This document shows positions 1 to 64,000 of a DNA stretch of 64,000 bases, piece by piece; the first letter of the stretch is position 1, and the number at the start of each line of letters is the position of its first letter. The notes beneath the pieces were generated by a model. That model saw only the letters and a program-made list of their open reading frames with translations. It was not told where the DNA came from and did no database searches. The position numbers and the translations under genes are program-made. The stretch is from IMG/VR virus record IMGVR_UViG_3300014913_000759, positions 1-64,000 of that record. One strand, 5' to 3'. Source of the stretch: a virus.

Positions 1-152
1 ATATAATCTTCGAGCTCTGTCTCTATTGCCCAAAGATTGTGGCCAGGACCAATCTCCAGATGGAGTTTATCCATGAATTTATACGCACGTACTTCACCGC
101 TCTGGTAAAGCAATTCACCATCTCTAAAATAAATAAGTCCTCTTTTAGGCAT
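1..152 (-). CDS. Hypothetical protein, 3' end runs off the window (MPKRGLIYFRDGELL...)
   Basis: ATG at 152 overlaps the TAA of the upstream gene (TAATG); frame is open to position 1. Confidence 0.6.
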   Translation of the reverse strand, partial: MPKRGLIYFRDGELLYQSGEVRAYKFMDKLHLEIGPGHNLWAIETELEDY

Positions 153-430
153 TATTCTTCCTTATCAGATAGGTCTACCGTGCCTCTAAAACGAAGGTTG
201 ATGTTAATATTGACACCAACAGCCGCCTTTTCATCGATTTTTGCATCGCTTCCGTCCACGTAAGTTTCCAAGACCGGATGTGCATACTTAATACCTACGT
301 TGCCGGCGATAGCGTTGGGAAGATATATATCCAATAACGAATTTAGCTCGTCACGGACATAGGTTTCCCATTCTGCTGCCATTTTAGCAAGTTCCTCTTC
401 CGTTGGCTCAATTCTTTCTTCATCGGCCAT
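152..430 (-). CDS. Hypothetical acidic protein (MADEERIEP...)
   Basis: AAAGGAGG RBS before ATG at 430; the ORF-track start at 475 falls inside the tRNA. Confidence 0.7.
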   Translation of the reverse strand: MADEERIEPTEEELAKMAAEWETYVRDELNSLLDIYLPNAIAGNVGIKYAHPVLETYVDGSDAKIDEKAAVGVNININLRFRGTVDLSDKEE

Positions 431-447
431 GATAATTCCTCCTTTAA

Positions 448-522
448 TGGAGCGGATAACGGGACTCGAACCCATCCCTCCAGCTCGGCAAGCTAGCGTG
501 CTGCCGCTAACACCATATCCGC
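448..522 (-). tRNA. tRNA-Gly (GCC) with encoded CCA
   Basis: Acceptor stem GCGGATA/TATCCGC + TCCA (U73); D arm GTGT/GCAC; anticodon arm CTAGC-TTGCCGA-GCTGG; T arm ATGGG-TTCGAGT-CCCGT. Confidence 0.95.
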
Positions 523-989
523 TACTTCACTTCCTTTTTCATTTCCTTTTCTTGTTCGTATACATCCAAAGCAAGACGTCCAAGTTTCCTTGACCACTCA
601 GGATCGTCCTGGTTCAGCCTGATTTCTTCGTAGAAATCTTCGATTTCATGTCCAATAAGTTTAGCAGAGCCCTTCTCATCTAAAAATACATGGCGCATTT
701 CGTGAGATAGGATTCTCCTCTTGTCTTTCTCGCTAGCAAGTTCCCACGCTTTCTTGTTGACGGTGAGAATGTAGTCGTATCCGTCCACCGCAATGTCGTC
801 CTTGGTGAAAAACTTAATTTTTTCACTGGCCAAAGCGATGTCGGCTAGAATGAAACAGCCCTTACTAACCTTCTTTTTTGTATCGAAAACCAATTTGTAT
901 TTGAGATGTGCTTTATTAGGAAATCTATCTTCTAGGATCTCCAGAAACACCTCTACTAAATTTTCGTTACACTCTTCGTATCGCATCAT
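522..989 (-). CDS. Putative phage metallopeptidase (zincin)
   Basis: HEMRH motif followed by GHEIEDF, as in the phage metallopeptidase family. Confidence 0.75.
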   Translation of the reverse strand: MMRYEECNENLVEVFLEILEDRFPNKAHLKYKLVFDTKKKVSKGCFILADIALASEKIKFFTKDDIAVDGYDYILTVNKKAWELASEKDKRRILSHEMRHVFLDEKGSAKLIGHEIEDFYEEIRLNQDDPEWSRKLGRLALDVYEQEKEMKKEVK

Positions 990-1450
990 GTCCTTCTCCT
1001 CTCCTTAAAGATCAAATTTTCGTGCTCCAATACCTTATTATAAGCACGCCTGAACCTTTTGTCAAGTTTTTTTGCCGATTTTTTATTCTTTTTTCTTTGT
1101 TTGTCGAACTCTCCGTCATAAACATCGTCTTTAAGATTCTCATAAGGAAACTCTTCTTCCAGAAAAAAGAACGGCAATGATATACTTTTGGACTCTGTCT
1201 TTTTTGAAACAAAATCCGTGATCTTCATACAAACAAACACATGAAAGACGCCACCAAGATTACCATAATCCTTTCGCCATTTCCTAGGTATAGGTATATC
1301 CAACCTATTGATGGTGTCGCATATATACATCACCAGATTCTCAACAGCAACCATGTGCCACGGCACTTTCTCTAAATAAATAGTACCGGTATACCAATAA
1401 TCATTAAATCCTATAAACCACTGCTTCATGAGCGCTTTCCCATTGACCAA
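986..1450 (-). CDS. Hypothetical protein
   Basis: ORF coupled to neighbours on the coding strand. Confidence 0.6.
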   Translation of the reverse strand: MVNGKALMKQWFIGFNDYWYTGTIYLEKVPWHMVAVENLVMYICDTINRLDIPIPRKWRKDYGNLGGVFHVFVCMKITDFVSKKTESKSISLPFFFLEEEFPYENLKDDVYDGEFDKQRKKNKKSAKKLDKRFRRAYNKVLEHENLIFKERRRT

Positions 1451-1701
1451 TTTTCGTCAAAATAATCTTTGAGTTTTTTCAGATCGTTGACCAAGCTTTT
1501 GGATTCTTGTAGTCTCCTCTTGGCCCTCTCCTTGGCTTTAGCTCTTTTCTTTCTATTTCTCTTCCACTTTCTATAGCGCTCAAAGCATGCGGCCTGCTGC
1601 TGTTTGTGCTCCAACTTCGTGTCCTCTTTAGAAAAATACTTCATACAACGTGAGACGTAATCGTTCTGTGACTCGTCCTTGCTCGGTGTCGGTAATGGCA
1701 T
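1426..1701 (-). CDS. Small basic hypothetical protein (PLPTP...YVSRCM...QAACF + K/R tract)
   Basis: AAGGAGA RBS; very basic C-terminal half. Confidence 0.65.
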   Translation of the reverse strand: MPLPTPSKDESQNDYVSRCMKYFSKEDTKLEHKQQQAACFERYRKWKRNRKKRAKAKERAKRRLQESKSLVNDLKKLKDYFDENWSMGKRS

Positions 1702-1761
1702 TCTATCTATTCTCCTTTCAATTTGTGTATATAAAAACAGGGCCTGTAGCAGAAAATTAGT

Positions 1762-2259
1762 TTATTCTACCTTAATTTTGACCGGCTTAACCTTATCCGG
1801 TTCCTCAAGCACCTTGCCTACTCGGCACGTCGCAATACCATCCTTGTGCGTACACGAGGCATCGGCCGCATCAATCTCCAAAGGAAATCGCAAAACTCTT
1901 CGAAAAGACCGACTCGAAATCTCCTTGAGAAGGTAATCACACTCTTCTTCATTCTCCTCTCGGTGCTCAAGTTTGATAAAAAGACAGTTATCTTTAAGCT
2001 CGAGTTCTAAATCTTCTTTGCCAAAACCTGCCATGGCAACTTCAATTTTGTAGGCATCATCTTCGTCGATGACGTTGACTTTTGGAAGCGTCATCTTCGG
2101 CTGCATCTCTTCAAAAACTTTGGTATGCCACATGCCGAAGTCGTTAAATCCATCCAAGAAACGCCTCTCAAAGTTATCAACCATGTCATGTAAACGATCA
2201 AAATTAATTAGTCTGCTCAATGAGCCATTTGGTCTAGTAATAAGATCTTTATTTTTCAT
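1762..2259 (-). CDS. Small heat-shock protein, Hsp20/alpha-crystallin family
   Basis: PKVNVIDEDDAYKIEVAMAGFGKEDLELEL...EISSRSFRRVLRFP...KDGI; C-terminal IKV (IxI/V) motif; AAGGAGG RBS before ATG at 2259. Confidence 0.92.
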   Translation of the reverse strand: MKNKDLITRPNGSLSRLINFDRLHDMVDNFERRFLDGFNDFGMWHTKVFEEMQPKMTLPKVNVIDEDDAYKIEVAMAGFGKEDLELELKDNCLFIKLEHREENEEECDYLLKEISSRSFRRVLRFPLEIDAADASCTHKDGIATCRVGKVLEEPDKVKPVKIKVE

Positions 2260-2305
2260 GACTTTATCCTCCTTTACCTTATATATTAAACTACAAGCCC
2301 TGGTT

Positions 2306-2647
2306 TTAAATTTCCAGTCCGAAAAACGCATCACTTCCGTATGGTAAAACAAAAGCTCCCGGACACAGTCTCAGCATTAAGGCACATGCTGGGATGTTCC
2401 AGGAGTGGATTATTACTTTAGCATCGCTATTTATTGTCATGCCGCTGCCAAGATATGAGGCGACGTCGGAGCCGCTGCCATTATTCAAGCCAAGGTCATG
2501 GTCCAAAAACACATAATCATACATCTCTTCATTTAAATAAATGATAGCGTCTTGTGCATTCTCTGTAATTGTAAGTTCATAATCAGAGAACCTTTCCAGA
2601 AAGTACTTGACTCTTTCTGTGCTGTCCTCTAAAATCAAAATTCTCAT
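2306..2647 (-). CDS. Stand-alone receiver-fold protein, cyclic-phosphate-processing (cREC)-like
   Basis: ILILED...FLDHDLG...SGSDVA...IIHSWN signature; no canonical REC Lys-Pro. Confidence 0.75.
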   Translation of the reverse strand: MRILILEDSTERVKYFLERFSDYELTITENAQDAIIYLNEEMYDYVFLDHDLGLNNGSGSDVASYLGSGMTINSDAKVIIHSWNIPACALMLRLCPGAFVLPYGSDAFFGLEI

Positions 2648-2662
2648 AAATCCCAGCCTTTT

Positions 2663-2833
2663 CTATCCGCATGCACCACAATTGGTGGCTTTTATCTTTT
2701 CCACCAATCGTTTGATCTCGACAATCTTGCGTTGATGATCAATCTTAGCCTCGTCTCGATCAAGCTCCCACTCCATAATTTTTTCTTCTAAAAATTCCAG
2801 AACGTCTTGCCCGTCACTAGGTCGATTTTTCAT
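2663..2833 (-). CDS. Small hypothetical protein, 56 aa (MKNRPSDGQD...TNCGACG), missing from the ORF track
   Basis: ATG directly after the upstream TAA, GAGGGTG upstream; fills the gap between genes. Confidence 0.55.
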   Translation of the reverse strand: MKNRPSDGQDVLEFLEEKIMEWELDRDEAKIDHQRKIVEIKRLVEKIKATNCGACG

Positions 2834-3247
2834 TTAGTCACCCTCTACATCCTGAATTTTGTGTATTTCTTCCGTTATCATCTGCCTGGTCATATTTTCC
2901 ACGGTGCTTCTAACGAAAAAGTATGATATTGTCATAAGACTAAAAGTTATAAGTACTACCGCAATCATAGTGGTTACGCGTGCTTTTATACTCTTAGTGG
3001 TTTTGCCTATACACGCTATGTTCTTTTTCATCTCGGCACAATCATAACCTCTAGTCACACACACAGAAGCCATGTCATTAAGGTCAGGCTGCTTTTCAAT
3101 ACACTTTGTTAAATCACCGACTACACGCGTTAAATCTTTTATAGCCTCAGTATTCTGGTCGCTAGAATTTTTGACCTGGTCAAAAAGCTTTATCGCTATA
3201 CTTTCAGGTATTTTATCGCCATCAGCTACCATGATTTTACACCCCAT
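2834..3247 (-). CDS. Coiled-coil protein with one transmembrane helix
   Basis: Hydrophobic stretch MIAVVLITFSLMTISYFFV. Confidence 0.6.
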   Translation of the reverse strand: MGCKIMVADGDKIPESIAIKLFDQVKNSSDQNTEAIKDLTRVVGDLTKCIEKQPDLNDMASVCVTRGYDCAEMKKNIACIGKTTKSIKARVTTMIAVVLITFSLMTISYFFVRSTVENMTRQMITEEIHKIQDVEGD

Positions 3248-3443
3248 CTGGTGATTTTAGTTTATTACCGCACATCGGACAAAACTGTATTCCCAGACCA
3301 TATTTATGAACCTGAGTATGAGCCCTTTCTTTGGATAACTCTATCCAATTTATTATCCACCCATACTCAGGTATATATTTAAACAGGTCTTTGTGATTAC
3401 TCTTTAGATTTTTCCATTCCTCACATGTACAAAAATCAATCAT
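3237..3443 (-). CDS. Small Zn-ribbon hypothetical protein
   Basis: CxC near the N-terminus and FCPMCG at the C-terminus. Confidence 0.6.
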   Translation of the reverse strand: MIDFCTCEEWKNLKSNHKDLFKYIPEYGWIINWIELSKERAHTQVHKYGLGIQFCPMCGNKLKSPDGV

Positions 3444-3446
3444 TTA

Positions 3447-3983
3447 TTACCTGAGTGTTCCGTCATAAGCTCTTGGGTAATCATACTTTCCACCGAAAGA
3501 TCTCCATCCCTCAGTTGGGTAATTCTTGCCTGAGACCCATGGGCCACGAGAAGCCTGTGTGTCAGAGACGTCCATCCCAGGCGCATCGATTTGCGCATTA
3601 GGTGTGTCACGACCCATAAGATCGTCCTTGCCACCCATGGACATACCCATTCTTACAAACTGTTCGTCGCGAATCGTCTTGACGGTGGAACCCCAAACAT
3701 AAGGATTCGGATTAAATTCAGCGTCAAAACCACGTGCAGTACCACGAAGGTCATGTACGCCAAAAGCATCGGCGCCTTCCATAATGCCCTTCATCTTGAA
3801 GCCATAATTAATACCCGTATAATCGTCACTTCTCCTGGTTCCGTATCTAAGTGCGCCAAAATTGGACATTTTCATATCCAGATTTCTCATCTGGTGCGAC
3901 GAAGACCCAGTGGCCCAATCGTGGCCGATTGCATGCGGCTCAAGTTGGAAAAAGTTCCATTCGTTAGAGTTAGTGTTAGACAT
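3447..3983 (-). CDS. Hypothetical G/D/aromatic-rich protein
   Basis: GGAGG RBS and its own promoter at 4035-4063. Confidence 0.7.
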   Translation of the reverse strand: MSNTNSNEWNFFQLEPHAIGHDWATGSSSHQMRNLDMKMSNFGALRYGTRRSDDYTGINYGFKMKGIMEGADAFGVHDLRGTARGFDAEFNPNPYVWGSTVKTIRDEQFVRMGMSMGGKDDLMGRDTPNAQIDAPGMDVSDTQASRGPWVSGKNYPTEGWRSFGGKYDYPRAYDGTLR

Positions 3984-4034
3984 GTTTTACATCCTCCGTA
4001 AAATAATATGCGAGGCTTTAGCGCCTCTACTTAT

Positions 4035-4063
4035 ATTATAGTACAGAGACCGCGATTTGTTAA
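4035..4063 (-). promoter_or_regulatory. Sigma70-like promoter TTAACA-N17-TATAAT
   Basis: Intergenic; same architecture as the promoter at 5326-5354. Confidence 0.7.
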
Positions 4064-4072
4064 GAATTTTTT

Positions 4073-4633
4073 TTAAATAAAGTCAAAAAGTCTGACTTTT
4101 ATACCGCTCGTCTTCAACAAATAGTCCGTAGTTTTATCGTAAATAGTGAAACTTGTTACAATAAGTTCTTCTACACCAGCATTGATGATCTTAACCAGGC
4201 ATTTCGCACATGGAACTCCGCAGGTCATATACATCGCGCTTCCTCGAGTTTCAATACCCATACGCGCAGCGTTCAAGATGGCATTTTCTTCGGCATGTCC
4301 TGCTGGGCACCATTCAATACCCTCGCCGGAGGCCAGGTTTAAGAGCCTCCTTGGGCACTGGTCTTTGATTCTTGAATTAAATAGTTTACCGTCCGGATCA
4401 CTTTTGCGAACTAAGTCTGCGTCGGGCAAACTGTCCCAATAGGCTTCGAAGAGATTTGCATCCTCAAACCAGCGTTGGTTGCACGGAGGCACACCGCGTG
4501 GAGGGCCGTTATAACCAGTCGAAAAAACTGATTTATCCCTCACTAGGATGGCTCCGATCTGGCGAGAGTAACACTTACTGTTATTAGCTACGGCTTCGCA
4601 GATCCCATGAAAATATTCATCCCAACTAATCAT
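4073..4633 (-). CDS. dCMP deaminase (ComEB family)
   Basis: SKC..RQIGA, TGYNG, HAEENA and PCAKC Zn motifs. Confidence 0.93.
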   Translation of the reverse strand: MISWDEYFHGICEAVANNSKCYSRQIGAILVRDKSVFSTGYNGPPRGVPPCNQRWFEDANLFEAYWDSLPDADLVRKSDPDGKLFNSRIKDQCPRRLLNLASGEGIEWCPAGHAEENAILNAARMGIETRGSAMYMTCGVPCAKCLVKIINAGVEELIVTSFTIYDKTTDYLLKTSGIKVRLFDFI

Positions 4634-4988
4634 TTTCCTCTACCTCTCCGTAATACTTATACATCATATTAAATCCAGCCAATATGACGTTCTGTTTGTA
4701 CTGTATGAACGCCTGTCTCGCATCATATATATAATCATTTATGGACAAAACATCAACATAATGTCTAAACAACACCTCACGCATATACTCTCTCATGTCC
4801 TGTTCAATCATATCGGTGTCACGACTACTGTTAACTGCGTTGCTTAACGCCACAAGACGTTTGCTTAGTTCATTCTCAGCGGTGGCGGCATCCCGTCGAA
4901 CATGGATATCGGCTGCTTTTGCATCGATGTGTGTTACCATCCATAGTTGTCCACTGTCTGATGTTTCGACATTACTGAGCTTAATCAT
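4626..4988 (-). CDS. Hypothetical protein
   Basis: ORF coupled to neighbours. Confidence 0.6.
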   Translation of the reverse strand: MIKLSNVETSDSGQLWMVTHIDAKAADIHVRRDAATAENELSKRLVALSNAVNSSRDTDMIEQDMREYMREVLFRHYVDVLSINDYIYDARQAFIQYKQNVILAGFNMMYKYYGEVEEND

Positions 4989-5001
4989 TTCAGAAACTCC
5001 C

Positions 5002-5283
5002 TTACTTTTCGTCTGAATTTTCTTCAGTGTCCAATACTTCGTTCTCTAAAATAGAAGACCAAGACAAATCAACTTCATCTAGATTCTTCATAAGCTTTTC
5101 TTTATTCTCTTCTGTGCTATACTGCAAAAGAACCATGCGTTCGATTTGTGCACAGTTTGGACATTTAATATCCAGAACAATCGCCGCGTCCTCTGGTTGT
5201 GGTTTTATTAGGCAAAAACCCTTGGTTCCACAATCACATTCGTAAGTTATCTTGTTGTCCTCGTTTCCTGTTGCTCGAATCAT
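5002..5283 (-). CDS. Zn-ribbon hypothetical protein
   Basis: CDCG...CPNC; AGGAGG RBS before ATG at 5283. Confidence 0.65.
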   Translation of the reverse strand: MIRATGNEDNKITYECDCGTKGFCLIKPQPEDAAIVLDIKCPNCAQIERMVLLQYSTEENKEKLMKNLDEVDLSWSSILENEVLDTEENSDEK

Positions 5284-5325
5284 AATGGTAATCCTCCTAT
5301 CCTTTTGAGGTAACCCTCTACCATT

Positions 5326-5354
5326 ATTATAGTACAAAAACTATGTTTTATTAA
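5326..5354 (-). promoter_or_regulatory. Sigma70-like promoter TTAATA-N17-TATAAT
   Basis: Shares TGTACTATAAT-N4-GTAGAGG with the 4035 promoter. Confidence 0.65.
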
Positions 5355-5637
5355 GTCTTTTCTTGTAATCTTCACTATAAATAACACATAATACCATAAT
5401 AACAATACTAAATAATATATTCAAACCGTTACAGAGCATTAGGCTTGGGCTACTGTTGTCATATCCATATCTAAACCAAGAAACTTGTCCAAAATATATA
5501 ACAAACCAAGCCAACAAGCTAATGTCGTCGCTAGACTTACGCTTAAGTAGCTTCAGGATCTGGGGTATCTCCGCTATCGCCGTCACAAACCCCACTATTA
5601 TCATCCAAATCTCCATCGGGCTCAGCATGTTCACCAC
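5341..5637 (-). CDS. SemiSWEET / PQ-loop family membrane transporter
   Basis: Three TM helices; IPQILK..KRKSSDDIS, W..YG and terminal Asn motifs. Confidence 0.85.
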   Translation of the reverse strand: MVNMLSPMEIWMIIVGFVTAIAEIPQILKLLKRKSSDDISLLAWFVIYFGQVSWFRYGYDNSSPSLMLCNGLNILFSIVIMVLCVIYSEDYKKRLNKT

Positions 5638-5815
5638 CTACGGTTACTGTTAGCAATCCTGGCGCAGGGTAAAACCCTGTGCACGCTGTATTATTTTCGC
5701 ACGGTTTGCATGTCGTGCAGTCTCCCATTCCTTTCGGTCTCATCCAGGTTGGAAGAGAAAACTTCGGTCTAAACAATTGGTTTATACATTTTTTGTGTTC
5801 TTCACAAGCAGACAC
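5543..5815 (-). CDS. Cys-rich hypothetical protein
   Basis: CxxCxxC..C cluster; GGAGG RBS; 3' end overlaps the SemiSWEET gene by about 95 nt. Confidence 0.5.
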   Translation of the reverse strand: MSACEEHKKCINQLFRPKFSLPTWMRPKGMGDCTTCKPCENNTACTGFYPAPGLLTVTVGGEHAEPDGDLDDNSGVCDGDSGDTPDPEAT

Positions 5816-5827
5816 AATGGCCTCCTG

Positions 5828-6178
5828 TTAGTCTAACAATTTGCCAAAAAGAGGGATCATGGTACCCTCGACACCAGGTATTTCCGGAGTCACATCAACA
5901 ACAAAGGCTTTGCCGGCGAAACCCTTACTGTCCTTGGTCTCGCTGTACACAGCCTTAAGCCAGATGTATTTTGCTGCTCCGAATATGGAGGTTTTTCTTC
6001 CTGAATAATTATCGATGAGAATCCTTGCTTTGGTGGCATTGCCTTTCTTATAATAGGATCCATCATAAATATAGTCACTGTCGCCGCCTACCATTTTACC
6101 GCTTTCCATGATCATAAAGCCGCCGCCCTCACCGACTGGCGTCTTAAATGTGATTTTATACTTACCATCCTTTAACAT
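5828..6178 (-). CDS. GrlR-family beta-barrel protein
   Basis: KDGKYKITFKT..GEGGG....GKMVGGD..YIYDGSY...SIFG resembles the GrlR N-terminal pattern. Confidence 0.65.
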   Translation of the reverse strand: MLKDGKYKITFKTPVGEGGGFMIMESGKMVGGDSDYIYDGSYYKKGNATKARILIDNYSGRKTSIFGAAKYIWLKAVYSETKDSKGFAGKAFVVDVTPEIPGVEGTMIPLFGKLLD

Positions 6179-6179
6179 T

Positions 6180-6791
6180 TTATTTCCCCACTTTCCTAAA
6201 AGATTTTCTATGGTATTCACTGGCGCCATAGAGTCTAATCATTTCGATGTGTTCTTTGGTTAAATAACCTTTGTTTTTTATCCAGTTATAAACTGGTAAA
6301 ACATAGTGCAACTCCGCCATAAGCTCGTCGCGCGTAGTCTTGGCTAAAATACTGGCTGCTGCAATAGAGATGGAAATATTATCACCCTTAATAATTTGTT
6401 GCTGTGGTAGGTGTAATTTTTTAATCTTTACGTTACCATCTATAAGAACATGATCTACATACTCCAAGCCGGCAATAGCCTTACGCATAGCTATCTTAGT
6501 TGCCTCTAATATATTAATTTCATCTATAATTTTGTTATCGATAACGCCGATGCCGTAATCACAGGTATTTATAATAACCTCACGCATAGATTCTCGGCGG
6601 CGAGGAGTCATCTTCTTTGAGTCTTTGACTTTTCCTTCAAGCGTGGACAAGGAAGCATCTGGCACCCTCACAGCGGCAGCGACTACAGGGCCTGCGCCGG
6701 GGCCTCGGCCTGCCTCGTCGACGCCTGCGATATAAGAGTACCCATCAGCCTTAAGCTTGTTTTCATAGTCATAAGATGGTAAAGTTTCCAT
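6180..6791 (-). CDS. rnhB: Ribonuclease HII
   Basis: GVDEAGRGP, DSKK, LIDG, KGD..SISIAAASILAK, NKGY, HRKSF. Confidence 0.96.
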   Translation of the reverse strand: METLPSYDYENKLKADGYSYIAGVDEAGRGPGAGPVVAAAVRVPDASLSTLEGKVKDSKKMTPRRRESMREVIINTCDYGIGVIDNKIIDEINILEATKIAMRKAIAGLEYVDHVLIDGNVKIKKLHLPQQQIIKGDNISISIAAASILAKTTRDELMAELHYVLPVYNWIKNKGYLTKEHIEMIRLYGASEYHRKSFRKVGK

Positions 6792-7030
6792 TACTCGAGT
6801 CCCTCTATTATCTCTCGTGAAAGAGTCCTTATTGCTTTGAACTTCTCAAATCTTCCAAGGCTGTAAGTATTAATTTGCTGTTCGGCGAACTTGGTAAGGT
6901 TTTTTTGAATGTTTTTCTTACAAAAAGGACACCATACTTCAATAACAGGACCAAGTACTTTGGTGTTGTACATAGCCAATCCATGCATCTTGCCACAACG
7001 TAGACACTTAACAGTAATTTCACCCATCAT
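6791..7030 (-). CDS. Zn-ribbon hypothetical protein
   Basis: CLRC...CPFC. Confidence 0.6.
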   Translation of the reverse strand: MMGEITVKCLRCGKMHGLAMYNTKVLGPVIEVWCPFCKKNIQKNLTKFAEQQINTYSLGRFEKFKAIRTLSREIIEGLE

Positions 7031-7368
7031 TACTTGTCTCCTTCGTCTTCTTTTGTAGCCGTAGTGGTAAAGCGGCTTAGATCTCCCGTAAGAGGGTGAC
7101 CTGTACTCACTGGTGCAACTTGATTTTGTGCTGCCTTTTTTTGCGCCTCAGCTAACATGCTTTGAAGTAGTTCTTTGCGCTCCTTCTTACTCATCCAGAA
7201 CCAATCGGGCCTGCGAGTAGTGGGAATAGGCTGCTTAAAACCAACTTTTTCCACATCCTTCTTGAACTTGTCACAGACACGTCTTTTCTTCAGCTTTACT
7301 TTGGTCTTCTTAAAACTACAAAAGCCGCCTGTTTGGTTCAAACAAATACCACAAATCACTTTTCCCAT
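7030..7368 (-). CDS. Cys-containing basic hypothetical protein
   Basis: CGIC..C...C; lies downstream of the promoter at 7390-7417. Confidence 0.6.
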   Translation of the reverse strand: MGKVICGICLNQTGGFCSFKKTKVKLKKRRVCDKFKKDVEKVGFKQPIPTTRRPDWFWMSKKERKELLQSMLAEAQKKAAQNQVAPVSTGHPLTGDLSRFTTTATKEDEGDK

Positions 7369-7389
7369 AATACACCTGCCTTTCCTAAA

Positions 7390-7417
7390 AACATAATACA
7401 TTTTTCACATATGTCAA
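7390..7417 (-). promoter_or_regulatory. Sigma70-like promoter TTGACA-N16-TATGTT
   Basis: Same TGTATTATGTTTT element and spacing as 43797-43824. Confidence 0.6.
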
Positions 7418-9937
7418 CTATATTTCGCACGATCCTCCCTTACATTGAATCGGTTCCACGAGTCTATCAAACTTATAATCATAACAAGGAACATCTACAT
7501 AAAAAGATTTATCCATAAACTCCAAAAGATTAGGTATCGATACTTTTCTAACATATATTGTTCTGTCCTTATCTTGTAAAGTGGTTTCAACGCCAATTTT
7601 CTCAAAACACGAACGTAATTTTTCTACAGATTTTTTATCGAAACCATCTACATGAAATCTTACGTTTGTTCCATCTTTTTTTACTGAGCCATCTCCTACA
7701 AACCACTGCCTTAGAATGGTTGGTGTAAACTCTAAGTCTTCTGGTACCGTCTTCTTACCATTGGGATACCATTTTTTATACAAAACACCCAACTCAACGC
7801 ACGAAATTGATTTGTATCTATAGTAGATGGCGCTGTTTTCTCGGTGTTTATACTCGTCAATATTTCCAGACCTCACTAATCCCTCTGAAGAAAATACTCT
7901 ATCCAGCCAACACACATATTCATAATATTTTGAAGCGTGCGTATAACAACCTAAGTGTCCGCCGTTAACTTTATTAATGGAGCCATCACCTAACAACTCA
8001 CCTTCTATAAGTTCTAACAACAAAGGACTTATGGGAATGCTTCTATCCAATTTAATCAACTCTTCTCCTTCAAATTTAACTATATCATAGATTGTGTTTT
8101 CGTGACAACCAAAAATATTTCCAATCTCCTCATAAGTCATACCTTTATTATGTAAAAACCTTATCGTTTCTATATCTGGTACAAATCTTATATTTTTTCC
8201 TTTACCTTCGCGTACAGGAATACCATACTCTTTCATCCGCAGGGCGACAAGTGCTTGTGAAACTCCCAATTTTTTTGCCACTTTATGCTGCGGCAATCTT
8301 TGGTTAGTATACAAGTCTTCTAATATTTCCTTACTGATGTCATACTTTCTGCCCTTTTTTTCAACAGGTTTGTTTAAAACCTGTTGATTCTTACAACCGT
8401 CTCTATAAATCGCTATTGCTTTTAACCCAAATTTGTATGCCAGCTTTAAAATTTTTGATACATCCTCGACTGTTGCTGAGTGTGGTAAATTAATCGTCTT
8501 AGAAATTGATTGATCTATCCACTTACCAACAGTTGCCATGACTCTCAAATGCTCTTCTGGTTTTATTTCATGCGCCGTTACCAGAGCCCTAGGATAGATG
8601 TCTTTATACTCATCTTTAATACTAAAAGAATCTTTTATAACCTTATCTATAATTTTAGATTCATATTCAAAAGCGTAATACGGCTCTATAGAAAAATAAG
8701 AGTCGGATATTCGAGATGTAGACCCACTAGGTGCTATAGTCAATCTGTTAGAGCAGCGCATATATTTGTATTTCCCCTTAAATGAAGAATCGTCAAAATC
8801 CTGAAAGTTACCGCGCTCTTCGCCCAAATTTATACAACTCTCTAAAGACACTCGATTAATAAAACAAAACAAATTATCAATCATATCTATACTTTCCTGC
8901 GAGCCATAACGCAGGCCTAGCTTTATAAGAAATGGTGCCAGGCCGAAAAAATACAAACCTTGCCGCCTAGTTCTTAATGCAAACTCTCTGATTTCTGGTA
9001 TAGGGTACATACACATGTCAATATTGTTGTCAAGAAATCGGTGGCCTATATGTATTAAATATTCGAGTTTGTCCCAATCAACTTTTTTCTTGTTTTTTGG
9101 TCCCTTCAATATTTTATCTAAATTTATACCAGATAAATTACAACTTTCATACGGCGACATGCATATTTCATGGCATGGGTTTACTGAGTCTATAGGATAC
9201 TTAGGCAACGTATTAAACTTATTCATGGTGTCTATGAACACTATATTCGGGTCGCCTGCTCTCCAGTTTGATTCGGAAACAGCTTCCCACAATTCAATAG
9301 ACCTAGGATCGTCAGAGAAAAGCTTACTCATAAAATCGTCCGTACAAACCACAGAAATATTTATATTAGACCATTTATCGTTGTTTCTCTTCATATTAAT
9401 AAATTTTTCTACATCTGGATGCTCTATATCAAGAATGGCTGCTCCTGCTCCACGCCTTTTTCCGCCCTGTTTTATTGTTTCTATCATCTGGTCGAATAAA
9501 GTTATAAAGGAACAAACGCCAGAGCTAAATCCACCCGTTGACAGCCGAGCATTCTCTTCTCTTAGATTAGAAAAATTCCACCCGACCCCGCCTCCGTACT
9601 TAAAAATCATAGCACTATCACAAAAAGTTTTAAGAATAGACTCCATGCTATCCTTTATTGGTAAGGCAAAGCAAGAAGACAACATCGGAAATTCGGTGCC
9701 AGCGTTAAACAAAATAGGCGATGCTGGCATAAATTCTTGGTTTATCATACATTCATAAAAAAGTTCTTTATATTTTTCATAATCTCCTTTATCATAATTA
9801 TATTCTGCTCTAGCTATAAAATTTGCGACACGCCGGAATAATTCCTCCGGCGTTTTTTCTATATGATTGCCTCGAATATCTCTTAAAAAATATCTCTCTT
9901 CGAGTATCTGCAAGGCATTTTTTGAAAATTTGCCCAT
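7418..9937 (-). CDS. nrdJ: Class II (B12-dependent) ribonucleotide reductase with an in-frame HTH-LAGLIDADG insertion
   Basis: SPILFNAG, SSCF, GGGVG, QGGKRRGA, NPCHE, SCNL, TIAPSGS, DQSISKTIN, YRDG (no YY pair); C-terminal CKGGSCEI. Confidence 0.9.
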   Translation of the reverse strand: MGKFSKNALQILEERYFLRDIRGNHIEKTPEELFRRVANFIARAEYNYDKGDYEKYKELFYECMINQEFMPASPILFNAGTEFPMLSSCFALPIKDSMESILKTFCDSAMIFKYGGGVGWNFSNLREENARLSTGGFSSGVCSFITLFDQMIETIKQGGKRRGAGAAILDIEHPDVEKFINMKRNNDKWSNINISVVCTDDFMSKLFSDDPRSIELWEAVSESNWRAGDPNIVFIDTMNKFNTLPKYPIDSVNPCHEICMSPYESCNLSGINLDKILKGPKNKKKVDWDKLEYLIHIGHRFLDNNIDMCMYPIPEIREFALRTRRQGLYFFGLAPFLIKLGLRYGSQESIDMIDNLFCFINRVSLESCINLGEERGNFQDFDDSSFKGKYKYMRCSNRLTIAPSGSTSRISDSYFSIEPYYAFEYESKIIDKVIKDSFSIKDEYKDIYPRALVTAHEIKPEEHLRVMATVGKWIDQSISKTINLPHSATVEDVSKILKLAYKFGLKAIAIYRDGCKNQQVLNKPVEKKGRKYDISKEILEDLYTNQRLPQHKVAKKLGVSQALVALRMKEYGIPVREGKGKNIRFVPDIETIRFLHNKGMTYEEIGNIFGCHENTIYDIVKFEGEELIKLDRSIPISPLLLELIEGELLGDGSINKVNGGHLGCYTHASKYYEYVCWLDRVFSSEGLVRSGNIDEYKHRENSAIYYRYKSISCVELGVLYKKWYPNGKKTVPEDLEFTPTILRQWFVGDGSVKKDGTNVRFHVDGFDKKSVEKLRSCFEKIGVETTLQDKDRTIYVRKVSIPNLLEFMDKSFYVDVPCYDYKFDRLVEPIQCKGGSCEI
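7468..8370 (-). mobile_element. In-frame homing endonuclease (two HTH + two-motif LAGLIDADG) without intein splicing blocks; ends approximate
   Basis: LIEGELLGDGSI and WFVGDGSV motifs, WYPNGKKTVP, terminal YKF; HTHs QHKVAKKLGVSQ and TYEEIGNIFGCHENTI. Confidence 0.82.
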
Positions 9938-9957
9938 CTATATAACCTCCGGTTTGT

Positions 9958-10395
9958 TTATCCAGTGTGACCAAAGCCACCTGTGCCTCTATCAGTATCT
10001 CCGCTCAATTCCAGCATTTCTATAAAGTGTGCTTTGTAAACCGGTGTGAAAATAATCTGCGCTATTCTATCACCTTTAAATATCTGAACTTCTTCTTTAC
10101 CTAAGTTTATCAGAGCCACACAAATCTCTCCTCTATAGCCTGAATCAATCGTTCCAGGCGTGTTAACAACTGTAAGGCCTTTCTTAAGAGCCAGGCCACT
10201 TCTTGGTCTAATCTGCGCGTCTACACCTTTAGAAAATTCCATACTAATACCTGTATGGGTTAGCCTTATCTCTCCTGGTTTAATAGTAAAGTCTTCTATA
10301 GAGAATAGGTCTGCCCCAGAGTCGTCATTGTGACTGTACGCTGGTGTCCTCGCATCCTTACTCATTTTCCTAAACAACACCTTTATGTCGTTCAT
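9958..10395 (-). CDS. dut: Trimeric dUTPase
   Basis: SGADL, RPRSGLA, GTIDSGYRGE, GDRIAQ, RGTGGFGHTG. Confidence 0.97.
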   Translation of the reverse strand: MNDIKVLFRKMSKDARTPAYSHNDDSGADLFSIEDFTIKPGEIRLTHTGISMEFSKGVDAQIRPRSGLALKKGLTVVNTPGTIDSGYRGEICVALINLGKEEVQIFKGDRIAQIIFTPVYKAHFIEMLELSGDTDRGTGGFGHTG

Positions 10396-12302
10396 ATGTC
10401 TCCTCCGCACTTCTTGCAAACGACCTTCGTCCCATACTTATCATCAGTAGGAACAGCTGCCATTTCCGTTCCGCCACATTTCTTATCGCCATTGACTCTG
10501 CGCCCGCAAGCGTCTTTGAGCCAACAGTCTCCCACTAAAGCGTCTGATTCCATCGGAATGAGACTAAAGTATCTACCAAAACCATCTTTCAATGCATTTA
10601 CAGTAATCTCTGAAACTTCTTTAACCTGATCTTCACGAACTTCTACAATCACCTCATCGTGTACAGTAGAAATCAGCCGTGCGTTATAACCAGACAGCCG
10701 TTCAACCAAATAAATCATAGACTGTTTAATAGTATCAGCGTTGGCACCTTGGATACCAGCGTTTTTGGCCTGGCGCTCGATACTACGTTTTATAGTCTTG
10801 AAATTTGGATCAGTGTAAGATGGCATTCTGTAAAATCTTTTTCTGCCGCTAACTGTTTTACTGTATCTTTTGTAAACAGCATCTCTGGCTGACTGGTCTA
10901 AGAACTTTTTAACACCTTTATACCGTGCAAAATAATTCTTAATAATATCATCAGCTTCCTTCTCACTGATCTTAAGTCTTCTTGCTAAACCAAACTTAGA
11001 CAGTCCGTAACACAAACCAAAGTTAAGTGCTTTGGCGGCATCGCGCTGCTTAGGCAAGACTTGATCCATCGGAACACCAAAAGTCTCTGCTGCGGTTCTG
11101 GTATGTAAATCGATTCCTCTCGCATAACTTTCAACAAAAATAGGGTCTTGGGAAAGATTGCCCAAAATCCTCAACTCCGCACCACTCATATCAGCGGTGA
11201 TCAGCTTATAGCCTTCGGGAGCAATAAAACAACTTCTAAACATTTGTTTTTTCGGTATGTTCTGTAGGTTCGGCCTAGAGCTACTCATCCTACCTGTGGC
11301 TACCATCTGCTTGAACTGTGTGTGTAACCTACCGGTTGCCTCATTAATTTTATCTATCAGTGGTTCTGCGTAGGTTGAAACCAGCTTAGCATATTTACGA
11401 TAACCCAGTATAGAGTCGATTATAGGCATGCCTTTGTACTTGGCCAACTCGCCATTGCTCGTACTTTCCAAAGGCAATCCATACTTCTTAAGAGAGCTTA
11501 GAAGCTGCTTGGGGCTGTTGATATCGACCACTGATACACCAAACAATGTGGTCTGGTCTTCAACGTGCGCTAAAAGGTTGGCAATCTTTTTGCCCGCCTC
11601 CTGCATCTCCACCTCAGCATCACCCATTATTGCTCGCCACTTATGAACGTCCAACTTCATCCCGTTAAGTTCCATCTCACAAAGTGGCTTAGTAAATTCA
11701 AATTCTAACCGGCAAACATCTTCAAAACCATGCTCCACAATTTTAGGGAGCTGTAGGTTTCTAATCTCTGGCAGAACAGCAACGTCGTTTGAGGCATACT
11801 CAATCTGATAAGGCTGGAACTCTTGGTAATAATCTGCAAAAGTATCTCTGGGCTGCTTGTCCATAGCCAAACCTAGGTACTTCTTAACTAGGTAGTCGAG
11901 GCTCGACTTACCATGCAGCCCTAGATTAAAAAGCTGCTCGACAATCATTGTGTCATAGATATTTTCTACATAAAATCCAAAGTTTGCCTTTATCATCTCC
12001 ATATCGTACGATGCGTTCTGGAGAATCTTAAGCTGTTTGCCTGTGAGAATTGGTTTTAATACATCAATATGCAGGCTGCTGTGTGGCGTGTCGTGTCTAA
12101 CATCAAACACAAAAGCCTGGTTTGGTATGCCCAGCTGAACCAGTGAGACTCTAGAATTATGTGGGTCTAGGCCGGTGCCTTCCGTATCCATACTCAATAC
12201 GTCGTGATTTACCATTTGAGACATGGCCTTACGTGCCGATTCCTCGTCTGTTATATACTGGTACTTAGGCTTAGGCAAGGTGAGTACGCCGTCTGTTAAC
12301 AT
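10392..12302 (-). CDS. polA: Family A DNA polymerase (3'-5' exo + pol, no 5'-3' exo) with a C-terminal Cys4 extension
   Basis: DTEGTG, NASYD, YASND; TGRMSSSRPNLQNIP, DMSGAELR, KALNFGLCYG (Phe at the 762-equivalent position), VHDE. Confidence 0.96.
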   Translation of the reverse strand: MLTDGVLTLPKPKYQYITDEESARKAMSQMVNHDVLSMDTEGTGLDPHNSRVSLVQLGIPNQAFVFDVRHDTPHSSLHIDVLKPILTGKQLKILQNASYDMEMIKANFGFYVENIYDTMIVEQLFNLGLHGKSSLDYLVKKYLGLAMDKQPRDTFADYYQEFQPYQIEYASNDVAVLPEIRNLQLPKIVEHGFEDVCRLEFEFTKPLCEMELNGMKLDVHKWRAIMGDAEVEMQEAGKKIANLLAHVEDQTTLFGVSVVDINSPKQLLSSLKKYGLPLESTSNGELAKYKGMPIIDSILGYRKYAKLVSTYAEPLIDKINEATGRLHTQFKQMVATGRMSSSRPNLQNIPKKQMFRSCFIAPEGYKLITADMSGAELRILGNLSQDPIFVESYARGIDLHTRTAAETFGVPMDQVLPKQRDAAKALNFGLCYGLSKFGLARRLKISEKEADDIIKNYFARYKGVKKFLDQSARDAVYKRYSKTVSGRKRFYRMPSYTDPNFKTIKRSIERQAKNAGIQGANADTIKQSMIYLVERLSGYNARLISTVHDEVIVEVREDQVKEVSEITVNALKDGFGRYFSLIPMESDALVGDCWLKDACGRRVNGDKKCGGTEMAAVPTDDKYGTKVVCKKCGGDI

Positions 12303-12311
12303 TATAGCTCC

Positions 12312-12599
12312 TTATAGCTTCATTACACCTCTTAAATTAATAGAGGACTCCGTGACGATTTCTACCTCATCGTGCGAATCTAAATACAAACCGCAACCAC
12401 AAAGACCTGGGTCTTCTGAAGATATGATAACACAATTCCTCGGATACAATCTTTTTGCGGGGTAGTTCATTCGAATATACAAATCTGTGCCAATAAGGAA
12501 CAAGTTACCAATGTCCACATCCCTAAATAGTCCTTCCTCGGTACAAAATATGTCTGTTTTAGTATACTTAGGGTACTCTGATAAACTCTTTTCGTTCAT
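12312..12599 (-). CDS. Hypothetical protein
   Basis: ORF with GGAGG RBS. Confidence 0.55.
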   Translation of the reverse strand: MNEKSLSEYPKYTKTDIFCTEEGLFRDVDIGNLFLIGTDLYIRMNYPAKRLYPRNCVIISSEDPGLCGCGLYLDSHDEVEIVTESSINLRGVMKL

Positions 12600-12604
12600 T
12601 GCTA

Positions 12605-13663
12605 CTAACCTCCTTCGTTGAATTTCTTTATGGTGTCTATCACCTTAAACATATAATTATACATCCTATTATTCGCCGTCTTTCCGGTCTGATAAATAGG
12701 TTTGCCTACTACATCTAAAATGGCTGAGTATAATCTGCCTTTTCCATATGTGGGCGATCTCTTTAGGCACGCTGTAAAATACCCTTCGATTGCCAACCTC
12801 ACGCTTTCTGGCGGAATTTTCTTAAGTTTTCCATACAGTTGAACAGATTTTTTCCACTCACATTTATTCAGTGCTCTGCATATTTCAATAACCTCGGCAC
12901 TATCCTCATCAACCATAACACCAGTGACTTCTTTTGCTTCTTCCAACGTCCATGCACTCGAGTCGTTGATCGCCTTAAGCCAAACCAACGATCTTCTTGG
13001 TACTCCTTGTGACTCATCCGCAAGATATTTTAGAACCTCTTTGTTATATTCCATTCCTTCAAACTGCGCAACATTTTCGAGCAGTTCGTCAACCAATGCG
13101 ATAGAGATTCTCCCGAAATGCATCTTAGTACAGCGCTCATAAAATGCGGGATCGAGTTTTTCAGGCTCGTCAGTGCAGAATATAAAGTAGACGTGTTCAT
13201 AACCATCCTCAATTATTTTAAGAAGTGCATCCTGAGATGCCGGAGTAAGCTTGTGTGCTTCGTCAAAGATCATAACCTTGAAGCGTGACATGAATGGTGC
13301 CGTCGGAAGGTCTTCGATGATCTTCATGATGTCGCCTTTATTTCCATAAGCACCTACGTTTATTTCTTGTACATCCATGTGGTTATGGTTGAGAATTGAA
13401 GTACAGGATGGACACTTTAGACATGGATCTGTGCCCACGCCCTCCATACATGTCAGTCCTAAACCAATAACCCTCGCAGCTGTTGTCTTTCCGCAGCCAG
13501 GAGGGCCAGTAAATAGATGTGAATGAGGCAGTGTCTTGTTTTCTAGACCGCCTCTTATAAGCTTTTTGTTTGTTTCCTGACCTACAATTTCATCTACCTT
13601 ACATGGCCGATAGATGGTTTGCAAATCATTTGCGCCTGTCCGTGATTCTCTTTTAATTATCAT
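12605..13663 (-). CDS. dnaX: Clamp-loader ATPase, DNA Pol III gamma/tau-like
   Basis: YRP...IVGQ, GPPGCGKTT, CxxCxSC Zn site, DEAH, ALLKIIE, ERC arginine finger. Confidence 0.92.
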   Translation of the reverse strand: MIIKRESRTGANDLQTIYRPCKVDEIVGQETNKKLIRGGLENKTLPHSHLFTGPPGCGKTTAARVIGLGLTCMEGVGTDPCLKCPSCTSILNHNHMDVQEINVGAYGNKGDIMKIIEDLPTAPFMSRFKVMIFDEAHKLTPASQDALLKIIEDGYEHVYFIFCTDEPEKLDPAFYERCTKMHFGRISIALVDELLENVAQFEGMEYNKEVLKYLADESQGVPRRSLVWLKAINDSSAWTLEEAKEVTGVMVDEDSAEVIEICRALNKCEWKKSVQLYGKLKKIPPESVRLAIEGYFTACLKRSPTYGKGRLYSAILDVVGKPIYQTGKTANNRMYNYMFKVIDTIKKFNEGG

Positions 13664-13910
13664 TCCCTGTCTCCACCTTAGGTAGCTTCGGAGGCTTGGC
13701 CCAATGCGTTACCATTCCTGTATAATATTTATCATACGGTTCGAACTGAGAAGACCACCAATGTCCAAAAGAATCTACAAAGAAATAGGACATGGTGACC
13801 CATTTGTTTTCCAACACCACTAAATAAACTTCGTCTGATCCTGCCCAGCTATTCTCTTCACCATTAAACTGGACAGGGTCTCCGTCCTTCTCGATTTCGT
13901 GCCATTTCAT
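13653..13910 (-). CDS. DUF551-like small phage protein
   Basis: MKW...P N-terminus and VTHWAKPPKLP C-terminus. Confidence 0.6.
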   Translation of the reverse strand: MKWHEIEKDGDPVQFNGEENSWAGSDEVYLVVLENKWVTMSYFFVDSFGHWWSSQFEPYDKYYTGMVTHWAKPPKLPKVETGNDN

Positions 13911-13914
13911 AGTC

Positions 13915-14397
13915 TTAGTCCCATAGTGCGAAAAAATACCTTCTAAACAACCGCATGCCTAGGTTAAATTTTCTTCTTAGTGCTTCTTCTCTCGGCTTCC
14001 ACTCCTCTGGTGTATCGCCTAACTCCATAAAGTCGCCATCTATTAGTGCTCTACCGGCCTCAAAACCCTCGATGATTTTATCCAAGATCTCTTCCCACTT
14101 CCAGGTAGGGTTCTCTGCGTTCTCATCAAAGAGCTCTGCTGGTGCTCCGTGTAAATTTTTCTTCAACATCTTTACGCCGCCGACAATAACATCGCAGAGG
14201 TAGCCGTCGAAACTCCAAGTGTCCATATAAGAATAACCATTCTTGCCGCGAACAAAGAAACAGGGTAGTTTTACCCTGAAAAAGTACCGGACGTTATCAA
14301 CCTGACGATAACACCAGTAGTATACTTTTTCGTACCAAGGTGTTTCTCTACGAAGTTGCTCGAAAATAGTATCTATATCTTGAATTTTCTTCGTCAT
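13915..14397 (-). CDS. Hypothetical phage protein
   Basis: D.WS.D.YL...W.EILDKI..GF...GM.LF..YF..LWD pattern; GAGG RBS. Confidence 0.6.
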   Translation of the reverse strand: MTKKIQDIDTIFEQLRRETPWYEKVYYWCYRQVDNVRYFFRVKLPCFFVRGKNGYSYMDTWSFDGYLCDVIVGGVKMLKKNLHGAPAELFDENAENPTWKWEEILDKIIEGFEAGRALIDGDFMELGDTPEEWKPREEALRRKFNLGMRLFRRYFFALWD

Positions 14398-15010
14398 TTT
14401 TGTTTTCCTCAATAACTACTGCGCCGTTCGTAGTGGCAATGAGCAATAGATTTTTGTCGCCTTCTACGATGGCTAGGTCATTAATGGACACACCGCCGGG
14501 GATGATATCGCCCTTCTCATAAGTGTAGTCAGGTGTTGTCCAGTCATGTTCATAATCATAAACCGCCTTTAAGTTACTGTCTACGTAGTAAAATTCTCCG
14601 CTCGATGATTGAGCACATTTTGTTGGATTTGAAACGGAGGTAGTGTAAATCCTCGTCCCACTAACTATATTGAAGTGATCAACTCCTGAGGCCGTTGTGG
14701 CACACAAGAAATCGCCGGCTCCGTGAAGGTAACCGACATTGTTAGATGTCAAATTTGGATAGCTCTTGTACCCTATTATATAAGAGGTTAGATTAAAATT
14801 CCCAGATACACTGGAAGTCGGTAACCTCAGAATTCCAGAGTCTAAAGTCGCTATATAAAGATAGTCTTCATCAGCCCAGACAGAGTTCACACCGGTTGGG
14901 TATACTACTTCTGCCACCTGGCTTCCAGAAGCAGAGCTATAAATGTTTACGCCACTGGTAGTGGCACCGAAAACATACGGCTCTTTTATCCAAACATTCC
15001 TATTGCTCAT
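14348..15010 (-). CDS. Stand-alone beta-rich domain, paralog of the C-terminus of 56395..59385
   Basis: Shares GVN, SGIL.LPT, YP, TASGVDHFN, TKC.Q, FYY, DWT, INDL/I..VEG and E.NSRY..Y. Confidence 0.8.
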   Translation of the reverse strand: MSNRNVWIKEPYVFGATTSGVNIYSSASGSQVAEVVYPTGVNSVWADEDYLYIATLDSGILRLPTSSVSGNFNLTSYIIGYKSYPNLTSNNVGYLHGAGDFLCATTASGVDHFNIVSGTRIYTTSVSNPTKCAQSSSGEFYYVDSNLKAVYDYEHDWTTPDYTYEKGDIIPGGVSINDLAIVEGDKNLLLIATTNGAVVIEENKNDEENSRYRYYFRATS

Positions 15011-15017
15011 TATCTAT

Positions 15018-15045
15018 ATTATAATACTTTTTTAGGATTTGTCAA
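15018..15045 (-). promoter_or_regulatory. Consensus promoter TTGACA-N16-TATAAT, 7 nt before an ATG (likely leaderless transcript)
   Basis: Perfect hexamers; no SD before ATG at 15010. Confidence 0.7.
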
Positions 15046-15544
15046 GCTTTTTTCTTCTAATTATTTCATTTTTTAAAAGATCATAAATCTCTGCCATTAC
15101 ACCATATCCTGCAAAGGATTCCAGCACATGACAACAATTTTTGATATCGCTGACGGCGTCGGACGGACACAAAGAAAAAGGAATCATTCTACAATTGTCT
15201 ATATCTGAAAAAGAATGGCCCACATACACCACTTCCTCAGGTGTAACACCGTACTTGATCATAGCTTTGGACAGTGCCTCTTTCTTGGTTTTCATACAAA
15301 AGAAAGGTATGTGTCTGGAAGCACAGAGATTCTTATTGACTGCCCAATCTGAAGACACAACAACGACCTTAAATGTGTTCTTTAGTTCATCTATGGCCTC
15401 AAAATCTTTCAAGTTATACTGCTTGAAGGCCACGGATGGCATGTCTGTGATACACACCAACCCTTCTGTGATTACACCGTCTATTTCAAGAGCGATCATC
15501 TTGATCTTTTTAGATTGTTCTTCGAAATCAATGTAATTTGCCAT
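15032..15544 (-). CDS. KdsC/YrbI-family HAD phosphatase homolog with degenerate motifs
   Basis: IKMIALEIDGVITEG (ExD instead of DxD); YVGHSFSD in place of GDDxxD; CPSDA; GYGVMAE. Confidence 0.75.
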   Translation of the reverse strand: MANYIDFEEQSKKIKMIALEIDGVITEGLVCITDMPSVAFKQYNLKDFEAIDELKNTFKVVVVSSDWAVNKNLCASRHIPFFCMKTKKEALSKAMIKYGVTPEEVVYVGHSFSDIDNCRMIPFSLCPSDAVSDIKNCCHVLESFAGYGVMAEIYDLLKNEIIRRKKLDKS

Positions 15545-15557
15545 AAATCTCACCACC

Positions 15558-15950
15558 TTAGTTGTGATTAAACCATTTTCCCCATATTCTTTCATAAAAA
15601 TAATACATAATAATTCGTGAATTCAAATAAATCACTGGTATTATTGCCATTGTTTTTATCTGGTGCGTGAAAAGCCACGCCATCAAACCCAACATGATAT
15701 GACATGTTATAATTTCGTACGTAAACGACTTCAGTATGCTCCGCCTTTTCTTGCCTAGAGCCCATTTGATCTTGGTCCATAATCTTTCATGTAGAAAATA
15801 TGTCAAGACACAAGTCGTATGATGGCCTATGGTTATTCCTGCCACAGCCACCTTATCTTTAGTGATTAAATATGTTAGTACCGCCAGCCAAATTATACCA
15901 GTGACTCTCCAAATTAAACTTTTTAGAAAACTTTCTCCGTGAGGTACCAT
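15558..15950 (-). CDS. DUF2061-like membrane protein (two repeats)
   Basis: SFLKSLIWR...YFLHERLW and SILKSFTY...YYFYERIW. Confidence 0.75.
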   Translation of the reverse strand: MVPHGESFLKSLIWRVTGIIWLAVLTYLITKDKVAVAGITIGHHTTCVLTYFLHERLWTKIKWALGKKRRSILKSFTYEIITCHIMLGLMAWLFTHQIKTMAIIPVIYLNSRIIMYYFYERIWGKWFNHN

Positions 15951-15977
15951 ATCTTCTCCGCAATTTATTATCCCAAG

Positions 15978-16931
15978 TTATCTCACCACCTTATTATTTA
16001 GTTCCTCCTCTAACTCTACCAGTGATACCGTGGCTGTGCCCATTTTGCCAACCACAATCCCTGCAGCTACATTAGATATATAAGCTGCTTCTTTCATTGT
16101 ATATCCGGCCGATACAGCGAGTGTAAATGCTGCTATAACCGTATCGCCTGCACCTGATACATCAAAAACTTCCTTGGCTTCTGTATCAATATGATAGAAA
16201 TCACGGTGTTCGTGCAAATCCATACCGTGTTTGCCTCTGGTTATAAGAAGCTGTGGCAACTCGGCTTGTTCCATTATAATTTCTGCGGCATCTATGATAT
16301 TCTCTGAGCCCGAAGCGGCTACTGCCTCTCGATAGTTCGGTGTGATTATGTTTGCGCCTCTATATTTTGAATAATCCGTGCCGTTTGGATCGACGGCCAC
16401 AAATACGTTGGCTTCCTCTGCCTGCTCCATTATGGAATGAAAAACACCAGGAGTTACGACGCCTTTTCCATAGTCAGATATAATGACGGCGTCGAATCGG
16501 CCGATCTGACCTACCAAGCCTAAGAAATAACTCTCAATATCCTCAGTTAAATCATATGTCATCTCTCTATCAACACGGACTACCTGTTGGTCTCTAGACA
16601 CTATCCGAGCCTTGCGCGTTGTGACGCGGCCGGGATCTGTGACCAAACACTCATCAATATTTTCAGTTCTTTCCAACATACCCATGAGTTTCTTGGCATT
16701 TGTGTCATCACCAATCACGCCGGCCATCATAACTTTGGCCCCCAATGCTGCTAGATTGTTCACGACATTGCCTGCACCACCAAGGACAGAGTGCTCACCC
16801 TCCACCAGAACTACCGGTACCGGTGCTTCAGGAGACATCCTATCAATTCTACCGTAGACATACTCATCTATCATTACGTCGCCAACTACAAGAATATGCT
16901 GTCTATCGAAACTATTTACTTTTGTAATCAT
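15978..16931 (-). CDS. rfaE1: D-glycero-D-manno-heptose-7-phosphate kinase (HldE domain I)
   Basis: GDVMIDEY, RMSPEAPVPV, GGAGNV, SDYGKG, TPN, DVSGAGDT, VGKMGTATV. Confidence 0.94.
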   Translation of the reverse strand: MITKVNSFDRQHILVVGDVMIDEYVYGRIDRMSPEAPVPVVLVEGEHSVLGGAGNVVNNLAALGAKVMMAGVIGDDTNAKKLMGMLERTENIDECLVTDPGRVTTRKARIVSRDQQVVRVDREMTYDLTEDIESYFLGLVGQIGRFDAVIISDYGKGVVTPGVFHSIMEQAEEANVFVAVDPNGTDYSKYRGANIITPNYREAVAASGSENIIDAAEIIMEQAELPQLLITRGKHGMDLHEHRDFYHIDTEAKEVFDVSGAGDTVIAAFTLAVSAGYTMKEAAYISNVAAGIVVGKMGTATVSLVELEEELNNKVVR

Positions 16932-18831
16932 TTTTAGACGTAGCTCCTTTTATGCCCAACCAATCTTGGACTTCTCGAACACGATTATTTACTTTGTCTG
17001 CTGCTTTGCACATATCTAAGTCAACACCGTTATCGTCGCCCCAATGATAAAAAGCCTTAACATCTTTTGGAAAACAATTATGTGTTAGTATATTATTTGC
17101 CACATATTTACCACTTTCAGTCTCTATGGCGAAAACTGTTTTAGGTGTATTTATAATCTCTACAGACTTTACTTTTGTTGCCCAGCCCGTCGGCATGATT
17201 TTACAGTTGGGCGAATCATAAAAAGTATCTGTCTTATACCTACAAACATCAAAATTTAGTCTGTTGGTCCAAGAACACACACGCTCGACTGCCGCACGTG
17301 TAGAAATCCTGATGCTCTTGCCGTTCCTGCTAATATTAGGATTTATACCGTTGGCCAACAGTATACTATCCATTTTCATTATCAAATCGGTGCTTTCTGA
17401 ATGGCATTCTATCGTCCCATCACAGTAACTACCATCGCCGTCGAGCCAACCACCAATTATATTCCTCGTTAGATGTTCACTTAGGGCTGTATATTTTATA
17501 TTTTTGTCATGTGCATTATGGCCCAAATTTAACCTTTCAAACAATCTATACAGCCACATGGATCGTACACGCACAATCCAACAAACAGACCTACCAAAAG
17601 TGCCGTCAGTTGCTTGCAGACGTTTGTAAGGATTCAATCCATATTTAGACAAAGTATTACACACCTCATTGGCTAAGTGTTCCTCATGCTTTCCAAAACT
17701 GAAATAAACCTCTTCTTTTTTATTATATATATTTGAACAGCCCTCAGCTAAATACAAACCAATAACTCGGCATATAGGCTCATCTAAACCTACATATTCA
17801 TGCCATACTTTAACATAACCGTTGGGCCTTTTGCCCATAGCAATTTCTACCGAACCAAGTGTATTTTTTTCTGATGGAACATACAACCAACTATCATCTG
17901 TTATCTCGCACAATTTTTTTTCTTCAACATCTACGAAATCTTTAGTAATCATGTGTATGTGATCTTCTGACCCTTCCAACATTCTTCCGTTGCTCACAAT
18001 CTTTATTGTTCTATCCACCAGTCTAGATGATAAACCAGTTACTCTGGTATAGCTTGTCCCATCAAACACCAGCATACCTGGCGAAACGTCTTCAATATTC
18101 ACAAACTCATGTGTGTTTGTTATGAGCTTCGTTCCTGCCACCAAACACTTGCCCCCATAACCTCGATGGCCATCGTGGCCCGGCACATCTGCGTGGCTGT
18201 TTCCAATACGTTGATCGGAAAGAAACATCTTCTTCATATCATCATAAGGAACATTGATTTTCTCACACACATCATATATCTCGTTTAAGAAGGACACCTT
18301 TACAGCAAAGAAACAATTACACATATATTTAACCGCCTCAGCGCCTTCCCAAGTAGTATGATAAATAGGTGTGTGAACAAACCGAACCCTAAAAAGCTCT
18401 TCCAATATCTCCGTCACGCCGCGATCGCCGCCGAATATAAAACGTGCTGAGTTTATGAAGTCCAATTTGGCCTGACGTTCCGTCAGAAACTCTGGCATAA
18501 AAACAAAATCGTGGTCATCATATTTTTCAGCATACCTTCTGGTCGTTCCTGGGATAGCTGTGCTTCTTAAAACAATAATCTTACGTTCTTTTGCCACACG
18601 AACTATACTTTCTACGGCATCATCCATACTAGAAAGGTCTTGGCTGCCATCATCATTCATGGGTGTAGGAACACCCACAAAGATATAAGGTGTAGAATTT
18701 ACTGTGTCACCTAAAGAATCATATGAATTATCATACTTGTCGTAAATCTTAACGTTAGCATGTAGATAGAAGCCGTGAGTCATTGCTCTACCTAAAAATC
18801 CAAACCCAATTATACCAATAGTTGGTTTCAT
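16912..18831 (-). CDS. UDP-glucose/GDP-mannose 6-dehydrogenase (short phage type), intein-interrupted
   Basis: GFGFLG, GVPTP, RST..PGT, PEFL, KY..N.F.A.K.SF.NE, D.RIG, GYGGK|C-FPKD. Confidence 0.92.
   Translation of the reverse strand: MKPTIGIIGFGFLGRAMTHGFYLHANVKIYDKYDNSYDSLGDTVNSTPYIFVGVPTPMNDDGSQDLSSMDDAVESIVRVAKERKIIVLRSTAIPGTTRRYAEKYDDHDFVFMPEFLTERQAKLDFINSARFIFGGDRGVTEILEELFRVRFVHTPIYHTTWEGAEAVKYMCNCFFAVKVSFLNEIYDVCEKINVPYDDMKKMFLSDQRIGNSHADVPGHDGHRGYGGKCLVAGTKLITNTHEFVNIEDVSPGMLVFDGTSYTRVTGLSSRLVDRTIKIVSNGRMLEGSEDHIHMITKDFVDVEEKKLCEITDDSWLYVPSEKNTLGSVEIAMGKRPNGYVKVWHEYVGLDEPICRVIGLYLAEGCSNIYNKKEEVYFSFGKHEEHLANEVCNTLSKYGLNPYKRLQATDGTFGRSVCWIVRVRSMWLYRLFERLNLGHNAHDKNIKYTALSEHLTRNIIGGWLDGDGSYCDGTIECHSESTDLIMKMDSILLANGINPNISRNGKSIRISTRAAVERVCSWTNRLNFDVCRYKTDTFYDSPNCKIMPTGWATKVKSVEIINTPKTVFAIETESGKYVANNILTHNCFPKDVKAFYHWGDDNGVDLDMCKAADKVNNRVREVQDWLGIKGATSKNDYKSK
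17077..18147 (-). mobile_element. Intein (357 aa) with LAGLIDADG endonuclease, inserted at the catalytic Cys of the dehydrogenase
   Basis: Block A CLVAGTKL; block B SEDH; GLYLAEG and GWLDGDG; YVANNILTHN|C. Confidence 0.95.
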
Positions 18832-18832
18832 A

Positions 18833-19804
18833 CTATAATTCCTCCATATACCACTTTATAGTTCTCTCTATGCCCTCTTCAATGGAAACTTTATTTTGCC
18901 AACCAAGTAAATTACGTGCCTTAGATGTGTCAGAAAAGTTTCTCTTTACATCACCCGGCCTTTCGTTTCCATACTTTACCTTTATGTTTTTTATGTCGTA
19001 TTTAGACAGGCCCTTTATAATCAAATCTGTTATTTTTTGTACACTAGTTTCTACATTCGTAGCAACTTGGAATATATTGCCGCCAACAGGCATATCTACA
19101 GCAAGCTGGATAGCGTCTATAAGATCGTCCACATAACAAAAATCACGCGTTTGCGAGCCGTCTCCATAAATCTCTAAAGTTTCTCCAGATACGGCCGCTT
19201 GTATAAATTTTGATATAAGCTGTGCGTATTTATTTTCTGACATAGGCCCATAAACATTACTGAACCTCAATGCCACAGTATCTACCCCATACGTTTCGTT
19301 GTATACATAACAATATTTTTCTCCAGAACATTTGCTTGCGCCGTATGGCGATATAGGTTTTGTAAAAAGCTTCTCGTGATATGGCGGTTCGTGGTCGCCT
19401 GGAACAGCGCTGCTGGACGCAAATATAAACTTCTTAACACCAGCATGTCTCGCACCTTCTAAATAGTTCAGCGTTCCGAAAACATTATTTAAGCAATCTT
19501 CCACAGGAAACTCCACAGACACAGGCACACCAGTGTTGGCAGCAAGATGTACTATCACATCTACATCCTGACAAATTTCTTTAGCAAAGTCCGCATCTAC
19601 TATGTCATCTATAAATAGGTGTACGTGTCCGTGTTCTACGTGGCAGCGTGGAGGCATGCCAAAACTGCAAACACGGGCCAACTTTTCCGTTGAGCCGGAC
19701 TTCAAATTATCAATGATCCTTACATAGTGATCACCCTCCTTAACCAGTCGTGCTACTAAATTTGTTCCTATGAATCCGCAGCCGCCCGTAATCAACCAAT
19801 TCAT
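18833..19804 (-). CDS. NAD-dependent nucleotide-sugar epimerase/dehydratase (GalE/WbpP-like)
   Basis: TGGCGFIG, ASSSA, YGASK, RFSNVYGP, GDGSQTRDF. Confidence 0.93.
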   Translation of the reverse strand: MNWLITGGCGFIGTNLVARLVKEGDHYVRIIDNLKSGSTEKLARVCSFGMPPRCHVEHGHVHLFIDDIVDADFAKEICQDVDVIVHLAANTGVPVSVEFPVEDCLNNVFGTLNYLEGARHAGVKKFIFASSSAVPGDHEPPYHEKLFTKPISPYGASKCSGEKYCYVYNETYGVDTVALRFSNVYGPMSENKYAQLISKFIQAAVSGETLEIYGDGSQTRDFCYVDDLIDAIQLAVDMPVGGNIFQVATNVETSVQKITDLIIKGLSKYDIKNIKVKYGNERPGDVKRNFSDTSKARNLLGWQNKVSIEEGIERTIKWYMEEL

Positions 19805-19807
19805 AAA

Positions 19808-21019
19808 CTACCTCCTAGGTTTTTTAGAGCCCTTTCTATCGACCTTCTTTCCTTTATCCCACATGGATGTGGCAATAATTTTGTCTCTGTCACATCTATC
19901 TACATACTTCTGCGCTATTTCCATCGCCTCAACCAACAAACCATCATCCAACGTTATTGGATTCAACCCCAGATCTAAAAAACTGTCGTTGACAAAAGCA
20001 AGGTCGTTTTTTGGTGCCTCGTTTCTTGGGTTCGCATAGTATCGAATCTCGGCGTCGGTGAGTTCGCAAATCTTGTTGGCCAGCACCAATATATTATGGC
20101 ATTCTGTCGTCTGATTGAAAATTTTGACACGCTCACCTCTCTCGGGAGGGTTTTCTATTGCCAACTTAACACAATTAACGGAGTCCTTCATGTGAATAAA
20201 AGCTCTTGTTTGACCACCCTGGCCATATACAGTTAATGGATGTCCCACGACTGCCTGCATAAGAAAACGATTAAGAACAGTACCATAGTCACCGTCATAA
20301 TCAAACCTATTGATCAGCCGCTCGTCCATCATGGTTTCGTCTGTAGCTGTTCCCCAAACAATGCCTTGGTGTAGGTCGGTGACTCTAACCTGGTCATTCT
20401 TATTATAATACAAAAACGCCAAAGCATCCATAGTCTTTGTCAGGTGGTATACGCTGCCGGGACTGGCTGGATACATGATTTCCAGCTCTTTTTCACCTTC
20501 GTCGGTATCCACTTTAACGGTTAGATATCCTTCTGGTATGGCCATCCCTGCTGTACCATAACCGTACACGCCCGTCGTACCTAGATGAACTAGATGTATA
20601 TCTTGACCAGATTCCACAATAGCACAAAGAATATTGTGTGTGGCATTGATATTATTGTTAACCGTATACCGCTTGTGATAAGAGGACTTCATGGAATACG
20701 GTGCTGCGCGCTGCTCGGCATAGTGTACAACCGCTTTAGGCTTGATACTATCAAGCAGAGACAACACCCGATGATAATGCAGAGACGTATCTATACACAC
20801 GTGTTTGATAGTTCTACCGGTAAGTTCGTTCCAAGCCTTTATTCGGACACCAAGCGGTGCTATTGGCGTTAGAGACTCACACTCTAACTCGATGTCTGTT
20901 TTTCTCCGAACCAAACTATCTACTATTGTGACATTATAGCCAGCATTTGATAAACGCAAACTCAAAGGCCAACCACAAAAACCATCCCCTCCAAAAACTA
21001 TAATGTCTTTTTTACACAT
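19808..21019 (-). CDS. sqdB: UDP-sulfoquinovose synthase
   Basis: GGDGFCGWP, HYAEQRAAPYSMKS, HLVHLGTTGVYGY, IPEGYL, PGSVYHLTK, TDLHQGIVWG, RFDYDGDYGTVLNRF. Confidence 0.93.
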   Translation of the reverse strand: MCKKDIIVFGGDGFCGWPLSLRLSNAGYNVTIVDSLVRRKTDIELECESLTPIAPLGVRIKAWNELTGRTIKHVCIDTSLHYHRVLSLLDSIKPKAVVHYAEQRAAPYSMKSSYHKRYTVNNNINATHNILCAIVESGQDIHLVHLGTTGVYGYGTAGMAIPEGYLTVKVDTDEGEKELEIMYPASPGSVYHLTKTMDALAFLYYNKNDQVRVTDLHQGIVWGTATDETMMDERLINRFDYDGDYGTVLNRFLMQAVVGHPLTVYGQGGQTRAFIHMKDSVNCVKLAIENPPERGERVKIFNQTTECHNILVLANKICELTDAEIRYYANPRNEAPKNDLAFVNDSFLDLGLNPITLDDGLLVEAMEIAQKYVDRCDRDKIIATSMWDKGKKVDRKGSKKPRR

Positions 21020-21671
21020 TCTTATAACCTCCCTTTCGGTAACCTTTTTCTTCGCCAACATGTACGTAATGTTGCGCATCGTGACCAAGGACAAATTTTT
21101 TCAGGCCTAGTTTTTTCGATGCCGGTGTTAGTACCTTAGCTTCGTGCAGTGGCCTGTCCCAACCTATAGTATCTACAAGCTGCCTCACCAGTGAGGTATT
21201 AAATATACCAGTTGCTACCGAAAATAGATTAGATTCTGTAAGCCTAATACCATCAATCTCTGTCTTTCTTGGTTTATTGACAGGATTAATCGGACCCCTA
21301 CTCATCATTATTTCTACAATATTGTCATTGTTGCTTAAAATATCAAATAACGGGTCGATACCCACATTCTCTATAAATCTATTATCATCTTCTAAATGAA
21401 AAAAATAGTCCGACCTACACAAAGAGACCACGGGGCCAAAGAAGCATCCCGGTCCCATCCTGCTTTCACTGAAGATTATCTCGTCGAACCAATCTTTATG
21501 ATTTTCAATCCATTTCTTTCCCGCTACCTGACGTTTATCGTTATCTACTTTGTCCTCTAGAATAACATACCTAAAATTATGCCGGCTCTCTATCCTATCC
21601 ATGAAAGTATTAATAGAAACTTCAAGTATGTCCGGACGTGCGCAGCTATTTATTAGAACATCGATGTCCAT
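21012..21671 (-). CDS. GT-A fold glycosyltransferase (GT2-like)
   Basis: SCARPDIL, YFFHLEDD, YVHVG. Confidence 0.75.
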   Translation of the reverse strand: MDIDVLINSCARPDILEVSINTFMDRIESRHNFRYVILEDKVDNDKRQVAGKKWIENHKDWFDEIIFSESRMGPGCFFGPVVSLCRSDYFFHLEDDNRFIENVGIDPLFDILSNNDNIVEIMMSRGPINPVNKPRKTEIDGIRLTESNLFSVATGIFNTSLVRQLVDTIGWDRPLHEAKVLTPASKKLGLKKFVLGHDAQHYVHVGEEKGYRKGGYKNV

Positions 21672-22324
21672 TCATTACGCTCCTTTTTCAGCTTTACGTC
21701 TGTCATGCCATGGAAATGGAAGACTCTCGGTGTGATATTGTTATATTTTTTTGTTCTAATATTAAACTCTGGAGGTAGTGTATGAATCTGTAGTTCGGAG
21801 CACTGCCAAAGCGACACCCTAAAAGATGGTTGATCTTTGACAATACCTGTAAGTTTATACCAGTTGGCAAAATTTTTGTGCCAAATATCAAAAAATTTCT
21901 TCACTGAGTGGGACTTCCTAAACAATATAACGCCACCAGCATACTCAGGAAACCCATCAGGTATGTTTGCGTAGTCTGGGTAAGGTTTACTCTTTTTAGG
22001 ATCTTTTCTAATTAGATCTTGTGTTGCTGCAATGTCAAACCTATCCATTAGACCAAACAAACACTCGATGTCACCAACCACACCTGTATCACTATCCATG
22101 TAAAGCGTGTTTTCGTAAGGTGACTCCCACAAATACTCCTGTTTAAGTCTGGTGCTATGTGTAGAAATTATTTTTACATTATCAATCTGGTCCAAAGAAG
22201 GATCTTTGTCCGTAAAAAGAGTTATATGTAAATTTGGGTTTGTCAGCCTGATTGTTTTGACTGAATATCTTAATTCTTTTATACATTTATTACCAAACGC
22301 TATATACACAATACCATTCTCCAT
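21653..22324 (-). CDS. GT-A fold glycosyltransferase (GT8-like)
   Basis: TLYMDSDT, GGVILF, DQPSFR, LPPEFN, FHFH. Confidence 0.8.
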   Translation of the reverse strand: MENGIVYIAFGNKCIKELRYSVKTIRLTNPNLHITLFTDKDPSLDQIDNVKIISTHSTRLKQEYLWESPYENTLYMDSDTGVVGDIECLFGLMDRFDIAATQDLIRKDPKKSKPYPDYANIPDGFPEYAGGVILFRKSHSVKKFFDIWHKNFANWYKLTGIVKDQPSFRVSLWQCSELQIHTLPPEFNIRTKKYNNITPRVFHFHGMTDVKLKKERNEWTSMF

Positions 22325-22325
22325 A

Positions 22326-22931
22326 TTATTTCTCCGCTATAATCCAAACCGACACTAGATTTTTTCCATCACAGGCCACTGCCTTCTTCTCTAAAGAGGA
22401 CCCAGGCACAACTTTTGCGCCTCCCCTACCATGTAATACGTCTAAAACAAAATTAATGTCTCCGGTGCCCCCATATTTATGTATCTTTGAAAAGTTTTCA
22501 CACAAAACTTTTAGACCGTCAGGAGTAAACCTCCAATAGTCCTGCGGGACTCCGTGCATGTAAAATATAAGAGCCGAAGTAAGAACCGCTATGCCACCTG
22601 GTCTTAAAACACGTCTGACCTCTTCGACACCTACCCATGGTTTTCTTACGTGCTCCAACACCTGGTCGGCCATTACATAATCAAAGCTATTATCGTCATA
22701 AGGCATTTTTTGTATATCAACTTCTGGATATGTGGGTGCTACAATTTTGCAGCCCTTTGGCAACATATCTATGAGAGCAGTGTTCTTTATTTTTATAGTA
22801 TCGTCGCCCTTGCCTTTTATAGAATCGCCGACTAATAAGCATCTGCCTACTGACAACTTGTTGGTTTTAAAAAACTTTTCTATGTCTGTATACATAGCGT
22901 ATCGTGAAAATTTATATCTTCTACTTGGCAT
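22326..22931 (-). CDS. Class I SAM methyltransferase (type 11)
   Basis: DIQKMPYDDNSFD, VLEHV, RVLRPGG, DYWRFT. Confidence 0.88.
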   Translation of the reverse strand: MPSRRYKFSRYAMYTDIEKFFKTNKLSVGRCLLVGDSIKGKGDDTIKIKNTALIDMLPKGCKIVAPTYPEVDIQKMPYDDNSFDYVMADQVLEHVRKPWVGVEEVRRVLRPGGIAVLTSALIFYMHGVPQDYWRFTPDGLKVLCENFSKIHKYGGTGDINFVLDVLHGRGGAKVVPGSSLEKKAVACDGKNLVSVWIIAEK

Positions 22932-23490
22932 TTTTATCTCCCCTCAGCACACACCATTTAAGAGCGCACCAAGGTTTTGTAGGGATTTTTATCTGTGAAG
23001 CAACAACATCGTGCTCGCTCTTCGGTAAGTTTATTTTTTTGTAATGCCACTCTATCCAAAGCTCATCCACATAAGCAAAAGATCCGTCGGTAAACATCTT
23101 AGGCAACACACTATACTCTGCGCCCTCTATGTCCATCTTCAGGATTATATAATCGTCTTTGGATAAATTATCTTTGACCCATTTAGAAAAATCTATAGCA
23201 GTTACTTTGGCTGGATGGTCTTTGTCCAACATTCCAGTACGCTTAGACTTGACTAGTGTTCCGCCATCTCTAAGAGCTGCTGAGCTTTTATAAAAACTAA
23301 GTTCGCCATCTTCAACCCAAACCGCACAATTAATAAACACCTGCTTATCTAAATCGCCAAAGTATTTGGAAAAATATGGATCAGCCTCGAAACTGTATAT
23401 AAAATATTCTGATTCTTTGTCGTACTCTTTTCTAAAATGTCTGGCCGAGCATCCATCGTGTGCTCCAGCATCCAAAAATACTTTAGCCAT
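22921..23490 (-). CDS. FkbM-family methyltransferase
   Basis: FLDAGAHDG, SFEA, LKMDIEGAEY, IEWH. Confidence 0.9.
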   Translation of the reverse strand: MAKVFLDAGAHDGCSARHFRKEYDKESEYFIYSFEADPYFSKYFGDLDKQVFINCAVWVEDGELSFYKSSAALRDGGTLVKSKRTGMLDKDHPAKVTAIDFSKWVKDNLSKDDYIILKMDIEGAEYSVLPKMFTDGSFAYVDELWIEWHYKKINLPKSEHDVVASQIKIPTKPWCALKWCVLRGDKNAK

Positions 23491-24199
23491 TTAATATTTC
23501 CTTGCCTTTCTTAAGATAGTATTGAAACTCGCTCTGAAACTTTTCATTATCGAAATGGTTCGCTTTACAATGCCACATAACTGAATCATCAGCAAACATA
23601 TTCGGGTTGTTTCTATCTCCAAGATCGTTAAACTTAAGGTGCATTGGTACTAACTCTACGTTTTTAGAGTGTTTCTTATAGGCGCTCCACATGGCCACCT
23701 GGCCCTGGCCCCAAACAGGGTTAGCTTCGCAGCCTTTATACCAGTCATCAACAAAATCATATGTTTCCGGAGAACAGCCAAGATTAAATACCCCTGCATT
23801 TACTGCAGCATCAAACTGGTTTGCGTAGTTCGTTTGCCTGACTAGAATCTTTAGTTGTTTCGAACCGACTTCTAGAAACTCCGATAGGTTTTTGCGAACT
23901 AAAACGTCTGTATCTATCCAAGCCACAGACTCCCCATACGATTCTAAACAGTCTCTTAATATGGCTACTCTAAACATTATTAGCGCAAAACCTCGTTTAT
24001 CACCAGGGGTTTGTTCTAGTTCCCAGCTTTCAAAAATACAATTATCAAAAGATGTCTGTAGTTTTTCCCACAAACTATCAGGGTAATTTGCTAGAAAAAC
24101 CCTTATCGTGTGCTCTGGTGAATTTATCTTCAGGGAGGTTATGAAAGCCAGAAGCTGTTCGAAATAAAATTCATCTGGTGTAGAATTTGTTATAATCAT
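23483..24199 (-). CDS. Nucleotide-diphospho-sugar transferase (GT-A)
   Basis: WIDTD, NAGV, GQ, FND, WHCK; start set by GGAGG and an ATGA overlap. Confidence 0.75.
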   Translation of the reverse strand: MIITNSTPDEFYFEQLLAFITSLKINSPEHTIRVFLANYPDSLWEKLQTSFDNCIFESWELEQTPGDKRGFALIMFRVAILRDCLESYGESVAWIDTDVLVRKNLSEFLEVGSKQLKILVRQTNYANQFDAAVNAGVFNLGCSPETYDFVDDWYKGCEANPVWGQGQVAMWSAYKKHSKNVELVPMHLKFNDLGDRNNPNMFADDSVMWHCKANHFDNEKFQSEFQYYLKKGKEILNG

Positions 24200-25140
24200 A
24201 GTGCCTCCAGATGGCCAACCAGACGTTTCATGTTGTCCTCTCGACTGCCAATCTCTGTCTTTAAACATTTCCTCATAGCCGGTATCAAATTCCAACTCGG
24301 ATTCTTTATCTTTTGTGCCGCATGTTCTATATCTCCGAACTTATAAATCATCGCCGTCTCATTGTTGAACGCATAATCTAAAATCATGCCGTTCAATTGG
24401 TGATCACTACAGACCACCAAACAACCGCATAGAGCTGCCTCCATAGGAGGATTATGTAGACCCTCACTATCCGTAGGCGCGAACCATATATGACAGCGAC
24501 TATAGAGCTGATTTAGCTGCTCCACATTCGCATTCTCAACAAACTCTGTTAGAAAACTCGTGTCGGCCGGCGTTGAATTGCCCATACCCACATATTCATA
24601 GTCGTCGCGGCCTAAAATTTTTGAAAGTTCTACAAAATCTTTCCATCTTTTTCTAGGTTGTGCGGTATGTAAACAACCAATCCTTATCTTCTTATCTCTT
24701 CTAAGTTTCCTGTCTTGCCACCAATCAAAATCCAGGCCTTGGTAAACTACTACAGAATCTGCATGAAATTCTTCTTTCAGTTTATGCTGCAATCCTTTAG
24801 CATTTACGATGTTTAGCATACGTGGATCTCTATAGAGATAACCCAGGTCTTGATCAGACATTGACCAGTTCTCGTGTGCTCTAATATACCAGGCCCTCTT
24901 TGGTACCGGTATCTGCAGTGTCTGTGCTGCGTCCGAGCACGCTACAGCGATCAGTGCTTCGGTGTCCTCATAAATACCATTGACAACCGGCCTGTGCTCA
25001 AACCAATTGAAATTGTCTATGCTGGCAGCTATCTCACAATCGTGGCCCAAAGAACGTAAAACCTCTACACTCTTGAGAATGGTCCTCGAGCCGCCGTTAT
25101 TTCCTAGACCGCTTACTAAGCTGTTGAACATTAATTTCAT
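24196..25140 (-). CDS. GT-B glycosyltransferase (GT4-like)
   Basis: GGSR, RK, LY..CHIW.APT.SEGLHNPPMEAALCG. Confidence 0.88.
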   Translation of the reverse strand: MKLMFNSLVSGLGNNGGSRTILKSVEVLRSLGHDCEIAASIDNFNWFEHRPVVNGIYEDTEALIAVACSDAAQTLQIPVPKRAWYIRAHENWSMSDQDLGYLYRDPRMLNIVNAKGLQHKLKEEFHADSVVVYQGLDFDWWQDRKLRRDKKIRIGCLHTAQPRKRWKDFVELSKILGRDDYEYVGMGNSTPADTSFLTEFVENANVEQLNQLYSRCHIWFAPTDSEGLHNPPMEAALCGCLVVCSDHQLNGMILDYAFNNETAMIYKFGDIEHAAQKIKNPSWNLIPAMRKCLKTEIGSREDNMKRLVGHLEAL

Positions 25141-26122
25141 CTACTTTATCCCTTATAAACTTTGCCGCGTGTTTTAGCGACAGATGATTTTCGTAATATT
25201 TTCTAGGCTCGTACATGTCTAAATTCTCTAGTACAAACCGAACCTTGTCCCAAAAATTTTCTTCTGTTGCTAACTCGCCAGTGGAAAATGGAGACGAAGA
25301 ATCTACTGGGCTGACAATATATTTACTGCGCCAAAACTTTACACGGCTCAATGCTACCACTGGAACATTGCATGCCAACATTTCCGGTATAACCCTTGGG
25401 CAAGAGTCTATTTCAGCTCTAGACGCCATTATACCAACTTTACATTTGGCAATGTTTTCTGCCATTTTTGGCCTTAGTACCCTATAAGAAGTAACATTAT
25501 CAGGGTACTTAAATTTCTTAGGGTTGTTGCCTAAATTCAAAAGTTTGATGTCCTTTGGAACAGTCGGGTATACAAAATCGTGGCCTTTAAAGTGTTGTGC
25601 GCCGTTGGCCGGAAAACACACGTCATATTCCTTTTCGACTTCTGACATCGGATAAAAGATATTGTCTGCTGCCGGCTTTATAAACAAAGTTGTTAGTGGT
25701 TTTGGAAACTTTTCTTTACAAATTTCTACCTGTTCGTGTGAATCCTGTAATATTATATCGTAATCGAAATACCCGGGTTGAGGCAAAAATCTTCTGCCGG
25801 CACCGTAATAAATCTTAATGGCAAATGGAAATCTATGCAGCACCTCATGGTACTCAGGAAATCCTCCTCGGCAAAATATAACATCTGGGCAAAAATTTGG
25901 TTGGTAGGTGGTAAAAGATGGTACCCACCTTTCCACAAAGTTGTGTGCGAACCTATGTTCTCTATCGCCTCCCCAATACCACAACTCACACTTATCTTCT
26001 TCGTTTGCCATAGAATAAAATAAATGAGTCCACATGTCATCACATTCTTCAAGCCTATCAAATACGATTTCCTGTGGATTTCTATCCCTCGGTACTTCCC
26101 CTCGGAGCATCAATAGGTTCAT
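25097..26122 (-). CDS. GT-B glycosyltransferase
   Basis: FYP...KEYDVCF, KG, DSCPRVIPEMLACNVPVV. Confidence 0.8.
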   Translation of the reverse strand: MNLLMLRGEVPRDRNPQEIVFDRLEECDDMWTHLFYSMANEEDKCELWYWGGDREHRFAHNFVERWVPSFTTYQPNFCPDVIFCRGGFPEYHEVLHRFPFAIKIYYGAGRRFLPQPGYFDYDIILQDSHEQVEICKEKFPKPLTTLFIKPAADNIFYPMSEVEKEYDVCFPANGAQHFKGHDFVYPTVPKDIKLLNLGNNPKKFKYPDNVTSYRVLRPKMAENIAKCKVGIMASRAEIDSCPRVIPEMLACNVPVVALSRVKFWRSKYIVSPVDSSSPFSTGELATEENFWDKVRFVLENLDMYEPRKYYENHLSLKHAAKFIRDKVDEINVQQLSKRSRK

Positions 26123-27035
26123 TACAATACACCTCGCTTGCTTCGGACATAAACCGCGCCATAATAATTTGTTTTATACCGTGTAGGACAACCTCAGGGT
26201 CGATATCTCTACACTGCCAATCCTTACAATCCTTTTGCCAGCGTCTTGTTTTCTGACAAGGTCTACATTCCAGATCGTCTCTGGTAATAATGGTTGAATA
26301 CTTGTGGAAACGTTCGTCATAATTCTTCTTAATAGAAGTAGCCGTAAATATTACAATATTGTCTGTTTCCAGGGCATTAGATGCGTGATACATTCCGGAG
26401 TCGTTTCCGACGAAAAGCCTAGCATTCTTGATAAGACCTAGACTTTCCTGCAGGCTAAGACCTGTTCTATCTTCAGTGCCTTCAATATATTCTTCTTTGG
26501 CGCCGATGGAACAAACTTTGACACCCTCTAAATATTCAACAACTTTTTCGTAGTGAGTGTAGCTTTTCACCGACCAATTTGCGCTTCCATACCTATTATA
26601 ACCATTGTGCATGACAATGTCAAATTTTTCTTCTGTCTTTCCATATGCACAGATGCCGTGCCAAAGAATATTCTCTTCCTTGACACCGAGGTCTCTAGCG
26701 ATGTCCATATAGGTGTCCACTTCGCTGCGATCCACGCTCAGCGGCTGGATCTTGTTAAGAAGTGCCATGCGTGCGAATGGACCCTGACCGACTATATTCT
26801 GTGTCCACATAGTAGACACGTAACCGTCGTACGAAAACATATCCAGTTTGTTGATGTTCTGACCAACCACCCACTTGCCGACATACGGAATAAGCCTGTC
26901 TTTTATTCCGTAGCTACCATGCGCGTGCCAGAAGTCGACCTTGTGGCCGAGAACCTCAGTAAGTGTTCTAATTACTGGAATACACTGGATGATGTTTCCT
27001 ATTCCCTCTCCGTGGCAAAAAAGAAGTTTAGCCAT
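26082..27035 (-). CDS. GT9 (heptosyltransferase-like) glycosyltransferase
   Basis: GIGN..QCIP, KSY, GNDSGMYHASNAL, CRPC...C....C. Confidence 0.88.
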   Translation of the reverse strand: MAKLLFCHGEGIGNIIQCIPVIRTLTEVLGHKVDFWHAHGSYGIKDRLIPYVGKWVVGQNINKLDMFSYDGYVSTMWTQNIVGQGPFARMALLNKIQPLSVDRSEVDTYMDIARDLGVKEENILWHGICAYGKTEEKFDIVMHNGYNRYGSANWSVKSYTHYEKVVEYLEGVKVCSIGAKEEYIEGTEDRTGLSLQESLGLIKNARLFVGNDSGMYHASNALETDNIVIFTATSIKKNYDERFHKYSTIITRDDLECRPCQKTRRWQKDCKDWQCRDIDPEVVLHGIKQIIMARFMSEASEVYCNEPIDAPRGSTEG

Positions 27036-27903
27036 AATTGTAACCATACCTCCGGTGTAATATTGCTCTGTACCAAGCCTTGTGCCATCTCCTATCAAAA
27101 TTTGCTCTGGCGTTGCAAGAAGTACAAAGTGTTATCAAGTTTTCCGGTCCACAACTTTTCTTGTTATAATCAATGTGGTGTATATTCAAAGTTTTATAAT
27201 TATTACGGCAATCGGGGTTCAAGCATTTATGGCCATCTCTGTCCTTAATACTTTCTTTGTACTCTTTGTCCAACCAAATATCACAGTAAGGCTCACAAGT
27301 AATGCCACCCTTCCAATTGTGGTGTGTCGAGCCACTACTACGCTCAAACCAACATGCCCTACATCTAAAACCCCTAACCCAATCATTCCACGTAGTAGAT
27401 GCTGTATGTCCGTTGCTACAAATATAATATAATTTTGTTTTGTTATTTTTATAGGTCTTAGAAAGTAGTTTACATCCCTCTTTCCCAAAACTTCGCCTGA
27501 CAAACTCTATACTATGTTTTGCTGTGCCTGAGCATACAGCGCAGCGGGCGCCGTTCTTCCAAGAAACCCAACTAATTCTATATTCGTGCCCTTCGGAACA
27601 TATATATCTAAGTTTTTGTGTGTTGTTTTTATATTCGGTATTCAACAACATATAACCCTCAGAACTAAACGCACTTCTAACTGTTTCTATACCTAGCGAC
27701 ATTTTTGGTGCTGCTTTTTTATAACCACAGTAACGGCACCTCTGACCCCTCTTCCACCTATGCCAATTTGTACTACTTTTGTGGCCTTTTGGGCAGACGT
27801 ACTTCAACACAGACTCGCAGTTTTTATACTCGTCTGTCAAAAGGGTATAACCCTCCTTCTTAAACTGATCTCTTACAAACCCATATGTTAGTCTTCTAGG
27901 CAT
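27028..27903 (-). mobile_element. Free-standing HNH homing endonuclease with three Zn-ribbon repeats
   Basis: 3x F..EG..LL...YKN...L.Y.C..GH...W..W..G.RC..C; HNWKGG; HHIDYNK..C..ENLITLC.SCN..AN. Confidence 0.88.
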
Positions 27904-28810
27904 TTTTCTTTCCTGATAGTTTCAATGTACCATCCCACTCTTCTAAAAGTGGTGAAAAAGATTTATAGTCATTATATTGCTTCGCAGCAGTGAGCTCATA
28001 CATTTTGTTGGCATCTTTTATTATTTCCCTCAGATTCTCTATTCTCTCATCAAAGTCCTGACCAGGAATCACACCACCGGGCCTATTTATACCAACAAAC
28101 CCAATGTGGATTTGACGATTTACATACGGATTTATAATCCATTTATCTTCTTCAATCATGGCCACTGAAGTTAAACGATTTATGAGCCCCGCTTGCTGCC
28201 AATGCATAGGCTTGTCCGGATCATATTTGTAACCTTTTTCCTGGTAGCCCTTTTCCTTATAGTGCTTGTCCATTGCAACAATAAAACCTGGTTCATTTTT
28301 ATAATAATCCATGATAGAATGCGGTGCTATATATTTATAGTAGAACTCCTTAGGTATAAGAGGCGCTAAAGCGGCATAATGATGTCCTTGATAAACCTCC
28401 GAAACTTTGCTGTCTACATCTTCTTTAGTAAATGGTGATAAAATTGAATACTTGCCCTTCGCTTCCGGCATATTCATAAGAAGATCCATATATTTAAAAT
28501 ACGTCTTATGAATCAAGATGTCATCCTCTATATAAACCACATAATCATCTGTCATCTTAAACGCTTTGGCCATACCTTCCAGTATGTTAACAGTCAATCC
28601 GTAGCGCTGTGGTCTAAACTCAAAGACACTTTCATAAGGATATTTCTGTAATAGATTGAGTACCTCTTGTGGGGTACCTGCTTCTACTAGAAAGAGTGTT
28701 ATGAACTGTCCTGGTAAAGAATAATAATCCCTAGCAGCTTTTTCGTATTCTAGAGATAGATAAAGCATTTCGGGGCGATTGTATATGGGTCTGAGTATAA
28801 TATTCGCCAT
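27896..28810 (-). CDS. GT-A glycosyltransferase
   Basis: PIYNRPEML, VVYIEDD, HIGFVG. Confidence 0.78.
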   Translation of the reverse strand: MANIILRPIYNRPEMLYLSLEYEKAARDYYSLPGQFITLFLVEAGTPQEVLNLLQKYPYESVFEFRPQRYGLTVNILEGMAKAFKMTDDYVVYIEDDILIHKTYFKYMDLLMNMPEAKGKYSILSPFTKEDVDSKVSEVYQGHHYAALAPLIPKEFYYKYIAPHSIMDYYKNEPGFIVAMDKHYKEKGYQEKGYKYDPDKPMHWQQAGLINRLTSVAMIEEDKWIINPYVNRQIHIGFVGINRPGGVIPGQDFDERIENLREIIKDANKMYELTAAKQYNDYKSFSPLLEEWDGTLKLSGKKNA

Positions 28811-29322
28811 TATAGTTTCCTCACTTTCATCTCAAAGTTGCTGCCTATTTCTTTGTAGTCAATTTCTTTTAGCCCGCAATCAGCACAAATTTTAGAGAAC
28901 CATGCTCTGTCAAATCCTACATAGTGAAAGTTCTGTGCGTAATCTTGGCCGCCAAAAAGAAGCCAAGAGATTGTGGCTGTGTGTGCTGGGTCTTTCTTCC
29001 TATTTACATACTGTTGACATATGTAAGCAAGATTAGGCATACGAAACTCGATTGTTCCGCCCTTCTTCAACACACTTGACCATTCCTTAATAAGTCTCTT
29101 TGTCTTAGAAGCGTGTTTATCGCCCGGCGGAAAATGCTCTATGACATCGCTCGCCAGAATGTAATCCACGCTCTCTGGTTTGAAAGGCAGTGGCTTACTA
29201 AGATCTGCACGAACATCCTGTTTAGGCAGACCTTTCCTCACGTCTACGTTAAAACACCTGTTCTGTGCTGGATATTTTCTATATGCGCGCTCTCCGCTTC
29301 CTAGATTAAGCGTTATCTTCAT
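28810..29322 (-). CDS. Class I SAM methyltransferase (type 11)
   Basis: LNLGSG, NVD, PLPF, DVIEH, VLKKGG. Confidence 0.85.
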   Translation of the reverse strand: MKITLNLGSGERAYRKYPAQNRCFNVDVRKGLPKQDVRADLSKPLPFKPESVDYILASDVIEHFPPGDKHASKTKRLIKEWSSVLKKGGTIEFRMPNLAYICQQYVNRKKDPAHTATISWLLFGGQDYAQNFHYVGFDRAWFSKICADCGLKEIDYKEIGSNFEMKVRKL

Positions 29323-30440
29323 AGAGATTTAATCTCCTTCAACATCTTCTTGCCAACTTTTTCCCAGGTAAAGTTATTTCCGATGTATCTTTTCATTCTA
29401 CCTGCTTTTTCCTGCGCCTCATCTGGATTCTCATACACCTGTCTCATAAGTTGCGAGGCGTGGTGTACGTCTGCAGAAGCCCATAGCTGGTCACCCGTAT
29501 ACCAAGGGCCCCATATCATACCAAATACCGGCTGTAGTGTGTAATCGACTAGGTAGCTATTGTCGGGCTTTGCGTATTCCAAAGCGCCGCCGAATCCCGT
29601 CACTATGATGGGCTTACTGCAGGCACCTGCCGTAAAACCAGAAAGACCAAAACCTTCGCCCCTATCCAGAGATACAAAACAGTCTCCTCTTGCGTGTAGG
29701 CCCAAAATCTCGTTCCTCGTTAAAAGATCAAGAATTAGATAGACCTTGGCATGTGGATTTGGCATAGGCATGACCTGCTTCAGTCTTTTAATCGTCTGCC
29801 TGACAATGTCTTTGTCCTTGTCAGAGTAGTTAGTTCTATATGTTTTCATAACTAACGCTACGTTCTCATTGCTCTGGAAAGCGTGCCAGTATGCTCTCAG
29901 CATTGAGGTAGGATTCTTTCTTTCCATGAACTGAAATATACTATAGAATACAAAAGTATCATCATCCACACCTTTAATGTCGTACGGCTTAATGCCATCG
30001 AACTCGGCCATATCTATGCCGTGAGGAACCACACCAACTGGTACCTTTATACCGCTTTCCTTGTATACATCAGAGTTCCAGTCACAGCAGGTGAGAATCA
30101 TATCCATCTTGTTCATCATCTCTACCCAGTCTGGAGGCAGCTTAGTGGTTTCCCACACAGTGTACCCAATATTAACCTTATCAACCTCTTTCTTTGCTTC
30201 AAAGTGGTGTGGTGTGTTGTGGTTAATGACTATATTATAATCAATGTCCTTGTTTATAAGACTAGACAGCGTCTCGCCGTACTTCTCATTGACCGGTCTG
30301 ATCTCTTCAAAAGATACGGGCGCACACGTAATTGGTATGCCCATCTGATGAAGAGCCATTACATAGCCACGCGATGCCTCGCCGTATCCTGATCCGTCTA
30401 ACAACGGAGAAATATATTTAATCCCCTTTATTTCCATCAT
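29319..30440 (-). CDS. GT4 glycosyltransferase
   Basis: SGYG, WET, VPHG, ERKN, RGEGFGL. Confidence 0.9.
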   Translation of the reverse strand: MMEIKGIKYISPLLDGSGYGEASRGYVMALHQMGIPITCAPVSFEEIRPVNEKYGETLSSLINKDIDYNIVINHNTPHHFEAKKEVDKVNIGYTVWETTKLPPDWVEMMNKMDMILTCCDWNSDVYKESGIKVPVGVVPHGIDMAEFDGIKPYDIKGVDDDTFVFYSIFQFMERKNPTSMLRAYWHAFQSNENVALVMKTYRTNYSDKDKDIVRQTIKRLKQVMPMPNPHAKVYLILDLLTRNEILGLHARGDCFVSLDRGEGFGLSGFTAGACSKPIIVTGFGGALEYAKPDNSYLVDYTLQPVFGMIWGPWYTGDQLWASADVHHASQLMRQVYENPDEAQEKAGRMKRYIGNNFTWEKVGKKMLKEIKSL

Positions 30441-30672
30441 CGTCTCCTTTAAACAAGTCTTTTATATCTTTCATTCGTGATGCAATCATCACCTCCGGCA
30501 ACTTCTCATACATCTCGGCCAACTGTGCAAAATCAGCATCTGGGGCCATCAAATGGAACATAAGAAAAAGCTCTAAGCGTGTTATTTTATTGTCGAGGTA
30601 GCTTAGATACTCCCCCAAGGAGTACTCTATTTGCTCTCCATCAGATGTTCTGGTAATATATATGTTTGGCAT
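30418..30672 (-). CDS. Hypothetical protein
   Basis: ORF coupled to thyA (TAATG). Confidence 0.55.
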   Translation of the reverse strand: MPNIYITRTSDGEQIEYSLGEYLSYLDNKITRLELFLMFHLMAPDADFAQLAEMYEKLPEVMIASRMKDIKDLFKGDDDGNKGD

Positions 30673-31373
30673 TACTCTGACCTCATTGTCCTTATTTTGG
30701 CCAGTTCCCAGGCGTAGTCATATAAATGTAGGCCTTTAGTGGCGGCCACCAACTCACCATCATCCACGCCTATTTCACTAGCCATGTATTCCTTGAGTAG
30801 TTGTAAGCCCCCTAAATTGGCGGGCAATCCATTATAGAGATCCCATGACCTGAAATAAACAAAGAAATGAAGTTTGCCGTTGCTAATTCTAGTATCAATA
30901 TGCCTCAGACATGGAGGGTCGCCAAGCAAAATATCAGATGGTGCTGATATAGACATAGCTGCCTGGTTAGTGCCATATCCTTTTGTTTTATACATATCAA
31001 TAACTTCATCAATCTGGTTGACCATTTTCGGAGACATTATTTCGTGCGTATAATATTGCCAACCGGCGAGGCGTTCTCCGTAAGTATAATCCTCGTTTGG
31101 TTGCTTCATGTTTGTCATAAGATATGGTAAATATTCCTCTATATAACCATCTGCCACGGGGTTTGGTATACCAAGTGAAGCAGGAATATCGGGAATAAGC
31201 GGCCTAACACCTGGGTATTTTACATGTATCGTGATGTAATCAAACTCCAGGCGTTGTTGGCCTACGTAACTACCGTGGTCAATAGTGTATTTATGGCCAC
31301 GGTCTAAAATCCCATACACACACTGAAACCATGCGTCCGGCAAGTCTCTTGCTTTTACTTCAACTAAATCCAT
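30672..31373 (-). CDS. thyA: Thymidylate synthase (short, archaeal/deltaproteobacterial-type)
   Basis: YTYGERL, PPCL, FRSWDL...PAN (Asn = dUMP specificity), HLY. Confidence 0.88.
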   Translation of the reverse strand: MDLVEVKARDLPDAWFQCVYGILDRGHKYTIDHGSYVGQQRLEFDYITIHVKYPGVRPLIPDIPASLGIPNPVADGYIEEYLPYLMTNMKQPNEDYTYGERLAGWQYYTHEIMSPKMVNQIDEVIDMYKTKGYGTNQAAMSISAPSDILLGDPPCLRHIDTRISNGKLHFFVYFRSWDLYNGLPANLGGLQLLKEYMASEIGVDDGELVAATKGLHLYDYAWELAKIRTMRSE

Positions 31374-32744
31374 CTATATTTCCTCCGCTTCAATAACACC
31401 CTCGTCTTCCTTTTCTTCCTCTTTCTTGGGCGCTGAGTCATTTTGAAGCTCTTCGTAAGCTTTATCGAAAATTTCTACCCACTGTGGTGCAATGCTTCTT
31501 TGCCAATCCATCGACATATTCACCCAACGATAGGCGTTTTCTGCTCTTTCCTTGGCCTCATCGTAGTTGTTATAGATGTGTAACATCTTTGCCACCATGT
31601 CTTCCACGTCTACCAAAGGACGAACCACTTCGTTATCATTAGGTACGACGGTAAACAGGCTTGGATTGGTGCCGCTATCAATCAGATAACCTCTCTCCTC
31701 AGTAATGAACTCAGTAAGTGCTGTGTTGTTCGGCATAAGAACCGGTGTTTTAGTTGCCATAGCCTCAATCCAGCTAAGACCAAAACCCTCACCGATACAA
31801 CTACTAACAACACAATCACTGATATTATAGATCATATTCACAATTTCCCTAGGATATCCTTGATTGGGACCAAAATTTTCAGGGAATATTACATCCTCTT
31901 TGATGCTTAAACCTTCTGCCTCTACAATCTGAGGTAGATCCCAGCCCTGGTCTTTCTTGGCCATATGCAGGTAGAGAATTGACTCCGGAACTTGCTTTTT
32001 GAACTCTCTAAAAGCCTTGATAGTCCTAGGAATGTCCTTGCGTTGCTGATTTCTATTTAAATTTGTCCATATAAACTTATCAGCGTGTGCACCAAAGTAT
32101 TTCTTCCTAAACGCCTGTACCTCTGAGTCTGGATGTGGGTAGTACTCACGTGTATTAACGCCGTGAGGAATTACCGACAACTCCGGAACATCTGGGTACA
32201 CTAATTCAGACATTTTCTTACCAAATTCACAATAGGCAACAGGATGATCTACAACACTGATGTTCTTAATCCACTGTGTCTTAGGCGTACCATCGATGGG
32301 ATAATAACAAATGGACTTAAACTTCTTTCCGCCCATTCTCAAATGTGGAATGAGTTCTGGTAAGAAGTCCATTATAAAAGTATCCTGCAAGAAAAACAAA
32401 AGATCGTACTCCATCTGAGGCATCATCTTACAAATTTTCTGTCTACCATATGGATCGTTCTGTGGGTTTGTACCGGTAGGCCAAATTCTGTAGGGATATG
32501 GATGTGGGTTGCCCCAATAATTAATACCAAGGATGTCTATATCATACCTACCAGTCCTGTACAAACCTTCAAATATGTTCCTTGAAACCGTACCAAAACC
32601 GGTGGCACAAGAAGGCGTATCACAATAAGCCAATACCTTTATCTTTTTCTCCGGCTGCTTTTGTGCTGGTGCCTTGGGTGTGGGCATCTTAAACGTCTTC
32701 TTTGGGCCCGATGTTTTCTTTTTATTCTTCTTATTCTTTGCCAT
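31374..32744 (-). CDS. GT4 glycosyltransferase
   Basis: TGFG, IPHG, NRNQQRK, GEGFGLSWIEAMA. Confidence 0.92.
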   Translation of the reverse strand: MAKNKKNKKKTSGPKKTFKMPTPKAPAQKQPEKKIKVLAYCDTPSCATGFGTVSRNIFEGLYRTGRYDIDILGINYWGNPHPYPYRIWPTGTNPQNDPYGRQKICKMMPQMEYDLLFFLQDTFIMDFLPELIPHLRMGGKKFKSICYYPIDGTPKTQWIKNISVVDHPVAYCEFGKKMSELVYPDVPELSVIPHGVNTREYYPHPDSEVQAFRKKYFGAHADKFIWTNLNRNQQRKDIPRTIKAFREFKKQVPESILYLHMAKKDQGWDLPQIVEAEGLSIKEDVIFPENFGPNQGYPREIVNMIYNISDCVVSSCIGEGFGLSWIEAMATKTPVLMPNNTALTEFITEERGYLIDSGTNPSLFTVVPNDNEVVRPLVDVEDMVAKMLHIYNNYDEAKERAENAYRWVNMSMDWQRSIAPQWVEIFDKAYEELQNDSAPKKEEEKEDEGVIEAEEI

Positions 32745-32747
32745 GTC

Positions 32748-33917
32748 CTATTCTCCTTTTTTCTTTTTTAGCTTTCTGGTAGCTAAAAAAGGCCTTGTGA
32801 AATTTCTTTGTGCACTATCTTCTATAACGTCACGCACTCTAGGCCTCTTTTCAATGTATTTTTTCACTTGCGCTTTTTTCAGGTTAACCATCTTTGCTAG
32901 CTCTCTTTTTGGTACGTACTCGAGAACCTTTCTAACATCGTAGTCCACTCTTGAATTCGACCTGACATATAATTCTATTTGGCCATTGTTAACCTCCTTG
33001 CCGCCTCGCTTTATCTTCTCCATTATCAACATGGCCATTTCTCTTTCTCGAGCTTCGATGATCTTCTTTATGTCACGCATCTTCGTCCACTCGTTGATCA
33101 GATCTGCGTCACGATAACCCTCTGCGGCTTGAAAACTATAATTACCCTTCTCATATGCTTTCTTATAAGTGCGGCAGTAGTCCTTAAAATCGCACCAAGG
33201 ACAAAAAAGGTTGAGGCTTGGCTCAGCTTCTCTCTTCTTTAGTGCCACCATCTCATCGTGGAGTTTCTTTATGTAGTCCGAAAAAGCCTGCCTCTCAGCG
33301 GGGGTTCTATACGTATCCATTGGATCGTGTTTCAGGAAGTCCAGCCTTAATATAATACGTTTATATTGTGGCCATTTTATGCTCGCAACCAAGTCATAGA
33401 TAGAAAGCTGGATATCGTGCTTCATATCATCTACAGTCGGCATGGTGTTTGATGTTTTATAGTCCACCACAAGTAGCGTGTCTTCGTCTACCTCAGTTAC
33501 CATGTCCATGGCTCCTATAAGAGGGACTCCTTGGTCTGTATGAACCTCGTTGTCCTCATCGGTGCCGAAAAGCTGCTCCAACCCAATAATCTTTCTACCT
33601 GACTCTTTCCAAAAATTATTTAACTTTCTCTCAACTAATTCCTTTCCTAGAATATGAAGGCCATAATCTCCCAGGCCGTTTTTAACAGACATCTCGTCAT
33701 AATAATTCAGAATTTCTGCTCTATCTTCATTATTAAATTCTTCCTTGTCTTGCCAAATTTGGCCTGCGTATTCTAACGTCTCGTGACAAACCAAACCAAG
33801 CTTAAAAGATGGGTTTGTCATCTTAGGCAATTTATCATGGTAATTATACCAATACCTAAGTTTACACTCTAAAAACATATTTATGCGCGTTGCGCTTAAC
33901 TTGACTGTCCGTGGCAT
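32748..33917 (-). CDS. PD-(D/E)XK exonuclease, RecB/Cas4-like with Fe-S Cys set
   Basis: SATRI...C..RY, G...H, G.MD, DYKT, QLSIY, CPWCDFKDYC. Confidence 0.88.
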   Translation of the reverse strand: MPRTVKLSATRINMFLECKLRYWYNYHDKLPKMTNPSFKLGLVCHETLEYAGQIWQDKEEFNNEDRAEILNYYDEMSVKNGLGDYGLHILGKELVERKLNNFWKESGRKIIGLEQLFGTDEDNEVHTDQGVPLIGAMDMVTEVDEDTLLVVDYKTSNTMPTVDDMKHDIQLSIYDLVASIKWPQYKRIILRLDFLKHDPMDTYRTPAERQAFSDYIKKLHDEMVALKKREAEPSLNLFCPWCDFKDYCRTYKKAYEKGNYSFQAAEGYRDADLINEWTKMRDIKKIIEAREREMAMLIMEKIKRGGKEVNNGQIELYVRSNSRVDYDVRKVLEYVPKRELAKMVNLKKAQVKKYIEKRPRVRDVIEDSAQRNFTRPFLATRKLKKKKGE

Positions 33918-33921
33918 ATAC

Positions 33922-34110
33922 CTACTCTCCTTCCGCCTCTACTATAGACTTTTCTTCATAATCCTCATCTAAAGCATATCGAATGAGCTTTTTGCGGCCT
34001 CCGCCTATTGCCACAGTGCCACAAGGGCACTTAACATAACTATTAGCCGATTCAGAAAAAACATGTGCACCACAATGAATGCACTTTATACTGTTAACTA
34101 AAATTTTCAT
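33922..34110 (-). CDS. Small Zn-binding protein
   Basis: IKCIHCG...CPCG..AIGGG. Confidence 0.65.
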   Translation of the reverse strand: MKILVNSIKCIHCGAHVFSESANSYVKCPCGTVAIGGGRKKLIRYALDEDYEEKSIVEAEGE

Positions 34111-34598
34111 TTCTTCCTCGCTTTCTTTATCTCTTGTTCATAAAAACACACCGACTGCGACAGCGCGTCCGTCACGTCGTTGTCTTTCTTAAATTCAAAA
34201 TCGTTTAGGTCATAGAGATCCACCATAACCTTGAAAACATCTTCTTTCTTCTTACAACCGAAGTGTGCTCTTGGTGTATTTACATTCATTATGAATGGTT
34301 CTACACCCAATATGTCCATGCAACACATCTTCGCTACACCAGCAAATTCGCACAATACCTTCAGCGTCTTTACGTTTCTGCCGCAAAACCCGTTTTCAAT
34401 GACAACGTAAGATGGTTTATATCTACTAAGCAGTACTCTTATTTCTTCCTTAAAAGAGTGTAGGCGCTCGGCCCTGCCCTTTTTAGGATTCGTTTTTATA
34501 ACACCGTAGGCTTTCAGATTGTCTCGTACCGAGAAAGTCCAACCGGTGGATGCTGATGATACGTCCAGACTTAAGATACCATACTTTCTTTGCCGCAT
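34107..34598 (-). CDS. ruvC: RuvC-like Holliday junction resolvase
   Basis: LSLDVS...TGW, VVIE, DVTDA. Confidence 0.82.
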
Positions 34599-35368
34599 GA
34601 GATCTCCTTCAACATTTTTATTTGTTCTTCCGTTAGATCCTCCTCTTTTGGGAGAATCATCCTATACTTTACAAAAAGATCTCCTTTCGGGCCTTTGTTG
34701 CGGCCAGTAGTTCCTTCGCCAGGCTGGCGCTCAACGTAGCCATCTGAAATACCTTTGGGTATATTCAATGTAATCTCTTTCTTTGTCTCTATCGAGCCTG
34801 TACCTTTGCATTCGTCACATTTTTCAACACCCAATTCGCCCAAACCCCTACAAGCGGAACAGGCCTCTGTCCTTGTAAAAAAAGTATTACCGTCTTGACT
34901 GGATTGAATTAGAACACCCTCACCATTACAATTAGGACACTCCTTCCATTCACTGTTTCCTGTCCCATTACACTTACCACATATATCGTTAAAAACCAAA
35001 TCAAAAACCATTTCGCCGCCAGTAATAAAGTAATACATAGGGATATCCTTCACAAACTTTAAATCTCGGCCCCTTGTTGGTGCGTGACGGTCTGGTCGAC
35101 GTGTTCGTGGTCCTGGTCTTCCTCCGAAAAAATCAAAACCCATAGCAGAAAAGGGATCTTGTGGTCGATCATACATTCTCCTCTTCTTATCATCTGATAA
35201 AACCGAATATGCTTCCGCTACATCCTTAAACTTCTCCTCAGCCTGTTTGTTATCTGGGTTTCTGTCTGGATGATACTTTTGTGCCAATTTTCTATAGGCA
35301 CTCTTAATATCTGCCTTAGAAGCATTTCGATCTACACCTAATGTTTGGTAATGATCTTTTCTAGCCAC
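34571..35368 (-). CDS. dnaJ: DnaJ chaperone
   Basis: J domain with HPD; four CxxCxGxG repeats; GDL. Confidence 0.95.
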
Positions 35369-35744
35369 CGGTTTTTATTACCTCCCAAGTAAAACCACAG
35401 TCTGGACACTCCCATCTACCTGGCGCTGACTCGTGGCACACAGTCTGACAACGAAAACACTTATGAACGTAGTCTAGCATACTCGAGCTTTTGATTTCTC
35501 GTTGATCCATATTTAGAATCATGTCAAACTCCTGAAAAAACTCGTCGTCATCAAACATTTCCTCTAAACCCATATCAAAAAATGTAGTGTTCTCAATTAA
35601 CTCACCATCCACAGTCTTCCAGGCCATTCCACATTCCTTACAGACGTTATATTCAATTCTTATCTCGCCGCCGCAGTGTTTGCACGGTAGACTTTCTACT
35701 AATATTGTTCCGCCTGTATTCTTATCGCAATGAACACACCTCAT
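35361..35744 (-). CDS. Multi-Zn-ribbon hypothetical protein
   Basis: Five CxxC motifs. Confidence 0.65.
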
Positions 35745-35752
35745 ATGACCTC

Positions 35753-36166
35753 CTAAGCATCCATATCTGTAGGCTCAAGCATTTCGACCACTTGGCCAAT
35801 AATATCCACTTCCTTATCCCTAAAAACCAAAGCAATGGGGGCAAACAATTGATTTGGTTTGAGGTCTGGGTATTGTTTGGTCGCAAACAAAACCTTAGAG
35901 ATTGCTGGCATATACATAACATTATTCTTCTTATCCAACAAAGAAAACTCTCCATCCTTTGCGCTGTACATCTTGGGGTCAAGCTTTTCGTAAACACCCT
36001 TGCGGGGTACAGTCACCTTATACTCTTTTTTGTCTACCCTAAAAAGGTAATTTGCTGCCGGCAATAGGGCAATCGTCGGTGTGCCCATAAGTGCGTCGTT
36101 CTTGGTTCGGTCAGCAAGTGCGACCTGAACGTCTCGATCGTTTTTATCAACTGACTTCTTAGTCAT
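35753..36166 (-). CDS. Hypothetical protein
   Basis: GGAGG RBS. Confidence 0.65.
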   Translation of the reverse strand: MTKKSVDKNDRDVQVALADRTKNDALMGTPTIALLPAANYLFRVDKKEYKVTVPRKGVYEKLDPKMYSAKDGEFSLLDKKNNVMYMPAISKVLFATKQYPDLKPNQLFAPIALVFRDKEVDIIGQVVEMLEPTDMDA

Positions 36167-36177
36167 CTCGCAACCTC

Positions 36178-36492
36178 CTAATCATTCACCAATTTGAAAT
36201 TATCAACTAGAACTTCTGTCCAATACTTGTACTCAGAATTTCCACATCCACGACAGGAACCTTCATACCTTCTCTCTTCTATATGCCCATGAATCTTAAC
36301 AAAAGTATTTGAAGGCAGCTCAGCCAAACTTTCAGCAAGATCTTGCCAGGCTGCGATCTTAATGTATTGGAACTTACCACCCTCTAGTGGTATTGCTATC
36401 TTAGCTTTGAACAATTTACTATTGTTTCCTACCGTTTTAAAATCCGGATAAACAATCTTACCAATTAGTTCTACAAAATTTGAACCCTCCAC
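36178..36492 (-). CDS. ssb: Single-stranded DNA-binding protein (OB fold)
   Basis: NFVELIG...I.AW..LAE...VKIHGHI..R.Y...TEV. Confidence 0.78.
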   Translation of the reverse strand: MEGSNFVELIGKIVYPDFKTVGNNSKLFKAKIAIPLEGGKFQYIKIAAWQDLAESLAELPSNTFVKIHGHIEERRYEGSCRGCGNSEYKYWTEVLVDNFKLVND

Positions 36493-36503
36493 AGGATCAC
36501 CTC

Positions 36504-37529
36504 CTAAACATAACCATTCAAATAAGATTTAAGTGTTTCTTCATCAAGATCGGCAGGGTCCTTTCCCTCTTCAACCATAAAGATGGTATAGATATTCTCT
36601 ATCTTACCTCTGAGTTCCTCTACTGCTCTAACCATTCCAGCTGCTCCAGGTGGATCACAATCAAAGAACAACACAATCCCCTTTGGTGCATACGTAAAAA
36701 GGAGATTACATTGGCCCGATGTTATGTGAGCACCCATCACGGCTCCGACATTTTTAATACCCATCTGATGTAAACGCCAAACAGACTTAAAACCTTCCAC
36801 TATTATAAGTGGCTTGTCTTTCAGATGTGCTTTGGCGTTATGTAAATTATAAATCACTTTATCTTTATCAAAACCTGTTGTGTGGATGTATTTAAAATCA
36901 TCGTCGTCCACATTATCTCTTACATCACGCAGACTGTAACCTACGAGTTTTTCATTAACGTCTCTTATAGGAATAACACCTCTTATGTAACCGTGACTAT
37001 CTGTATAGCCGCCGGCTATCTCAAAAAAGTCCAACGTTTCCCTGGAAAATCCTTTGCGAAGAAAATAATCTGTCCTAAGTCCCTTGAACTGTCGGAGGCA
37101 CTCTTCCGTGACTATCTCCGAATTAGATCGGGGCTTCCTTCTAGACTTTATAAACGCTTCTTTTTCTTTTTTCCTTTTATGTTCAAGATAATCACTGCTT
37201 CCAATATCACCAGTTATCGATTTTAGGTGGCGAACGGCGTCCATGAAATCTACGTTCATTCCGCCCTTTACCAAACCAATTATATCATTACCAAAGACTT
37301 CGTGACAACGGTGTGAAAAACAAACCCAAGTCCTTGTGTCTTTGTTAAATCTAAACGAGGTTTGGTTGTCGCCTCCGTGTATCTTACAGGCACCCCTAAT
37401 CTCTTTTCCAGACTCACGTGTTACACTAAAACCCAACGACTCGAGCAGATATCTAGGATCTACACTCTCCTTGAGTTTGTCCAACATCAATTTAAAATCT
37501 TCTTTATTTGAGTTCTTCATCACTGCCAT
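36504..37529 (-). CDS. dnaG: DNA primase (CHC2 Zn finger + TOPRIM)
   Basis: CKIH...SF...CF..C; IPIRD..G...R; KY; VEG; FFDCD.PG; KDPAD. Confidence 0.9.
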   Translation of the reverse strand: MAVMKNSNKEDFKLMLDKLKESVDPRYLLESLGFSVTRESGKEIRGACKIHGGDNQTSFRFNKDTRTWVCFSHRCHEVFGNDIIGLVKGGMNVDFMDAVRHLKSITGDIGSSDYLEHKRKKEKEAFIKSRRKPRSNSEIVTEECLRQFKGLRTDYFLRKGFSRETLDFFEIAGGYTDSHGYIRGVIPIRDVNEKLVGYSLRDVRDNVDDDDFKYIHTTGFDKDKVIYNLHNAKAHLKDKPLIIVEGFKSVWRLHQMGIKNVGAVMGAHITSGQCNLLFTYAPKGIVLFFDCDPPGAAGMVRAVEELRGKIENIYTIFMVEEGKDPADLDEETLKSYLNGYV

Positions 37530-38889
37530 GGTTTACTACTTTCTCCCCGTAGGGTATAAGCTGATCAGTTATATCGGCCTCTTTGATAAGAAGCTTGGTC
37601 TTTTTAAATTTATAACTGATGCCTTGCTCTGGAGTCCTACCTCCACGCCTCGAATCCTTAATAACCAGCTTCATCTGACCACTATTTGGGCCGGCGTCTT
37701 CTATTTCTTCCGGCGGACGCTCCATCCAATGCATTATTATGTCAGCAAACCAAGAAATTCTATCGCTGCCTGCGACGTCGCCATCTCTGTTGATCTGTGC
37801 TGCGGCGAAAAACGGAATGCTCAAACGACCTGCCAAATCCTTAAGTCTTGTAGTTACATCACCAAGAATCTGCCACTCTCTGCGGGCACGATCTATGCTG
37901 CTTGTGTCTGGTTCTTTAATGTAATCAAAGAAACCCACACCAATATTCTCTTTTATTTTATATTTCTTATACAACGCGGTCAACTTGTCTATTGAATAAC
38001 CAGGCATGTGCTCATGGAAAAGCTTTCCTTTTTTAATTATTCGCACGCCTTGTTTGATTTTATTATATGTCTCAGCGTCGTAACCACCGTGTTTAATAAC
38101 ACGCTCCTCCACACCAGTTAACATGGCAATTATTCTTGGTCGCCACTCTTCAAAGTTCATCTCTGTATCAACATATAGCACTGGGATCTGAAGCCTGTAC
38201 GCTATGTGGGCAGCCACGTTGGATAAAAATGTACTTTTACCCATCTTTTTCCTGGCTGATATAACCGTGAGTGTTCCGGGGACTAGACCATCAATTTGGA
38301 AATCCAAAATTCGATACCCAGTGGAGATACCACTCATCTCTACTGGATTGGATCTTCTTTCTTCTATGTAGTCCATCAAACCATCTGCCATGTCTCGTGG
38401 CTCTGCAATAGACTTGGCACGTGTGGAGAGATCCATAACCTTGGACTCTACTAACCCTATTAAATCCTCGCTGGTTTTGCCGGTTTTAGCGTTCTCAGCG
38501 AGGGCATCCATGCTCATAAGCAGATCTCTGTGAAGTCTGTACTTGGTGCTGGACTCCATAACCGTATCTACATAGTGATTTAGATTCGCCTGCTCGAGGG
38601 GCATGTCAGCAATGCTTTCTATATAATCATACCCACCTATGTTTTTTAAAACACCGTTTGCTGTTGCTTCGTTCACAATGGTGGACACATCAAACTTTTC
38701 CAATCCACCCTTGTCGACCAGCATCTTAAGTATGGTATAAATTGCACGGTGGTCTGGATATAGAAAGTCGCTCTCTTCTACCTTAGAGCAGATCGTGTAA
38801 AAATTGTCTGCCCTTTTAATCGCATAACTCAGTAGAGCACGCTCATCGCCTGGCTTACAGAATAATTCTCTTGCTTCTTCTGCCGTCAT
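37504..38889 (-). CDS. dnaB: DnaB replicative helicase
   Basis: ARKKMGKST, DTEM, FDYI, AQINR, SRRG. Confidence 0.93.
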   Translation of the reverse strand: MTAEEARELFCKPGDERALLSYAIKRADNFYTICSKVEESDFLYPDHRAIYTILKMLVDKGGLEKFDVSTIVNEATANGVLKNIGGYDYIESIADMPLEQANLNHYVDTVMESSTKYRLHRDLLMSMDALAENAKTGKTSEDLIGLVESKVMDLSTRAKSIAEPRDMADGLMDYIEERRSNPVEMSGISTGYRILDFQIDGLVPGTLTVISARKKMGKSTFLSNVAAHIAYRLQIPVLYVDTEMNFEEWRPRIIAMLTGVEERVIKHGGYDAETYNKIKQGVRIIKKGKLFHEHMPGYSIDKLTALYKKYKIKENIGVGFFDYIKEPDTSSIDRARREWQILGDVTTRLKDLAGRLSIPFFAAAQINRDGDVAGSDRISWFADIIMHWMERPPEEIEDAGPNSGQMKLVIKDSRRGGRTPEQGISYKFKKTKLLIKEADITDQLIPYGEKVVNHGSDEELK

Positions 38890-39356
38890 TATGAATACCT
38901 TTCTTTCCTGACCGTATAAAGCTCGTTCTCTCTCCTTGTTAGTTCACGTTTTAGTGTTGCAACAAGATCTGATATGGTTTTATCTATGCCTTCTACCAAA
39001 ACCAACTCATCTCTTATGCTATTAATCGCCTTGCTTATAACTTTTAACGTGTCAGATGTATCTATAATATGTATCGTCGCTGCTTGTTTAGTCTTACATT
39101 TCTTTAAAATCTCTTTGTTCTCCAAAATAATTTTATTTACTTCTGAGTCCAAAACTCTCTGTTTTTGATGCATATTAACTTTAGATTGATTTATCTCAGA
39201 TCTAAAATATACTAAATACTGCGAAAGTGCTGTTGCATATTTGCTGACAGTGGCGCTGTCCAGCGTGTCTAATTTCCTAACGTCGAACGCCATTATTGAT
39301 TCTATGTACTCAATATCTGGTTTTATATTCATATGTAACAACATTCCTTTATCCAT
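38889..39356 (-). CDS. Coiled-coil hypothetical protein (possibly UvsY-like recombination mediator)
   Basis: Long helical protein between DnaB and RecA; functional guess is from context only. Confidence 0.5.
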   Translation of the reverse strand: MDKGMLLHMNIKPDIEYIESIMAFDVRKLDTLDSATVSKYATALSQYLVYFRSEINQSKVNMHQKQRVLDSEVNKIILENKEILKKCKTKQAATIHIIDTSDTLKVISKAINSIRDELVLVEGIDKTISDLVATLKRELTRRENELYTVRKERYS

Positions 39357-39637
39357 TATGACACCTCTTCATCAACGCCTTGGATCTCGACATAACTTTC
39401 TGGATAGATTCCCGTACAAAAGTAATCAAACGCCTCTTCTCCGGTTTCCATGTCCCTGAACTTATGCCAATGTGATATATACCCTTTTTTATTTCCGTCC
39501 ATTTGTCGACAACCCAAAGAAAACTCGCAATATATTGGGTCGCCCGTCTTGGTTCCATCTTTTAATGGGCACCAATCAGGACAGTCCTTACCGCGTTTAA
39601 TTGGATCTCTTTCTTCTGGAATTAATATATTACTCAT
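39356..39637 (-). CDS. Cys-rich hypothetical protein
   Basis: CPDWCP...C....C...C; coupled ORF. Confidence 0.55.
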   Translation of the reverse strand: MSNILIPEERDPIKRGKDCPDWCPLKDGTKTGDPIYCEFSLGCRQMDGNKKGYISHWHKFRDMETGEEAFDYFCTGIYPESYVEIQGVDEEVS

Positions 39638-39983
39638 AGAACCCTTCCTCTAAGGCCATATACAGCTTGTGCCTTATTAATTCCTCTGTTATTTCTTCGT
39701 AGTGATGAAATCTCGTAAATGAGATATCATTCTCCTGTGCATACTCGATCTTAATATTGTCACGATTTTTTTGTGCGATAAGTTTTTGCTTATCACCGTG
39801 AAAATACTTAATAAACCGAGTATGCTGTTCTCCTTGAACTTCTACTAGAATTCCAAGGTCTCGTATAAAGAAATCAAAAAACAACTTCTCTCCCTTATAC
39901 TTGACATAATACTCTTTTAAGATGACATTTCGAGGAAAAACTTTCCTGATCAGTTTGTAAACTTTGTCACTAATTCGACTCAT
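39630..39983 (-). CDS. Small PD-(D/E)XK endonuclease (DUF559/Vsr-like)
   Basis: FDFF...VEVQGEQH...QKNRD..K. Confidence 0.8.
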   Translation of the reverse strand: MSRISDKVYKLIRKVFPRNVILKEYYVKYKGEKLFFDFFIRDLGILVEVQGEQHTRFIKYFHGDKQKLIAQKNRDNIKIEYAQENDISFTRFHHYEEITEELIRHKLYMALEEGFYE

Positions 39984-41028
39984 AATACTCCTTTAAACCA
40001 GTCATGAAAATAATTTTTTCTCTTATGTCCTCGTACAGATCTGTGTCTTCTTTCAATAATTCCTTGACATTCTCCTCACCTTGACCAAGCTTTCGATCAC
40101 CATAACTATACCAAGAACCGTTTCTATCGATGATACCAAGACTTATTCCCAACGTGAGTGCCTCCCAATGCAAGTCAAAGCCCTTGCCGTAAATCAAAGG
40201 GACTTGTGCCTTCCTATAAGGAGGTGCTAGTTTGTTCTTTACTACTTCAATCTTAGAGTGGTGGCCAATGGCTTCACCAGAGACGGGATCTATAATTCTA
40301 TTGGACTTATATTCGGCTCCCTTAATAGATATCCGGCCTGTTGCGAAGAAAGGAAGCGCTTCGCCGCCGGTTGGAGTTTCTGGATTGCCCATACCTCCAA
40401 CCTTATATCGGATTTGGTTGATAAAAATAACAAGTGTGTTTGTTTCATTAGCAATAGGTGTAATTTTTCTTAGTGCCTTGCTCATGAGGCGTGCGTGTAA
40501 GCCGATGAATGTATCATCCATATCGCCTTCCGCTTCTGCCTTTGGAATTAATGCACTTACAGAGTCGATTACCACCAAATCTACTGATGATGTCTTTAGG
40601 AGCGTTTCAGCCGCGTCAAGATTGTCCTCACCTGAATAGCCTTGAACAACGAGAATATCATCCAAGTTAGCCCCCATTTTCTTAACCAATGATGGGTCTA
40701 ATGCGTGTTCAGCATCTATAATAGCAGTGATTAGGCCACGGTTCTGTGCTTCGATCAGTGTGTGTAGTGCTAATGTGGTTTTTCCGCCAGATGGATTACC
40801 ATAAATCTCATAAACTCTTCCTCTTGCCATCCCACCTCTTCCCAAAGCTATGTCCACGCTTAAACTGCCTGTGGATATAGTAGGGATGATCATATCACTA
40901 TGATCACTAAGATAGCTTACAATGCTCCCATACTTCTTCTGTATCGCTTTTTTGGCGATGTCAAAACCAGTTGGGGTTTTGGCAGCGGAGCCCTTCGGCT
41001 CCGCCGCTGCTTTCTTCTTTTTAGGCAT
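39970..41028 (-). CDS. recA: RecA recombinase
   Basis: GNPSGGKTT, DAEHALD, DSVSAL, ARLMSKALRK, FINQIR, KNKLAPP. Confidence 0.98.
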   Translation of the reverse strand: MPKKKKAAAEPKGSAAKTPTGFDIAKKAIQKKYGSIVSYLSDHSDMIIPTISTGSLSVDIALGRGGMARGRVYEIYGNPSGGKTTLALHTLIEAQNRGLITAIIDAEHALDPSLVKKMGANLDDILVVQGYSGEDNLDAAETLLKTSSVDLVVIDSVSALIPKAEAEGDMDDTFIGLHARLMSKALRKITPIANETNTLVIFINQIRYKVGGMGNPETPTGGEALPFFATGRISIKGAEYKSNRIIDPVSGEAIGHHSKIEVVKNKLAPPYRKAQVPLIYGKGFDLHWEALTLGISLGIIDRNGSWYSYGDRKLGQGEENVKELLKEDTDLYEDIREKIIFMTGLKEYYESN

Positions 41029-41042
41029 TTAGGGTATGCTCC

Positions 41043-41891
41043 TTATTCGCCTTTACCAGCTTCGTCACGAGAGGTGTCGATAGCCATGGTATGCTCGTCT
41101 CTATCTCTTTTACTCTTTCTCATATCGGCGCACTTCACGGATGTGTAGTTGTCGTCGAACAAGAAATTGAACACCTGATCTTCCAAGAAGCTGTAGATCG
41201 AGGTGATCGGAATAAAATAGGAAAGATGCGTGATAGCATCAGCGGAGAAGCCGCCCATGTTAACAGCGATTCTACTTGGAATACCGATAAATTCATACGT
41301 ATCGGCCAAGTAAAGTGATCCACCAGAATTTCCGTAGATCGTAGGAGCAGTAGACAACCAATATGGATAGTTGTCGATGATGTCAGTAAAACCTGTGAGA
41401 TTACCCTTGGTCGCCAGCGGTGGATGCCCCATGCCACAACCAACAGCGTAAACGTCCATAAACATCTTAAGACGTTTTTTGTGTTCGTCTTTAGGGAACA
41501 CGGTCGCTACAAACTCAAAAGGCTTGGTGCTTCTTACCCTGAGCAACGCGAGGTCCATGTCCTTATCGTAACACATAATTTCCGCTTTGTAGGCACTGTG
41601 GCCACTTTCCCAAGAACCGTACTCAAAATCAAACAACTCTACCGTACAGTCGGCCAGGACGTCAGTCTTGACCTCTCTCTTAAGTAGTGTGCTCCACTTC
41701 TTCTCAACGCGAATATTGTCGTTGATGACGTGGCAATTTGTCAGAACATAAGTTTCATGTCCTTCTTCGGGGCTCCCTTCAGGAACTGGTTTACTATAAA
41801 TGACCGTACCAGAGCCGCCGGCCTTGTCAGTTCTTACTCTAACCGTCGGATAGAGTAGATTTTCATGTCTCTCTTTCAAAAGATCGTCCAT
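41043..41891 (-). CDS. Trypsin-like serine protease, no signal peptide
   Basis: GSG, TNCHVI, DLALL, GNSGG catalytic triad. Confidence 0.9.
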   Translation of the reverse strand: MDDLLKERHENLLYPTVRVRTDKAGGSGTVIYSKPVPEGSPEEGHETYVLTNCHVINDNIRVEKKWSTLLKREVKTDVLADCTVELFDFEYGSWESGHSAYKAEIMCYDKDMDLALLRVRSTKPFEFVATVFPKDEHKKRLKMFMDVYAVGCGMGHPPLATKGNLTGFTDIIDNYPYWLSTAPTIYGNSGGSLYLADTYEFIGIPSRIAVNMGGFSADAITHLSYFIPITSIYSFLEDQVFNFLFDDNYTSVKCADMRKSKRDRDEHTMAIDTSRDEAGKGE

Positions 41892-41906
41892 AGTGTTCTC
41901 CTTTCA

Positions 41907-42512
41907 TTAATCCAAATTTCTTTCAATTTCATCCAAATCCCCGAAGCCGTCTGGCTCGGCATCGTATACTTTTTCCAAGTCTTCGATGTATTTCTTCCTC
42001 CTTTCTTCAGCGGTTTTTAGTTTGTTCTTATTTATTATCTGTATCGCTTTATCAGTTATCCAACCACAATTCTTTTGACCCAATATACCAAACGATATAG
42101 GAACAGTAAAATTAAACTCAGCTTCGTGATTAAAAATAGTGTCTATTATTTCGGCACACTCTTGAAGAGCGGCCTTGAAACCATAACCACAAGCATCCAT
42201 TCTAGATTTCACCAAAGCGCTGGCAAGTTTTCTGTGTTGTGCAAGATTTCTGTAACTGGTTTTCAGCTCAGGATGGAGCCTGTCAGATAAACCATAGAAA
42301 TGAAATATAAGATCATCCAATTTACTTATATTTGTGTGTGTTGGCTTGTCTGGTTCGACTACCTTAAACCCTTTGTACCTTAGATACTTTACACAGGCCT
42401 GCGACAACACTTTGTGCTTCTCTTCCACACTAGTGAACAAAGCACCTTGCTCCAGATCTTTAAGGGCCTCGGAAATTTCTTCTAAGATTACCTCAAGTGG
42501 TTTTTTGGCCAC
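41907..42512 (-). CDS. Hypothetical protein
   Basis: AGGAGGAG RBS, GTG start. Confidence 0.65.
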   Translation of the reverse strand: MAKKPLEVILEEISEALKDLEQGALFTSVEEKHKVLSQACVKYLRYKGFKVVEPDKPTHTNISKLDDLIFHFYGLSDRLHPELKTSYRNLAQHRKLASALVKSRMDACGYGFKAALQECAEIIDTIFNHEAEFNFTVPISFGILGQKNCGWITDKAIQIINKNKLKTAEERRKKYIEDLEKVYDAEPDGFGDLDEIERNLD

Positions 42513-42514
42513 GG

Positions 42515-43651
42515 CTATCTCCTCCTGATTGGTGTAATCAGGGCTTTCTGATCCTGGAAATTGCCGGAATCAAATATAAAAACGCCTTTTTCGTCTGAGA
42601 ATTTTATGAGTACTTTATCGTCATTGATGGCTTCTACTGTTTGATAGAGGAACTTACCATTAATATCGATAACAAATCCTTGTGTGTACTCAACATCAAA
42701 ATCACATTCGAAGCTGGCGTCATCATTGTACAGCTTTATTTTTCCATTTTGAATCTCAAATGTTAATCGATGATTATCATCACTATTTAACAGCTCTGTG
42801 AACGGAGAGATCACGCCCATCAAAGCCTCCTTGTCTGCCGAGATGGTGTGCTCAAAAGTATCCAGAACCTGTTTATACTGCGGATAGTCCTGACCAATAA
42901 CCAACCAACCATGAAAAACCACGTCTTCAAACTTGGCTTTTATTTCTCGGCCATCTATCTCAAAAAATATCTGTGTCTCCTCACCCAAGGCTCTCCTCAA
43001 ACCCATTATAAAATCGTATCTTAGAATAAAACTTTTGCCAACTAGGTCATTGTTATTCTTAACAGAATACTCCGAAAGAATACGGCCGTTGGTGCCACAA
43101 AAATAGATGTCATCCTCACTAAAAGAAACACTCATTCCTTGGATAAACGTCCTCTGCTCTGTCGGATCCATCGCATAAATAACTTTGCTGACTGCTTTTT
43201 TAAAGATACTTGAATTTAGAATGAAGTTTGCTTTGCCGAATGGCTTAGGCTTTTGCAGTCTCATGTCGTTGAAGGTGTCTAACTTCAGGCTTCCTCGGGA
43301 CTTCTTTCCGTTCTCATGGACAGTCTTGACTGTGACTTTAAGATGCTCATCATAAACAAAACGCACATCTTTGGTGCCATATTCGCCGTCCCATGGAGTA
43401 AAAGAACTTGCAAAAGACTTGATCTTACCATAAAGGGTGGTAACAGAGCCAGGCTTGCTGACCTCTGCCTTTTCGGAGAGAACCGTGATGGCCGTAGAGC
43501 TATTATTCGAGACAAAAAGGACGGTATTGTCCTCTTTGGCCTCAATAAAAACTTGACCGGTAAAGTCGTTGACATTGACTTTAGCGGTCACGGCTAACAA
43601 CCTAATAATCCTCTGTAACTCCTTAGTCTCAATACAAAAATCCATGCTCAC
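42515..43651 (-). CDS. dnaN: DNA polymerase sliding clamp (beta)
   Basis: 378 aa; R..IQG, GTNGRILS, YPQYKQV, INGKFL, ALITPIR. Confidence 0.88.
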   Translation of the reverse strand: MSMDFCIETKELQRIIRLLAVTAKVNVNDFTGQVFIEAKEDNTVLFVSNNSSTAITVLSEKAEVSKPGSVTTLYGKIKSFASSFTPWDGEYGTKDVRFVYDEHLKVTVKTVHENGKKSRGSLKLDTFNDMRLQKPKPFGKANFILNSSIFKKAVSKVIYAMDPTEQRTFIQGMSVSFSEDDIYFCGTNGRILSEYSVKNNNDLVGKSFILRYDFIMGLRRALGEETQIFFEIDGREIKAKFEDVVFHGWLVIGQDYPQYKQVLDTFEHTISADKEALMGVISPFTELLNSDDNHRLTFEIQNGKIKLYNDDASFECDFDVEYTQGFVIDINGKFLYQTVEAINDDKVLIKFSDEKGVFIFDSGNFQDQKALITPIRRR

Positions 43652-43714
43652 AAATCCTTTCTCTATCGTTGTCTTCTACCTTAATAAGGTTAGTTTATTC
43701 GTGCCCTTATCTAC

Positions 43715-43742
43715 ATTATAAGCATAATTCGACTTTTGTCAA
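43715..43742 (-). promoter_or_regulatory. Consensus promoter TTGACA-N16-TATAAT for the replication module
   Basis: Perfect hexamers; followed by RTAGATA as at 15018. Confidence 0.75.
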
Positions 43743-43796
43743 GGGCTTTTTTAATTTTTTTTTAAAAAAAATTTAAAACACTAACCCATGGTTTAA

Positions 43797-43824
43797 AACA
43801 TAATACAGGATTTGTATTTGTCAA
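43797..43824 (-). promoter_or_regulatory. Tandem promoter TTGACA-N16-TATGTT
   Basis: Matches the 7390-7417 element. Confidence 0.6.
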
Positions 43825-43832
43825 GAAAAATT

Positions 43833-46424
43833 TTAAACAAATTCAGCCCGGTCATCATAACCCAAGATGAATTTCTGTGGTTGCGGTGAAATTGAGGCAG
43901 ATAGGCCGTCGTTTTCAGGCGTGAAATACTTCGGAACTATACGGCATGCCAGGTCTGAGTATGTTCCGACGGCCTTAATCATACTTGATAGTTCTGCGGA
44001 GTCATAAGACGTTACATAGTGTATGGCAAAACGTATAGCCTCATCTAAATTGTTAAACTTGGAAAGGTCGTATAGTGTCTTGAGACGGTGGAGTTTCCTT
44101 CTGACATTAAGTTCGATATCTTCAGGTATATATGAGGCCACGTCTATTTTCCATCTATTAGTGATGTCATATTTATATACTTTATTTTCGGCCTCTACCC
44201 AGAAATACTCAGGAACTATAGTCTGGAAATAGAGCTCCACCACATTATACCAATTGACCTGCTTGGCATGATTCAAATCATAAACCAGCTCCCTAACTTT
44301 AATATTATCAAACTCATACTCTTGTAACCATACCGGTGTTAATGTAGCACCCATATCGGTGTACACATATGTTCCAGTTATAGTGGCAGACAGGTAGGCA
44401 CGTTGTTTATAAACATCTATAACTATAGGTATTTTATCCTCAATTCTATAACCCGTACCTATAGTTAAGGACACCGGTATTCTATCTGCGTGTACATATG
44501 AGGCGGCGTAACCCACCGTTGCTCCAAGGTTGGCTTCGTATGTTGGAATATCTTTTCCTGTTATCTGTGCTGCCAACTCTTTGAGATATGAAAACTCCAT
44601 TGTTGCACTCATATCCTTGTGGCCCGAGCCTCTGCATATGAAGTTTATTATACCTCCCAAATTGGAATGTTCCATAGTAACAACAGACAATGCTGCCGTC
44701 ATAAATATCATCTTTGGATTAATAAACGCAGACAAAGATCTTGTGTAGCCTTGTGGTGTCAAATAGGCACCTAAATTTCCAGGACTATGTGCCGCTATAG
44801 ATAGTGCCAAATCGCCCTGCTGCATGAGAATTGTCGCTGGGTAGAGATATGCTGTTAAGTCTGAGGACACCTCTACTGCCTTCGCTGCCTTTATATATGC
44901 CGGCAAATCTTTAGGTTCACCGGTGATATTTATATAAGCTTGTAGATCATTTGGGCCATATTTACCATTAAGATATGCTGGCAGGTCTTTCGTGTCCCAA
45001 CCATGGATAAATCCTGACAGGTCTTCCGGCTCTATACAAAACACGTATGCTGTCAAATTCTCAAGATACGTTCCTCGAATGTAACCACTAAGGCCTTCAT
45101 ATTGCAGCGCTCTAATCCAACCGGCTAGATCGAACGTGGCCTCTCTAACCCACCCTTTAATAAGTGCTGTAATGTTTTTAGGTGGATGTGCGGCTACGTA
45201 CGCTGGCAACTGGCGCATGTCGTTCCAGTCTATAAATGCGCCTAGATCAGACTGCTGCCAACCATGAATATGGCCAGGAAGATGACCCATTGGCCACACC
45301 TTCAAATAGCCCGGCAAATCCTGTGGCGGTACTGGGTGTAGCTCCGCTGGAAGGTCGATGTACTGTAGCGCATTCAAGAAAGCAGGAAGATCTGCATCTC
45401 CTGGGTACATCTGTCTTAAGAAACCACCCAGATCTCGGAATTCTCTAGGCTGCGCAAAGATATATGCTGGCAAATCTTCAGAGAAAATTTTAGAAATTAT
45501 AGCTCCCAAGAAATCAACACACCTATAGCGCTGCCTACCTTGTACGTACTGCGGTACGCCATCATCATAACCTATAAAATAGGCTTTAGGCGTCAGTGCC
45601 TGACAGTAAGAACCAACAACACTTGCTCCAAGGCTGCTGGGGTGCGTTACTCCGCCAACAATATTAGCCGTTAAATCTCTATATTCACTAAATATTTCAT
45701 GACCTGCTATGATAAAAGAGCCCAGATCAGCCTGAGAGGATGTCCAGCCTCTAATCGTACTTGGTAAATCTTCTTGTGATGTTTTCCAAGCTCTTATGAA
45801 AGCAGGCAAAAAATCAACACATCTGTATATTGGCCTGCCACCCAGGAACTGCGGAACACCTTCATCGTATCCTATAAAATACTGCTTTGGTGAGAGTTGC
45901 TGACAACGTACACCCGTTATAGCGGTTGTCATGCCACCTATAACCCCGTACTCCGCGCCTCTAATGAACCCTGACAAATCTTTTTGGCCGTGAAAAAACT
46001 CCTCTTCTAAACCGGTAATCTCGGCTGTTATATCTTTTGTGGATTGCTGTAAAGAGCGCAGTCTTGCCGACAGAAAATCAACACATCTAAATTCCTGTTT
46101 AGTTTCTAAGAATTGTGGCTCGCCACTGTCATAACCTATAAAATAGCTCTTGGGGCCAAGCGACTGACATCTCACAGCCGCTATTGATGCGGTTAAATTG
46201 CTTGGTAGGTGGCCTGTGATTGAGGAGCCAAGCGAGCCTTGTGCCGTAATGGTAGAATATCCTAAAATAGACGCGCCTAGATTGCCATGACTATATAGTC
46301 CTGCATCGCCTGCAGGATAGAGCTTCTGGTATGAGCCATCCTTAAGTGCCCATCTAAGCACCTGGGAACCAGAATAGCCAGCAGGAAAGATCTTAGGGTA
46401 TGTAGTTTGTCCTAATATTGGCAT
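43833..46424 (-). CDS. Repeat-rich putative virion fibre protein
   Basis: Dozens of (D/N)L(P/G/S/T)A(Y/F/S)I repeats plus three CQ...YFIGYD.G.PQ...RCVDFL units. Confidence 0.7.
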   Translation of the reverse strand: MPILGQTTYPKIFPAGYSGSQVLRWALKDGSYQKLYPAGDAGLYSHGNLGASILGYSTITAQGSLGSSITGHLPSNLTASIAAVRCQSLGPKSYFIGYDSGEPQFLETKQEFRCVDFLSARLRSLQQSTKDITAEITGLEEEFFHGQKDLSGFIRGAEYGVIGGMTTAITGVRCQQLSPKQYFIGYDEGVPQFLGGRPIYRCVDFLPAFIRAWKTSQEDLPSTIRGWTSSQADLGSFIIAGHEIFSEYRDLTANIVGGVTHPSSLGASVVGSYCQALTPKAYFIGYDDGVPQYVQGRQRYRCVDFLGAIISKIFSEDLPAYIFAQPREFRDLGGFLRQMYPGDADLPAFLNALQYIDLPAELHPVPPQDLPGYLKVWPMGHLPGHIHGWQQSDLGAFIDWNDMRQLPAYVAAHPPKNITALIKGWVREATFDLAGWIRALQYEGLSGYIRGTYLENLTAYVFCIEPEDLSGFIHGWDTKDLPAYLNGKYGPNDLQAYINITGEPKDLPAYIKAAKAVEVSSDLTAYLYPATILMQQGDLALSIAAHSPGNLGAYLTPQGYTRSLSAFINPKMIFMTAALSVVTMEHSNLGGIINFICRGSGHKDMSATMEFSYLKELAAQITGKDIPTYEANLGATVGYAASYVHADRIPVSLTIGTGYRIEDKIPIVIDVYKQRAYLSATITGTYVYTDMGATLTPVWLQEYEFDNIKVRELVYDLNHAKQVNWYNVVELYFQTIVPEYFWVEAENKVYKYDITNRWKIDVASYIPEDIELNVRRKLHRLKTLYDLSKFNNLDEAIRFAIHYVTSYDSAELSSMIKAVGTYSDLACRIVPKYFTPENDGLSASISPQPQKFILGYDDRAEFV
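45505..46175 (-). repeat. Three about 36-aa Cys-flanked repeats inside the fibre gene; ends approximate
   Basis: aaatcaacaca(t/c)ct and (a/t)cctataaaata recur near 45510, 45810 and 46075. Confidence 0.8.
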
Positions 46425-48400
46425 TATCCGCTCGTAGTTGCCACTGGTGTCATGAACATCGCACCAGCAACGTCGTAGTCTAATCCATATCTTCCTGGTT
46501 TATAGAAGGTAACCACAAACCTCTCGTCGGGCGAAGCCGGAACTCCAATCTCAAAATGGCCGTTAGCATCCGTAACATCAGAGACTACAAACTCGCCATC
46601 TAAATCAGAAACTATAACATTACAAGGTTCTGTTAATAATCTACTATATTTATCGTGAACTGTTCCAGAAATAACACTCGGTGGATAATTTTGTTCTGGA
46701 CCGTAGGACACTAACGTATCCCAGGTAGAGTTATAGCTGGCCTTTATATACGACCCCGACCTATCTGTTTTTGAAATTCTGACCTCATCTAATATACCAT
46801 CAAAAGAATAATAACCATCCATATATCCTATATAATTATACCCATCCGTATTGGCCACAGTGGTTGTGTTTGTTGCCACCTGGCTACCTGCCCACTCACC
46901 ATCTTTATATCTTTGTAGATTATCGCCAGTCCAGACAAAATCTATAGCTGTCCACACATCCTGTGATATAGATATGGTTCTGGAAGGCTGTGATGCGTCC
47001 GCCATCTCACACTGACAAACTATAACACTGCTACCACTGTTGCAGTAAACCCAAGGCACTCTTTGCCCACCACTGCCTCTAGCAAATATGGCCCTATATT
47101 GGTCGAATGGTACAACATCGGCTTTAAGAACAAAAGATAGTGTAAAAGATGATTTGCCATCTAATTCCGAAAGGTTGCCTCCCATATTCACATATTCGGT
47201 TGACGAAGGATCAAAATTCAAGCCGCGGCCTGCTTTAGCGGTTAACAAATTTGGCGTGCTGTTTGGTGTGCCATGATTGACTAAACTAGTAGAATCTTTT
47301 ACACTATTTGATCCGCTTGGACTAGAACCATCATTTTCCATATGGTACACACCAATGTAATCACTATCCCACACGTTTTTTGCTGCAGCATCTCCTAGTT
47401 CTCCAATATAATCAGTATTATCTGTTTTAGTGTAATCGTAGTATAGATATAGTTTAGTATCCCTATCTGCGTAAACCGTTGGTACCTTAGTCCATGCTAT
47501 ACACCTATTTAATCTAAATTGAAGGTCTTCCAGCTCGACAGGTAACTGTGTTCCATTTTCGTCTGTTATAGCCATCTTTTGTCGACCATAAAAATGCCGT
47601 ATGGTTCCTGAGTTTACAACAAAATTATCCACATACGCAACTAGTGTTGTATCTCCGCTTGAATAGTCGTAATTATATAGAAGGTGGAATGTTTCAGTGT
47701 TTGAACTCCAACTCCCAATTGAAGAGGAGCCTGCGGTTATCCATCCACCTCCTACATCATAGTACAGTGTCATAGTGCTTCCGCTTCTTATGTGCCGTGT
47801 TTTCCACGAGGTCGGATTGTGATAATAGGATGTACCATAAGTGCTTGCACCACCATTTACTATTCTAGATCTAAACATCATAGGGTTTGTTGGGCCATAA
47901 GAGGCGGAATCATATATTACCTGCATCATGGCGTAGTTGGTGCTTGGATTGTCTTTATCTCTTGTATAGGTATATAGTAAGAAATATTCAGAATCTGTTT
48001 CTGCAGCATCATAACCCGAATGATATTCTAGACTAAAAGAAGTTGTTATGAAATTCCATCTCGTATAGGCTCTAAGTTGTGCGTAAAGATTAGTACCTAC
48101 GGTGGTGCCACTCATGGTGAGTTTATTATCTGCTACATAAAAACTTGCACCAGTCGGTGTGCCGAGTGACCATGTTTTTAGGTTTATTTCGCCGCTAGTA
48201 AAATCATCACTAAAATCATAGTCGGCCTCACTAAGCTCAGCCTTCATACCCGACATTACATCAGCACTGTTGGTGCCGCAACTGTTTCTGAGATTTAAAA
48301 ACAGAGGAAAATCATTAATGTCTTCATCAATAAGATCGTGATCTATGGTTATCTCTATTCTTTTTGCCCAATCTGATAACCAACTACTATTGAATGTCAT
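46424..48400 (-). CDS. Putative tail/virion protein: DUF2341 + inserted lectin-like domain + LamG + Ig-like C-terminus
   Basis: W..RI.ITID, DFPL, TQLPVE, WTKVP, LYLYYD, VWD...GVYHM, FDG.LDEVRIS. Confidence 0.8.
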   Translation of the reverse strand: MTFNSSWLSDWAKRIEITIDHDLIDEDINDFPLFLNLRNSCGTNSADVMSGMKAELSEADYDFSDDFTSGEINLKTWSLGTPTGASFYVADNKLTMSGTTVGTNLYAQLRAYTRWNFITTSFSLEYHSGYDAAETDSEYFLLYTYTRDKDNPSTNYAMMQVIYDSASYGPTNPMMFRSRIVNGGASTYGTSYYHNPTSWKTRHIRSGSTMTLYYDVGGGWITAGSSSIGSWSSNTETFHLLYNYDYSSGDTTLVAYVDNFVVNSGTIRHFYGRQKMAITDENGTQLPVELEDLQFRLNRCIAWTKVPTVYADRDTKLYLYYDYTKTDNTDYIGELGDAAAKNVWDSDYIGVYHMENDGSSPSGSNSVKDSTSLVNHGTPNSTPNLLTAKAGRGLNFDPSSTEYVNMGGNLSELDGKSSFTLSFVLKADVVPFDQYRAIFARGSGGQRVPWVYCNSGSSVIVCQCEMADASQPSRTISISQDVWTAIDFVWTGDNLQRYKDGEWAGSQVATNTTTVANTDGYNYIGYMDGYYSFDGILDEVRISKTDRSGSYIKASYNSTWDTLVSYGPEQNYPPSVISGTVHDKYSRLLTEPCNVIVSDLDGEFVVSDVTDANGHFEIGVPASPDERFVVTFYKPGRYGLDYDVAGAMFMTPVATTSG

Positions 48401-48401
48401 C

Positions 48402-50633
48402 TTAGTATCCTCCTCCGCTTATTGTTGTACCGCTTAGTGTTGTCATATATTCTGCACCAGCCAGGTATGTAAGACCTTGATACGTTCCAGGAAAACTATA
48501 AGTTACTAGAACAGTGTCGCCAGGTTCTTTGCCGAAAATCTTCATGGAAAATAGGCCTGTACCGGAAGCTGCTGTTGTGTGTGCCAAAACTTTCCCTCCG
48601 ACCTCATCGAGTGCAACTACATAACATATGTCATCCATATGTAGACCGTATCTATTAGTACATTCACCTTCCACATAAGAATATGGGTCAAATGAAATCA
48701 ACCCATTAAATGTGTTGTGATGCTCGGCCTTCAGCCAGGCTGCTGATCTGGAGCCATTTGTTATTCTTACCTCATCTATTATTCCGTCCCAATACATACC
48801 AGAACCATCAATCCTTGCTCCTATATCCAATTCATTAGTTGTGTTTTCTTTAAAAACATCGACTAAAGAAGTAGTAGCTGAAACCGGCTGACCATCAATA
48901 TACAAGGTTGCAGTGTTGTTACCTTGTGTCGCTGTGTCCGTCGTAGCTACGACAGCAACGCTTTTAAATTCGCCATTGTTGATGGCGCTGGCCGTCGTAT
49001 ATATTTGTGAAACACCGCTAGTATTACCATAGTTATAATTTAAACATCCGGCTCCGTGGACGTAACCCATGTACAAACCCCAACCACCATTTGCATTGTT
49101 AGTTCCATGTCCAAGGATAGCTCTGCCGTCCGTGGCTGTGGTCTTAACAATAGCTGAAGCAGTAAAGGTTTTGTTGGAAAAGTTCATTGGGTCGCCTAGG
49201 TCTATATAATCGTCATTGCCATCAAAATCCAAAGCTTTGCCGGCTCTTCCGTCTACCAAATCGCCAGTCAACATAGATCCGCCAGATGTTCCGTGATGCA
49301 ATCTACCGGAAGAATCTTTTATAGCGTCTGTTCCGCCTGAAGGGTCTTGACTAAGACGATAAACATATTGAAAATCTATCCATACGCCGACAGCAGCGTT
49401 ACCAAATTGCCATCTTTCGGCATTTGTATTTGAATGTGTATACAATATAGAATACGGGTGAGTAGTGTCCCACCCACCATACCATAATCTATATACACCA
49501 TCATCATTTATAATACTAGCGGAATAGGTGCGTGTCGCGTCATAAGTTCCTTCTAGGCCGACATCAAAAACTCTCAGCGGTGTTGACCAGGACGTTCCAT
49601 TAGTAGACGTGGTGTGCAATAACCTGAAAACATTAGAAGAATCATTTCCAGAAGGGTACATTGTATAAGTTGTGCCTTCTTTTATAACGGGACCTGGGTA
49701 AATTTGTGAATAGGCATCGGAGGTTCCGAAGTTTATAACTTGCTGATGGCCTGTCCAAGTCGTGCCGTTAGTAGATTGTGCATAACAAACTCTATAAGCA
49801 AAGCCGTCTTGACCTCCATACCACATCTTATATGTGGTGCCATCTTTAATTACATAAGGGGTTGAGCAATGTACACTATCTGCCGATATATTTCCTGGCG
49901 CCATAACTTGTTGGAAATTTGACCAGCTTTCGCCATCTGTCGATGTACAGTAGATTATGCTCCAATATGACCCACCATGGCCAGCGTACCACATCTTATA
50001 TGTAGAGCCATCTTTAATGACTGTCGGAGATGTGGTGTGCACGGTATCGTAGGTGCCCTCTGAGCCTAAATCTATAATCATTTTATGGCCTTGCCAGTTA
50101 TTAAGAGTGCCTGACGAGACACAATAACCAATTCTCCATCTATCAGGCGTAATCGTTCTCATACCGTACCACATCTGGTAATCATCATTGTTTTTTAAAA
50201 CCGTGGGCCAGGACGCTGTTTTGTCGTCATATGTTCCTTCGGTGTTTGCTTGAACCTCCACAGTAGCGTGTACATCTGTAGCCTTACTCACGTAATCTAC
50301 GTTATCCGCTTTCGTAGAATCATAATATAAATACAATGTTGTATCTACACTAGAATACAGTGTCGGTACTTTAGTCCATAGGTGTGCAATCTCTTCCGTC
50401 GCATCCCAATACTCGACCTCCACCGGTAGTTGTGTTTCGCCGTCTGCGGATGTGATCGCTATTTTCTTATAAGAAGGCCCGACCTCATCAAACACAGGGG
50501 TAGCATCAAAGTCGCCTGCCGTACCCGTACCACTAGAGAGTGTAATCAAGACGGGAAAATCTGTTAGATTACTATCTATCTTGCTGCTGTCTAGTGTAAG
50601 ACGCATTATGTTTGACCAGTCTAACCAAGCCAT
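48402..50633 (-). CDS. Putative tail protein: DUF2341 + GH32/GH43-like propeller + LamG + Ig-like C-terminus
   Basis: Repeats P.VIKDG.TYKMWY.G...Y..ST.G..W; WDG.IDEVRI. Confidence 0.8.
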   Translation of the reverse strand: MAWLDWSNIMRLTLDSSKIDSNLTDFPVLITLSSGTGTAGDFDATPVFDEVGPSYKKIAITSADGETQLPVEVEYWDATEEIAHLWTKVPTLYSSVDTTLYLYYDSTKADNVDYVSKATDVHATVEVQANTEGTYDDKTASWPTVLKNNDDYQMWYGMRTITPDRWRIGYCVSSGTLNNWQGHKMIIDLGSEGTYDTVHTTSPTVIKDGSTYKMWYAGHGGSYWSIIYCTSTDGESWSNFQQVMAPGNISADSVHCSTPYVIKDGTTYKMWYGGQDGFAYRVCYAQSTNGTTWTGHQQVINFGTSDAYSQIYPGPVIKEGTTYTMYPSGNDSSNVFRLLHTTSTNGTSWSTPLRVFDVGLEGTYDATRTYSASIINDDGVYRLWYGGWDTTHPYSILYTHSNTNAERWQFGNAAVGVWIDFQYVYRLSQDPSGGTDAIKDSSGRLHHGTSGGSMLTGDLVDGRAGKALDFDGNDDYIDLGDPMNFSNKTFTASAIVKTTATDGRAILGHGTNNANGGWGLYMGYVHGAGCLNYNYGNTSGVSQIYTTASAINNGEFKSVAVVATTDTATQGNNTATLYIDGQPVSATTSLVDVFKENTTNELDIGARIDGSGMYWDGIIDEVRITNGSRSAAWLKAEHHNTFNGLISFDPYSYVEGECTNRYGLHMDDICYVVALDEVGGKVLAHTTAASGTGLFSMKIFGKEPGDTVLVTYSFPGTYQGLTYLAGAEYMTTLSGTTISGGGY

Positions 50634-50641
50634 ATATCCTC

Positions 50642-53128
50642 CTACTCACCTACAATTAGGTCTGTTGGGCTTCCTGTAAATGTTTCTGTAGCCACCAACA
50701 CATTATTTTCTATGTGACTTATAACATTATTAACCAAATAAAGATCCAAATTATCAAAAGTTGAATCTGAACTGGCCCAGATGCTGCCATAGTTGTCATT
50801 AGATCCTGCCGCAACGCGAGATGTATATGCTTCAGAGTTTTTCTCTTGCATCTCCCACTCAGCAATACATATTTTGCCGGTGTTGGCGTTCCAGTTGCCG
50901 ATCGCCTTCAGCTTATATTGATAATAATACGTGTTGTTAGTAAATGTATATTCTTGCCAGTTTGTATTACGTGGTGTATATGTGTTCTTTAAACCGATAA
51001 GCTCAGTCCAATTTGTTAGATCGTTCGAGCCATAGAATACGATTTGTTTTGGAAAATACGCATACATAGAATCAAAACCTACGGGTTTTAATCTCAGCTT
51101 TGATACTATTTTCTTGCCCACGCTAGCACTATTGCGTGACATTTTCCATTCTTGTAGTGCTATATTGGAACCATAGGTGTCAACAACATAAAGTCTATAA
51201 CTTCTGTATGCAATGTTGTTATCAAATACAACAGTTTGCCAAGTCGCAGACTGAGAGAACTGGCCGGTATGAAGAGTAACCCATTCCTCATCACGTGGAT
51301 GTAAAAAAGAACCCTCTATTCTATAATTTTTAGGCATTCCACTAAGTGTGTCTGACACACCTTTAACTGATAAAACCGCTACCTTGTAAATCTTAGATTC
51401 AAAATCTATGGCAGCCCAACCACTGGTAGTTGTAGACCGCCAAAAAGCGTTGCCAGACTCATCAGTATCATTGTCGGATAATTTGGACGCGTTTCTGTAT
51501 CTTACGTGTCCATCGTCATAATGTAAATAGTTTGTGTCAGTAACATCACCATTGTAGGAACCAAAATCTATAGTCAGCTCTATGCCTGCGCCGGCGGCGT
51601 CTCCGTCATCACTACACCAAATGTTATCTAGAGCGTTTATAATGTTGTCTGATAATTTTGTTGGGTCTCCGCCCGACACAGAGGTAGATGTGTGCTCATA
51701 GTTTACGAGTGTTAGATCTGGGCCATAATCATACTCTAGTACATCAGGGTCTATACGTTCCTCTGTCAAGAGATTACTAACGTCAAACTCCGGTTCTGGG
51801 GAAACATACTCTCTAATAATAACCCAGTCTATTTCACCGTTACTTCCGTACGTACCTCTTCCACGCACTCTAAAATTGTCAAGCCACGTATTGCCCTCAC
51901 AGGATCTTTCCCAAGAATCTAAATAATCTGTATATGTATTTCTTCCGCTTACACCTTGGTGTATGGTATCAGTAGGTTCATGATATGTAATTATATGTCT
52001 ATTATAGCTCTGACCTTCTATACCTTTTTCAGTGCCTGTGTCTGCTCCTGCTCCTCCGCACTCAAAATTATGTGTCCTGTATGTATCGCCGTATGCGCCG
52101 TAGCTTACATAATTTTCCCATGCCCAGTCGAAAATAAAATAATCGTACGACACGTATCCTGTACTTGGTGAAGCATCTTCTATCCAAACATATGTCTCCA
52201 GTGCCCAACTGCGCACACCATTAAATATGTTGCCTTTCGTTTGTATATAATCTGGCAACGGGCCAGGGTATACTCTAGAGCCCTTAATAGTATAAGAGCC
52301 AAAAACAGACCATTTGGAGGTATCTATAGATGTACCAAGAAAATCATCATAAAGTAAAAAATCAATAGAATCAGGGTCAGATATTCCTGAATCATTCTCT
52401 TTGCCCCAAAAAGCATACAGCTGTTTAGTTTCGTTTGCTGACAAAGAAGGTATATTAAGCCATACAATTGCCTCCTCATTAGCAACGTCCCACTTTTCGA
52501 TCCACATTTTCCATATATGACCACCGTTCCAATCCTCACCAACCCTAAAATCACCACTTCCATGCGCAAAGAGCTGGATGATTCCCAGACTAGTATATGT
52601 GTTGCCGTGGTTACTTAACACATCAAACTTATAATACCTATATGTTTCTGAGCTATCGACATCAAATGATTGTAGGTTGCCGTTTGCTGCCGCATTTCCT
52701 GTGAGTAGCTCATACCACACGCTATTGTCGTTGGAACCACTAAGCTTAAAACTATCCACCATCTGATCGTTGCCGGCGCTATTCCAACGTTGTAATTCTA
52801 ATCGGCCAACGGCCAACGATGTACCTAAATCCACTTTCCACCAAGCCGTAGAAACATTGATTCTCCAATAGTCATCAACATGGTTATAAGTAGAACAATC
52901 CTCAGGGCCACCTTGAAAAGCGGAAGACGCATAATGTGTCATATTCTCATTATTTGCCCTTGGGCCGCCAACAGAAAAACTTTTTGTCTGTGAAAAATCA
53001 AAAGTTGTAGCATCTAAAATTAACTTAACAGGATAATTCGTTAGATCCTCTCCAGATCTTTCCGTTATAGTTAACTCTTCTCTATACAAATAATGTGATG
53101 AATCTATGTTAGCAGCATAATCTGCCAT
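50642..53128 (-). CDS. Putative tail protein: DUF2341 + discoidin (F5/8-like) domains
   Basis: WWKVDLG...F.LSGSND...W...YRYYK and two further discoidin-like units. Confidence 0.78.
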   Translation of the reverse strand: MADYAANIDSSHYLYREELTITERSGEDLTNYPVKLILDATTFDFSQTKSFSVGGPRANNENMTHYASSAFQGGPEDCSTYNHVDDYWRINVSTAWWKVDLGTSLAVGRLELQRWNSAGNDQMVDSFKLSGSNDNSVWYELLTGNAAANGNLQSFDVDSSETYRYYKFDVLSNHGNTYTSLGIIQLFAHGSGDFRVGEDWNGGHIWKMWIEKWDVANEEAIVWLNIPSLSANETKQLYAFWGKENDSGISDPDSIDFLLYDDFLGTSIDTSKWSVFGSYTIKGSRVYPGPLPDYIQTKGNIFNGVRSWALETYVWIEDASPSTGYVSYDYFIFDWAWENYVSYGAYGDTYRTHNFECGGAGADTGTEKGIEGQSYNRHIITYHEPTDTIHQGVSGRNTYTDYLDSWERSCEGNTWLDNFRVRGRGTYGSNGEIDWVIIREYVSPEPEFDVSNLLTEERIDPDVLEYDYGPDLTLVNYEHTSTSVSGGDPTKLSDNIINALDNIWCSDDGDAAGAGIELTIDFGSYNGDVTDTNYLHYDDGHVRYRNASKLSDNDTDESGNAFWRSTTTSGWAAIDFESKIYKVAVLSVKGVSDTLSGMPKNYRIEGSFLHPRDEEWVTLHTGQFSQSATWQTVVFDNNIAYRSYRLYVVDTYGSNIALQEWKMSRNSASVGKKIVSKLRLKPVGFDSMYAYFPKQIVFYGSNDLTNWTELIGLKNTYTPRNTNWQEYTFTNNTYYYQYKLKAIGNWNANTGKICIAEWEMQEKNSEAYTSRVAAGSNDNYGSIWASSDSTFDNLDLYLVNNVISHIENNVLVATETFTGSPTDLIVGE

Positions 53129-53130
53129 AG

Positions 53131-56100
53131 TTACCTCACTGACGCCAAATCAGACACCGGCTCTCTTATTTGACCAGCTATTGGTTGTGAAAATGTAATC
53201 AAATTGTCTCTTTCACTTTCGTATTGGGCAGCAATGTAAGATGCGCCCTTAGTGCTGTCGAATACACGAACTTCATCCAATCTCCCAGTCCAAGTATTGC
53301 TCGAACCGGTACTATCGTGTCTTCTTCCTATAAACCACGTACCAGTAGTCGGTAATGTATGACCGCAGCCCGATATGTTGCTCTGAGAGCCATTAAGATA
53401 TATCCTAAAATCACTTGCTTCTGTAACTACGACGACGTGGACCCACGTGCCTGTAGAAGTAAACGTACCGTTTTGTAACAACCAGTGGTAAGTGCCTGCG
53501 TGGCCGCCTTTAAACTTGCTAGCCGGACCATCGTAAAACAGCGCAATCCTTATATTACCTGCTGACGTGCCCTGCGTTATTAAACCACAATAGTCCGACT
53601 TGCCACCAAGACTATTAGCATAGGCCCAACAGGAGATGGTCATCTGGTTGCCGGAAAAGGTCTGAGATCCTATATCTATATATTTATCACCAAAATATAG
53701 GCATTTGCCTATACCAAGCCTTCCATCTACTAGATCTCCAGAAGTCCACGTAGCACCAGCATTAGTAGGAGTTCCGTTTCTTATAGTTGTGGAAGAATCT
53801 AAAATACAACCGGATCCTCCCGTCGGATCTTGATTTAAATGATAGACCATACCACTATCGCTGGTTCCCCAAACGGCCTTGGCAGCCGTAGAACCAATAT
53901 CACCTACATATGTTGTGTTATCAGCCCAGCTGTTATTCCACTTCATATACAAGGTTGTGTCTTCCGTAGCAGAAATGGAGGGAACTTTAACCCAAAGCTC
54001 TGCTTCCTTGCCAGAATTATCCCACCTCTCTATCTCAACATAGCACTCGGTACCATCAGCAGTAACGACCTTTAGTTTCTTACTATTGGCGCCGAGGTCA
54101 TCGAAGATTGAGGTGTTATCATAATCATTTATGCCTGAAGAATCACTTAGCCTAACAAAAACAGGAAAATCTGTCTTAGTGCTGCTGATTTTTGAAGAAT
54201 CTATTGTTAGTTCCAACCCCGTGTCGCTATCAATAACTTCTGGTGAGCTTAGCCAATACTGTCTTACAACATCGTTATAAATTGCATTTAGTGCAGCACC
54301 TTCGCCTCTCGATGCTACCGCAAAACTTGTATTATAAAAAGTAGAATTAGGTTCTGCTGTAATAGCTATAAAGTTTGTCGATGTTCCTTTCAAAATTCTA
54401 CCTTGGTTGGTAAAAAAGTAATATGATGGTGACCACTCTTCGCTCGGTTCGCTGCCACTATAAGTTGTAAACCACCGATAGTAATGGCCGGTGAGTGGAG
54501 CGAGGCCACTCAATGTGGCAGTAAAACTACTTCCAGAAGTCTGTAGACCAATAGAAACGGAGCTTTGCCATGAGGCTTTAACAGTACCTTCATCGGAAGT
54601 ACCGTAATAAACCGACACAATACCGTCATGGTTACTGCTTGGTATTGAGCCATAGAGTGTGGCCTCATCGTGTGAAGGAAACGTTGGAGATGTTGTATTA
54701 GAAATCCCTACTAAATATTCGGCATCATCAAACGTCAGTAAGTTATCAAAAATACTTTGGTTGGATGTTCTTATCCAGTCACCGGAACGCGCCACATTAG
54801 AAATACGTACCTCGTCAATGGTTCCATCAAAATAACCGGGGTCATCCGTCTCAGCAGCGCCGAACCGAACATTGCTGGTCGAAGAATTTAACGTACCTGT
54901 AAATGTAGTGCTATTTTCTTCGTAGCCATCTATATAAACACGCACAGTATTTCCGTCCCAGGAACCAACTACATAATGATCAACATTGTCTGATAAATCT
55001 GTAGATCCGGTTACTGTTGTGAGCTCCGAATTAGTCCTAAAAGGTATAAAACTCAACTCTCCAGTGGCATTTTTTCTAAACTGCCACGAACGTTGGTCAG
55101 GATTATCATCTTTAGAAACTAACTGCGATGTGGCGGCTTGGTCGGTTTTTATAACAGCCTCTACGGTTATATAGTTTACATTAAATTTACTGTCATTTCC
55201 TGCCAATAAATATTCGTCGACACCATCTAACTCGTTGCTGGCGCCTATTAATGAGTATCTATAATCTGCAGTAACCATAGAACCTTTCGGTGTTGCATGC
55301 AACACATTTATAGAAGAATCCTCTATTCTATCTGTAACATCTTCGTAGGGCCGTTGCGACATATGCCATACACCAACATAATTATCCTCCCAAACTCCCG
55401 ATGCTGATGTCGGAGCAGCTGCTATGTAGGCAGTGTTGTTGTCCAACTCACTGTTATAATATAGATAAAGCTGTGTGTTGGTTCCGCTGGATAGAGTGGG
55501 TATTTTTGCCCACACATATGCCATTTCACGATTTGGATCCCAATAATCTATCTCCGCCGGGCATTGTGTCGTACCATCAGATATTGTAATGGCAATTTTT
55601 TGTTTATTTTCATCGGATCTCGCCTTAATAACTCCATCTGCAGAATTTATGGTGAAGTTGTCCCAGCTTACATCCCAAGTTGCAGCGTCTCTTCTTATGT
55701 ATCTTAGGTATACGCGAGCATCACCGGTAGTGGTGGTTTCGGTGGTATAACCAGACGAACTGCCTTCCCACTGCCACATCCCGCTACTCCAATAAAACAC
55801 TTTTGTAACAGTGCCAACACGTGTTATTCTAAATTTTCCTGGTCCATAGTCTGCTGTGCCGGTTTTTTCGTTAGATGGTGGGTTAGCTATGTATCTTGGA
55901 GACGTATCAGGCTTCATGGTTCTAGCAATATAAGCCGAGCCTCCACCATCATATTGTACTTGAAAATACATATAATGGTGGCTAGAAGTAGGTGCCGTAT
56001 GGTTGTTCATTTGCCAATCTACTTGTATATCAAAATCTCCAACTAACTTAAAATTACTCTTTGCGTACAGCTGATCTGTAGTGGAACCAACTGTATTCAT

Positions 56101-56391
56101 TCTAAGTTTGTTGCTAGATATATATGGGTAATCATCGTCGGTAAGACTCCACAAAAACCAACGAACTTCGTTTGGAGGATCGTTGTTCGTTCCAGTAAAG
56201 GTATCATCTGAGTCCACCTCAACTAAAAACTCATTAAAAACCTTAGTTAGATCTGCATTATTTCTACCAGAGGAGCTGGAGATCTTTATAAGTGCTGGAA
56301 AATCTGTAAGGTTTTCAGATAATCCACCAGATATAGTTGTGGGGTCTATTGTAATCGGTATTCTTCTTTTCCAACCAGGTAGCCAAGCCAT
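53131..56391 (-). CDS. Putative tail protein with two DUF2341-LamG units
   Basis: Two DFP...C..EI..WD...W.K.P blocks; FDG.IDEVRIS and W.G.LDEVRV. Confidence 0.8.
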   Translation of the reverse strand: MAWLPGWKRRIPITIDPTTISGGLSENLTDFPALIKISSSSGRNNADLTKVFNEFLVEVDSDDTFTGTNNDPPNEVRWFLWSLTDDDYPYISSNKLRMNTVGSTTDQLYAKSNFKLVGDFDIQVDWQMNNHTAPTSSHHYMYFQVQYDGGGSAYIARTMKPDTSPRYIANPPSNEKTGTADYGPGKFRITRVGTVTKVFYWSSGMWQWEGSSSGYTTETTTTGDARVYLRYIRRDAATWDVSWDNFTINSADGVIKARSDENKQKIAITISDGTTQCPAEIDYWDPNREMAYVWAKIPTLSSGTNTQLYLYYNSELDNNTAYIAAAPTSASGVWEDNYVGVWHMSQRPYEDVTDRIEDSSINVLHATPKGSMVTADYRYSLIGASNELDGVDEYLLAGNDSKFNVNYITVEAVIKTDQAATSQLVSKDDNPDQRSWQFRKNATGELSFIPFRTNSELTTVTGSTDLSDNVDHYVVGSWDGNTVRVYIDGYEENSTTFTGTLNSSTSNVRFGAAETDDPGYFDGTIDEVRISNVARSGDWIRTSNQSIFDNLLTFDDAEYLVGISNTTSPTFPSHDEATLYGSIPSSNHDGIVSVYYGTSDEGTVKASWQSSVSIGLQTSGSSFTATLSGLAPLTGHYYRWFTTYSGSEPSEEWSPSYYFFTNQGRILKGTSTNFIAITAEPNSTFYNTSFAVASRGEGAALNAIYNDVVRQYWLSSPEVIDSDTGLELTIDSSKISSTKTDFPVFVRLSDSSGINDYDNTSIFDDLGANSKKLKVVTADGTECYVEIERWDNSGKEAELWVKVPSISATEDTTLYMKWNNSWADNTTYVGDIGSTAAKAVWGTSDSGMVYHLNQDPTGGSGCILDSSTTIRNGTPTNAGATWTSGDLVDGRLGIGKCLYFGDKYIDIGSQTFSGNQMTISCWAYANSLGGKSDYCGLITQGTSAGNIRIALFYDGPASKFKGGHAGTYHWLLQNGTFTSTGTWVHVVVVTEASDFRIYLNGSQSNISGCGHTLPTTGTWFIGRRHDSTGSSNTWTGRLDEVRVFDSTKGASYIAAQYESERDNLITFSQPIAGQIREPVSDLASVR

Positions 56392-56394
56392 GGT

Positions 56395-59361
56395 TTATTC
56401 CTCCAACAAGTACCATTTATATCTAGAATTTGCTTCATTTCCAGGACGTTCCTCGATTAGAGCCACGCCACTAGACGTTGCTGCAAATATCAAGTTTGCT
56501 CCATTATATATAGATGTGCCCTCCACAACGGAGATATCATTTATCACACCTCCTGGAGGTAATAGCGTTCCAGATATTGTCGAATCATACTCATATCCGA
56601 TTGTACCTTCTGTCCAATCGCATTGATGGGTGTAGATGGTTACGATTTTTGTTCCCGCTGCGTAGTAGAAACGACCACGACAAGTCTGAAAGCACTTCGT
56701 TGCTGCAGCAGTCAGTCCGCTACTGTGGTCGTAAGAGCTAGATCTTCCTAAATTAAAATGATCTACACCTGAGGCCGTAACAGCACATACATAATCACCA
56801 CAGGCACTTATATCCTTTACGTAGTTGTCCAATATGTCTGGATATTGTTTCCACAATAAAACCTCACCAGTAAGATCTTGTGGTGAATATATGTTTTCAT
56901 TAGTAATAGTAGTAGTAGGTATATATAATATACCAGATGTTGTTGTACCTATCAACAGCTTCTCATTTGATTCAGCTATAGCATTTACACCACTTAATGT
57001 AGCGTACGCTATGTAATAGTCCGTACTTACATCTACATTATATATTTCTATACCAGAGGTAGATACGTTATAGATAGGATTATCATATATACAGTATACG
57101 GTATCTGGACTAGATAGTGGTGTTATCTCTAATGTACCATAAGTTAATAGACTATCTGTTATGGAAGCGTAGTCTGTTTCCATCCAGTTATCTGAACGTA
57201 CTGTAGAGGATATCCTTACTTCGTCTATCATACCATCGAAGTGTGCGCTACCTCCTGTTTGGCTTCCTATCTCTACTACTTGGTCATTGTCTGATTGGTT
57301 TAATGATGTATATGTTTGTGTACCCGTGAAGCCTACAGACTCTCCATTGATGTAGACAGACTCTACACCAGTGCCGTCTGAAAACGTAAAGGCCACGTGA
57401 TTCTCTCCGGCGCCGGAAATTGTACTGGCGCCTGTCAGTGCCTGTTCTGCCCAGGCCGTGCCATCACTACTACCTATTATCACCTGTAATTGGTCACTGG
57501 CTGTGGTTTTTAGTGCCCAAATTCTCCTGTCAGACGAACTATTGAATCTGGTAATGAGCGCGGAGACTTCTGACGCGTCTGGTTTGAAAAGAGTAGACAC
57601 TGTTAAATCGGTGGAGTCTAGACAGTCGTAGTCTCCTGTATATAATCTCTCGTCGGTACCGTTAAATTGCAATGCTCTGCCCAATGTACCGGTCACGGTG
57701 TTTGCCAAGCCCATATTTTCTGTTGTGACGTCTAGATGGTGTATAGAACCCTTCTGAGTTGCTGGATACCTATCCATATGCCATACGCCTATATGGTCAT
57801 CATCCCATACTTCCTTCTTTACAATATCTGTACCTACTTTTATATGGCCTACATTGGTTCTTTGCAATGCGGTTGCGGCGCCATAAGCCCTAAAAAATAT
57901 GTTTCCTGAAGGATACGTTTCACCTTTATTACCCCATACCTCTGTGTTCTCAACAACTTTGTGGCCATTCATGTAAACATCGACGATTCCAGAGCCCGTT
58001 GCTACCTCTGTCCAATCAACAACCCACGAGTACCAAACACCATTATCCATTGTATGTGGATAAACAAGATTCCATGTAGCCGTATCATCATATAGATATA
58101 GCCCTTCGGCCGCAAATGTCATAAGAAGTGCGGAATCAGGGCCTCTAAAATACGCTTGAAACTTGTCATTATCGGCATAAGTTCCGATTCTTCTATGGTT
58201 TAACTCGAATTCTATTACCACTCTTTCAGCATAACCGGATGTGAATGTTTTGTGTCTGCAGGCCCTATTGCTGCTACTATAATTGAAGCCACTGAAGAAT
58301 TCAAAACTGCCTCCTTCAACAGTCATCCTACTATCACCGTTAGCGTTATCTAGGTTTGTCCAACCAGAAAGACTCGAACAGTCGTCGTCAACAAGGTTGG
58401 CAGTGCTTTGAACTATGGGCGCACCGACATAATCTGTGTCTCCTGCTTGGTTTTCATCGTAGTATAGATATAATGTAGTATCAGTACTATTAGATAGGTC
58501 TGTTTTAGTCCATAATATAATCTCTTCGTTTTCAAAGTTCCAGCTTTCTATCTCTACTGGTAATTGTGTCTCTCCATCGTCTGTTGTTAATGCTATATTT
58601 CCTATATTATGGTTAAGAGTGTCTGGATCACCTATTTTAGAGTAGTCCTGGTATGTTCCTGTAAGTTCGCTAACTAAATCTCCTGATAGGTCTACATCCA
58701 TTATAACATTATCACCGGCGTCGAGAAATCTGCACCAGTATAATGTAAAACTTGTGTTGTACCCAGATAAATGGTCTCTTACATACCATACAAAAGTTAC
58801 GTAGTCTTGTAAACTATTATCTAGATCTAGTGTATCCTTTATTGTGTGCTGTGAGCTTGAGGATTCCTCATAGTCTAGTTGCTGAATAGTACCGTAGCCC
58901 GCTATAGACCAACTATCCTCGTAAGGGAAATTAGCTCCGTCCGTTCTATCAAACTTACCATCCATCACTTTTGCAAAGTACCCAACGTTTCCGTAATTGC
59001 CGCCTGTTTCCCAGCTAAATTCTACTTGCGTGCCGGGAGGTAAAAGCTCCTTATGTACTGAAAAGAATATATACATCGAGCCCTGCGCTGAATTATTAGA
59101 TGTTATTCGTGCCGAGGTGGATGTTGGTTTACTAAAAACAGAAGCAGGTGAGCCTGACTCGAAAACATCATGTTCTTTCAGACTAACACCAGGAATATCT
59201 GTATAATCAAACAAAGTCCCAAATAGTTGTGTAATATCAGCATTATTCTTGCCAGACGCCGCAGACAGCTTTACCATCAAAGGAAAATCAGACAAATCCC
59301 CTGGTATATCAGCTGGATCTATTGTAATTGGTAGTCTTTTTGACCATCCGTCTAACCAACT
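56395..59361 (-). CDS. Putative tail protein: DUF2341 with two insertions + LamG + C-terminal domain paralogous to 14348..15010
   Basis: Same scaffold motifs; start MSWLDGW after GGAGG. Confidence 0.8.
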   Translation of the reverse strand, partial: SWLDGWSKRLPITIDPADIPGDLSDFPLMVKLSAASGKNNADITQLFGTLFDYTDIPGVSLKEHDVFESGSPASVFSKPTSTSARITSNNSAQGSMYIFFSVHKELLPPGTQVEFSWETGGNYGNVGYFAKVMDGKFDRTDGANFPYEDSWSIAGYGTIQQLDYEESSSSQHTIKDTLDLDNSLQDYVTFVWYVRDHLSGYNTSFTLYWCRFLDAGDNVIMDVDLSGDLVSELTGTYQDYSKIGDPDTLNHNIGNIALTTDDGETQLPVEIESWNFENEEIILWTKTDLSNSTDTTLYLYYDENQAGDTDYVGAPIVQSTANLVDDDCSSLSGWTNLDNANGDSRMTVEGGSFEFFSGFNYSSSNRACRHKTFTSGYAERVVIEFELNHRRIGTYADNDKFQAYFRGPDSALLMTFAAEGLYLYDDTATWNLVYPHTMDNGVWYSWVVDWTEVATGSGIVDVYMNGHKVVENTEVWGNKGETYPSGNIFFRAYGAATALQRTNVGHIKVGTDIVKKEVWDDDHIGVWHMDRYPATQKGSIHHLDVTTENMGLANTVTGTLGRALQFNGTDERLYTGDYDCLDSTDLTVSTLFKPDASEVSALITRFNSSSDRRIWALKTTASDQLQVIIGSSDGTAWAEQALTGASTISGAGENHVAFTFSDGTGVESVYINGESVGFTGTQTYTSLNQSDNDQVVEIGSQTGGSAHFDGMIDEVRISSTVRSDNWMETDYASITDSLLTYGTLEITPLSSPDTVYCIYDNPIYNVSTSGIEIYNVDVSTDYYIAYATLSGVNAIAESNEKLLIGTTTSGILYIPTTTITNENIYSPQDLTGEVLLWKQYPDILDNYVKDISACGDYVCAVTASGVDHFNLGRSSSYDHSSGLTAAATKCFQTCRGRFYYAAGTKIVTIYTHQCDWTEGTIGYEYDSTISGTLLPPGGVINDISVVEGTSIYNGANLIFAATSSGVALIEERPGNEANSRYKWYLLEE

Positions 59362-59363
59362 CA

Positions 59364-62264
59364 TTATGTAGGTACCTCCCACCATGCTTTTAAATTCGTG
59401 TTATAACTACCAGCCCAGCCCAAATCATTATCCGGAATATCGAGCTTCATATATGCATTTTTAGCTGTATTTGGATATATATTTGGTACTTCTATACTCT
59501 TTTGTAGATATATGTTTTGCACTTTTGGTGTTACGTAGTCGTAAAAAATAACATCGTCTACATTCTGATTGAATATAAAACTATCTATGTCCACGTCATT
59601 ACCTGCGCCATGGCCAGGCATATATATCCACACATAAAACGTATTTCCTATTGAATAGTTGGATGCATTACTTAGTTGATTGTATTGCCAAATACCACTG
59701 ATATAGTCGTAACATCTTAGCCTGTCGTTTGACATATCCCAATGGAGCCTGAGATATCCATAATCATTACCAGCAGTATAGGAGTTATATGACCCATATG
59801 TAGTTCCGTCCTTATTGATGCGTGCATAAAGATCCTGGGTGCCGTTTGTGCGACGCCTTATCAACCCCTCAATATAATCACCCTCATAGGCAGCGTCCAA
59901 AGCATAAAGCCTCATATATATATAGTGATACGTGTTAGGAGGATTCCAAGGACCGTCGAGCCGGTAATAAAATTGAAGATCTAAATCATGAGTTCCTCCG
60001 GTATCTATATACCATTTTTGAATGTCTGTGTTAGTAGGATGGCTCGACTGTATAGATTTACCACCGCCTACAGCACCGTAAAATCTCATTCTATTGCTTA
60101 ACGCGCTTATCGCCGACGTATCATCACTAACTCTCCATCGGTGTGCGTCTGGTGCTGTCCCATCTGATTGCGAAAACCAATCTTCTGGAGTCCAAATCTC
60201 ACTCGAATCTACAGCATGTAAATCTGACGGTCTATTTGCTCTAAGTGTAATTCTTGCTTGTGCATACTCGGCGTCAATCGGTACTGGGTACTTGTCTGGC
60301 ATAACCTCTTTCCACTCTAAATTTTGCCAGTGATTATCAATAGGAATAGGAAAATGGAATCCATGACCTGTATCGTCAAAAGCAAATTCTTGAACTGCTG
60401 GCAAATAACTGTAGCTTATATTGGTAGGCATAATCTCGCCTGCTGATGTTACGAATCTGTGTAAGTTGTTGCTAGTTCGAACCCACACACCGGTATCTGT
60501 GACCTGTAAAAATTTGTTTACATTTGCCACAGATGCTGTAAAATGAACAGTACCGTCAGTGGATATACGCTTGACGCTGTCACCATCTATGATATACATG
60601 GCATCGTCACCATCCATCGCTACTCTACGTAGACTAGATGTGCCAATACCCGTGAGTGTCTCGACCACACTTCCATCCGAATCCAAATGGACTAGATTGC
60701 CACCATCATCATCAGTTATATTTACGAACCAACAACCACCATCAGACATGGCCGATATACCATAAGGATCTGTTGCTGGGTATTGAACTTCCTCTGTTCC
60801 ACCTGACGTTATTAATTTAACAAAATCTGTGTTTCTATCTACATACCAAAGCTTATCCGTGCTAGTATCACAACTCATATCCCAGCACTGTCTTGATGTG
60901 GAGTAGTCCTCGTATGTCTGAGAGCTATATCCATTAGCAAAGTGCATGAGGTAGTAGCCAACACCTTGATTTAATGTATAACCACTTCTTGAGTAGTTGG
61001 TATAAACTAGCCACCATGTTCCGCCACTACCGTCCCACCTTATGTCGTAACAATTGTTGGAAATTTCTGTCGCTGCGTCTCTCTGTACCCAAACAGTGTC
61101 ATAATATGAGCCTCTTGGATATATTATAAAAGCCCTCAACTGTTTCCAATCAAAACCATATTTTGTACGATATACAAAACCCACTGTCCTACCAGTTATT
61201 GGATCAGTTTCTGCGCAACGAACGTAATAATTGTACGACGTGTGTGACCCATCACTCAAATACCCAGAAGTATAAACAGTACTACCATCATCCCTATGAC
61301 GGTCTATATAGTATAGCCACCTGTAACCCGCATTCGTGGCGTAGTGGAACGTCCTGATTAGAGCATAGTCTTTCGGTTTTTGACCAGAAGATCTCATCTC
61401 TATGGTTCTAACTGAGCGTTCCGCATCTTTGGTTGCAAAAGAATCGCCCTCTTCCGAATAGATATCTAAATAAACATAGCTGTTTTTTGAGCCGGCCTCA
61501 AATATTCTGGTCGTGTATGTACCAGACAACTCATTTTGTTGGAGCTGTAGTAGGCCTGAGCTAACTTCTGTCGTATCTAGGTTACCGTCCGTCGACCAGG
61601 TGTCTTCGTCTGCCAAAATTTGAGCGTTTTCTTTAACTCCGTACCAAGGACCACCCGATGTGGTGGAGAGCGTAACTAGTTCGTCTATAGTTGTTCCTTG
61701 TGGCTCCAAAACTACATATGCGGTGGCCTTTTGTGTACCACTGTTATAAATAGGAATGGTTTTTATATCTGCAGATCCACCAAGAACAGACGTGGATGCT
61801 GCAAATGAGGTTGCAGTGCCGTCCGTACCAAAATCCACTGTTTCATCCTCATTAAGAAGATTAAAGCCTTCTACGGTGCCACTAATACTAGTGCCGCTTA
61901 CCGTGTGCATAACTCTTAGATATCTGGGCGCTGAAAGTGCTGGCACTGAGGTATAGTAGTACCCAGCATTAATATTAGTAGTCAAAAGAGAGTAGTCATC
62001 TGGTGCATCGTTCTTGTAATAGAACGCTATACCTGAAGCAACCGTGCCCGAAGAAGACGTGCTGGAAAAATAGTACCTCAGCTCATCAACCTTAACACGA
62101 GCACCTAAATCACAGTCTAGACACAATATGTCGTCATCAGATATGTGTGATGTGCCGGTTAGGTTGGAAATAGAAACTATCTCCGAGACCTTAAGAGCTA
62201 CGTTTCCCGTTCCACTAGATGTGTTTGAATAAAGATTGCTATTTTCAGCAAGATTATAACTCAT
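59364..62264 (-). CDS. Putative virion protein with nested beta-propeller and lectin-like domains
   Basis: DG.GG.W / DGGCW propeller-like repeats; SGTYTT...YAQARITL...TPKV frame. Confidence 0.7.
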   Translation of the reverse strand: MSYNLAENSNLYSNTSSGTGNVALKVSEIVSISNLTGTSHISDDDILCLDCDLGARVKVDELRYYFSSTSSSGTVASGIAFYYKNDAPDDYSLLTTNINAGYYYTSVPALSAPRYLRVMHTVSGTSISGTVEGFNLLNEDETVDFGTDGTATSFAASTSVLGGSADIKTIPIYNSGTQKATAYVVLEPQGTTIDELVTLSTTSGGPWYGVKENAQILADEDTWSTDGNLDTTEVSSGLLQLQQNELSGTYTTRIFEAGSKNSYVYLDIYSEEGDSFATKDAERSVRTIEMRSSGQKPKDYALIRTFHYATNAGYRWLYYIDRHRDDGSTVYTSGYLSDGSHTSYNYYVRCAETDPITGRTVGFVYRTKYGFDWKQLRAFIIYPRGSYYDTVWVQRDAATEISNNCYDIRWDGSGGTWWLVYTNYSRSGYTLNQGVGYYLMHFANGYSSQTYEDYSTSRQCWDMSCDTSTDKLWYVDRNTDFVKLITSGGTEEVQYPATDPYGISAMSDGGCWFVNITDDDGGNLVHLDSDGSVVETLTGIGTSSLRRVAMDGDDAMYIIDGDSVKRISTDGTVHFTASVANVNKFLQVTDTGVWVRTSNNLHRFVTSAGEIMPTNISYSYLPAVQEFAFDDTGHGFHFPIPIDNHWQNLEWKEVMPDKYPVPIDAEYAQARITLRANRPSDLHAVDSSEIWTPEDWFSQSDGTAPDAHRWRVSDDTSAISALSNRMRFYGAVGGGKSIQSSHPTNTDIQKWYIDTGGTHDLDLQFYYRLDGPWNPPNTYHYIYMRLYALDAAYEGDYIEGLIRRRTNGTQDLYARINKDGTTYGSYNSYTAGNDYGYLRLHWDMSNDRLRCYDYISGIWQYNQLSNASNYSIGNTFYVWIYMPGHGAGNDVDIDSFIFNQNVDDVIFYDYVTPKVQNIYLQKSIEVPNIYPNTAKNAYMKLDIPDNDLGWAGSYNTNLKAWWEVPT

Positions 62265-62272
62265 AATTTCTC

Positions 62273-64000
62273 CTAAATACTAACAAACCAGCTCGCCAGA
62301 ATAGTAGCTTCTCTATTTTCTCTGCCAGTCAATGTATCCGGTAAAGAGGATCTAACATATACCGAAGCTGTGTTTCCTGGTGCTACGTCCTCATAAAGTA
62401 GCGGCAAACCAGGGTCTCCTACCCCATAAAAGGTTACATTATCCTTAGAGATCTCAATAAGTTCGTTCGGTTTCCACAATTTTTCTCGCACCTCTTCGGT
62501 GCCTGCCAATGAATCTGAGAAATCAGTTTTACAATAATTATGAATTTTGAAGTCCGAAACCACACCATCTACGGAAGAGGATTCGAATACGTCTCTTATT
62601 GCGTGTAACCCTTTGCCGCCTATAAAAAATCTAAATTTCTTACTATCACTAACATCCCACGTATCATATATTTTTGCAATCTCATAACCATTAAAGTAAA
62701 CTCTTAACGTACTGCCATCTGTATCTATTGCGGTACCGTCATTTGAATAAACAAACGCAAGGTGGAACATATCGTCTATATTCCAATAATCCGCCTCTAC
62801 GTCCATCATAATTGGTTCTTCACCAAGATTTCCAACATAAACTATGATGCCTTCGATTCCTATCATGGCACCAAATATATCGTTTGGAACATTTGCAAAG
62901 TGGAATAGTGATCTGTATTTAATATCGCTGTATGTGTCGGCACCCATGTAAATGTAGTCTGGCCTCAACCAAAATTCCACTGTCCCCTGTGTGAGTTTGA
63001 AGTCGGCCAACGGAGCACTGACATAATCATCTCCTGAGATATACAGGCCATAATCAAATCTACCTATGTCCTGGAACTGGTTACGTTCAATCTTCATGCT
63101 GTCTATGTACATAGTTATCGGATCTCCGGTGCCTCTGAAATACATGCCAAAGGATTTCAACTCCCTATACCTTATTATTCTTGGGTCAGGCAAACTATCA
63201 TCACTCTGACGAACATATAGAACGTCGGTTGCCGATTTAAACCTAAGGAACATATTATTCCAACCGTTGAACATGAGTGGTTTAAGAAAACTGATATCCC
63301 AACGATATTCTAAATAATCTGAACTGTTTACATCGCCAAAATAAATGTAGCCATAATCATCCAGCTTGTCGACATCATCTATATACAACCAAAAGGCCAA
63401 AGCATCTCTCCATGCTGCCTTCTCATCGGTTCCAAACGTGTCACCTTCCACAAGACGTAAGTGATCTATCCCAGAACCGGTAGGATAGTCCACTCTTAAT
63501 GTTCTTACTCCATCTTTTGTTCTATTATAATCATTACTTAGAGTGCTTAAGTCGGCTCTCCACCACCAATGATATTGTGTAGGATCTGGGTCTTCAGTAG
63601 TTAATATTTTGGCGTGCTTCAAATAATCCGGGCCACTGCCTAAATCTGTTGCCGTGTTTCTCTTTATAGCAACCCATCTATCGTGGTGCATATGTGCTCC
63701 TGCTCCCCATGAGCTAAAACTTATCTTCTTAGGATCGTCTAAAATAGAATCGGCCCAGGCAAAGTTACCTTCACTGTTATCCCAGTCTTTACTTGTATCC
63801 TCCGGATCAATACCAATTAGATTGTGGCCTGAGATCTGAAACTGATCCAAAAGATCTATAGCTATAATGGGATACTCTTCACTGCTTATATAATCAAAAC
63901 CATAGTATTCGTTAACCTCTACCTCACGCAAACAGGCTCCTTGAAAGTAGTCGTATGAACCGTCACCTGCCTCTGGTAAATAAATTTGTTCACCAGTTTG
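62273..64000 (-). CDS. Putative virion protein with LamG-like domain, 5' end outside the window
   Basis: Frame open to 64000; GTVEFWLRP, HLAFVY, LRVYFNG, DGVVSDFKIHN. Confidence 0.75.
   Translation of the reverse strand, partial: QTGEQIYLPEAGDGSYDYFQGACLREVEVNEYYGFDYISSEEYPIIAIDLLDQFQISGHNLIGIDPEDTSKDWDNSEGNFAWADSILDDPKKISFSSWGAGAHMHHDRWVAIKRNTATDLGSGPDYLKHAKILTTEDPDPTQYHWWWRADLSTLSNDYNRTKDGVRTLRVDYPTGSGIDHLRLVEGDTFGTDEKAAWRDALAFWLYIDDVDKLDDYGYIYFGDVNSSDYLEYRWDISFLKPLMFNGWNNMFLRFKSATDVLYVRQSDDSLPDPRIIRYRELKSFGMYFRGTGDPITMYIDSMKIERNQFQDIGRFDYGLYISGDDYVSAPLADFKLTQGTVEFWLRPDYIYMGADTYSDIKYRSLFHFANVPNDIFGAMIGIEGIIVYVGNLGEEPIMMDVEADYWNIDDMFHLAFVYSNDGTAIDTDGSTLRVYFNGYEIAKIYDTWDVSDSKKFRFFIGGKGLHAIRDVFESSSVDGVVSDFKIHNYCKTDFSDSLAGTEEVREKLWKPNELIEISKDNVTFYGVGDPGLPLLYEDVAPGNTASVYVRSSLPDTLTGRENREATILASWFVSI

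Follow-up and report, generated by a model that had tools for sequence, protein, structure and literature searches.

How can a whole endonuclease reading frame reside in the gene of an essential enzyme when nothing appears to remove it? This question is raised by the nrdJ gene of an IMG/VR viral record, of which a stretch of 64,000 nucleotides (the window) was analysed. One uninterrupted reading frame on its minus strand (7418..9937, 839 aa plus stop) encodes a ribonucleotide reductase (RNR) core, followed by a 305-aa in-frame insert placed directly ahead of the last 13 codons of nrdJ. The explanation that we favour, and consider likely, is that an endonuclease ORF of the free-standing type lies permanently and unspliced in the NrdJ linker, and that the chimera would be a working RNR carrying an active, homing nuclease.

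Layout and integrity of the fusion

All features given below are on the minus strand. The core (aa 1-521, 8375..9937), delimited by Pfam and by its nearest structure, 1xje, ends in YRDGCKNQQVL (aa 511-521, 8375-8407). It is followed by the left junction and linker (aa 522-535, 8333..8374; placed by alignment, AF2 pLDDT about 49) and by two three-helix HTH domains, the first at aa 536-571 (8225..8332; Pfam HTH_50, HTH_24 and Sigma70_r4) and the second at aa 589-623 (8069..8173; HTH_23, HTH_38 and HTH_28), both also seen in the AF2 model. A monomeric, two-motif LAGLIDADG_2 nuclease (aa 638-824, 7466..8026), supported by PF03161, AF2 and Foldseek, then precedes the native C-terminal redox tail of the RNR (aa 827-839, VEPIQCKGGSCEI, 7421..7459), recognised by its Cys pair in the alignment. 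A perfect 11-nt inverted repeat is also present on the left junction (8361-8387); considered as a part of the mechanism, it was set aside, as six relatives do not share it.

The initial annotation of this locus had described a core ending in YRDGxxxQVL, then about 300 aa comprising two HTH domains and two LAGLIDADG motifs, in agreement with the boundaries found here and with both Pfam and AF2. It had also placed the tail Cys pair at 7427-7444 and counted about 15 codons from the nuclease to the stop. Cys832 (7442-7444) and Cys837 (7427-7429) are indeed found there, within EPIQCKGGSCEI (aa 828-839, 7421-7456), and 16 codons remain between CYDYKF (aa 818-823, 7469-7486), the last conserved motif of the nuclease, and the stop.

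A misassembly at the junctions, which the initial annotation had considered as an objection to the fusion, was not found. The layout recurs in 12 other protein clusters (90% identity) from independent assemblies, the Logan assembly of the source sample covers 7300-8500 with zero differences from the window, and an identical 151-nt unitig from a hydrothermal vent metagenome run of a second study spans the left junction (8281-8431). These results together show that the fusion is not an assembly artefact.

Core, tail and insert

The core belongs to a class II (adenosylcobalamin-dependent) NrdJ, as indicated by the TIGR02504 (NrdJ_Z) score of the fusion ORF, 492 bits for a cut-off of 399.95; its score with the class I model TIGR02506 is under the cut-off of that model. 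Ribonuc_red_lgN is matched at aa 3-82, the RNR barrel match reaches the final profile position at aa 511, and the best solved relative is the B12-dependent NrdJ of Thermotoga maritima (1xje, E 1e-85). The sequence features expected of a NrdJ are present, namely the NPC.E motif with its thiyl Cys, the two redox Cys and the C-terminal CxxxxC shuttle. The active-site set consists of Cys89 (SCFAL), Asn253, Cys255 and Glu257 (NPCHE) and Cys266 (ESCNL); these five residues are invariant in our alignment A1, as are Cys832 and Cys837, the tail pair being kept in all 17 sequences, whether insert-bearing or insert-free.

In the insert, Pfam detects HTH matches at aa 535-573 and 588-622 and LAGLIDADG_2 (PF03161) at aa 642-798 (E 1e-20, 74.6 bits for a cut-off of 25). 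AF2 models the insert (pLDDT 89.5) as two helical HTH domains, with helices at insert residues 15-50 and 68-102, and a LAGLIDADG alpha-beta fold. The HTH part resembles the two-HTH protein 2lvs. The top Foldseek match of the nuclease model is I-SceI (1r7m, E 3e-11, TM 0.71 on the target), the LAGLIDADG Asp pair of which aligns with that of the insert, located in motif 1 (GELLGD651G, aa 646-652, 7982-8002) and motif 2 (WFVGD749GS, aa 745-751, 7685-7705). The insert thus has, in one chain, the two motifs with their catalytic acidic residue, the Pfam score and the fold of an I-SceI-like LAGLIDADG_2 enzyme, and its nuclease is probably still active.

Origin and spread of the insert

The same layout is common to 12 further protein clusters, 58-87% identical, which makes 13 clusters with that of the window. 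Among viral collections, no close fusion relative is found in IMG/VR (best NrdJ match, 39%), nor any above 38% in the GenBank phage collection. Synteny is shared with L082 and L083, in which PolA, dUTPase and NrdJ are followed, as in the window, by RNase HII farther on. The alignment with uninterrupted NrdJ proposed in the initial annotation could be made with two insert-free alleles, P0014 (532 aa) and P0016 (539 aa). In both, YRDGCKxxQVL is followed by 4 aa and then by (K/E)PIEC..C, which defines the empty site as lying between QVLxxxx and (E/K)PIEC.

Free-standing relatives of 250-380 aa start with HTH domains and end in ...CYxYKW/F, matching the end of the insert, which indicates that the insert corresponds to such an ORF in its entirety. 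The wider family, grouped at 50% identity, comprises about 32,000 clusters and is otherwise free-standing; all 18 long proteins containing this endonuclease type are NrdJ. Other candidates for fusion were rejected: in L178, a stop codon separates the PolA and endonuclease ORFs, and P0268, P0170 and P0137, although long profile matches, are multi-HTH endonucleases rather than host-gene fusions. A related endonuclease occurs at the equivalent post-barrel position in a distant clade of bacterial chromosomal NrdJ+TSCPD proteins, the interrupted nrdJ being located directly after nrdR. The endonuclease tree is compatible with either one or two origins of the phage and bacterial NrdJ inserts. The GTDB representative genomes contain only 8 relatives of the free-standing type, none of them adjoining nrdJ.

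Selfish element or domesticated module

Once inserted, the endonuclease seems to have been inherited with its host gene for a long time. Insert and core yield congruent trees, and in no pair of members is insert identity higher than core identity, so that recent horizontal homing is not directly apparent among the sampled members. dN/dS is about 0.12 for the insert, in its HTH and nuclease parts alike, and 0.05 for the core, these values being usable from a single pair, as most pairs are saturated at synonymous sites. By these sequence comparisons, the insert is co-diverged with the core and under purifying selection.

A role beneficial to the host would also account for vertical inheritance and purifying selection over so long a time. 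The module could have been domesticated to tether dNTP synthesis to replicating DNA, to autoregulate nrdJ or to attack competing phages. Besides the congruent trees, the joint inheritance beyond synonymous saturation and the selection acting on both parts of the insert, this alternative is favoured by the presence of WhiA, a LAGLIDADG-derived transcription factor with an HTH, among the Foldseek matches. We nevertheless regard it as unlikely. Co-opted LAGLIDADG proteins, e.g., WhiA, are usually devoid of the catalytic Asp, whereas both Asp are present throughout the 13 close members as well as the bacterial clade, a loss of catalytic acidic residues of the WhiA type being found neither in the window protein nor in its 12 relatives. 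The insert also appears dispensable: in P0132 the nuclease is degenerate (Asp-to-Arg in motif 1, loss of CYxYKF), and the insert-free P0014 nests among insert-bearing cores (support 100/100), a single insert-bearing clade being rejected by the AU test (p = 0.008). Furthermore, the nuclease and two-HTH architecture is the same as in thousands of free-standing relatives.

The sampled members therefore cover three stages of an endonuclease life cycle, with intact copies, the decaying copy of P0132 and the insert-free P0014. Taken together, the retained Asp, the decay in P0132 and the nested P0014 fit a selfish life cycle better than co-option. The splice-free selfish element and permanent RNR-endonuclease chimera put forward in the initial annotation are thus well in line with our results, considering also the ends of the free-standing type and the insert-free alleles; its suggestion of a domesticated autoregulator or DNA tether is not borne out.

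Absence of a splicing element

Neither an intein nor an intron was detected at the site of the insert. No Hint or intein family is found in the Pfam scan of the fusion ORF, even at E<=1, and the beta-rich Hint module is absent from the AF2 model of the insert. The junctions also lack the residues used in protein splicing: no conserved Cys, Ser or Thr is present at the left one in the alignment of members, and at the right one neither His-Asn nor a C/S/T residue at +1 is found, this position being Glu or absent. The same scans detected an intein in the UDP-glucose dehydrogenase of the window, inteins in PolA of the relative L083 and the core intein of P0132 (aa 788-1196, ending in HN before T), a protein which contains both a core intein and the post-barrel insert. 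The Hint/intein scan was expected to be negative and was so, while these three control proteins gave Hint; the initial statement that intein blocks A and B and a HN-C/S/T terminus are missing is consistent with Pfam, AF2 and junction residues alike.

The absence of a group I intron, also anticipated, is equally supported. No group I or group II intron matches Rfam between 6800 and 10200 (E<=10, E-value mode), and the host frame is continuous across the insert, with no stop codon on either side. The left linker differs in sequence and length among members, every indel being of whole codons. As the whole insert is coding under purifying selection, with whole-codon indels at the junction, there is no room for a ribozyme core.

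Neither does the nuclease appear to be expressed separately. The insert has no start and no stop of its own, and no conserved internal Met that could serve as a start is found in the aligned members. An internal promoter was considered and rejected, as 12 promoter-like sites are found for 10.0 +/- 3.7 in shuffles, without any conserved internal start. Among the sequencing runs checked for the fusion sequence, no RNA run gave a match.

It is very unlikely, in our opinion, that the insert is nevertheless removed by unrecognised protein splicing, proteolysis or an RNA event, yielding a mature enzyme like P0014. A chemistry beyond the known types could escape sequence analysis, and the linkers on both sides of the insert are predicted to be flexible. 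Such a removal is, however, difficult to reconcile with the missing Hint fold and motifs, with junction residues that vary between members, with the intron models left without a match and with an insert in which a ribozyme would find no space; as to plain proteolysis, it would cut the redox tail off the core.

A proposed life cycle for the unspliced chimera

The explanation that we retain is thus that of a permanent, unspliced endonuclease in NrdJ. An endonuclease ORF without start or stop of its own would have entered, in frame, the short linker between the barrel end and the CxxxxC tail. As nothing would excise it, the product would be a single 839-aa chain, in which the NrdJ core is followed by a flexible linker, the two HTH domains, the nuclease and the 13-aa tail. 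The initial annotation had proposed that the insert is tolerated in a flexible linker ahead of the tail. Its tolerance is supported by the persistence of the fusion beyond synonymous saturation with an invariant Cys pair, and its position in the linker is correct; the linker itself is only about 8 residues long from QVL to the first Cys in insert-free relatives.

The chimera would keep its RNR function, with a longer, mobile tether bringing the tail Cys pair to the active site. The invariance of this pair and of the active-site Cys, Asn and Glu in insert-bearing members argues that the chimera still uses its tail. The Cys pair follows the folded nuclease at a distance of only 6-11 residues, so that this bulky domain would have to approach the mouth of the active site. 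This short distance would suit an RNR having lost re-reduction by its tail, in which case the gene would be a mere endonuclease carrier or the enzyme would need an external reductant, but we find this most improbable, given the invariance of the Cys pair, of its EPIxC context and of the active-site residues through saturating divergence in insert-bearing lineages, the low dN/dS of the core and the chromosomal position of the interrupted bacterial gene next to nrdR.

The nuclease would be produced solely within the permanent NrdJ chimera, at an early stage of infection. It would then cut the insert-free nrdJ of co-infecting relatives between ...YRDGCKxxQVLxxxx and EPIECxxGxCE, and recombinational repair of the cut allele would copy the insert, which amounts to homing. 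The residues right beside the insertion point are poorly conserved, which is atypical of a homing site; recognition would therefore have to use the codons of the conserved flanking motifs, YRDGCK..QVL and EPIxCxxGxCE. The RNR activity, nuclease activity, target site and homing of the chimera are all inferred here from sequences and models.

Comparison with known systems

In the literature searched, the coverage of which is incomplete, an unspliced endonuclease inside NrdJ is nowhere described, the nearest cases being the fungal rps3 fusions and the split nrdA of phage Aeh1. In the fungal rps3-endonuclease fusions, a LAGLIDADG ORF is likewise fused in frame to a host coding sequence, with neither intein nor intron between them. 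These endonucleases are appended at the C-terminal end of the host protein, and not internally before a native functional tail. Furthermore, the fungal fusions are organellar and rps3 itself lies within a group I intron, whereas the present host protein is an NrdJ of phages or bacteria, joined to an I-SceI-like LAGLIDADG_2 enzyme with N-terminal HTH modules.

Intron ORFs read through from the host gene are also translated as its continuation. They differ in that a ribozyme removes the ORF and that the downstream exon is out of frame after it, while the host frame is maintained downstream of the NrdJ insert, without a detectable ribozyme. The LAGLIDADG inteins of RNR genes (RIR1 inteins) are likewise in-frame endonuclease insertions in a conserved DNA-metabolism gene, but they carry a Hint domain, a Cys, Ser or Thr as first residue and His-Asn ahead of C/S/T; none of these is found in the NrdJ insert. 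Moreover, the endonucleases of inteins belong to LAGLIDADG_3 and the inteins are located in a catalytic motif, and the NrdJ insert is of the LAGLIDADG_2 type and located in a linker. The intron-encoded I-SceI and I-WcaI (1r7m, 6x1j) share with it the monomeric LAGLIDADG_2 fold and the aligned catalytic Asp pair; I-SceI is only about 20% identical, originates from a mitochondrial group I intron and has no N-terminal HTH pair.

In Aeromonas phage Aeh1, mobE, a free-standing endonuclease gene, interrupts nrdA; the nrdA-a and nrdA-b products reassemble into a functional RNR, the mobE product being a separate HNH protein (PMC3653736, PMC3045599). The likeness lies in an endonuclease gene of the free-standing type inside the gene of a phage RNR large subunit, without a splicing element. 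The Aeh1 arrangement involves two ORFs, in contrast to the single polypeptide described here, which unites core, endonuclease and tail.

Implications

A whole endonuclease ORF is tolerated unspliced in an essential enzyme, well past synonymous saturation, an uncommon situation for an essential gene, and this arrangement is found in at least two NrdJ lineages, one phage and one bacterial. It is tempting to speculate, although we consider it rather doubtful, that residence without splicing represents a third mode besides introns and inteins, in which the module is useful to its carrier by cutting the nrdJ of rivals or by tethering dNTP synthesis. Such a usefulness would account both for purifying selection maintained while divergence reached saturation and for the recurrence of this solution in a phage clade and a bacterial clade.

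Should the chimera be active, the intact, decaying and insert-free members make the proposed life cycle testable, and the large, uncharacterised family of I-SceI-like enzymes with modular HTH arms may be of interest to meganuclease engineers. Finally, in that case, the C-terminal shuttle of RNR can operate across a 300-residue folded insertion, and this NrdJ would be a natural case in which the expression of an endonuclease is wholly coupled to that of its host protein.

Architecture of the fusion gene

An uninterrupted ORF on the minus strand (7418..9937) encodes 839 aa, and re-deriving it together with its domains and motif positions reproduced the coordinates and description of the initial annotation, which had reported a homing endonuclease fused in frame inside NrdJ. 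An RNR all-alpha domain (aa 3-82) and a barrel reaching its final profile position at aa 511 (both Pfam) lead to the end-of-core motif YRDGCKNQQVL (aa 511-521). The core is an adenosylcobalamin-dependent NrdJ by the NCBIfam equivalog model (492 bits vs a cut-off of 400), and its best match among solved structures is Thermotoga maritima NrdJ (E 1e-85). Two helix-turn-helix (HTH) regions (aa 535-573 and 588-622; Pfam) are followed by a LAGLIDADG_2 domain (aa 642-798; Pfam, E 1e-20), with catalytic Asp in motifs GELLGD651G (D651) and WFVGD749GS (D749), by the nuclease C-terminal motif CYDYKF (aa 818-823), and by the redox tail EPIQC832KGGSC837EI at the C-terminus.

The alignment with uninterrupted NrdJ proposed in the initial annotation defines the empty site at the protein level. 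The closest such relatives, P0014 (532 aa) and P0016 (539 aa), end in ...YRDGCKxxQVL, four variable residues, (K/E)PIECxxGxCEL and a stop, which places the insert at aa 522-826 (7460-8374), about four residues past QVL and about four ahead of the first tail Cys, in a linker that is very short in insert-free enzymes. The core/insert junction (codons QQVLNKPVE) coincides exactly with an 11-nt perfect inverted repeat that has a 5-nt loop (8361-8387); the repeat, not found in six relatives, is probably a chance or recent feature.

A search of 5.8 billion proteins yielded 12 further clusters (P0002-P0013, 834-868 aa) with the same domain order and 58-87% identity to this protein across 100% of its length. 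The assembly that Logan made independently from the source sediment sample spans 7300-8500 and differs nowhere, and an identical unitig spans the left junction in a hydrothermal-vent run of another study. All these sources agree, and the misassembly at the junctions considered in the initial annotation was not seen. The record's sequence occurs in one metagenome from sediment and, in part, in another from a hydrothermal vent; CheckV completeness of the whole record (92,464 bases) is 35%, so that the full phage genome may exceed 200 kb by a good margin. P0121, a 206-aa protein from a 10.6-kb ENA contig (58% identical), has a gene call that starts partway through the nuclease domain and has the NrdJ tail at its end; it may represent a member of the family that is frameshifted or split.

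Nature and distribution of the insert

Smaller relatives of the insert (250-380 aa, 25-36% identity) have at least one N-terminal HTH domain, then LAGLIDADG_2, and end ...CYxYKW/F a few residues from their own stop, exactly where the insert ends; by this comparison, the insert reads as an entire endonuclease ORF of free-standing type. When 1.84 billion representatives were searched with a profile, the family came to about 32,000 clusters (E<=0.001), the best 150 of which are free-standing proteins with a variable number of HTH repeats. The AlphaFold2 model of the insert (108-sequence alignment, mean pLDDT 89.5) shows a pair of three-helix bundles and a monomeric double LAGLIDADG fold, with flexible linkers; its best Foldseek match is I-SceI (E 3e-11, TM 0.71 on target), whose catalytic pair aligns with both Asp, and the next is I-WcaI. 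On an IMG/VR contig (L178, 2032-4953), a free-standing relative starts five codons past a UDG-PolA stop, in the same frame; being one stop codon short of a C-terminal fusion, it suggests a route by which such fusions could arise.

All 18 long database proteins containing this endonuclease type (18/18) are NrdJ. Five of them (P0133-P0136 and L132) form a distant, GC-rich clade with a TSCPD domain, a zinc-finger tail and about 30% core identity to the phage protein. They carry a one-HTH endonuclease at the equivalent post-barrel place, directly past ...YRAGSRENILT, with both Asp intact, and no Hint domain was found in these proteins. On L132, a bacterial chromosome (contig Ga0209853_1000018), the nrdJ with its HTH-LAGLIDADG_2 insert (3162-6443) lies directly after nrdR and is followed by glyoxalase and citrate synthase. 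The TSCPD of the interrupted bacterial gene lacks Cys conserved in uninterrupted relatives, TGCG having become TPRG and the GGCAASQ segment being deleted. In the endonuclease tree, phage and bacterial inserts are each monophyletic and their sister relation is without support, so that the tree is compatible with one origin or two.

Evolution of the phage fusion

The gene order PolA-dUTPase-NrdJ-...-Cys-rich protein-RNase HII is common to the window and to phage contigs L082 and L083, whose PolA, dUTPase and RNase HII share only 48-60% identity with their counterparts in the window; the three thus belong to a single phage lineage and have diverged widely. Groupings seen for the core recur in the insert tree, the insert having evolved at two to three times the core's rate. 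Saturation of synonymous sites affects nearly every pair; the sole usable one, L082 vs L083, gives a dN/dS of 0.05 (core) and 0.12 (insert). In the core tree, P0014, which lacks the insert, nests with P0011 and P0012, which carry it (support 100/100), and a single insert-bearing clade, a group defined after the tree was seen, is rejected by the AU test (p = 0.008). In P0132, an NrdJ of the phage clade, the insert has an Asp-to-Arg change in motif 1 and has lost its CYxYKF end, still in frame and with the tail intact; it appears to be a decaying copy kept in frame.

Co-option of the insert for a DNA-binding or competition function would be in line with its long vertical retention and the purifying selection on it. 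We nevertheless consider it rather unlikely, as the catalytic residues are retained (both Asp in 13/13 close members), the insert is dispensable and a decaying copy exists.

Absence of a splicing apparatus

The claim that neither intein nor intron is involved is borne out on several sides. Pfam detected no Hint/intein families in the 839-aa product, even at E<=1, as had been expected of such a scan, and a Hint fold has no place in the AlphaFold2 model, where the part ahead of the nuclease is entirely helical and the part behind it is just 13 residues long. Left-junction residues differ (V, A, L, P, S, K, N in seven sequences), with no conserved nucleophile among them, and no His-Asn was found at the right junction, where the following residue is Glu or missing. 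Rfam gave no intron match in permissive mode (6800-10200); as junction indels are whole codons and purifying selection at the protein level acts on the entire insert, no non-coding ribozyme core can fit.

The same tools do detect canonical inteins in three proteins: the window's 639-aa UDP-glucose/GDP-mannose dehydrogenase (16912-18831, minus strand; Intein_splicing aa 279-585, LAGLIDADG_3 aa 456-506), a phage sugar-nucleotide enzyme and as such an unusual intein host; the family A DNA polymerase of L083 (1-2937 of PJEL010000160.1; Intein_splicing, two LAGLIDADG_3 stretches, Hom_end), the PolA encoded by the window itself (10392-12302) having no intein; and P0132 (1541 aa, Logan assembly), whose intein lies inside the barrel, ends HN|T and coexists with the post-barrel insert. 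Removal of the insert by some unknown excision chemistry is, to our mind, very improbable.

Proposed mechanism

The closest analogues are in-frame rps3-LAGLIDADG fusions in fungal mitochondria (PMC7902536), phage Aeh1 nrdA, split by mobE yet functional (PMC3653736, PMC3045599), and intron-borne ORFs joined to the exons upstream of them (PMC8393795). Unlike the NrdJ described here, none is an internal, unspliced endonuclease domain that lies within a single-chain phage or bacterial enzyme and is followed by the native functional tail; no description of such an arrangement was found in the literature searched.

That the insertion disabled the RNR is the least credible reading, the best available argument that the chimera would still work through its tail being that no insert-bearing member shows a change in the active-site residues or in either tail cysteine.

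We consider it likely that the gene is translated as one permanent NrdJ-endonuclease chimera, whose RNR activity, nuclease activity and homing we infer from sequence. The tail, its tether lengthened and predicted to contain three flexible linkers, would still re-reduce the active site, and the frame would stay open since a stop or frameshift anywhere in it would mean losing this essential tail. The nuclease, made solely as a part of NrdJ, would cleave alleles that lack the insert, at the site which the insert interrupts, and recombinational repair during co-infection would be the insert's route of spread. The nesting of P0014 and the decay in P0132 fit a selfish-endonuclease cycle of gain, decay and loss.

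Follow-up and report, generated by a model that had tools for sequence, protein, structure and literature searches.

The 64,000-nucleotide stretch of DNA analysed here (the window) comes from an uncultured jumbo phage and carries at positions 15032-32744 a glycan island that is hypervariable and specific to this phage lineage, and the product of which may decorate the phage's own virion. In at least 35 related metagenomic contigs, an island was found at the corresponding place, with a PD-(D/E)XK nuclease on one side and the clamp loader on the other; it invariably starts with the same pair of conserved GT4 enzymes and varies in the remainder. The gene order DnaN..RecA..DnaB..primase..DnaJ..RuvC..nuclease, GT4c456, GT4_373, variable sugar genes, phosphatase, clamp loader was seen in 23 viral contigs.

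All of the 22 open reading frames (22/22) lie on the minus strand with intergenic gaps of -100 to +27 nt, the majority of genes overlapping or abutting, so that the co-oriented, mostly coupled array of about 17.7 kb reported in a preliminary description was borne out. The viral nature of the contig was likewise confirmed, but as a fragment of a jumbo phage only, the 92-kb source contig amounting to about one third of it. The island is located within the early (replication) operon, and the phage also encodes a dCMP deaminase and a dUTPase; lysogeny genes were not seen in the phage. Its hosts are probably Desulfobacterota-like Gram-negative bacteria. From the start of the island to its end, the features are:

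31374..32744, minus: GT4 glycosyltransferase GT4c456, first and most conserved island gene (Pfam Glycos_transf_1 47.5 bits, GT4-conflict 34.6 bits)
30672..31373, minus: short ThyA-type thymidylate synthase homologue (PF00303 46.7 bits, TIGR03283 103 bits)
30418..30672, minus: 84-aa ORF, no family match in the Pfam scan
29319..30440, minus: GT4 glycosyltransferase GT4_373, second conserved core gene (Glycos_transf_1 25.9 bits, slightly below the 26.4 cut-off; GT4-conflict 20.9 bits)
28810..29322, minus: SAM methyltransferase, semi-conserved core (Methyltransf_11 32.3 bits, cut-off 21.2)
27896..28810, minus: GT-A-like glycosyltransferase, 304 aa, lead only (ESM-Atlas features and structure; no Pfam match)
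27028..27903, minus: CapR + HNH homing endonuclease, mobile insert (CapR 26.5 bits; HNH region matches IscB)
26082..27098, minus: GT9 heptosyltransferase-family enzyme, C-terminal four-Cys motif (PF01075 38.1 bits, cut-off 22)
25097..26122, minus: GT-B glycosyltransferase, weakly GT4-like (Glyco_trans_1_4 21.2 bits, below cut-off)
24196..25140, minus: GT4-like GT-B glycosyltransferase, 314 aa (Glycos_transf_1 33.6 bits)
23483..24295, minus: GT-A (Nucleotid_trans) glycosyltransferase, start codon uncertain (PF03407 24.1 bits, cut-off 22)
22921..23490, minus: FkbM-family SAM methyltransferase (PF05050 42.3 bits; TIGR01444 51.6 bits, cut-off 37.7)
22326..22931, minus: SAM methyltransferase (Methyltransf_11 47.5 bits)
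21653..22324, minus: GT-A-like glycosyltransferase GT-A223, 223 aa, SqdB sub-block (PF03407 18.3 bits, weak)
21012..21671, minus: GT-A-like glycosyltransferase GT-A219, 219 aa (ESM-Atlas structure, TM 0.83 to viral GT2 cluster)
19808..21019, minus: UDP-sulfoquinovose synthase, SqdB/SQD1 type (309 bits to Arabidopsis SQD1, 1qrr)
18833..19804, minus: SDR UDP-hexose/hexuronate 4-epimerase-like enzyme (Epimerase 192.6 bits)
16912..18831, minus: compact NDP-sugar (UDP-glucose-type) 6-dehydrogenase, intein-interrupted (PF03721 and PF00984)
17077..18147, minus: intein with LAGLIDADG endonuclease (LAGLIDADG_3 and Intein_splicing)
15978..16931, minus: heptose-7-phosphate kinase, HldE-type (TIGR02198 363.6 bits, cut-off 345)
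15558..15950, minus: DUF2061 small protein (PF09834 52.7 bits)
15032..15595, minus: KdsC-like HAD sugar-phosphate phosphatase, conserved, last island enzyme (TIGR01670 50.7 bits, below cut-off)
14348..15010, minus: 220-aa repeat protein, conserved neighbour of the island end (paralogue of a tail-fibre-like domain)

Transferases, methyltransferases and variation among relatives

Profile and fold matches reproduced the enzyme families named previously (SqdB, UDP-Glc-type dehydrogenase, epimerase, heptose-7-P kinase, GT9). The counts of nine glycosyltransferases and three methyltransferases were also obtained, but two of the nine transferases are language-model/structure leads, the other seven having been assigned by profile or fold. 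A hydropathy scan, in which the sole membrane-like segment was a weak one in the DUF2061 protein (no homologue of which was found in relatives), agreed together with the gene layout with a soluble, co-oriented enzyme set.

GT4c456 was found in 23 related viral contigs with 46-77% identity, always directly after the PD-(D/E)XK nuclease. Its AlphaFold model (pLDDT 82) best matched chlorovirus NY-2A glycosyltransferase 3oy2, followed by BshA, SPS and MshA, and its C-terminus consists of a disordered linker and a conserved acidic tail, I-E-x-E-E-[FIL]. GT4_373, a distant paralogue, shows 47-75% identity among relatives. The methyltransferase at 28810 is found in many relatives. The GT-B enzyme at 25097 (57-70% identity among relatives) and the GT4-like enzyme at 24196 co-occur there. 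The lead at 27896 has viral GT2/GNT-I-like clusters as ESM-Atlas neighbours (feature score 0.98, structure TM 0.82). The GT-A enzyme at 23483 probably starts later than called, its reading frame overlapping that of the upstream gene by 100 nt. The GT9 model was closest in fold to WaaF (1psw), a Veillonella GT9 and WaaC, then TibC, and carries four invariant Cys residues (261, 264, 274 and 279). The product of 27028-27903 was rejected as a glycan enzyme, being a CapR + HNH homing endonuclease, copies of which occupy different places in relatives.

The relatives' islands include sulfotransferases (4 clusters) and APS kinase as well as TylF-type O-methyltransferases, hexapeptide acyltransferases and UDP-GlcNAc 2-epimerase. 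These sulfation and tailoring enzymes point to a common theme in the lineage, a glycan that is variable, tailored and either sulfated or sulfonated.

Activated sugars

The identity of SqdB was upheld by a match to Arabidopsis SQD1 over the full length with retention of the catalytic Thr and YHLxK residues; its NF041015 score of 317 bits lies under the cut-off of 575. Judged by its sequence, SqdB is genuine and could make UDP-sulfoquinovose from UDP-glucose and sulfite. Its start is probably at 21019, since the database gene call comprises 403 aa. Identity to bacterial SqdB is 62-70%.

In 9 related contigs, GT-A219 is encoded upstream of SqdB, either directly or with one small ORF between, and GT-A223 (57-72% identity) adjoins both in 5 related contigs; GT-A223, GT-A219, SqdB and SDR occur together in the same island in at least 12 further contigs of the lineage. 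The SDR accompanies SqdB in phage relatives and at 24 of 80 cellular loci; a search of 80 cellular genomes found no GT-A219 homologue within 8 kb of SqdB. From this linkage, GT-A219 is a likely candidate for the sulfoquinovosyltransferase. An SqdX/SQD2-like sulfolipid synthase was not detected. The preliminary description knew of no phage sulfoquinovosylation system; this holds in so far as no phage system for sulfoquinovosyl transfer has been characterised, but viral sqdB is known, a UDP-sulfoquinovose synthase having been described from a Mu-like virus of the Cariaco Basin (PMC7785012).

The best PDB relatives of the SDR were GalE, WbgU and WbpP, with UDP-GlcA 4-epimerase lower in the list, and the enzyme may produce a 4-epimer. 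The dehydrogenase comprises the N-terminal and central domains plus an intein placed immediately ahead of the catalytic Cys (GYGGK/C...HN/CFPKD, with boundaries taken from the sequence itself and from relatives that lack the intein). Intein-free homologues of 282 aa are present in relatives, and the compact enzyme could make UDP-hexuronic acid after the intein splices out. The heptose component proposed earlier was confirmed for the kinase and GT9, but the pathway is incomplete, GmhA and a heptose nucleotidyltransferase being absent from the island; the phage could make heptose-1,7-bisphosphate, and ADP-heptose would require host enzymes. The KdsC-like phosphatase matched PDB KdsC entries and is retained even in the minimal island of relative L022.

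Candidate acceptors of the glycan

The gene content is compatible with the cytoplasmic route to an anionic, methylated glycan proposed previously. The two conserved GT4 enzymes would start the glycan with a constant base attached to the acceptor, the other GT-A, GT-B and GT9 enzymes (up to seven) would extend it, GT-A219 beside SqdB would likely transfer sulfoquinovose, and the three SAM methyltransferases would cap hydroxyls, yielding an anionic, O-methylated hetero-oligosaccharide synthesised wholly in the cytoplasm. The acceptor, the least certain step, would be virion proteins of the phage itself, either fibre-like or capsid proteins, which we tentatively take as the best explanation. Particles would then carry a variable, negatively charged coat, as do mycobacteriophage virions, chlorovirus capsids and mimivirus fibrils; virion glycosylation has its precedent in mycobacteriophages (Freeman et al. 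2023, as cited in PMC12619734 and PMC12801897).

In favour of virion proteins, the best structural neighbour of GT4c456 is the chlorovirus enzyme, and its homologues in cultured phages adjoin packaging and head genes: Synechococcus phage S-CBS4 has two glycosyltransferases and a methyltransferase between portal and protease/major head protein, and Tetrasphaera phage TJE1 has the homologue in a sugar cluster ahead of terminase. Such head-proximal homologues would be compatible with DNA targets too, DNA-glycosylation clusters occurring beside structural genes (Pyle et al.). Late proteins contain more [ST]-x-S-G motifs than expected (55 versus 19.9), early ones do not, and the motif is located at the termini of fibre-like proteins; a relative with about 45% identity showed the enrichment again (about 50 versus about 21). 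The excess may be a matter of fold and not of glycosylation sites, because part of it stems from a structural unit, a-T-x-S-G-v, that is repeated in paralogous domains. The conserved neighbour of the island is a paralogue of a tail-protein domain: the 220-aa repeat protein, with five [ST]xSG motifs versus 0.4 expected, shares 35% identity with residues 771-993, the C-terminal domain, of a 996-aa tail-fibre-like protein (ORF 56395-59385), and its homologues adjoin the phosphatase in 6 relatives. Against virion proteins stands the co-transcription of the island with replication genes instead of late structural genes.

Also against them, GT9, heptose kinase and KdsC-like phosphatase are a signature of LPS inner-core synthesis, and the GT9 model is nearer to WaaF and WaaC than to the protein heptosyltransferase TibC. 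Flippase, Wzy, ABC and initiating transferase families were absent from every Pfam scan of the island, as the preliminary description had stated, and none of them was among the 25 most frequent of 54 families matched in relatives' islands. The step taken from there to a soluble acceptor did not hold, as LPS-core-type assembly, with peripheral GT4 and GT9 enzymes acting on lipid A-Kdo and export by host MsbA/Lpt, needs no phage exporter either. The enzymes might modify a host lipid (lipid A-Kdo core or diacylglycerol) on the cytoplasmic side of the inner membrane, and host MsbA/Lpt would export the resulting glycolipid with its greater negative charge; receptors would be masked, or progeny kept from sticking to debris. 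Missing export genes are then expected, because the inner-core pathway requires no flippase of its own, and the toolkit fits, with GT9, an HldE-type kinase scoring above its curated cut-off, the phosphatase and WaaG-like GT4s. The likely host lineage has LPS, as LpxB adjoins the cellular thymidylate synthase homologue described below, and large LPS-like glycosyltransferase clusters of unassigned role are already known in cyanomyoviruses (PMC12801897). We nevertheless consider this reading rather unlikely, as the island has no Kdo, lipid A or membrane-anchoring function and no detected SqdX/SQD2-like synthase; the GT4 pair (57-77% identity) is conserved above DnaB or RecA across phages with probably different hosts; the nearest homologues of the GT-A enzymes are viral rather than cellular; and, with no lysogeny genes seen, the usual setting of seroconversion is missing.

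Glycosylation of phage DNA is familiar from T-even phages, with their glucosyl-hmC. Here, the thymidylate synthase homologue would supply a hydroxylated or hydroxymethylated pyrimidine that the flanking GT4s, and perhaps others, glycosylate in DNA, and modification-dependent nucleases would drive the distal sugars to diversify. The order GT4, thymidylate synthase homologue, GT4, HAD phosphatase, which speaks against virion proteins, is that of proven DNA-glycosylation clusters and mirrors those of RB69, DLP3 and RL38J1; RB69 and DLP3 DNA contains arabinosyl-5-hydroxycytosine (PMC13326640). Phage-DNA glycans with up to trisaccharides are known, and 5hmC glycans include heptose (bioRxiv 10.1101/2023.12.21.572611). 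The island's setting in a replication and nucleotide-metabolism operon, with dCMP deaminase and dUTPase in the phage, also fits, as does an Asp at the E. coli Leu143 position, shared with the dUMP hydroxymethylases of SPO1, M6 and ViI and with T4 gp42. The same Asp was, however, present in 120 of 120 database homologues, including a chromosomal one that, flanked by RlmN, HisG and LpxB, is the only thymidylate synthase found in Deltaproteobacterium MAG G001 (no further ThyA or ThyX was found there), which makes it a subfamily trait of a probable housekeeping enzyme. With the catalytic Cys, RSxD and the Asn177 equivalent retained, the phage protein is probably an ordinary, dUMP-specific thymidylate synthase; as residue 169 is Asp, a 5-hydroxy-dCMP synthase identity was rejected. 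The slot holds in 6 relatives a family of about 200 aa, ThyX-like by eye with TYR replacing RHR, but hhalign gave this no support; one relative has a canonical ThyX there and several have nothing. No dNMP kinase, TET/JBP or C5 methylase was found within the 92-kb contig, leaving no demonstrable source of a hydroxylated base, and nine transferases with anionic sugars go well beyond any known DNA glycan. DNA as the acceptor is hence judged unlikely.

Loose auxiliary genes without a common product are highly improbable: sqdB, best known from sulfolipid synthesis, might boost host sulfolipid to spare phosphate, and one viral sqdB has been classed as auxiliary (PMC7785012), but the genes are translationally coupled, the GT-A223, GT-A219, SqdB, SDR block recurs in relatives, no sulfolipid synthase was detected, and the locus is conserved with exchangeable sugar modules.

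Comparison with known systems

The LPS inner-core pathway (HldE, KdsC, WaaC/WaaF, WaaG) and the cyanomyovirus LPS-like clusters share enzyme families with the island and need no dedicated export genes; unlike that pathway, the island has no GmhA, HldC, KdsA/B, WaaA or lipid A genes, and its GT9 has an additional four-Cys motif. Phage DNA-glycosylation clusters resemble it in GT4-like transferases flanking a thymidylate synthase homologue, in HAD phosphatase and sugar-nucleotide genes and in the replication region; the island differs in the uracil-type Asn, normal Asp169 and probable bacterial housekeeping counterpart of its homologue, in lacking any detected dNMP kinase or dioxygenase, and in its far more numerous transferases.

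Chlorovirus and mimivirus-group glycan clusters are likewise virus-encoded, cytoplasmic, carrier-independent and clade-specific and make unusual methylated glycans, and the lead GT4 has its best fold match in NY-2A (3oy2); these are eukaryotic viruses, however, and the likeness seen is one of fold, not of sequence-level orthology. To our knowledge, no sulfonated sugar has been described for either group.

Phage SqdB is homologous to SQD1/SqdB/Agl3 over the full length, with the catalytic Thr/Tyr-His/Lys, but scores under the NCBIfam equivalog cut-off and lies beside two virus-specific GT-A enzymes instead of SqdX, SQD2 or SqdD. The Cariaco Basin virus also bears sqdB, read there in terms of glycosylation, but as a single auxiliary gene of an unrelated virus without linked transferases described (PMC7785012).

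In mycobacteriophages, as far as Freeman et al. (2023) is cited in the sources above, soluble, cytoplasmic phage glycosyltransferases modify structural proteins of their own phage, as proposed here, and gene sets vary among related phages; 2-4 genes lie in the late structural operon, and the proven acceptors are C-terminal tails. The present island, with a putative acceptor, instead places at least 20 genes in the replication operon and brings its own sugar-nucleotide synthesis, a sulfo-sugar, uronic acid and heptose.

Genomic setting and layout of the island

The virus record consists of a single 92,464-bp contig, the first 64 kb of which form the window, and nearly all window genes are carried on the minus strand. 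CheckV completeness was 37-57% for relatives of 105-150 kb, and the contig is therefore regarded as a fragment of a jumbo phage genome of roughly 260-290 kb. One array of replication and nucleotide-metabolism genes encloses the island, with sliding clamp, RecA, DnaB, primase, DnaJ, RuvC and a PD-(D/E)XK nuclease ahead of it and clamp loader, PolA, dUTPase, NrdJ, RNase HII and dCMP deaminase behind it.

Features of the window discussed in the text
43.6 kb down to 1 kb, minus strand for nearly all genes: single replication and nucleotide-metabolism array enclosing the island
15032-32744, minus strand: island of soluble sugar-enzyme genes
31374-32744, minus strand: lead GT4 enzyme (GT4c456)
30672-31373, minus strand: thymidylate synthase homologue
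29319-30440, minus strand: second conserved GT4 enzyme (GT4_373)
27028-27903, minus strand: CapR+HNH homing endonuclease, no glycan enzyme
26082-27047, minus strand: GT9 enzyme
18833-19804, minus strand: 4-epimerase-like SDR
17077-18147, minus strand: intein with LAGLIDADG nuclease, directly ahead of the dehydrogenase's catalytic Cys (GYGGK/C...THN/CFPKD)
15558-15950, minus strand: small DUF2061 protein, peculiar to the window island
14348-15010, minus strand: ORF 14348, encoding on its own a paralogue (35% identity) of the domain at the C-terminus of the 996-aa protein
56395-59385, minus strand: 996-aa tail-fibre-like protein

Past 43.8 kb, giant fibre-like proteins were found that are recognised by almost no profile. 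PHROGs and Pfam returned almost no matches for the late genes, which left the capsid, portal and terminase proteins without assignment. Outside the window, at genome positions 82400-83535 (L002:7400-8535, minus strand), two adjacent genes match C- and N-terminal ThDP-binding domains (TPP_enzyme_C, 40 bits; TPP_enzyme_N, a weak 17.5 bits). The pair sits among structural genes, adjoins an Ig-domain protein and is kept in the related jumbo phage G006; it is a putative split sulfopyruvate/phosphonopyruvate decarboxylase-like enzyme. G006 also carries one ORF of 8,639 aa (G006:4130-30049) upstream of its conserved late genes.

The island comprises 22 ORFs in one orientation with an intergenic spacing of -100 to +27 nt, and a megablast search against GenBank phages gave zero matches. 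Membrane-like segments were absent from the island except for a weak one in the DUF2061 protein. The co-oriented, soluble island with SqdB that was reported in the preliminary description is real, ordered and unusually large. SqdB, the heptose-7-phosphate kinase, the 4-epimerase, GT9 and the three SAM methyltransferases are secure assignments, and the count of nine glycosyltransferases is plausible, being made up of GT9, the other Pfam-assigned transferases (four GT-B/GT4 enzymes and one or two GT-A enzymes) and ORFs 21012 and 27896, which have no family match and mostly viral neighbours and resemble GT-A enzymes in their ESM-Atlas features and structure.

Sugar enzymes and putative sulfoquinovose transfer

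Comparison of the window SqdB, which starts at 21019 according to the database gene call, with Arabidopsis SQD1 (1qrr) gave 309 bits over residues 29-414 against 2-384, corresponding to full length including the SQD1-specific insertions. The catalytic Thr and the Tyr-His-x-x-Lys motif are retained, as evident from the alignment of LGTTGVYG and VYHLTK with LGTMGEYG and FYHLSK of SQD1. The score against NF041015 was 317.5 bits, which is under the equivalog cut-off of 575 and still makes it the best family by far, the next one reaching 44 bits. Judged by its sequence, the protein is a genuine UDP-sulfoquinovose synthase of the SQD1/SqdB/Agl3 type. Cellular matches with 62-70% identity are spread over many phyla, with Desulfobacterota on top at about 70%. 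Among viruses, a UDP-sulfoquinovose synthase is already on record from a Mu-like virus (PMC7785012).

Scanning metagenomes with SqdB revealed about a dozen further contigs of the same lineage, in which a block of GT-A223 (the 223-aa ORF 21653), GT-A219 (the 219-aa ORF 21012), SqdB and the SDR, the latter resembling GalE/WbpP, is repeated directly ahead of the phosphatase and the clamp loader and is sometimes joined by the dehydrogenase and the heptose kinase. In a separate 149-kb virus, SqdB is accompanied by this SDR and by a pair of related GT-B enzymes. GT-A219 was located upstream of SqdB in nine contigs, either directly or one small ORF apart, and no homologue of it was found within 8 kb of SqdB in 80 cellular genomes. 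NCBIfam returned neither a SqdX/SQD2-like nor any other specific assignment for the island transferases. From its linkage to SqdB, GT-A219 is a candidate for an undescribed sulfoquinovosyltransferase. The product of the island, if confirmed, would be the first virus-made glycoconjugate containing sulfoquinovose, and would extend this sugar beyond sulfolipid and archaeal N-glycans.

The heptose-7-phosphate kinase (HldE domain I) scored 363.6 bits against TIGR02198 over its full length, with an equivalog-domain cut-off of 345. A complete ADP-heptose pathway, which would comprise the isomerase GmhA, the phosphatase GmhB and the adenylyltransferase HldC, was not found, as Pfam scans of the window gave neither a SIS nor a cytidylyltransferase domain and only a KdsC-like HAD phosphatase; a CTP_transf_like gene is present in the island of one relative. 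No homologue of the DUF2061 protein was found in any related locus fetched. In loci L037 and L044, ORFs of roughly 130 aa occupy the slot after the heptose kinase, where the window has the DUF2061 protein; these may be the cytidylyltransferase-like gene of the pooled Pfam scan. The NDP-sugar dehydrogenase matched PF03721 and PF00984, the Rossmann N-domain and central domain of the UDP-glucose/GDP-mannose dehydrogenases, and its catalytic-Cys motif GYGGK-C-FPKD (GGxCxxKD in the family) is re-formed once the intein is removed. Its mature form of 282 aa equals that of the intein-free relatives (L030, L045) and is unusually short for a family of about 390-450 aa at full length. Its substrate is uncertain because the full C-terminal UDP-binding domain is missing (no PF03720 match).

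The locus in related viruses

Homologues of the lead GT4 enzyme were found on 23 IMG/VR contigs with 46-77% identity, all of them in a common synteny of nuclease, lead GT4, often a thymidylate synthase-type gene, second GT4, methyltransferase, the 304-aa GT-A (ORF 27896), variable genes, KdsC-like phosphatase and clamp loader. In the smallest island (L022), the gene content is reduced to the GT4 pair, the phosphatase and one protein containing the ORF 14348 domain. Representatives of 48 gene clusters that are present in the relatives' islands and absent from the window were scanned; they include four sulfotransferase clusters, APS kinase, TylF-type methyltransferases, hexapeptide acyltransferases, a UDP-GlcNAc 2-epimerase and the cytidylyltransferase-like gene. 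The sulfotransferases, APS kinase and tailoring genes imply that the theme of the locus is variable, tailored, sulfated or sulfonated glycans. The lineage appears to have two routes to an anionic sulfo-glycan, some members using SqdB and others PAPS-dependent sulfotransferases together with APS kinase; this suggests that negative charge on the decorated target is under selection. With its exchangeable modules, the island offers a natural library of glycosyltransferases and methyltransferases that are soluble and need no carrier.

The lead GT4 has at its C-terminus (31374-31420, minus strand) a conserved acidic peptide, I-E-x-E-E-[F/I/L], which is preceded by a disordered linker in 16/16 aligned homologues; the peptide looks like a putative docking motif for a partner. 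A 62-aa ORF at 33922-34110 terminates in the similar SIVEAEGE.

The position of the CapR+HNH endonuclease varies across the replication and island region of the relatives (L007, L008, L010, L014, L020, L023-L025). Overlong island genes, comprising the second GT4 with 736-1198 aa, the lead GT4 with 815 aa (L026) and SqdB with 738 aa (L044), probably contain further inteins and, together with the mobile HNH gene, mark the lineage as rich in selfish inserts.

Possible acceptors of the glycan

Modification of an LPS-type acceptor of the host envelope by the island enzymes is possible. Three of these enzymes, namely GT9, the kinase of HldE type and the KdsC-like phosphatase, belong to LPS inner-core families. 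The absence of export machinery noted in the preliminary description was borne out in Pfam scans of the window (no initiating phosphoglycosyltransferase, flippase, polymerase or ABC exporter), and export families were not among the 25 commonest of the 54 families in the 48 gene clusters of the relatives' islands; as an argument on the acceptor, this absence does not discriminate, because assembly of the core type would rely on export by the host itself. GT9 scored 38.1 bits for PF01075, with a gathering score of 22, and Foldseek placed its GT-B fold nearest to known GT9 structures, the matches being 1psw, 3tov and 2h1f. Four invariant Cys residues lie near its C-terminus (residues 261-279, CxxC-x9-C-x4-C) in a poorly modelled region with a pLDDT below 50. 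To our knowledge, such a four-Cys motif is not known from WaaC or WaaF. It loosely recalls the iron-finger Cys339/342/358/370 of TibC, an autotransporter (protein) heptosyltransferase of the BAHT group, which is further marked by a beta-hairpin thumb and by an N-terminal beta-barrel for which the window GT9 is too short; TibC was at rank 11 among the fold matches of the GT9 model, with WaaF and WaaC nearest.

Matches of the thymidylate synthase homologue (65-80% identical to proteins of Desulfobacterales/Deltaproteobacteria MAGs) and of SqdB hint at a Desulfobacterota-like host. In sulfate reducers, sulfite and APS are plentiful inside the cell, and such a host would suit both sulfo routes.

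Decoration of virion proteins, the likeliest of the acceptors considered, would agree with several observations. Homologues of the lead GT4 in cultured phages lie in small GT/GT/methyltransferase or sugar clusters near structural genes, beside the portal, protease and head genes in S-CBS4 and ahead of the terminase in TJE1. The lead GT4 model had its top fold match in a glycosyltransferase from a chlorovirus, with generic GT4 enzymes ranking next; Foldseek confirmed the fold of this model and of GT9 and did not tell protein, lipid and DNA acceptors apart. In a comparison with the Ser/Thr-rich acceptor tails of mycobacteriophage-type virion glycosylation, two fibre-like proteins were seen to terminate in ...ATTSG and ...TLSGTTISGGGY, and the motif [ST]-x-S-G was found 55 times vs 19.9 expected (2.8-fold) in the late proteins (46424-64000 and genome 64-92 kb), some copies being at extreme N- or C-termini. 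The early proteins revealed no enrichment (3 vs about 5.9 expected, with ORF 14348 set aside), and the late excess was repeated in G006, which is about 45% identical (about 50 vs 21 expected at 30-82 kb), the enrichment in late proteins thus amounting to 2.3-2.8 fold. The motif lends weak support to a virion target because the excess is partly a repeated a-T-x-S-G-v structural unit, which is present both in the 996-aa protein, within its C-terminal domain, and in ORF 14348. Domains of the ORF 14348 type are located within proteins of 708-871 aa beside the island in L022 and L045, and among the fibre genes in G006.

Attachment of the glycan to a modified base in phage DNA is likewise possible in general terms. 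Specifically, the GT4 pair and the GT-A/SqdB module would put a methylated oligosaccharide containing sulfoquinovose and heptose on a DNA pyrimidine modified by the thymidylate synthase-type enzyme encoded between the GT4 genes, which we consider unlikely; if true, such a glycan would be the first on nucleic acid to be sulfonated and would far exceed all others there in complexity. Together with a HAD phosphatase, the arrangement of GT4, thymidylate synthase homologue and GT4 recalls the DNA-glycosylation clusters proven in RB69, DLP3 and RL38J1, for which diagnostic ThyA positions have been published (PMC13326640). The window homologue has adjacent GT-B transferases at a spacing of 0 to -1 nt, and this gene order was compared with Table 1 of that paper.

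The window protein and its relatives were aligned with controls from GenBank phages (SPO1, M6, ViI, T4 gp42, T4 td). Equivalents of the catalytic ThyA residues Cys146, Arg166, Ser167, Asp169 and Asn177 are kept, and the PPC, RSWD and PANL motifs are invariant in 9 relatives. Position 177 is Asn (uracil type) and position 169 is Asp in the window protein and eight relatives; because of the latter, the enzyme is not a 5-hydroxy-dCMP synthase. His147 is replaced by Leu and Leu143 by Asp, a residue common to the dUMP hydroxymethylases of SPO1, M6 and ViI and to T4 gp42, with Leu in T4 td. However, Asp occupies this position, and Leu that of His147, in 120/120 closest database homologues, including a chromosomal protein (65-76% identical) of the MAG HGW-Deltaproteobacteria-15 (G001) with RlmN, HisG, LpxB and a sigma-54 activator as neighbours. 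This chromosomal short ThyA lies at the C104 end and the C6 end (L138-L141), and no other ThyA or any ThyX was found in the MAG as assembled; four other genomes searched had ThyX only. The residue is therefore a trait of the short ThyA subfamily, which probably makes dTMP.

On its own, Leu143-to-Asp suggested a dUMP hydroxymethylase; this reading was rejected because every homologue carries the residue, among them the chromosomal enzyme that appears to be the sole thymidylate synthase of a Deltaproteobacterium. For DNA-modification mining, it follows as a caution that an acidic residue at Leu143 is no hydroxymethylase marker in this subfamily.

Attachment to DNA further appears to lack its key prerequisite, an enzyme that supplies a hydroxyl-bearing base (a hydroxymethylase, a 5-hydroxy-dCMP synthase with D169N, or TET/JBP). 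Neither TET/JBP nor a C5 methylase was found in the 92 kb, and a Walker-A scan of this contig, a partial genome, gave only clamp loader, DnaB and RecA and no dNMP kinase. Palindrome avoidance, used as a proxy for DNA modification, was uninformative, some 4-mers being mildly depleted (0.57-0.77).

The slot between the GT4 genes is filled differently in other relatives. L016:10987-12207 encodes a canonical ThyX with an intein inside the RHR...S motif (RHRVSSY/C...VVHN/SQQSQRY), and in six relatives a family of roughly 200 aa was found.

Members of the roughly 200-aa slot family
L023:11365-11973
L024:12119-12721
L020:11287-11895
L015:9334-9960
L009:9672-10235
L025:12340-13911, with an insert of roughly 340 aa

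By eye, this family parallels ThyX (GH..LE...R...QS, then N...L...F..R......W, with TYR for RHR). This likeness found no support from hhalign, which gave a probability of 0.8% when L016 ThyX with its intein was the reference, and searches of the PDB were empty.

Virion glycosylation and glycan hypermodification of DNA are both established phenomena, and large glycosyltransferase clusters occur in cyanomyoviruses. In mycobacteriophage virion glycosylation, the transferase genes lie in the late structural operon, whereas here they lie between a nuclease and the clamp loader. We conclude that the island is a variant of already known phage glycan systems.
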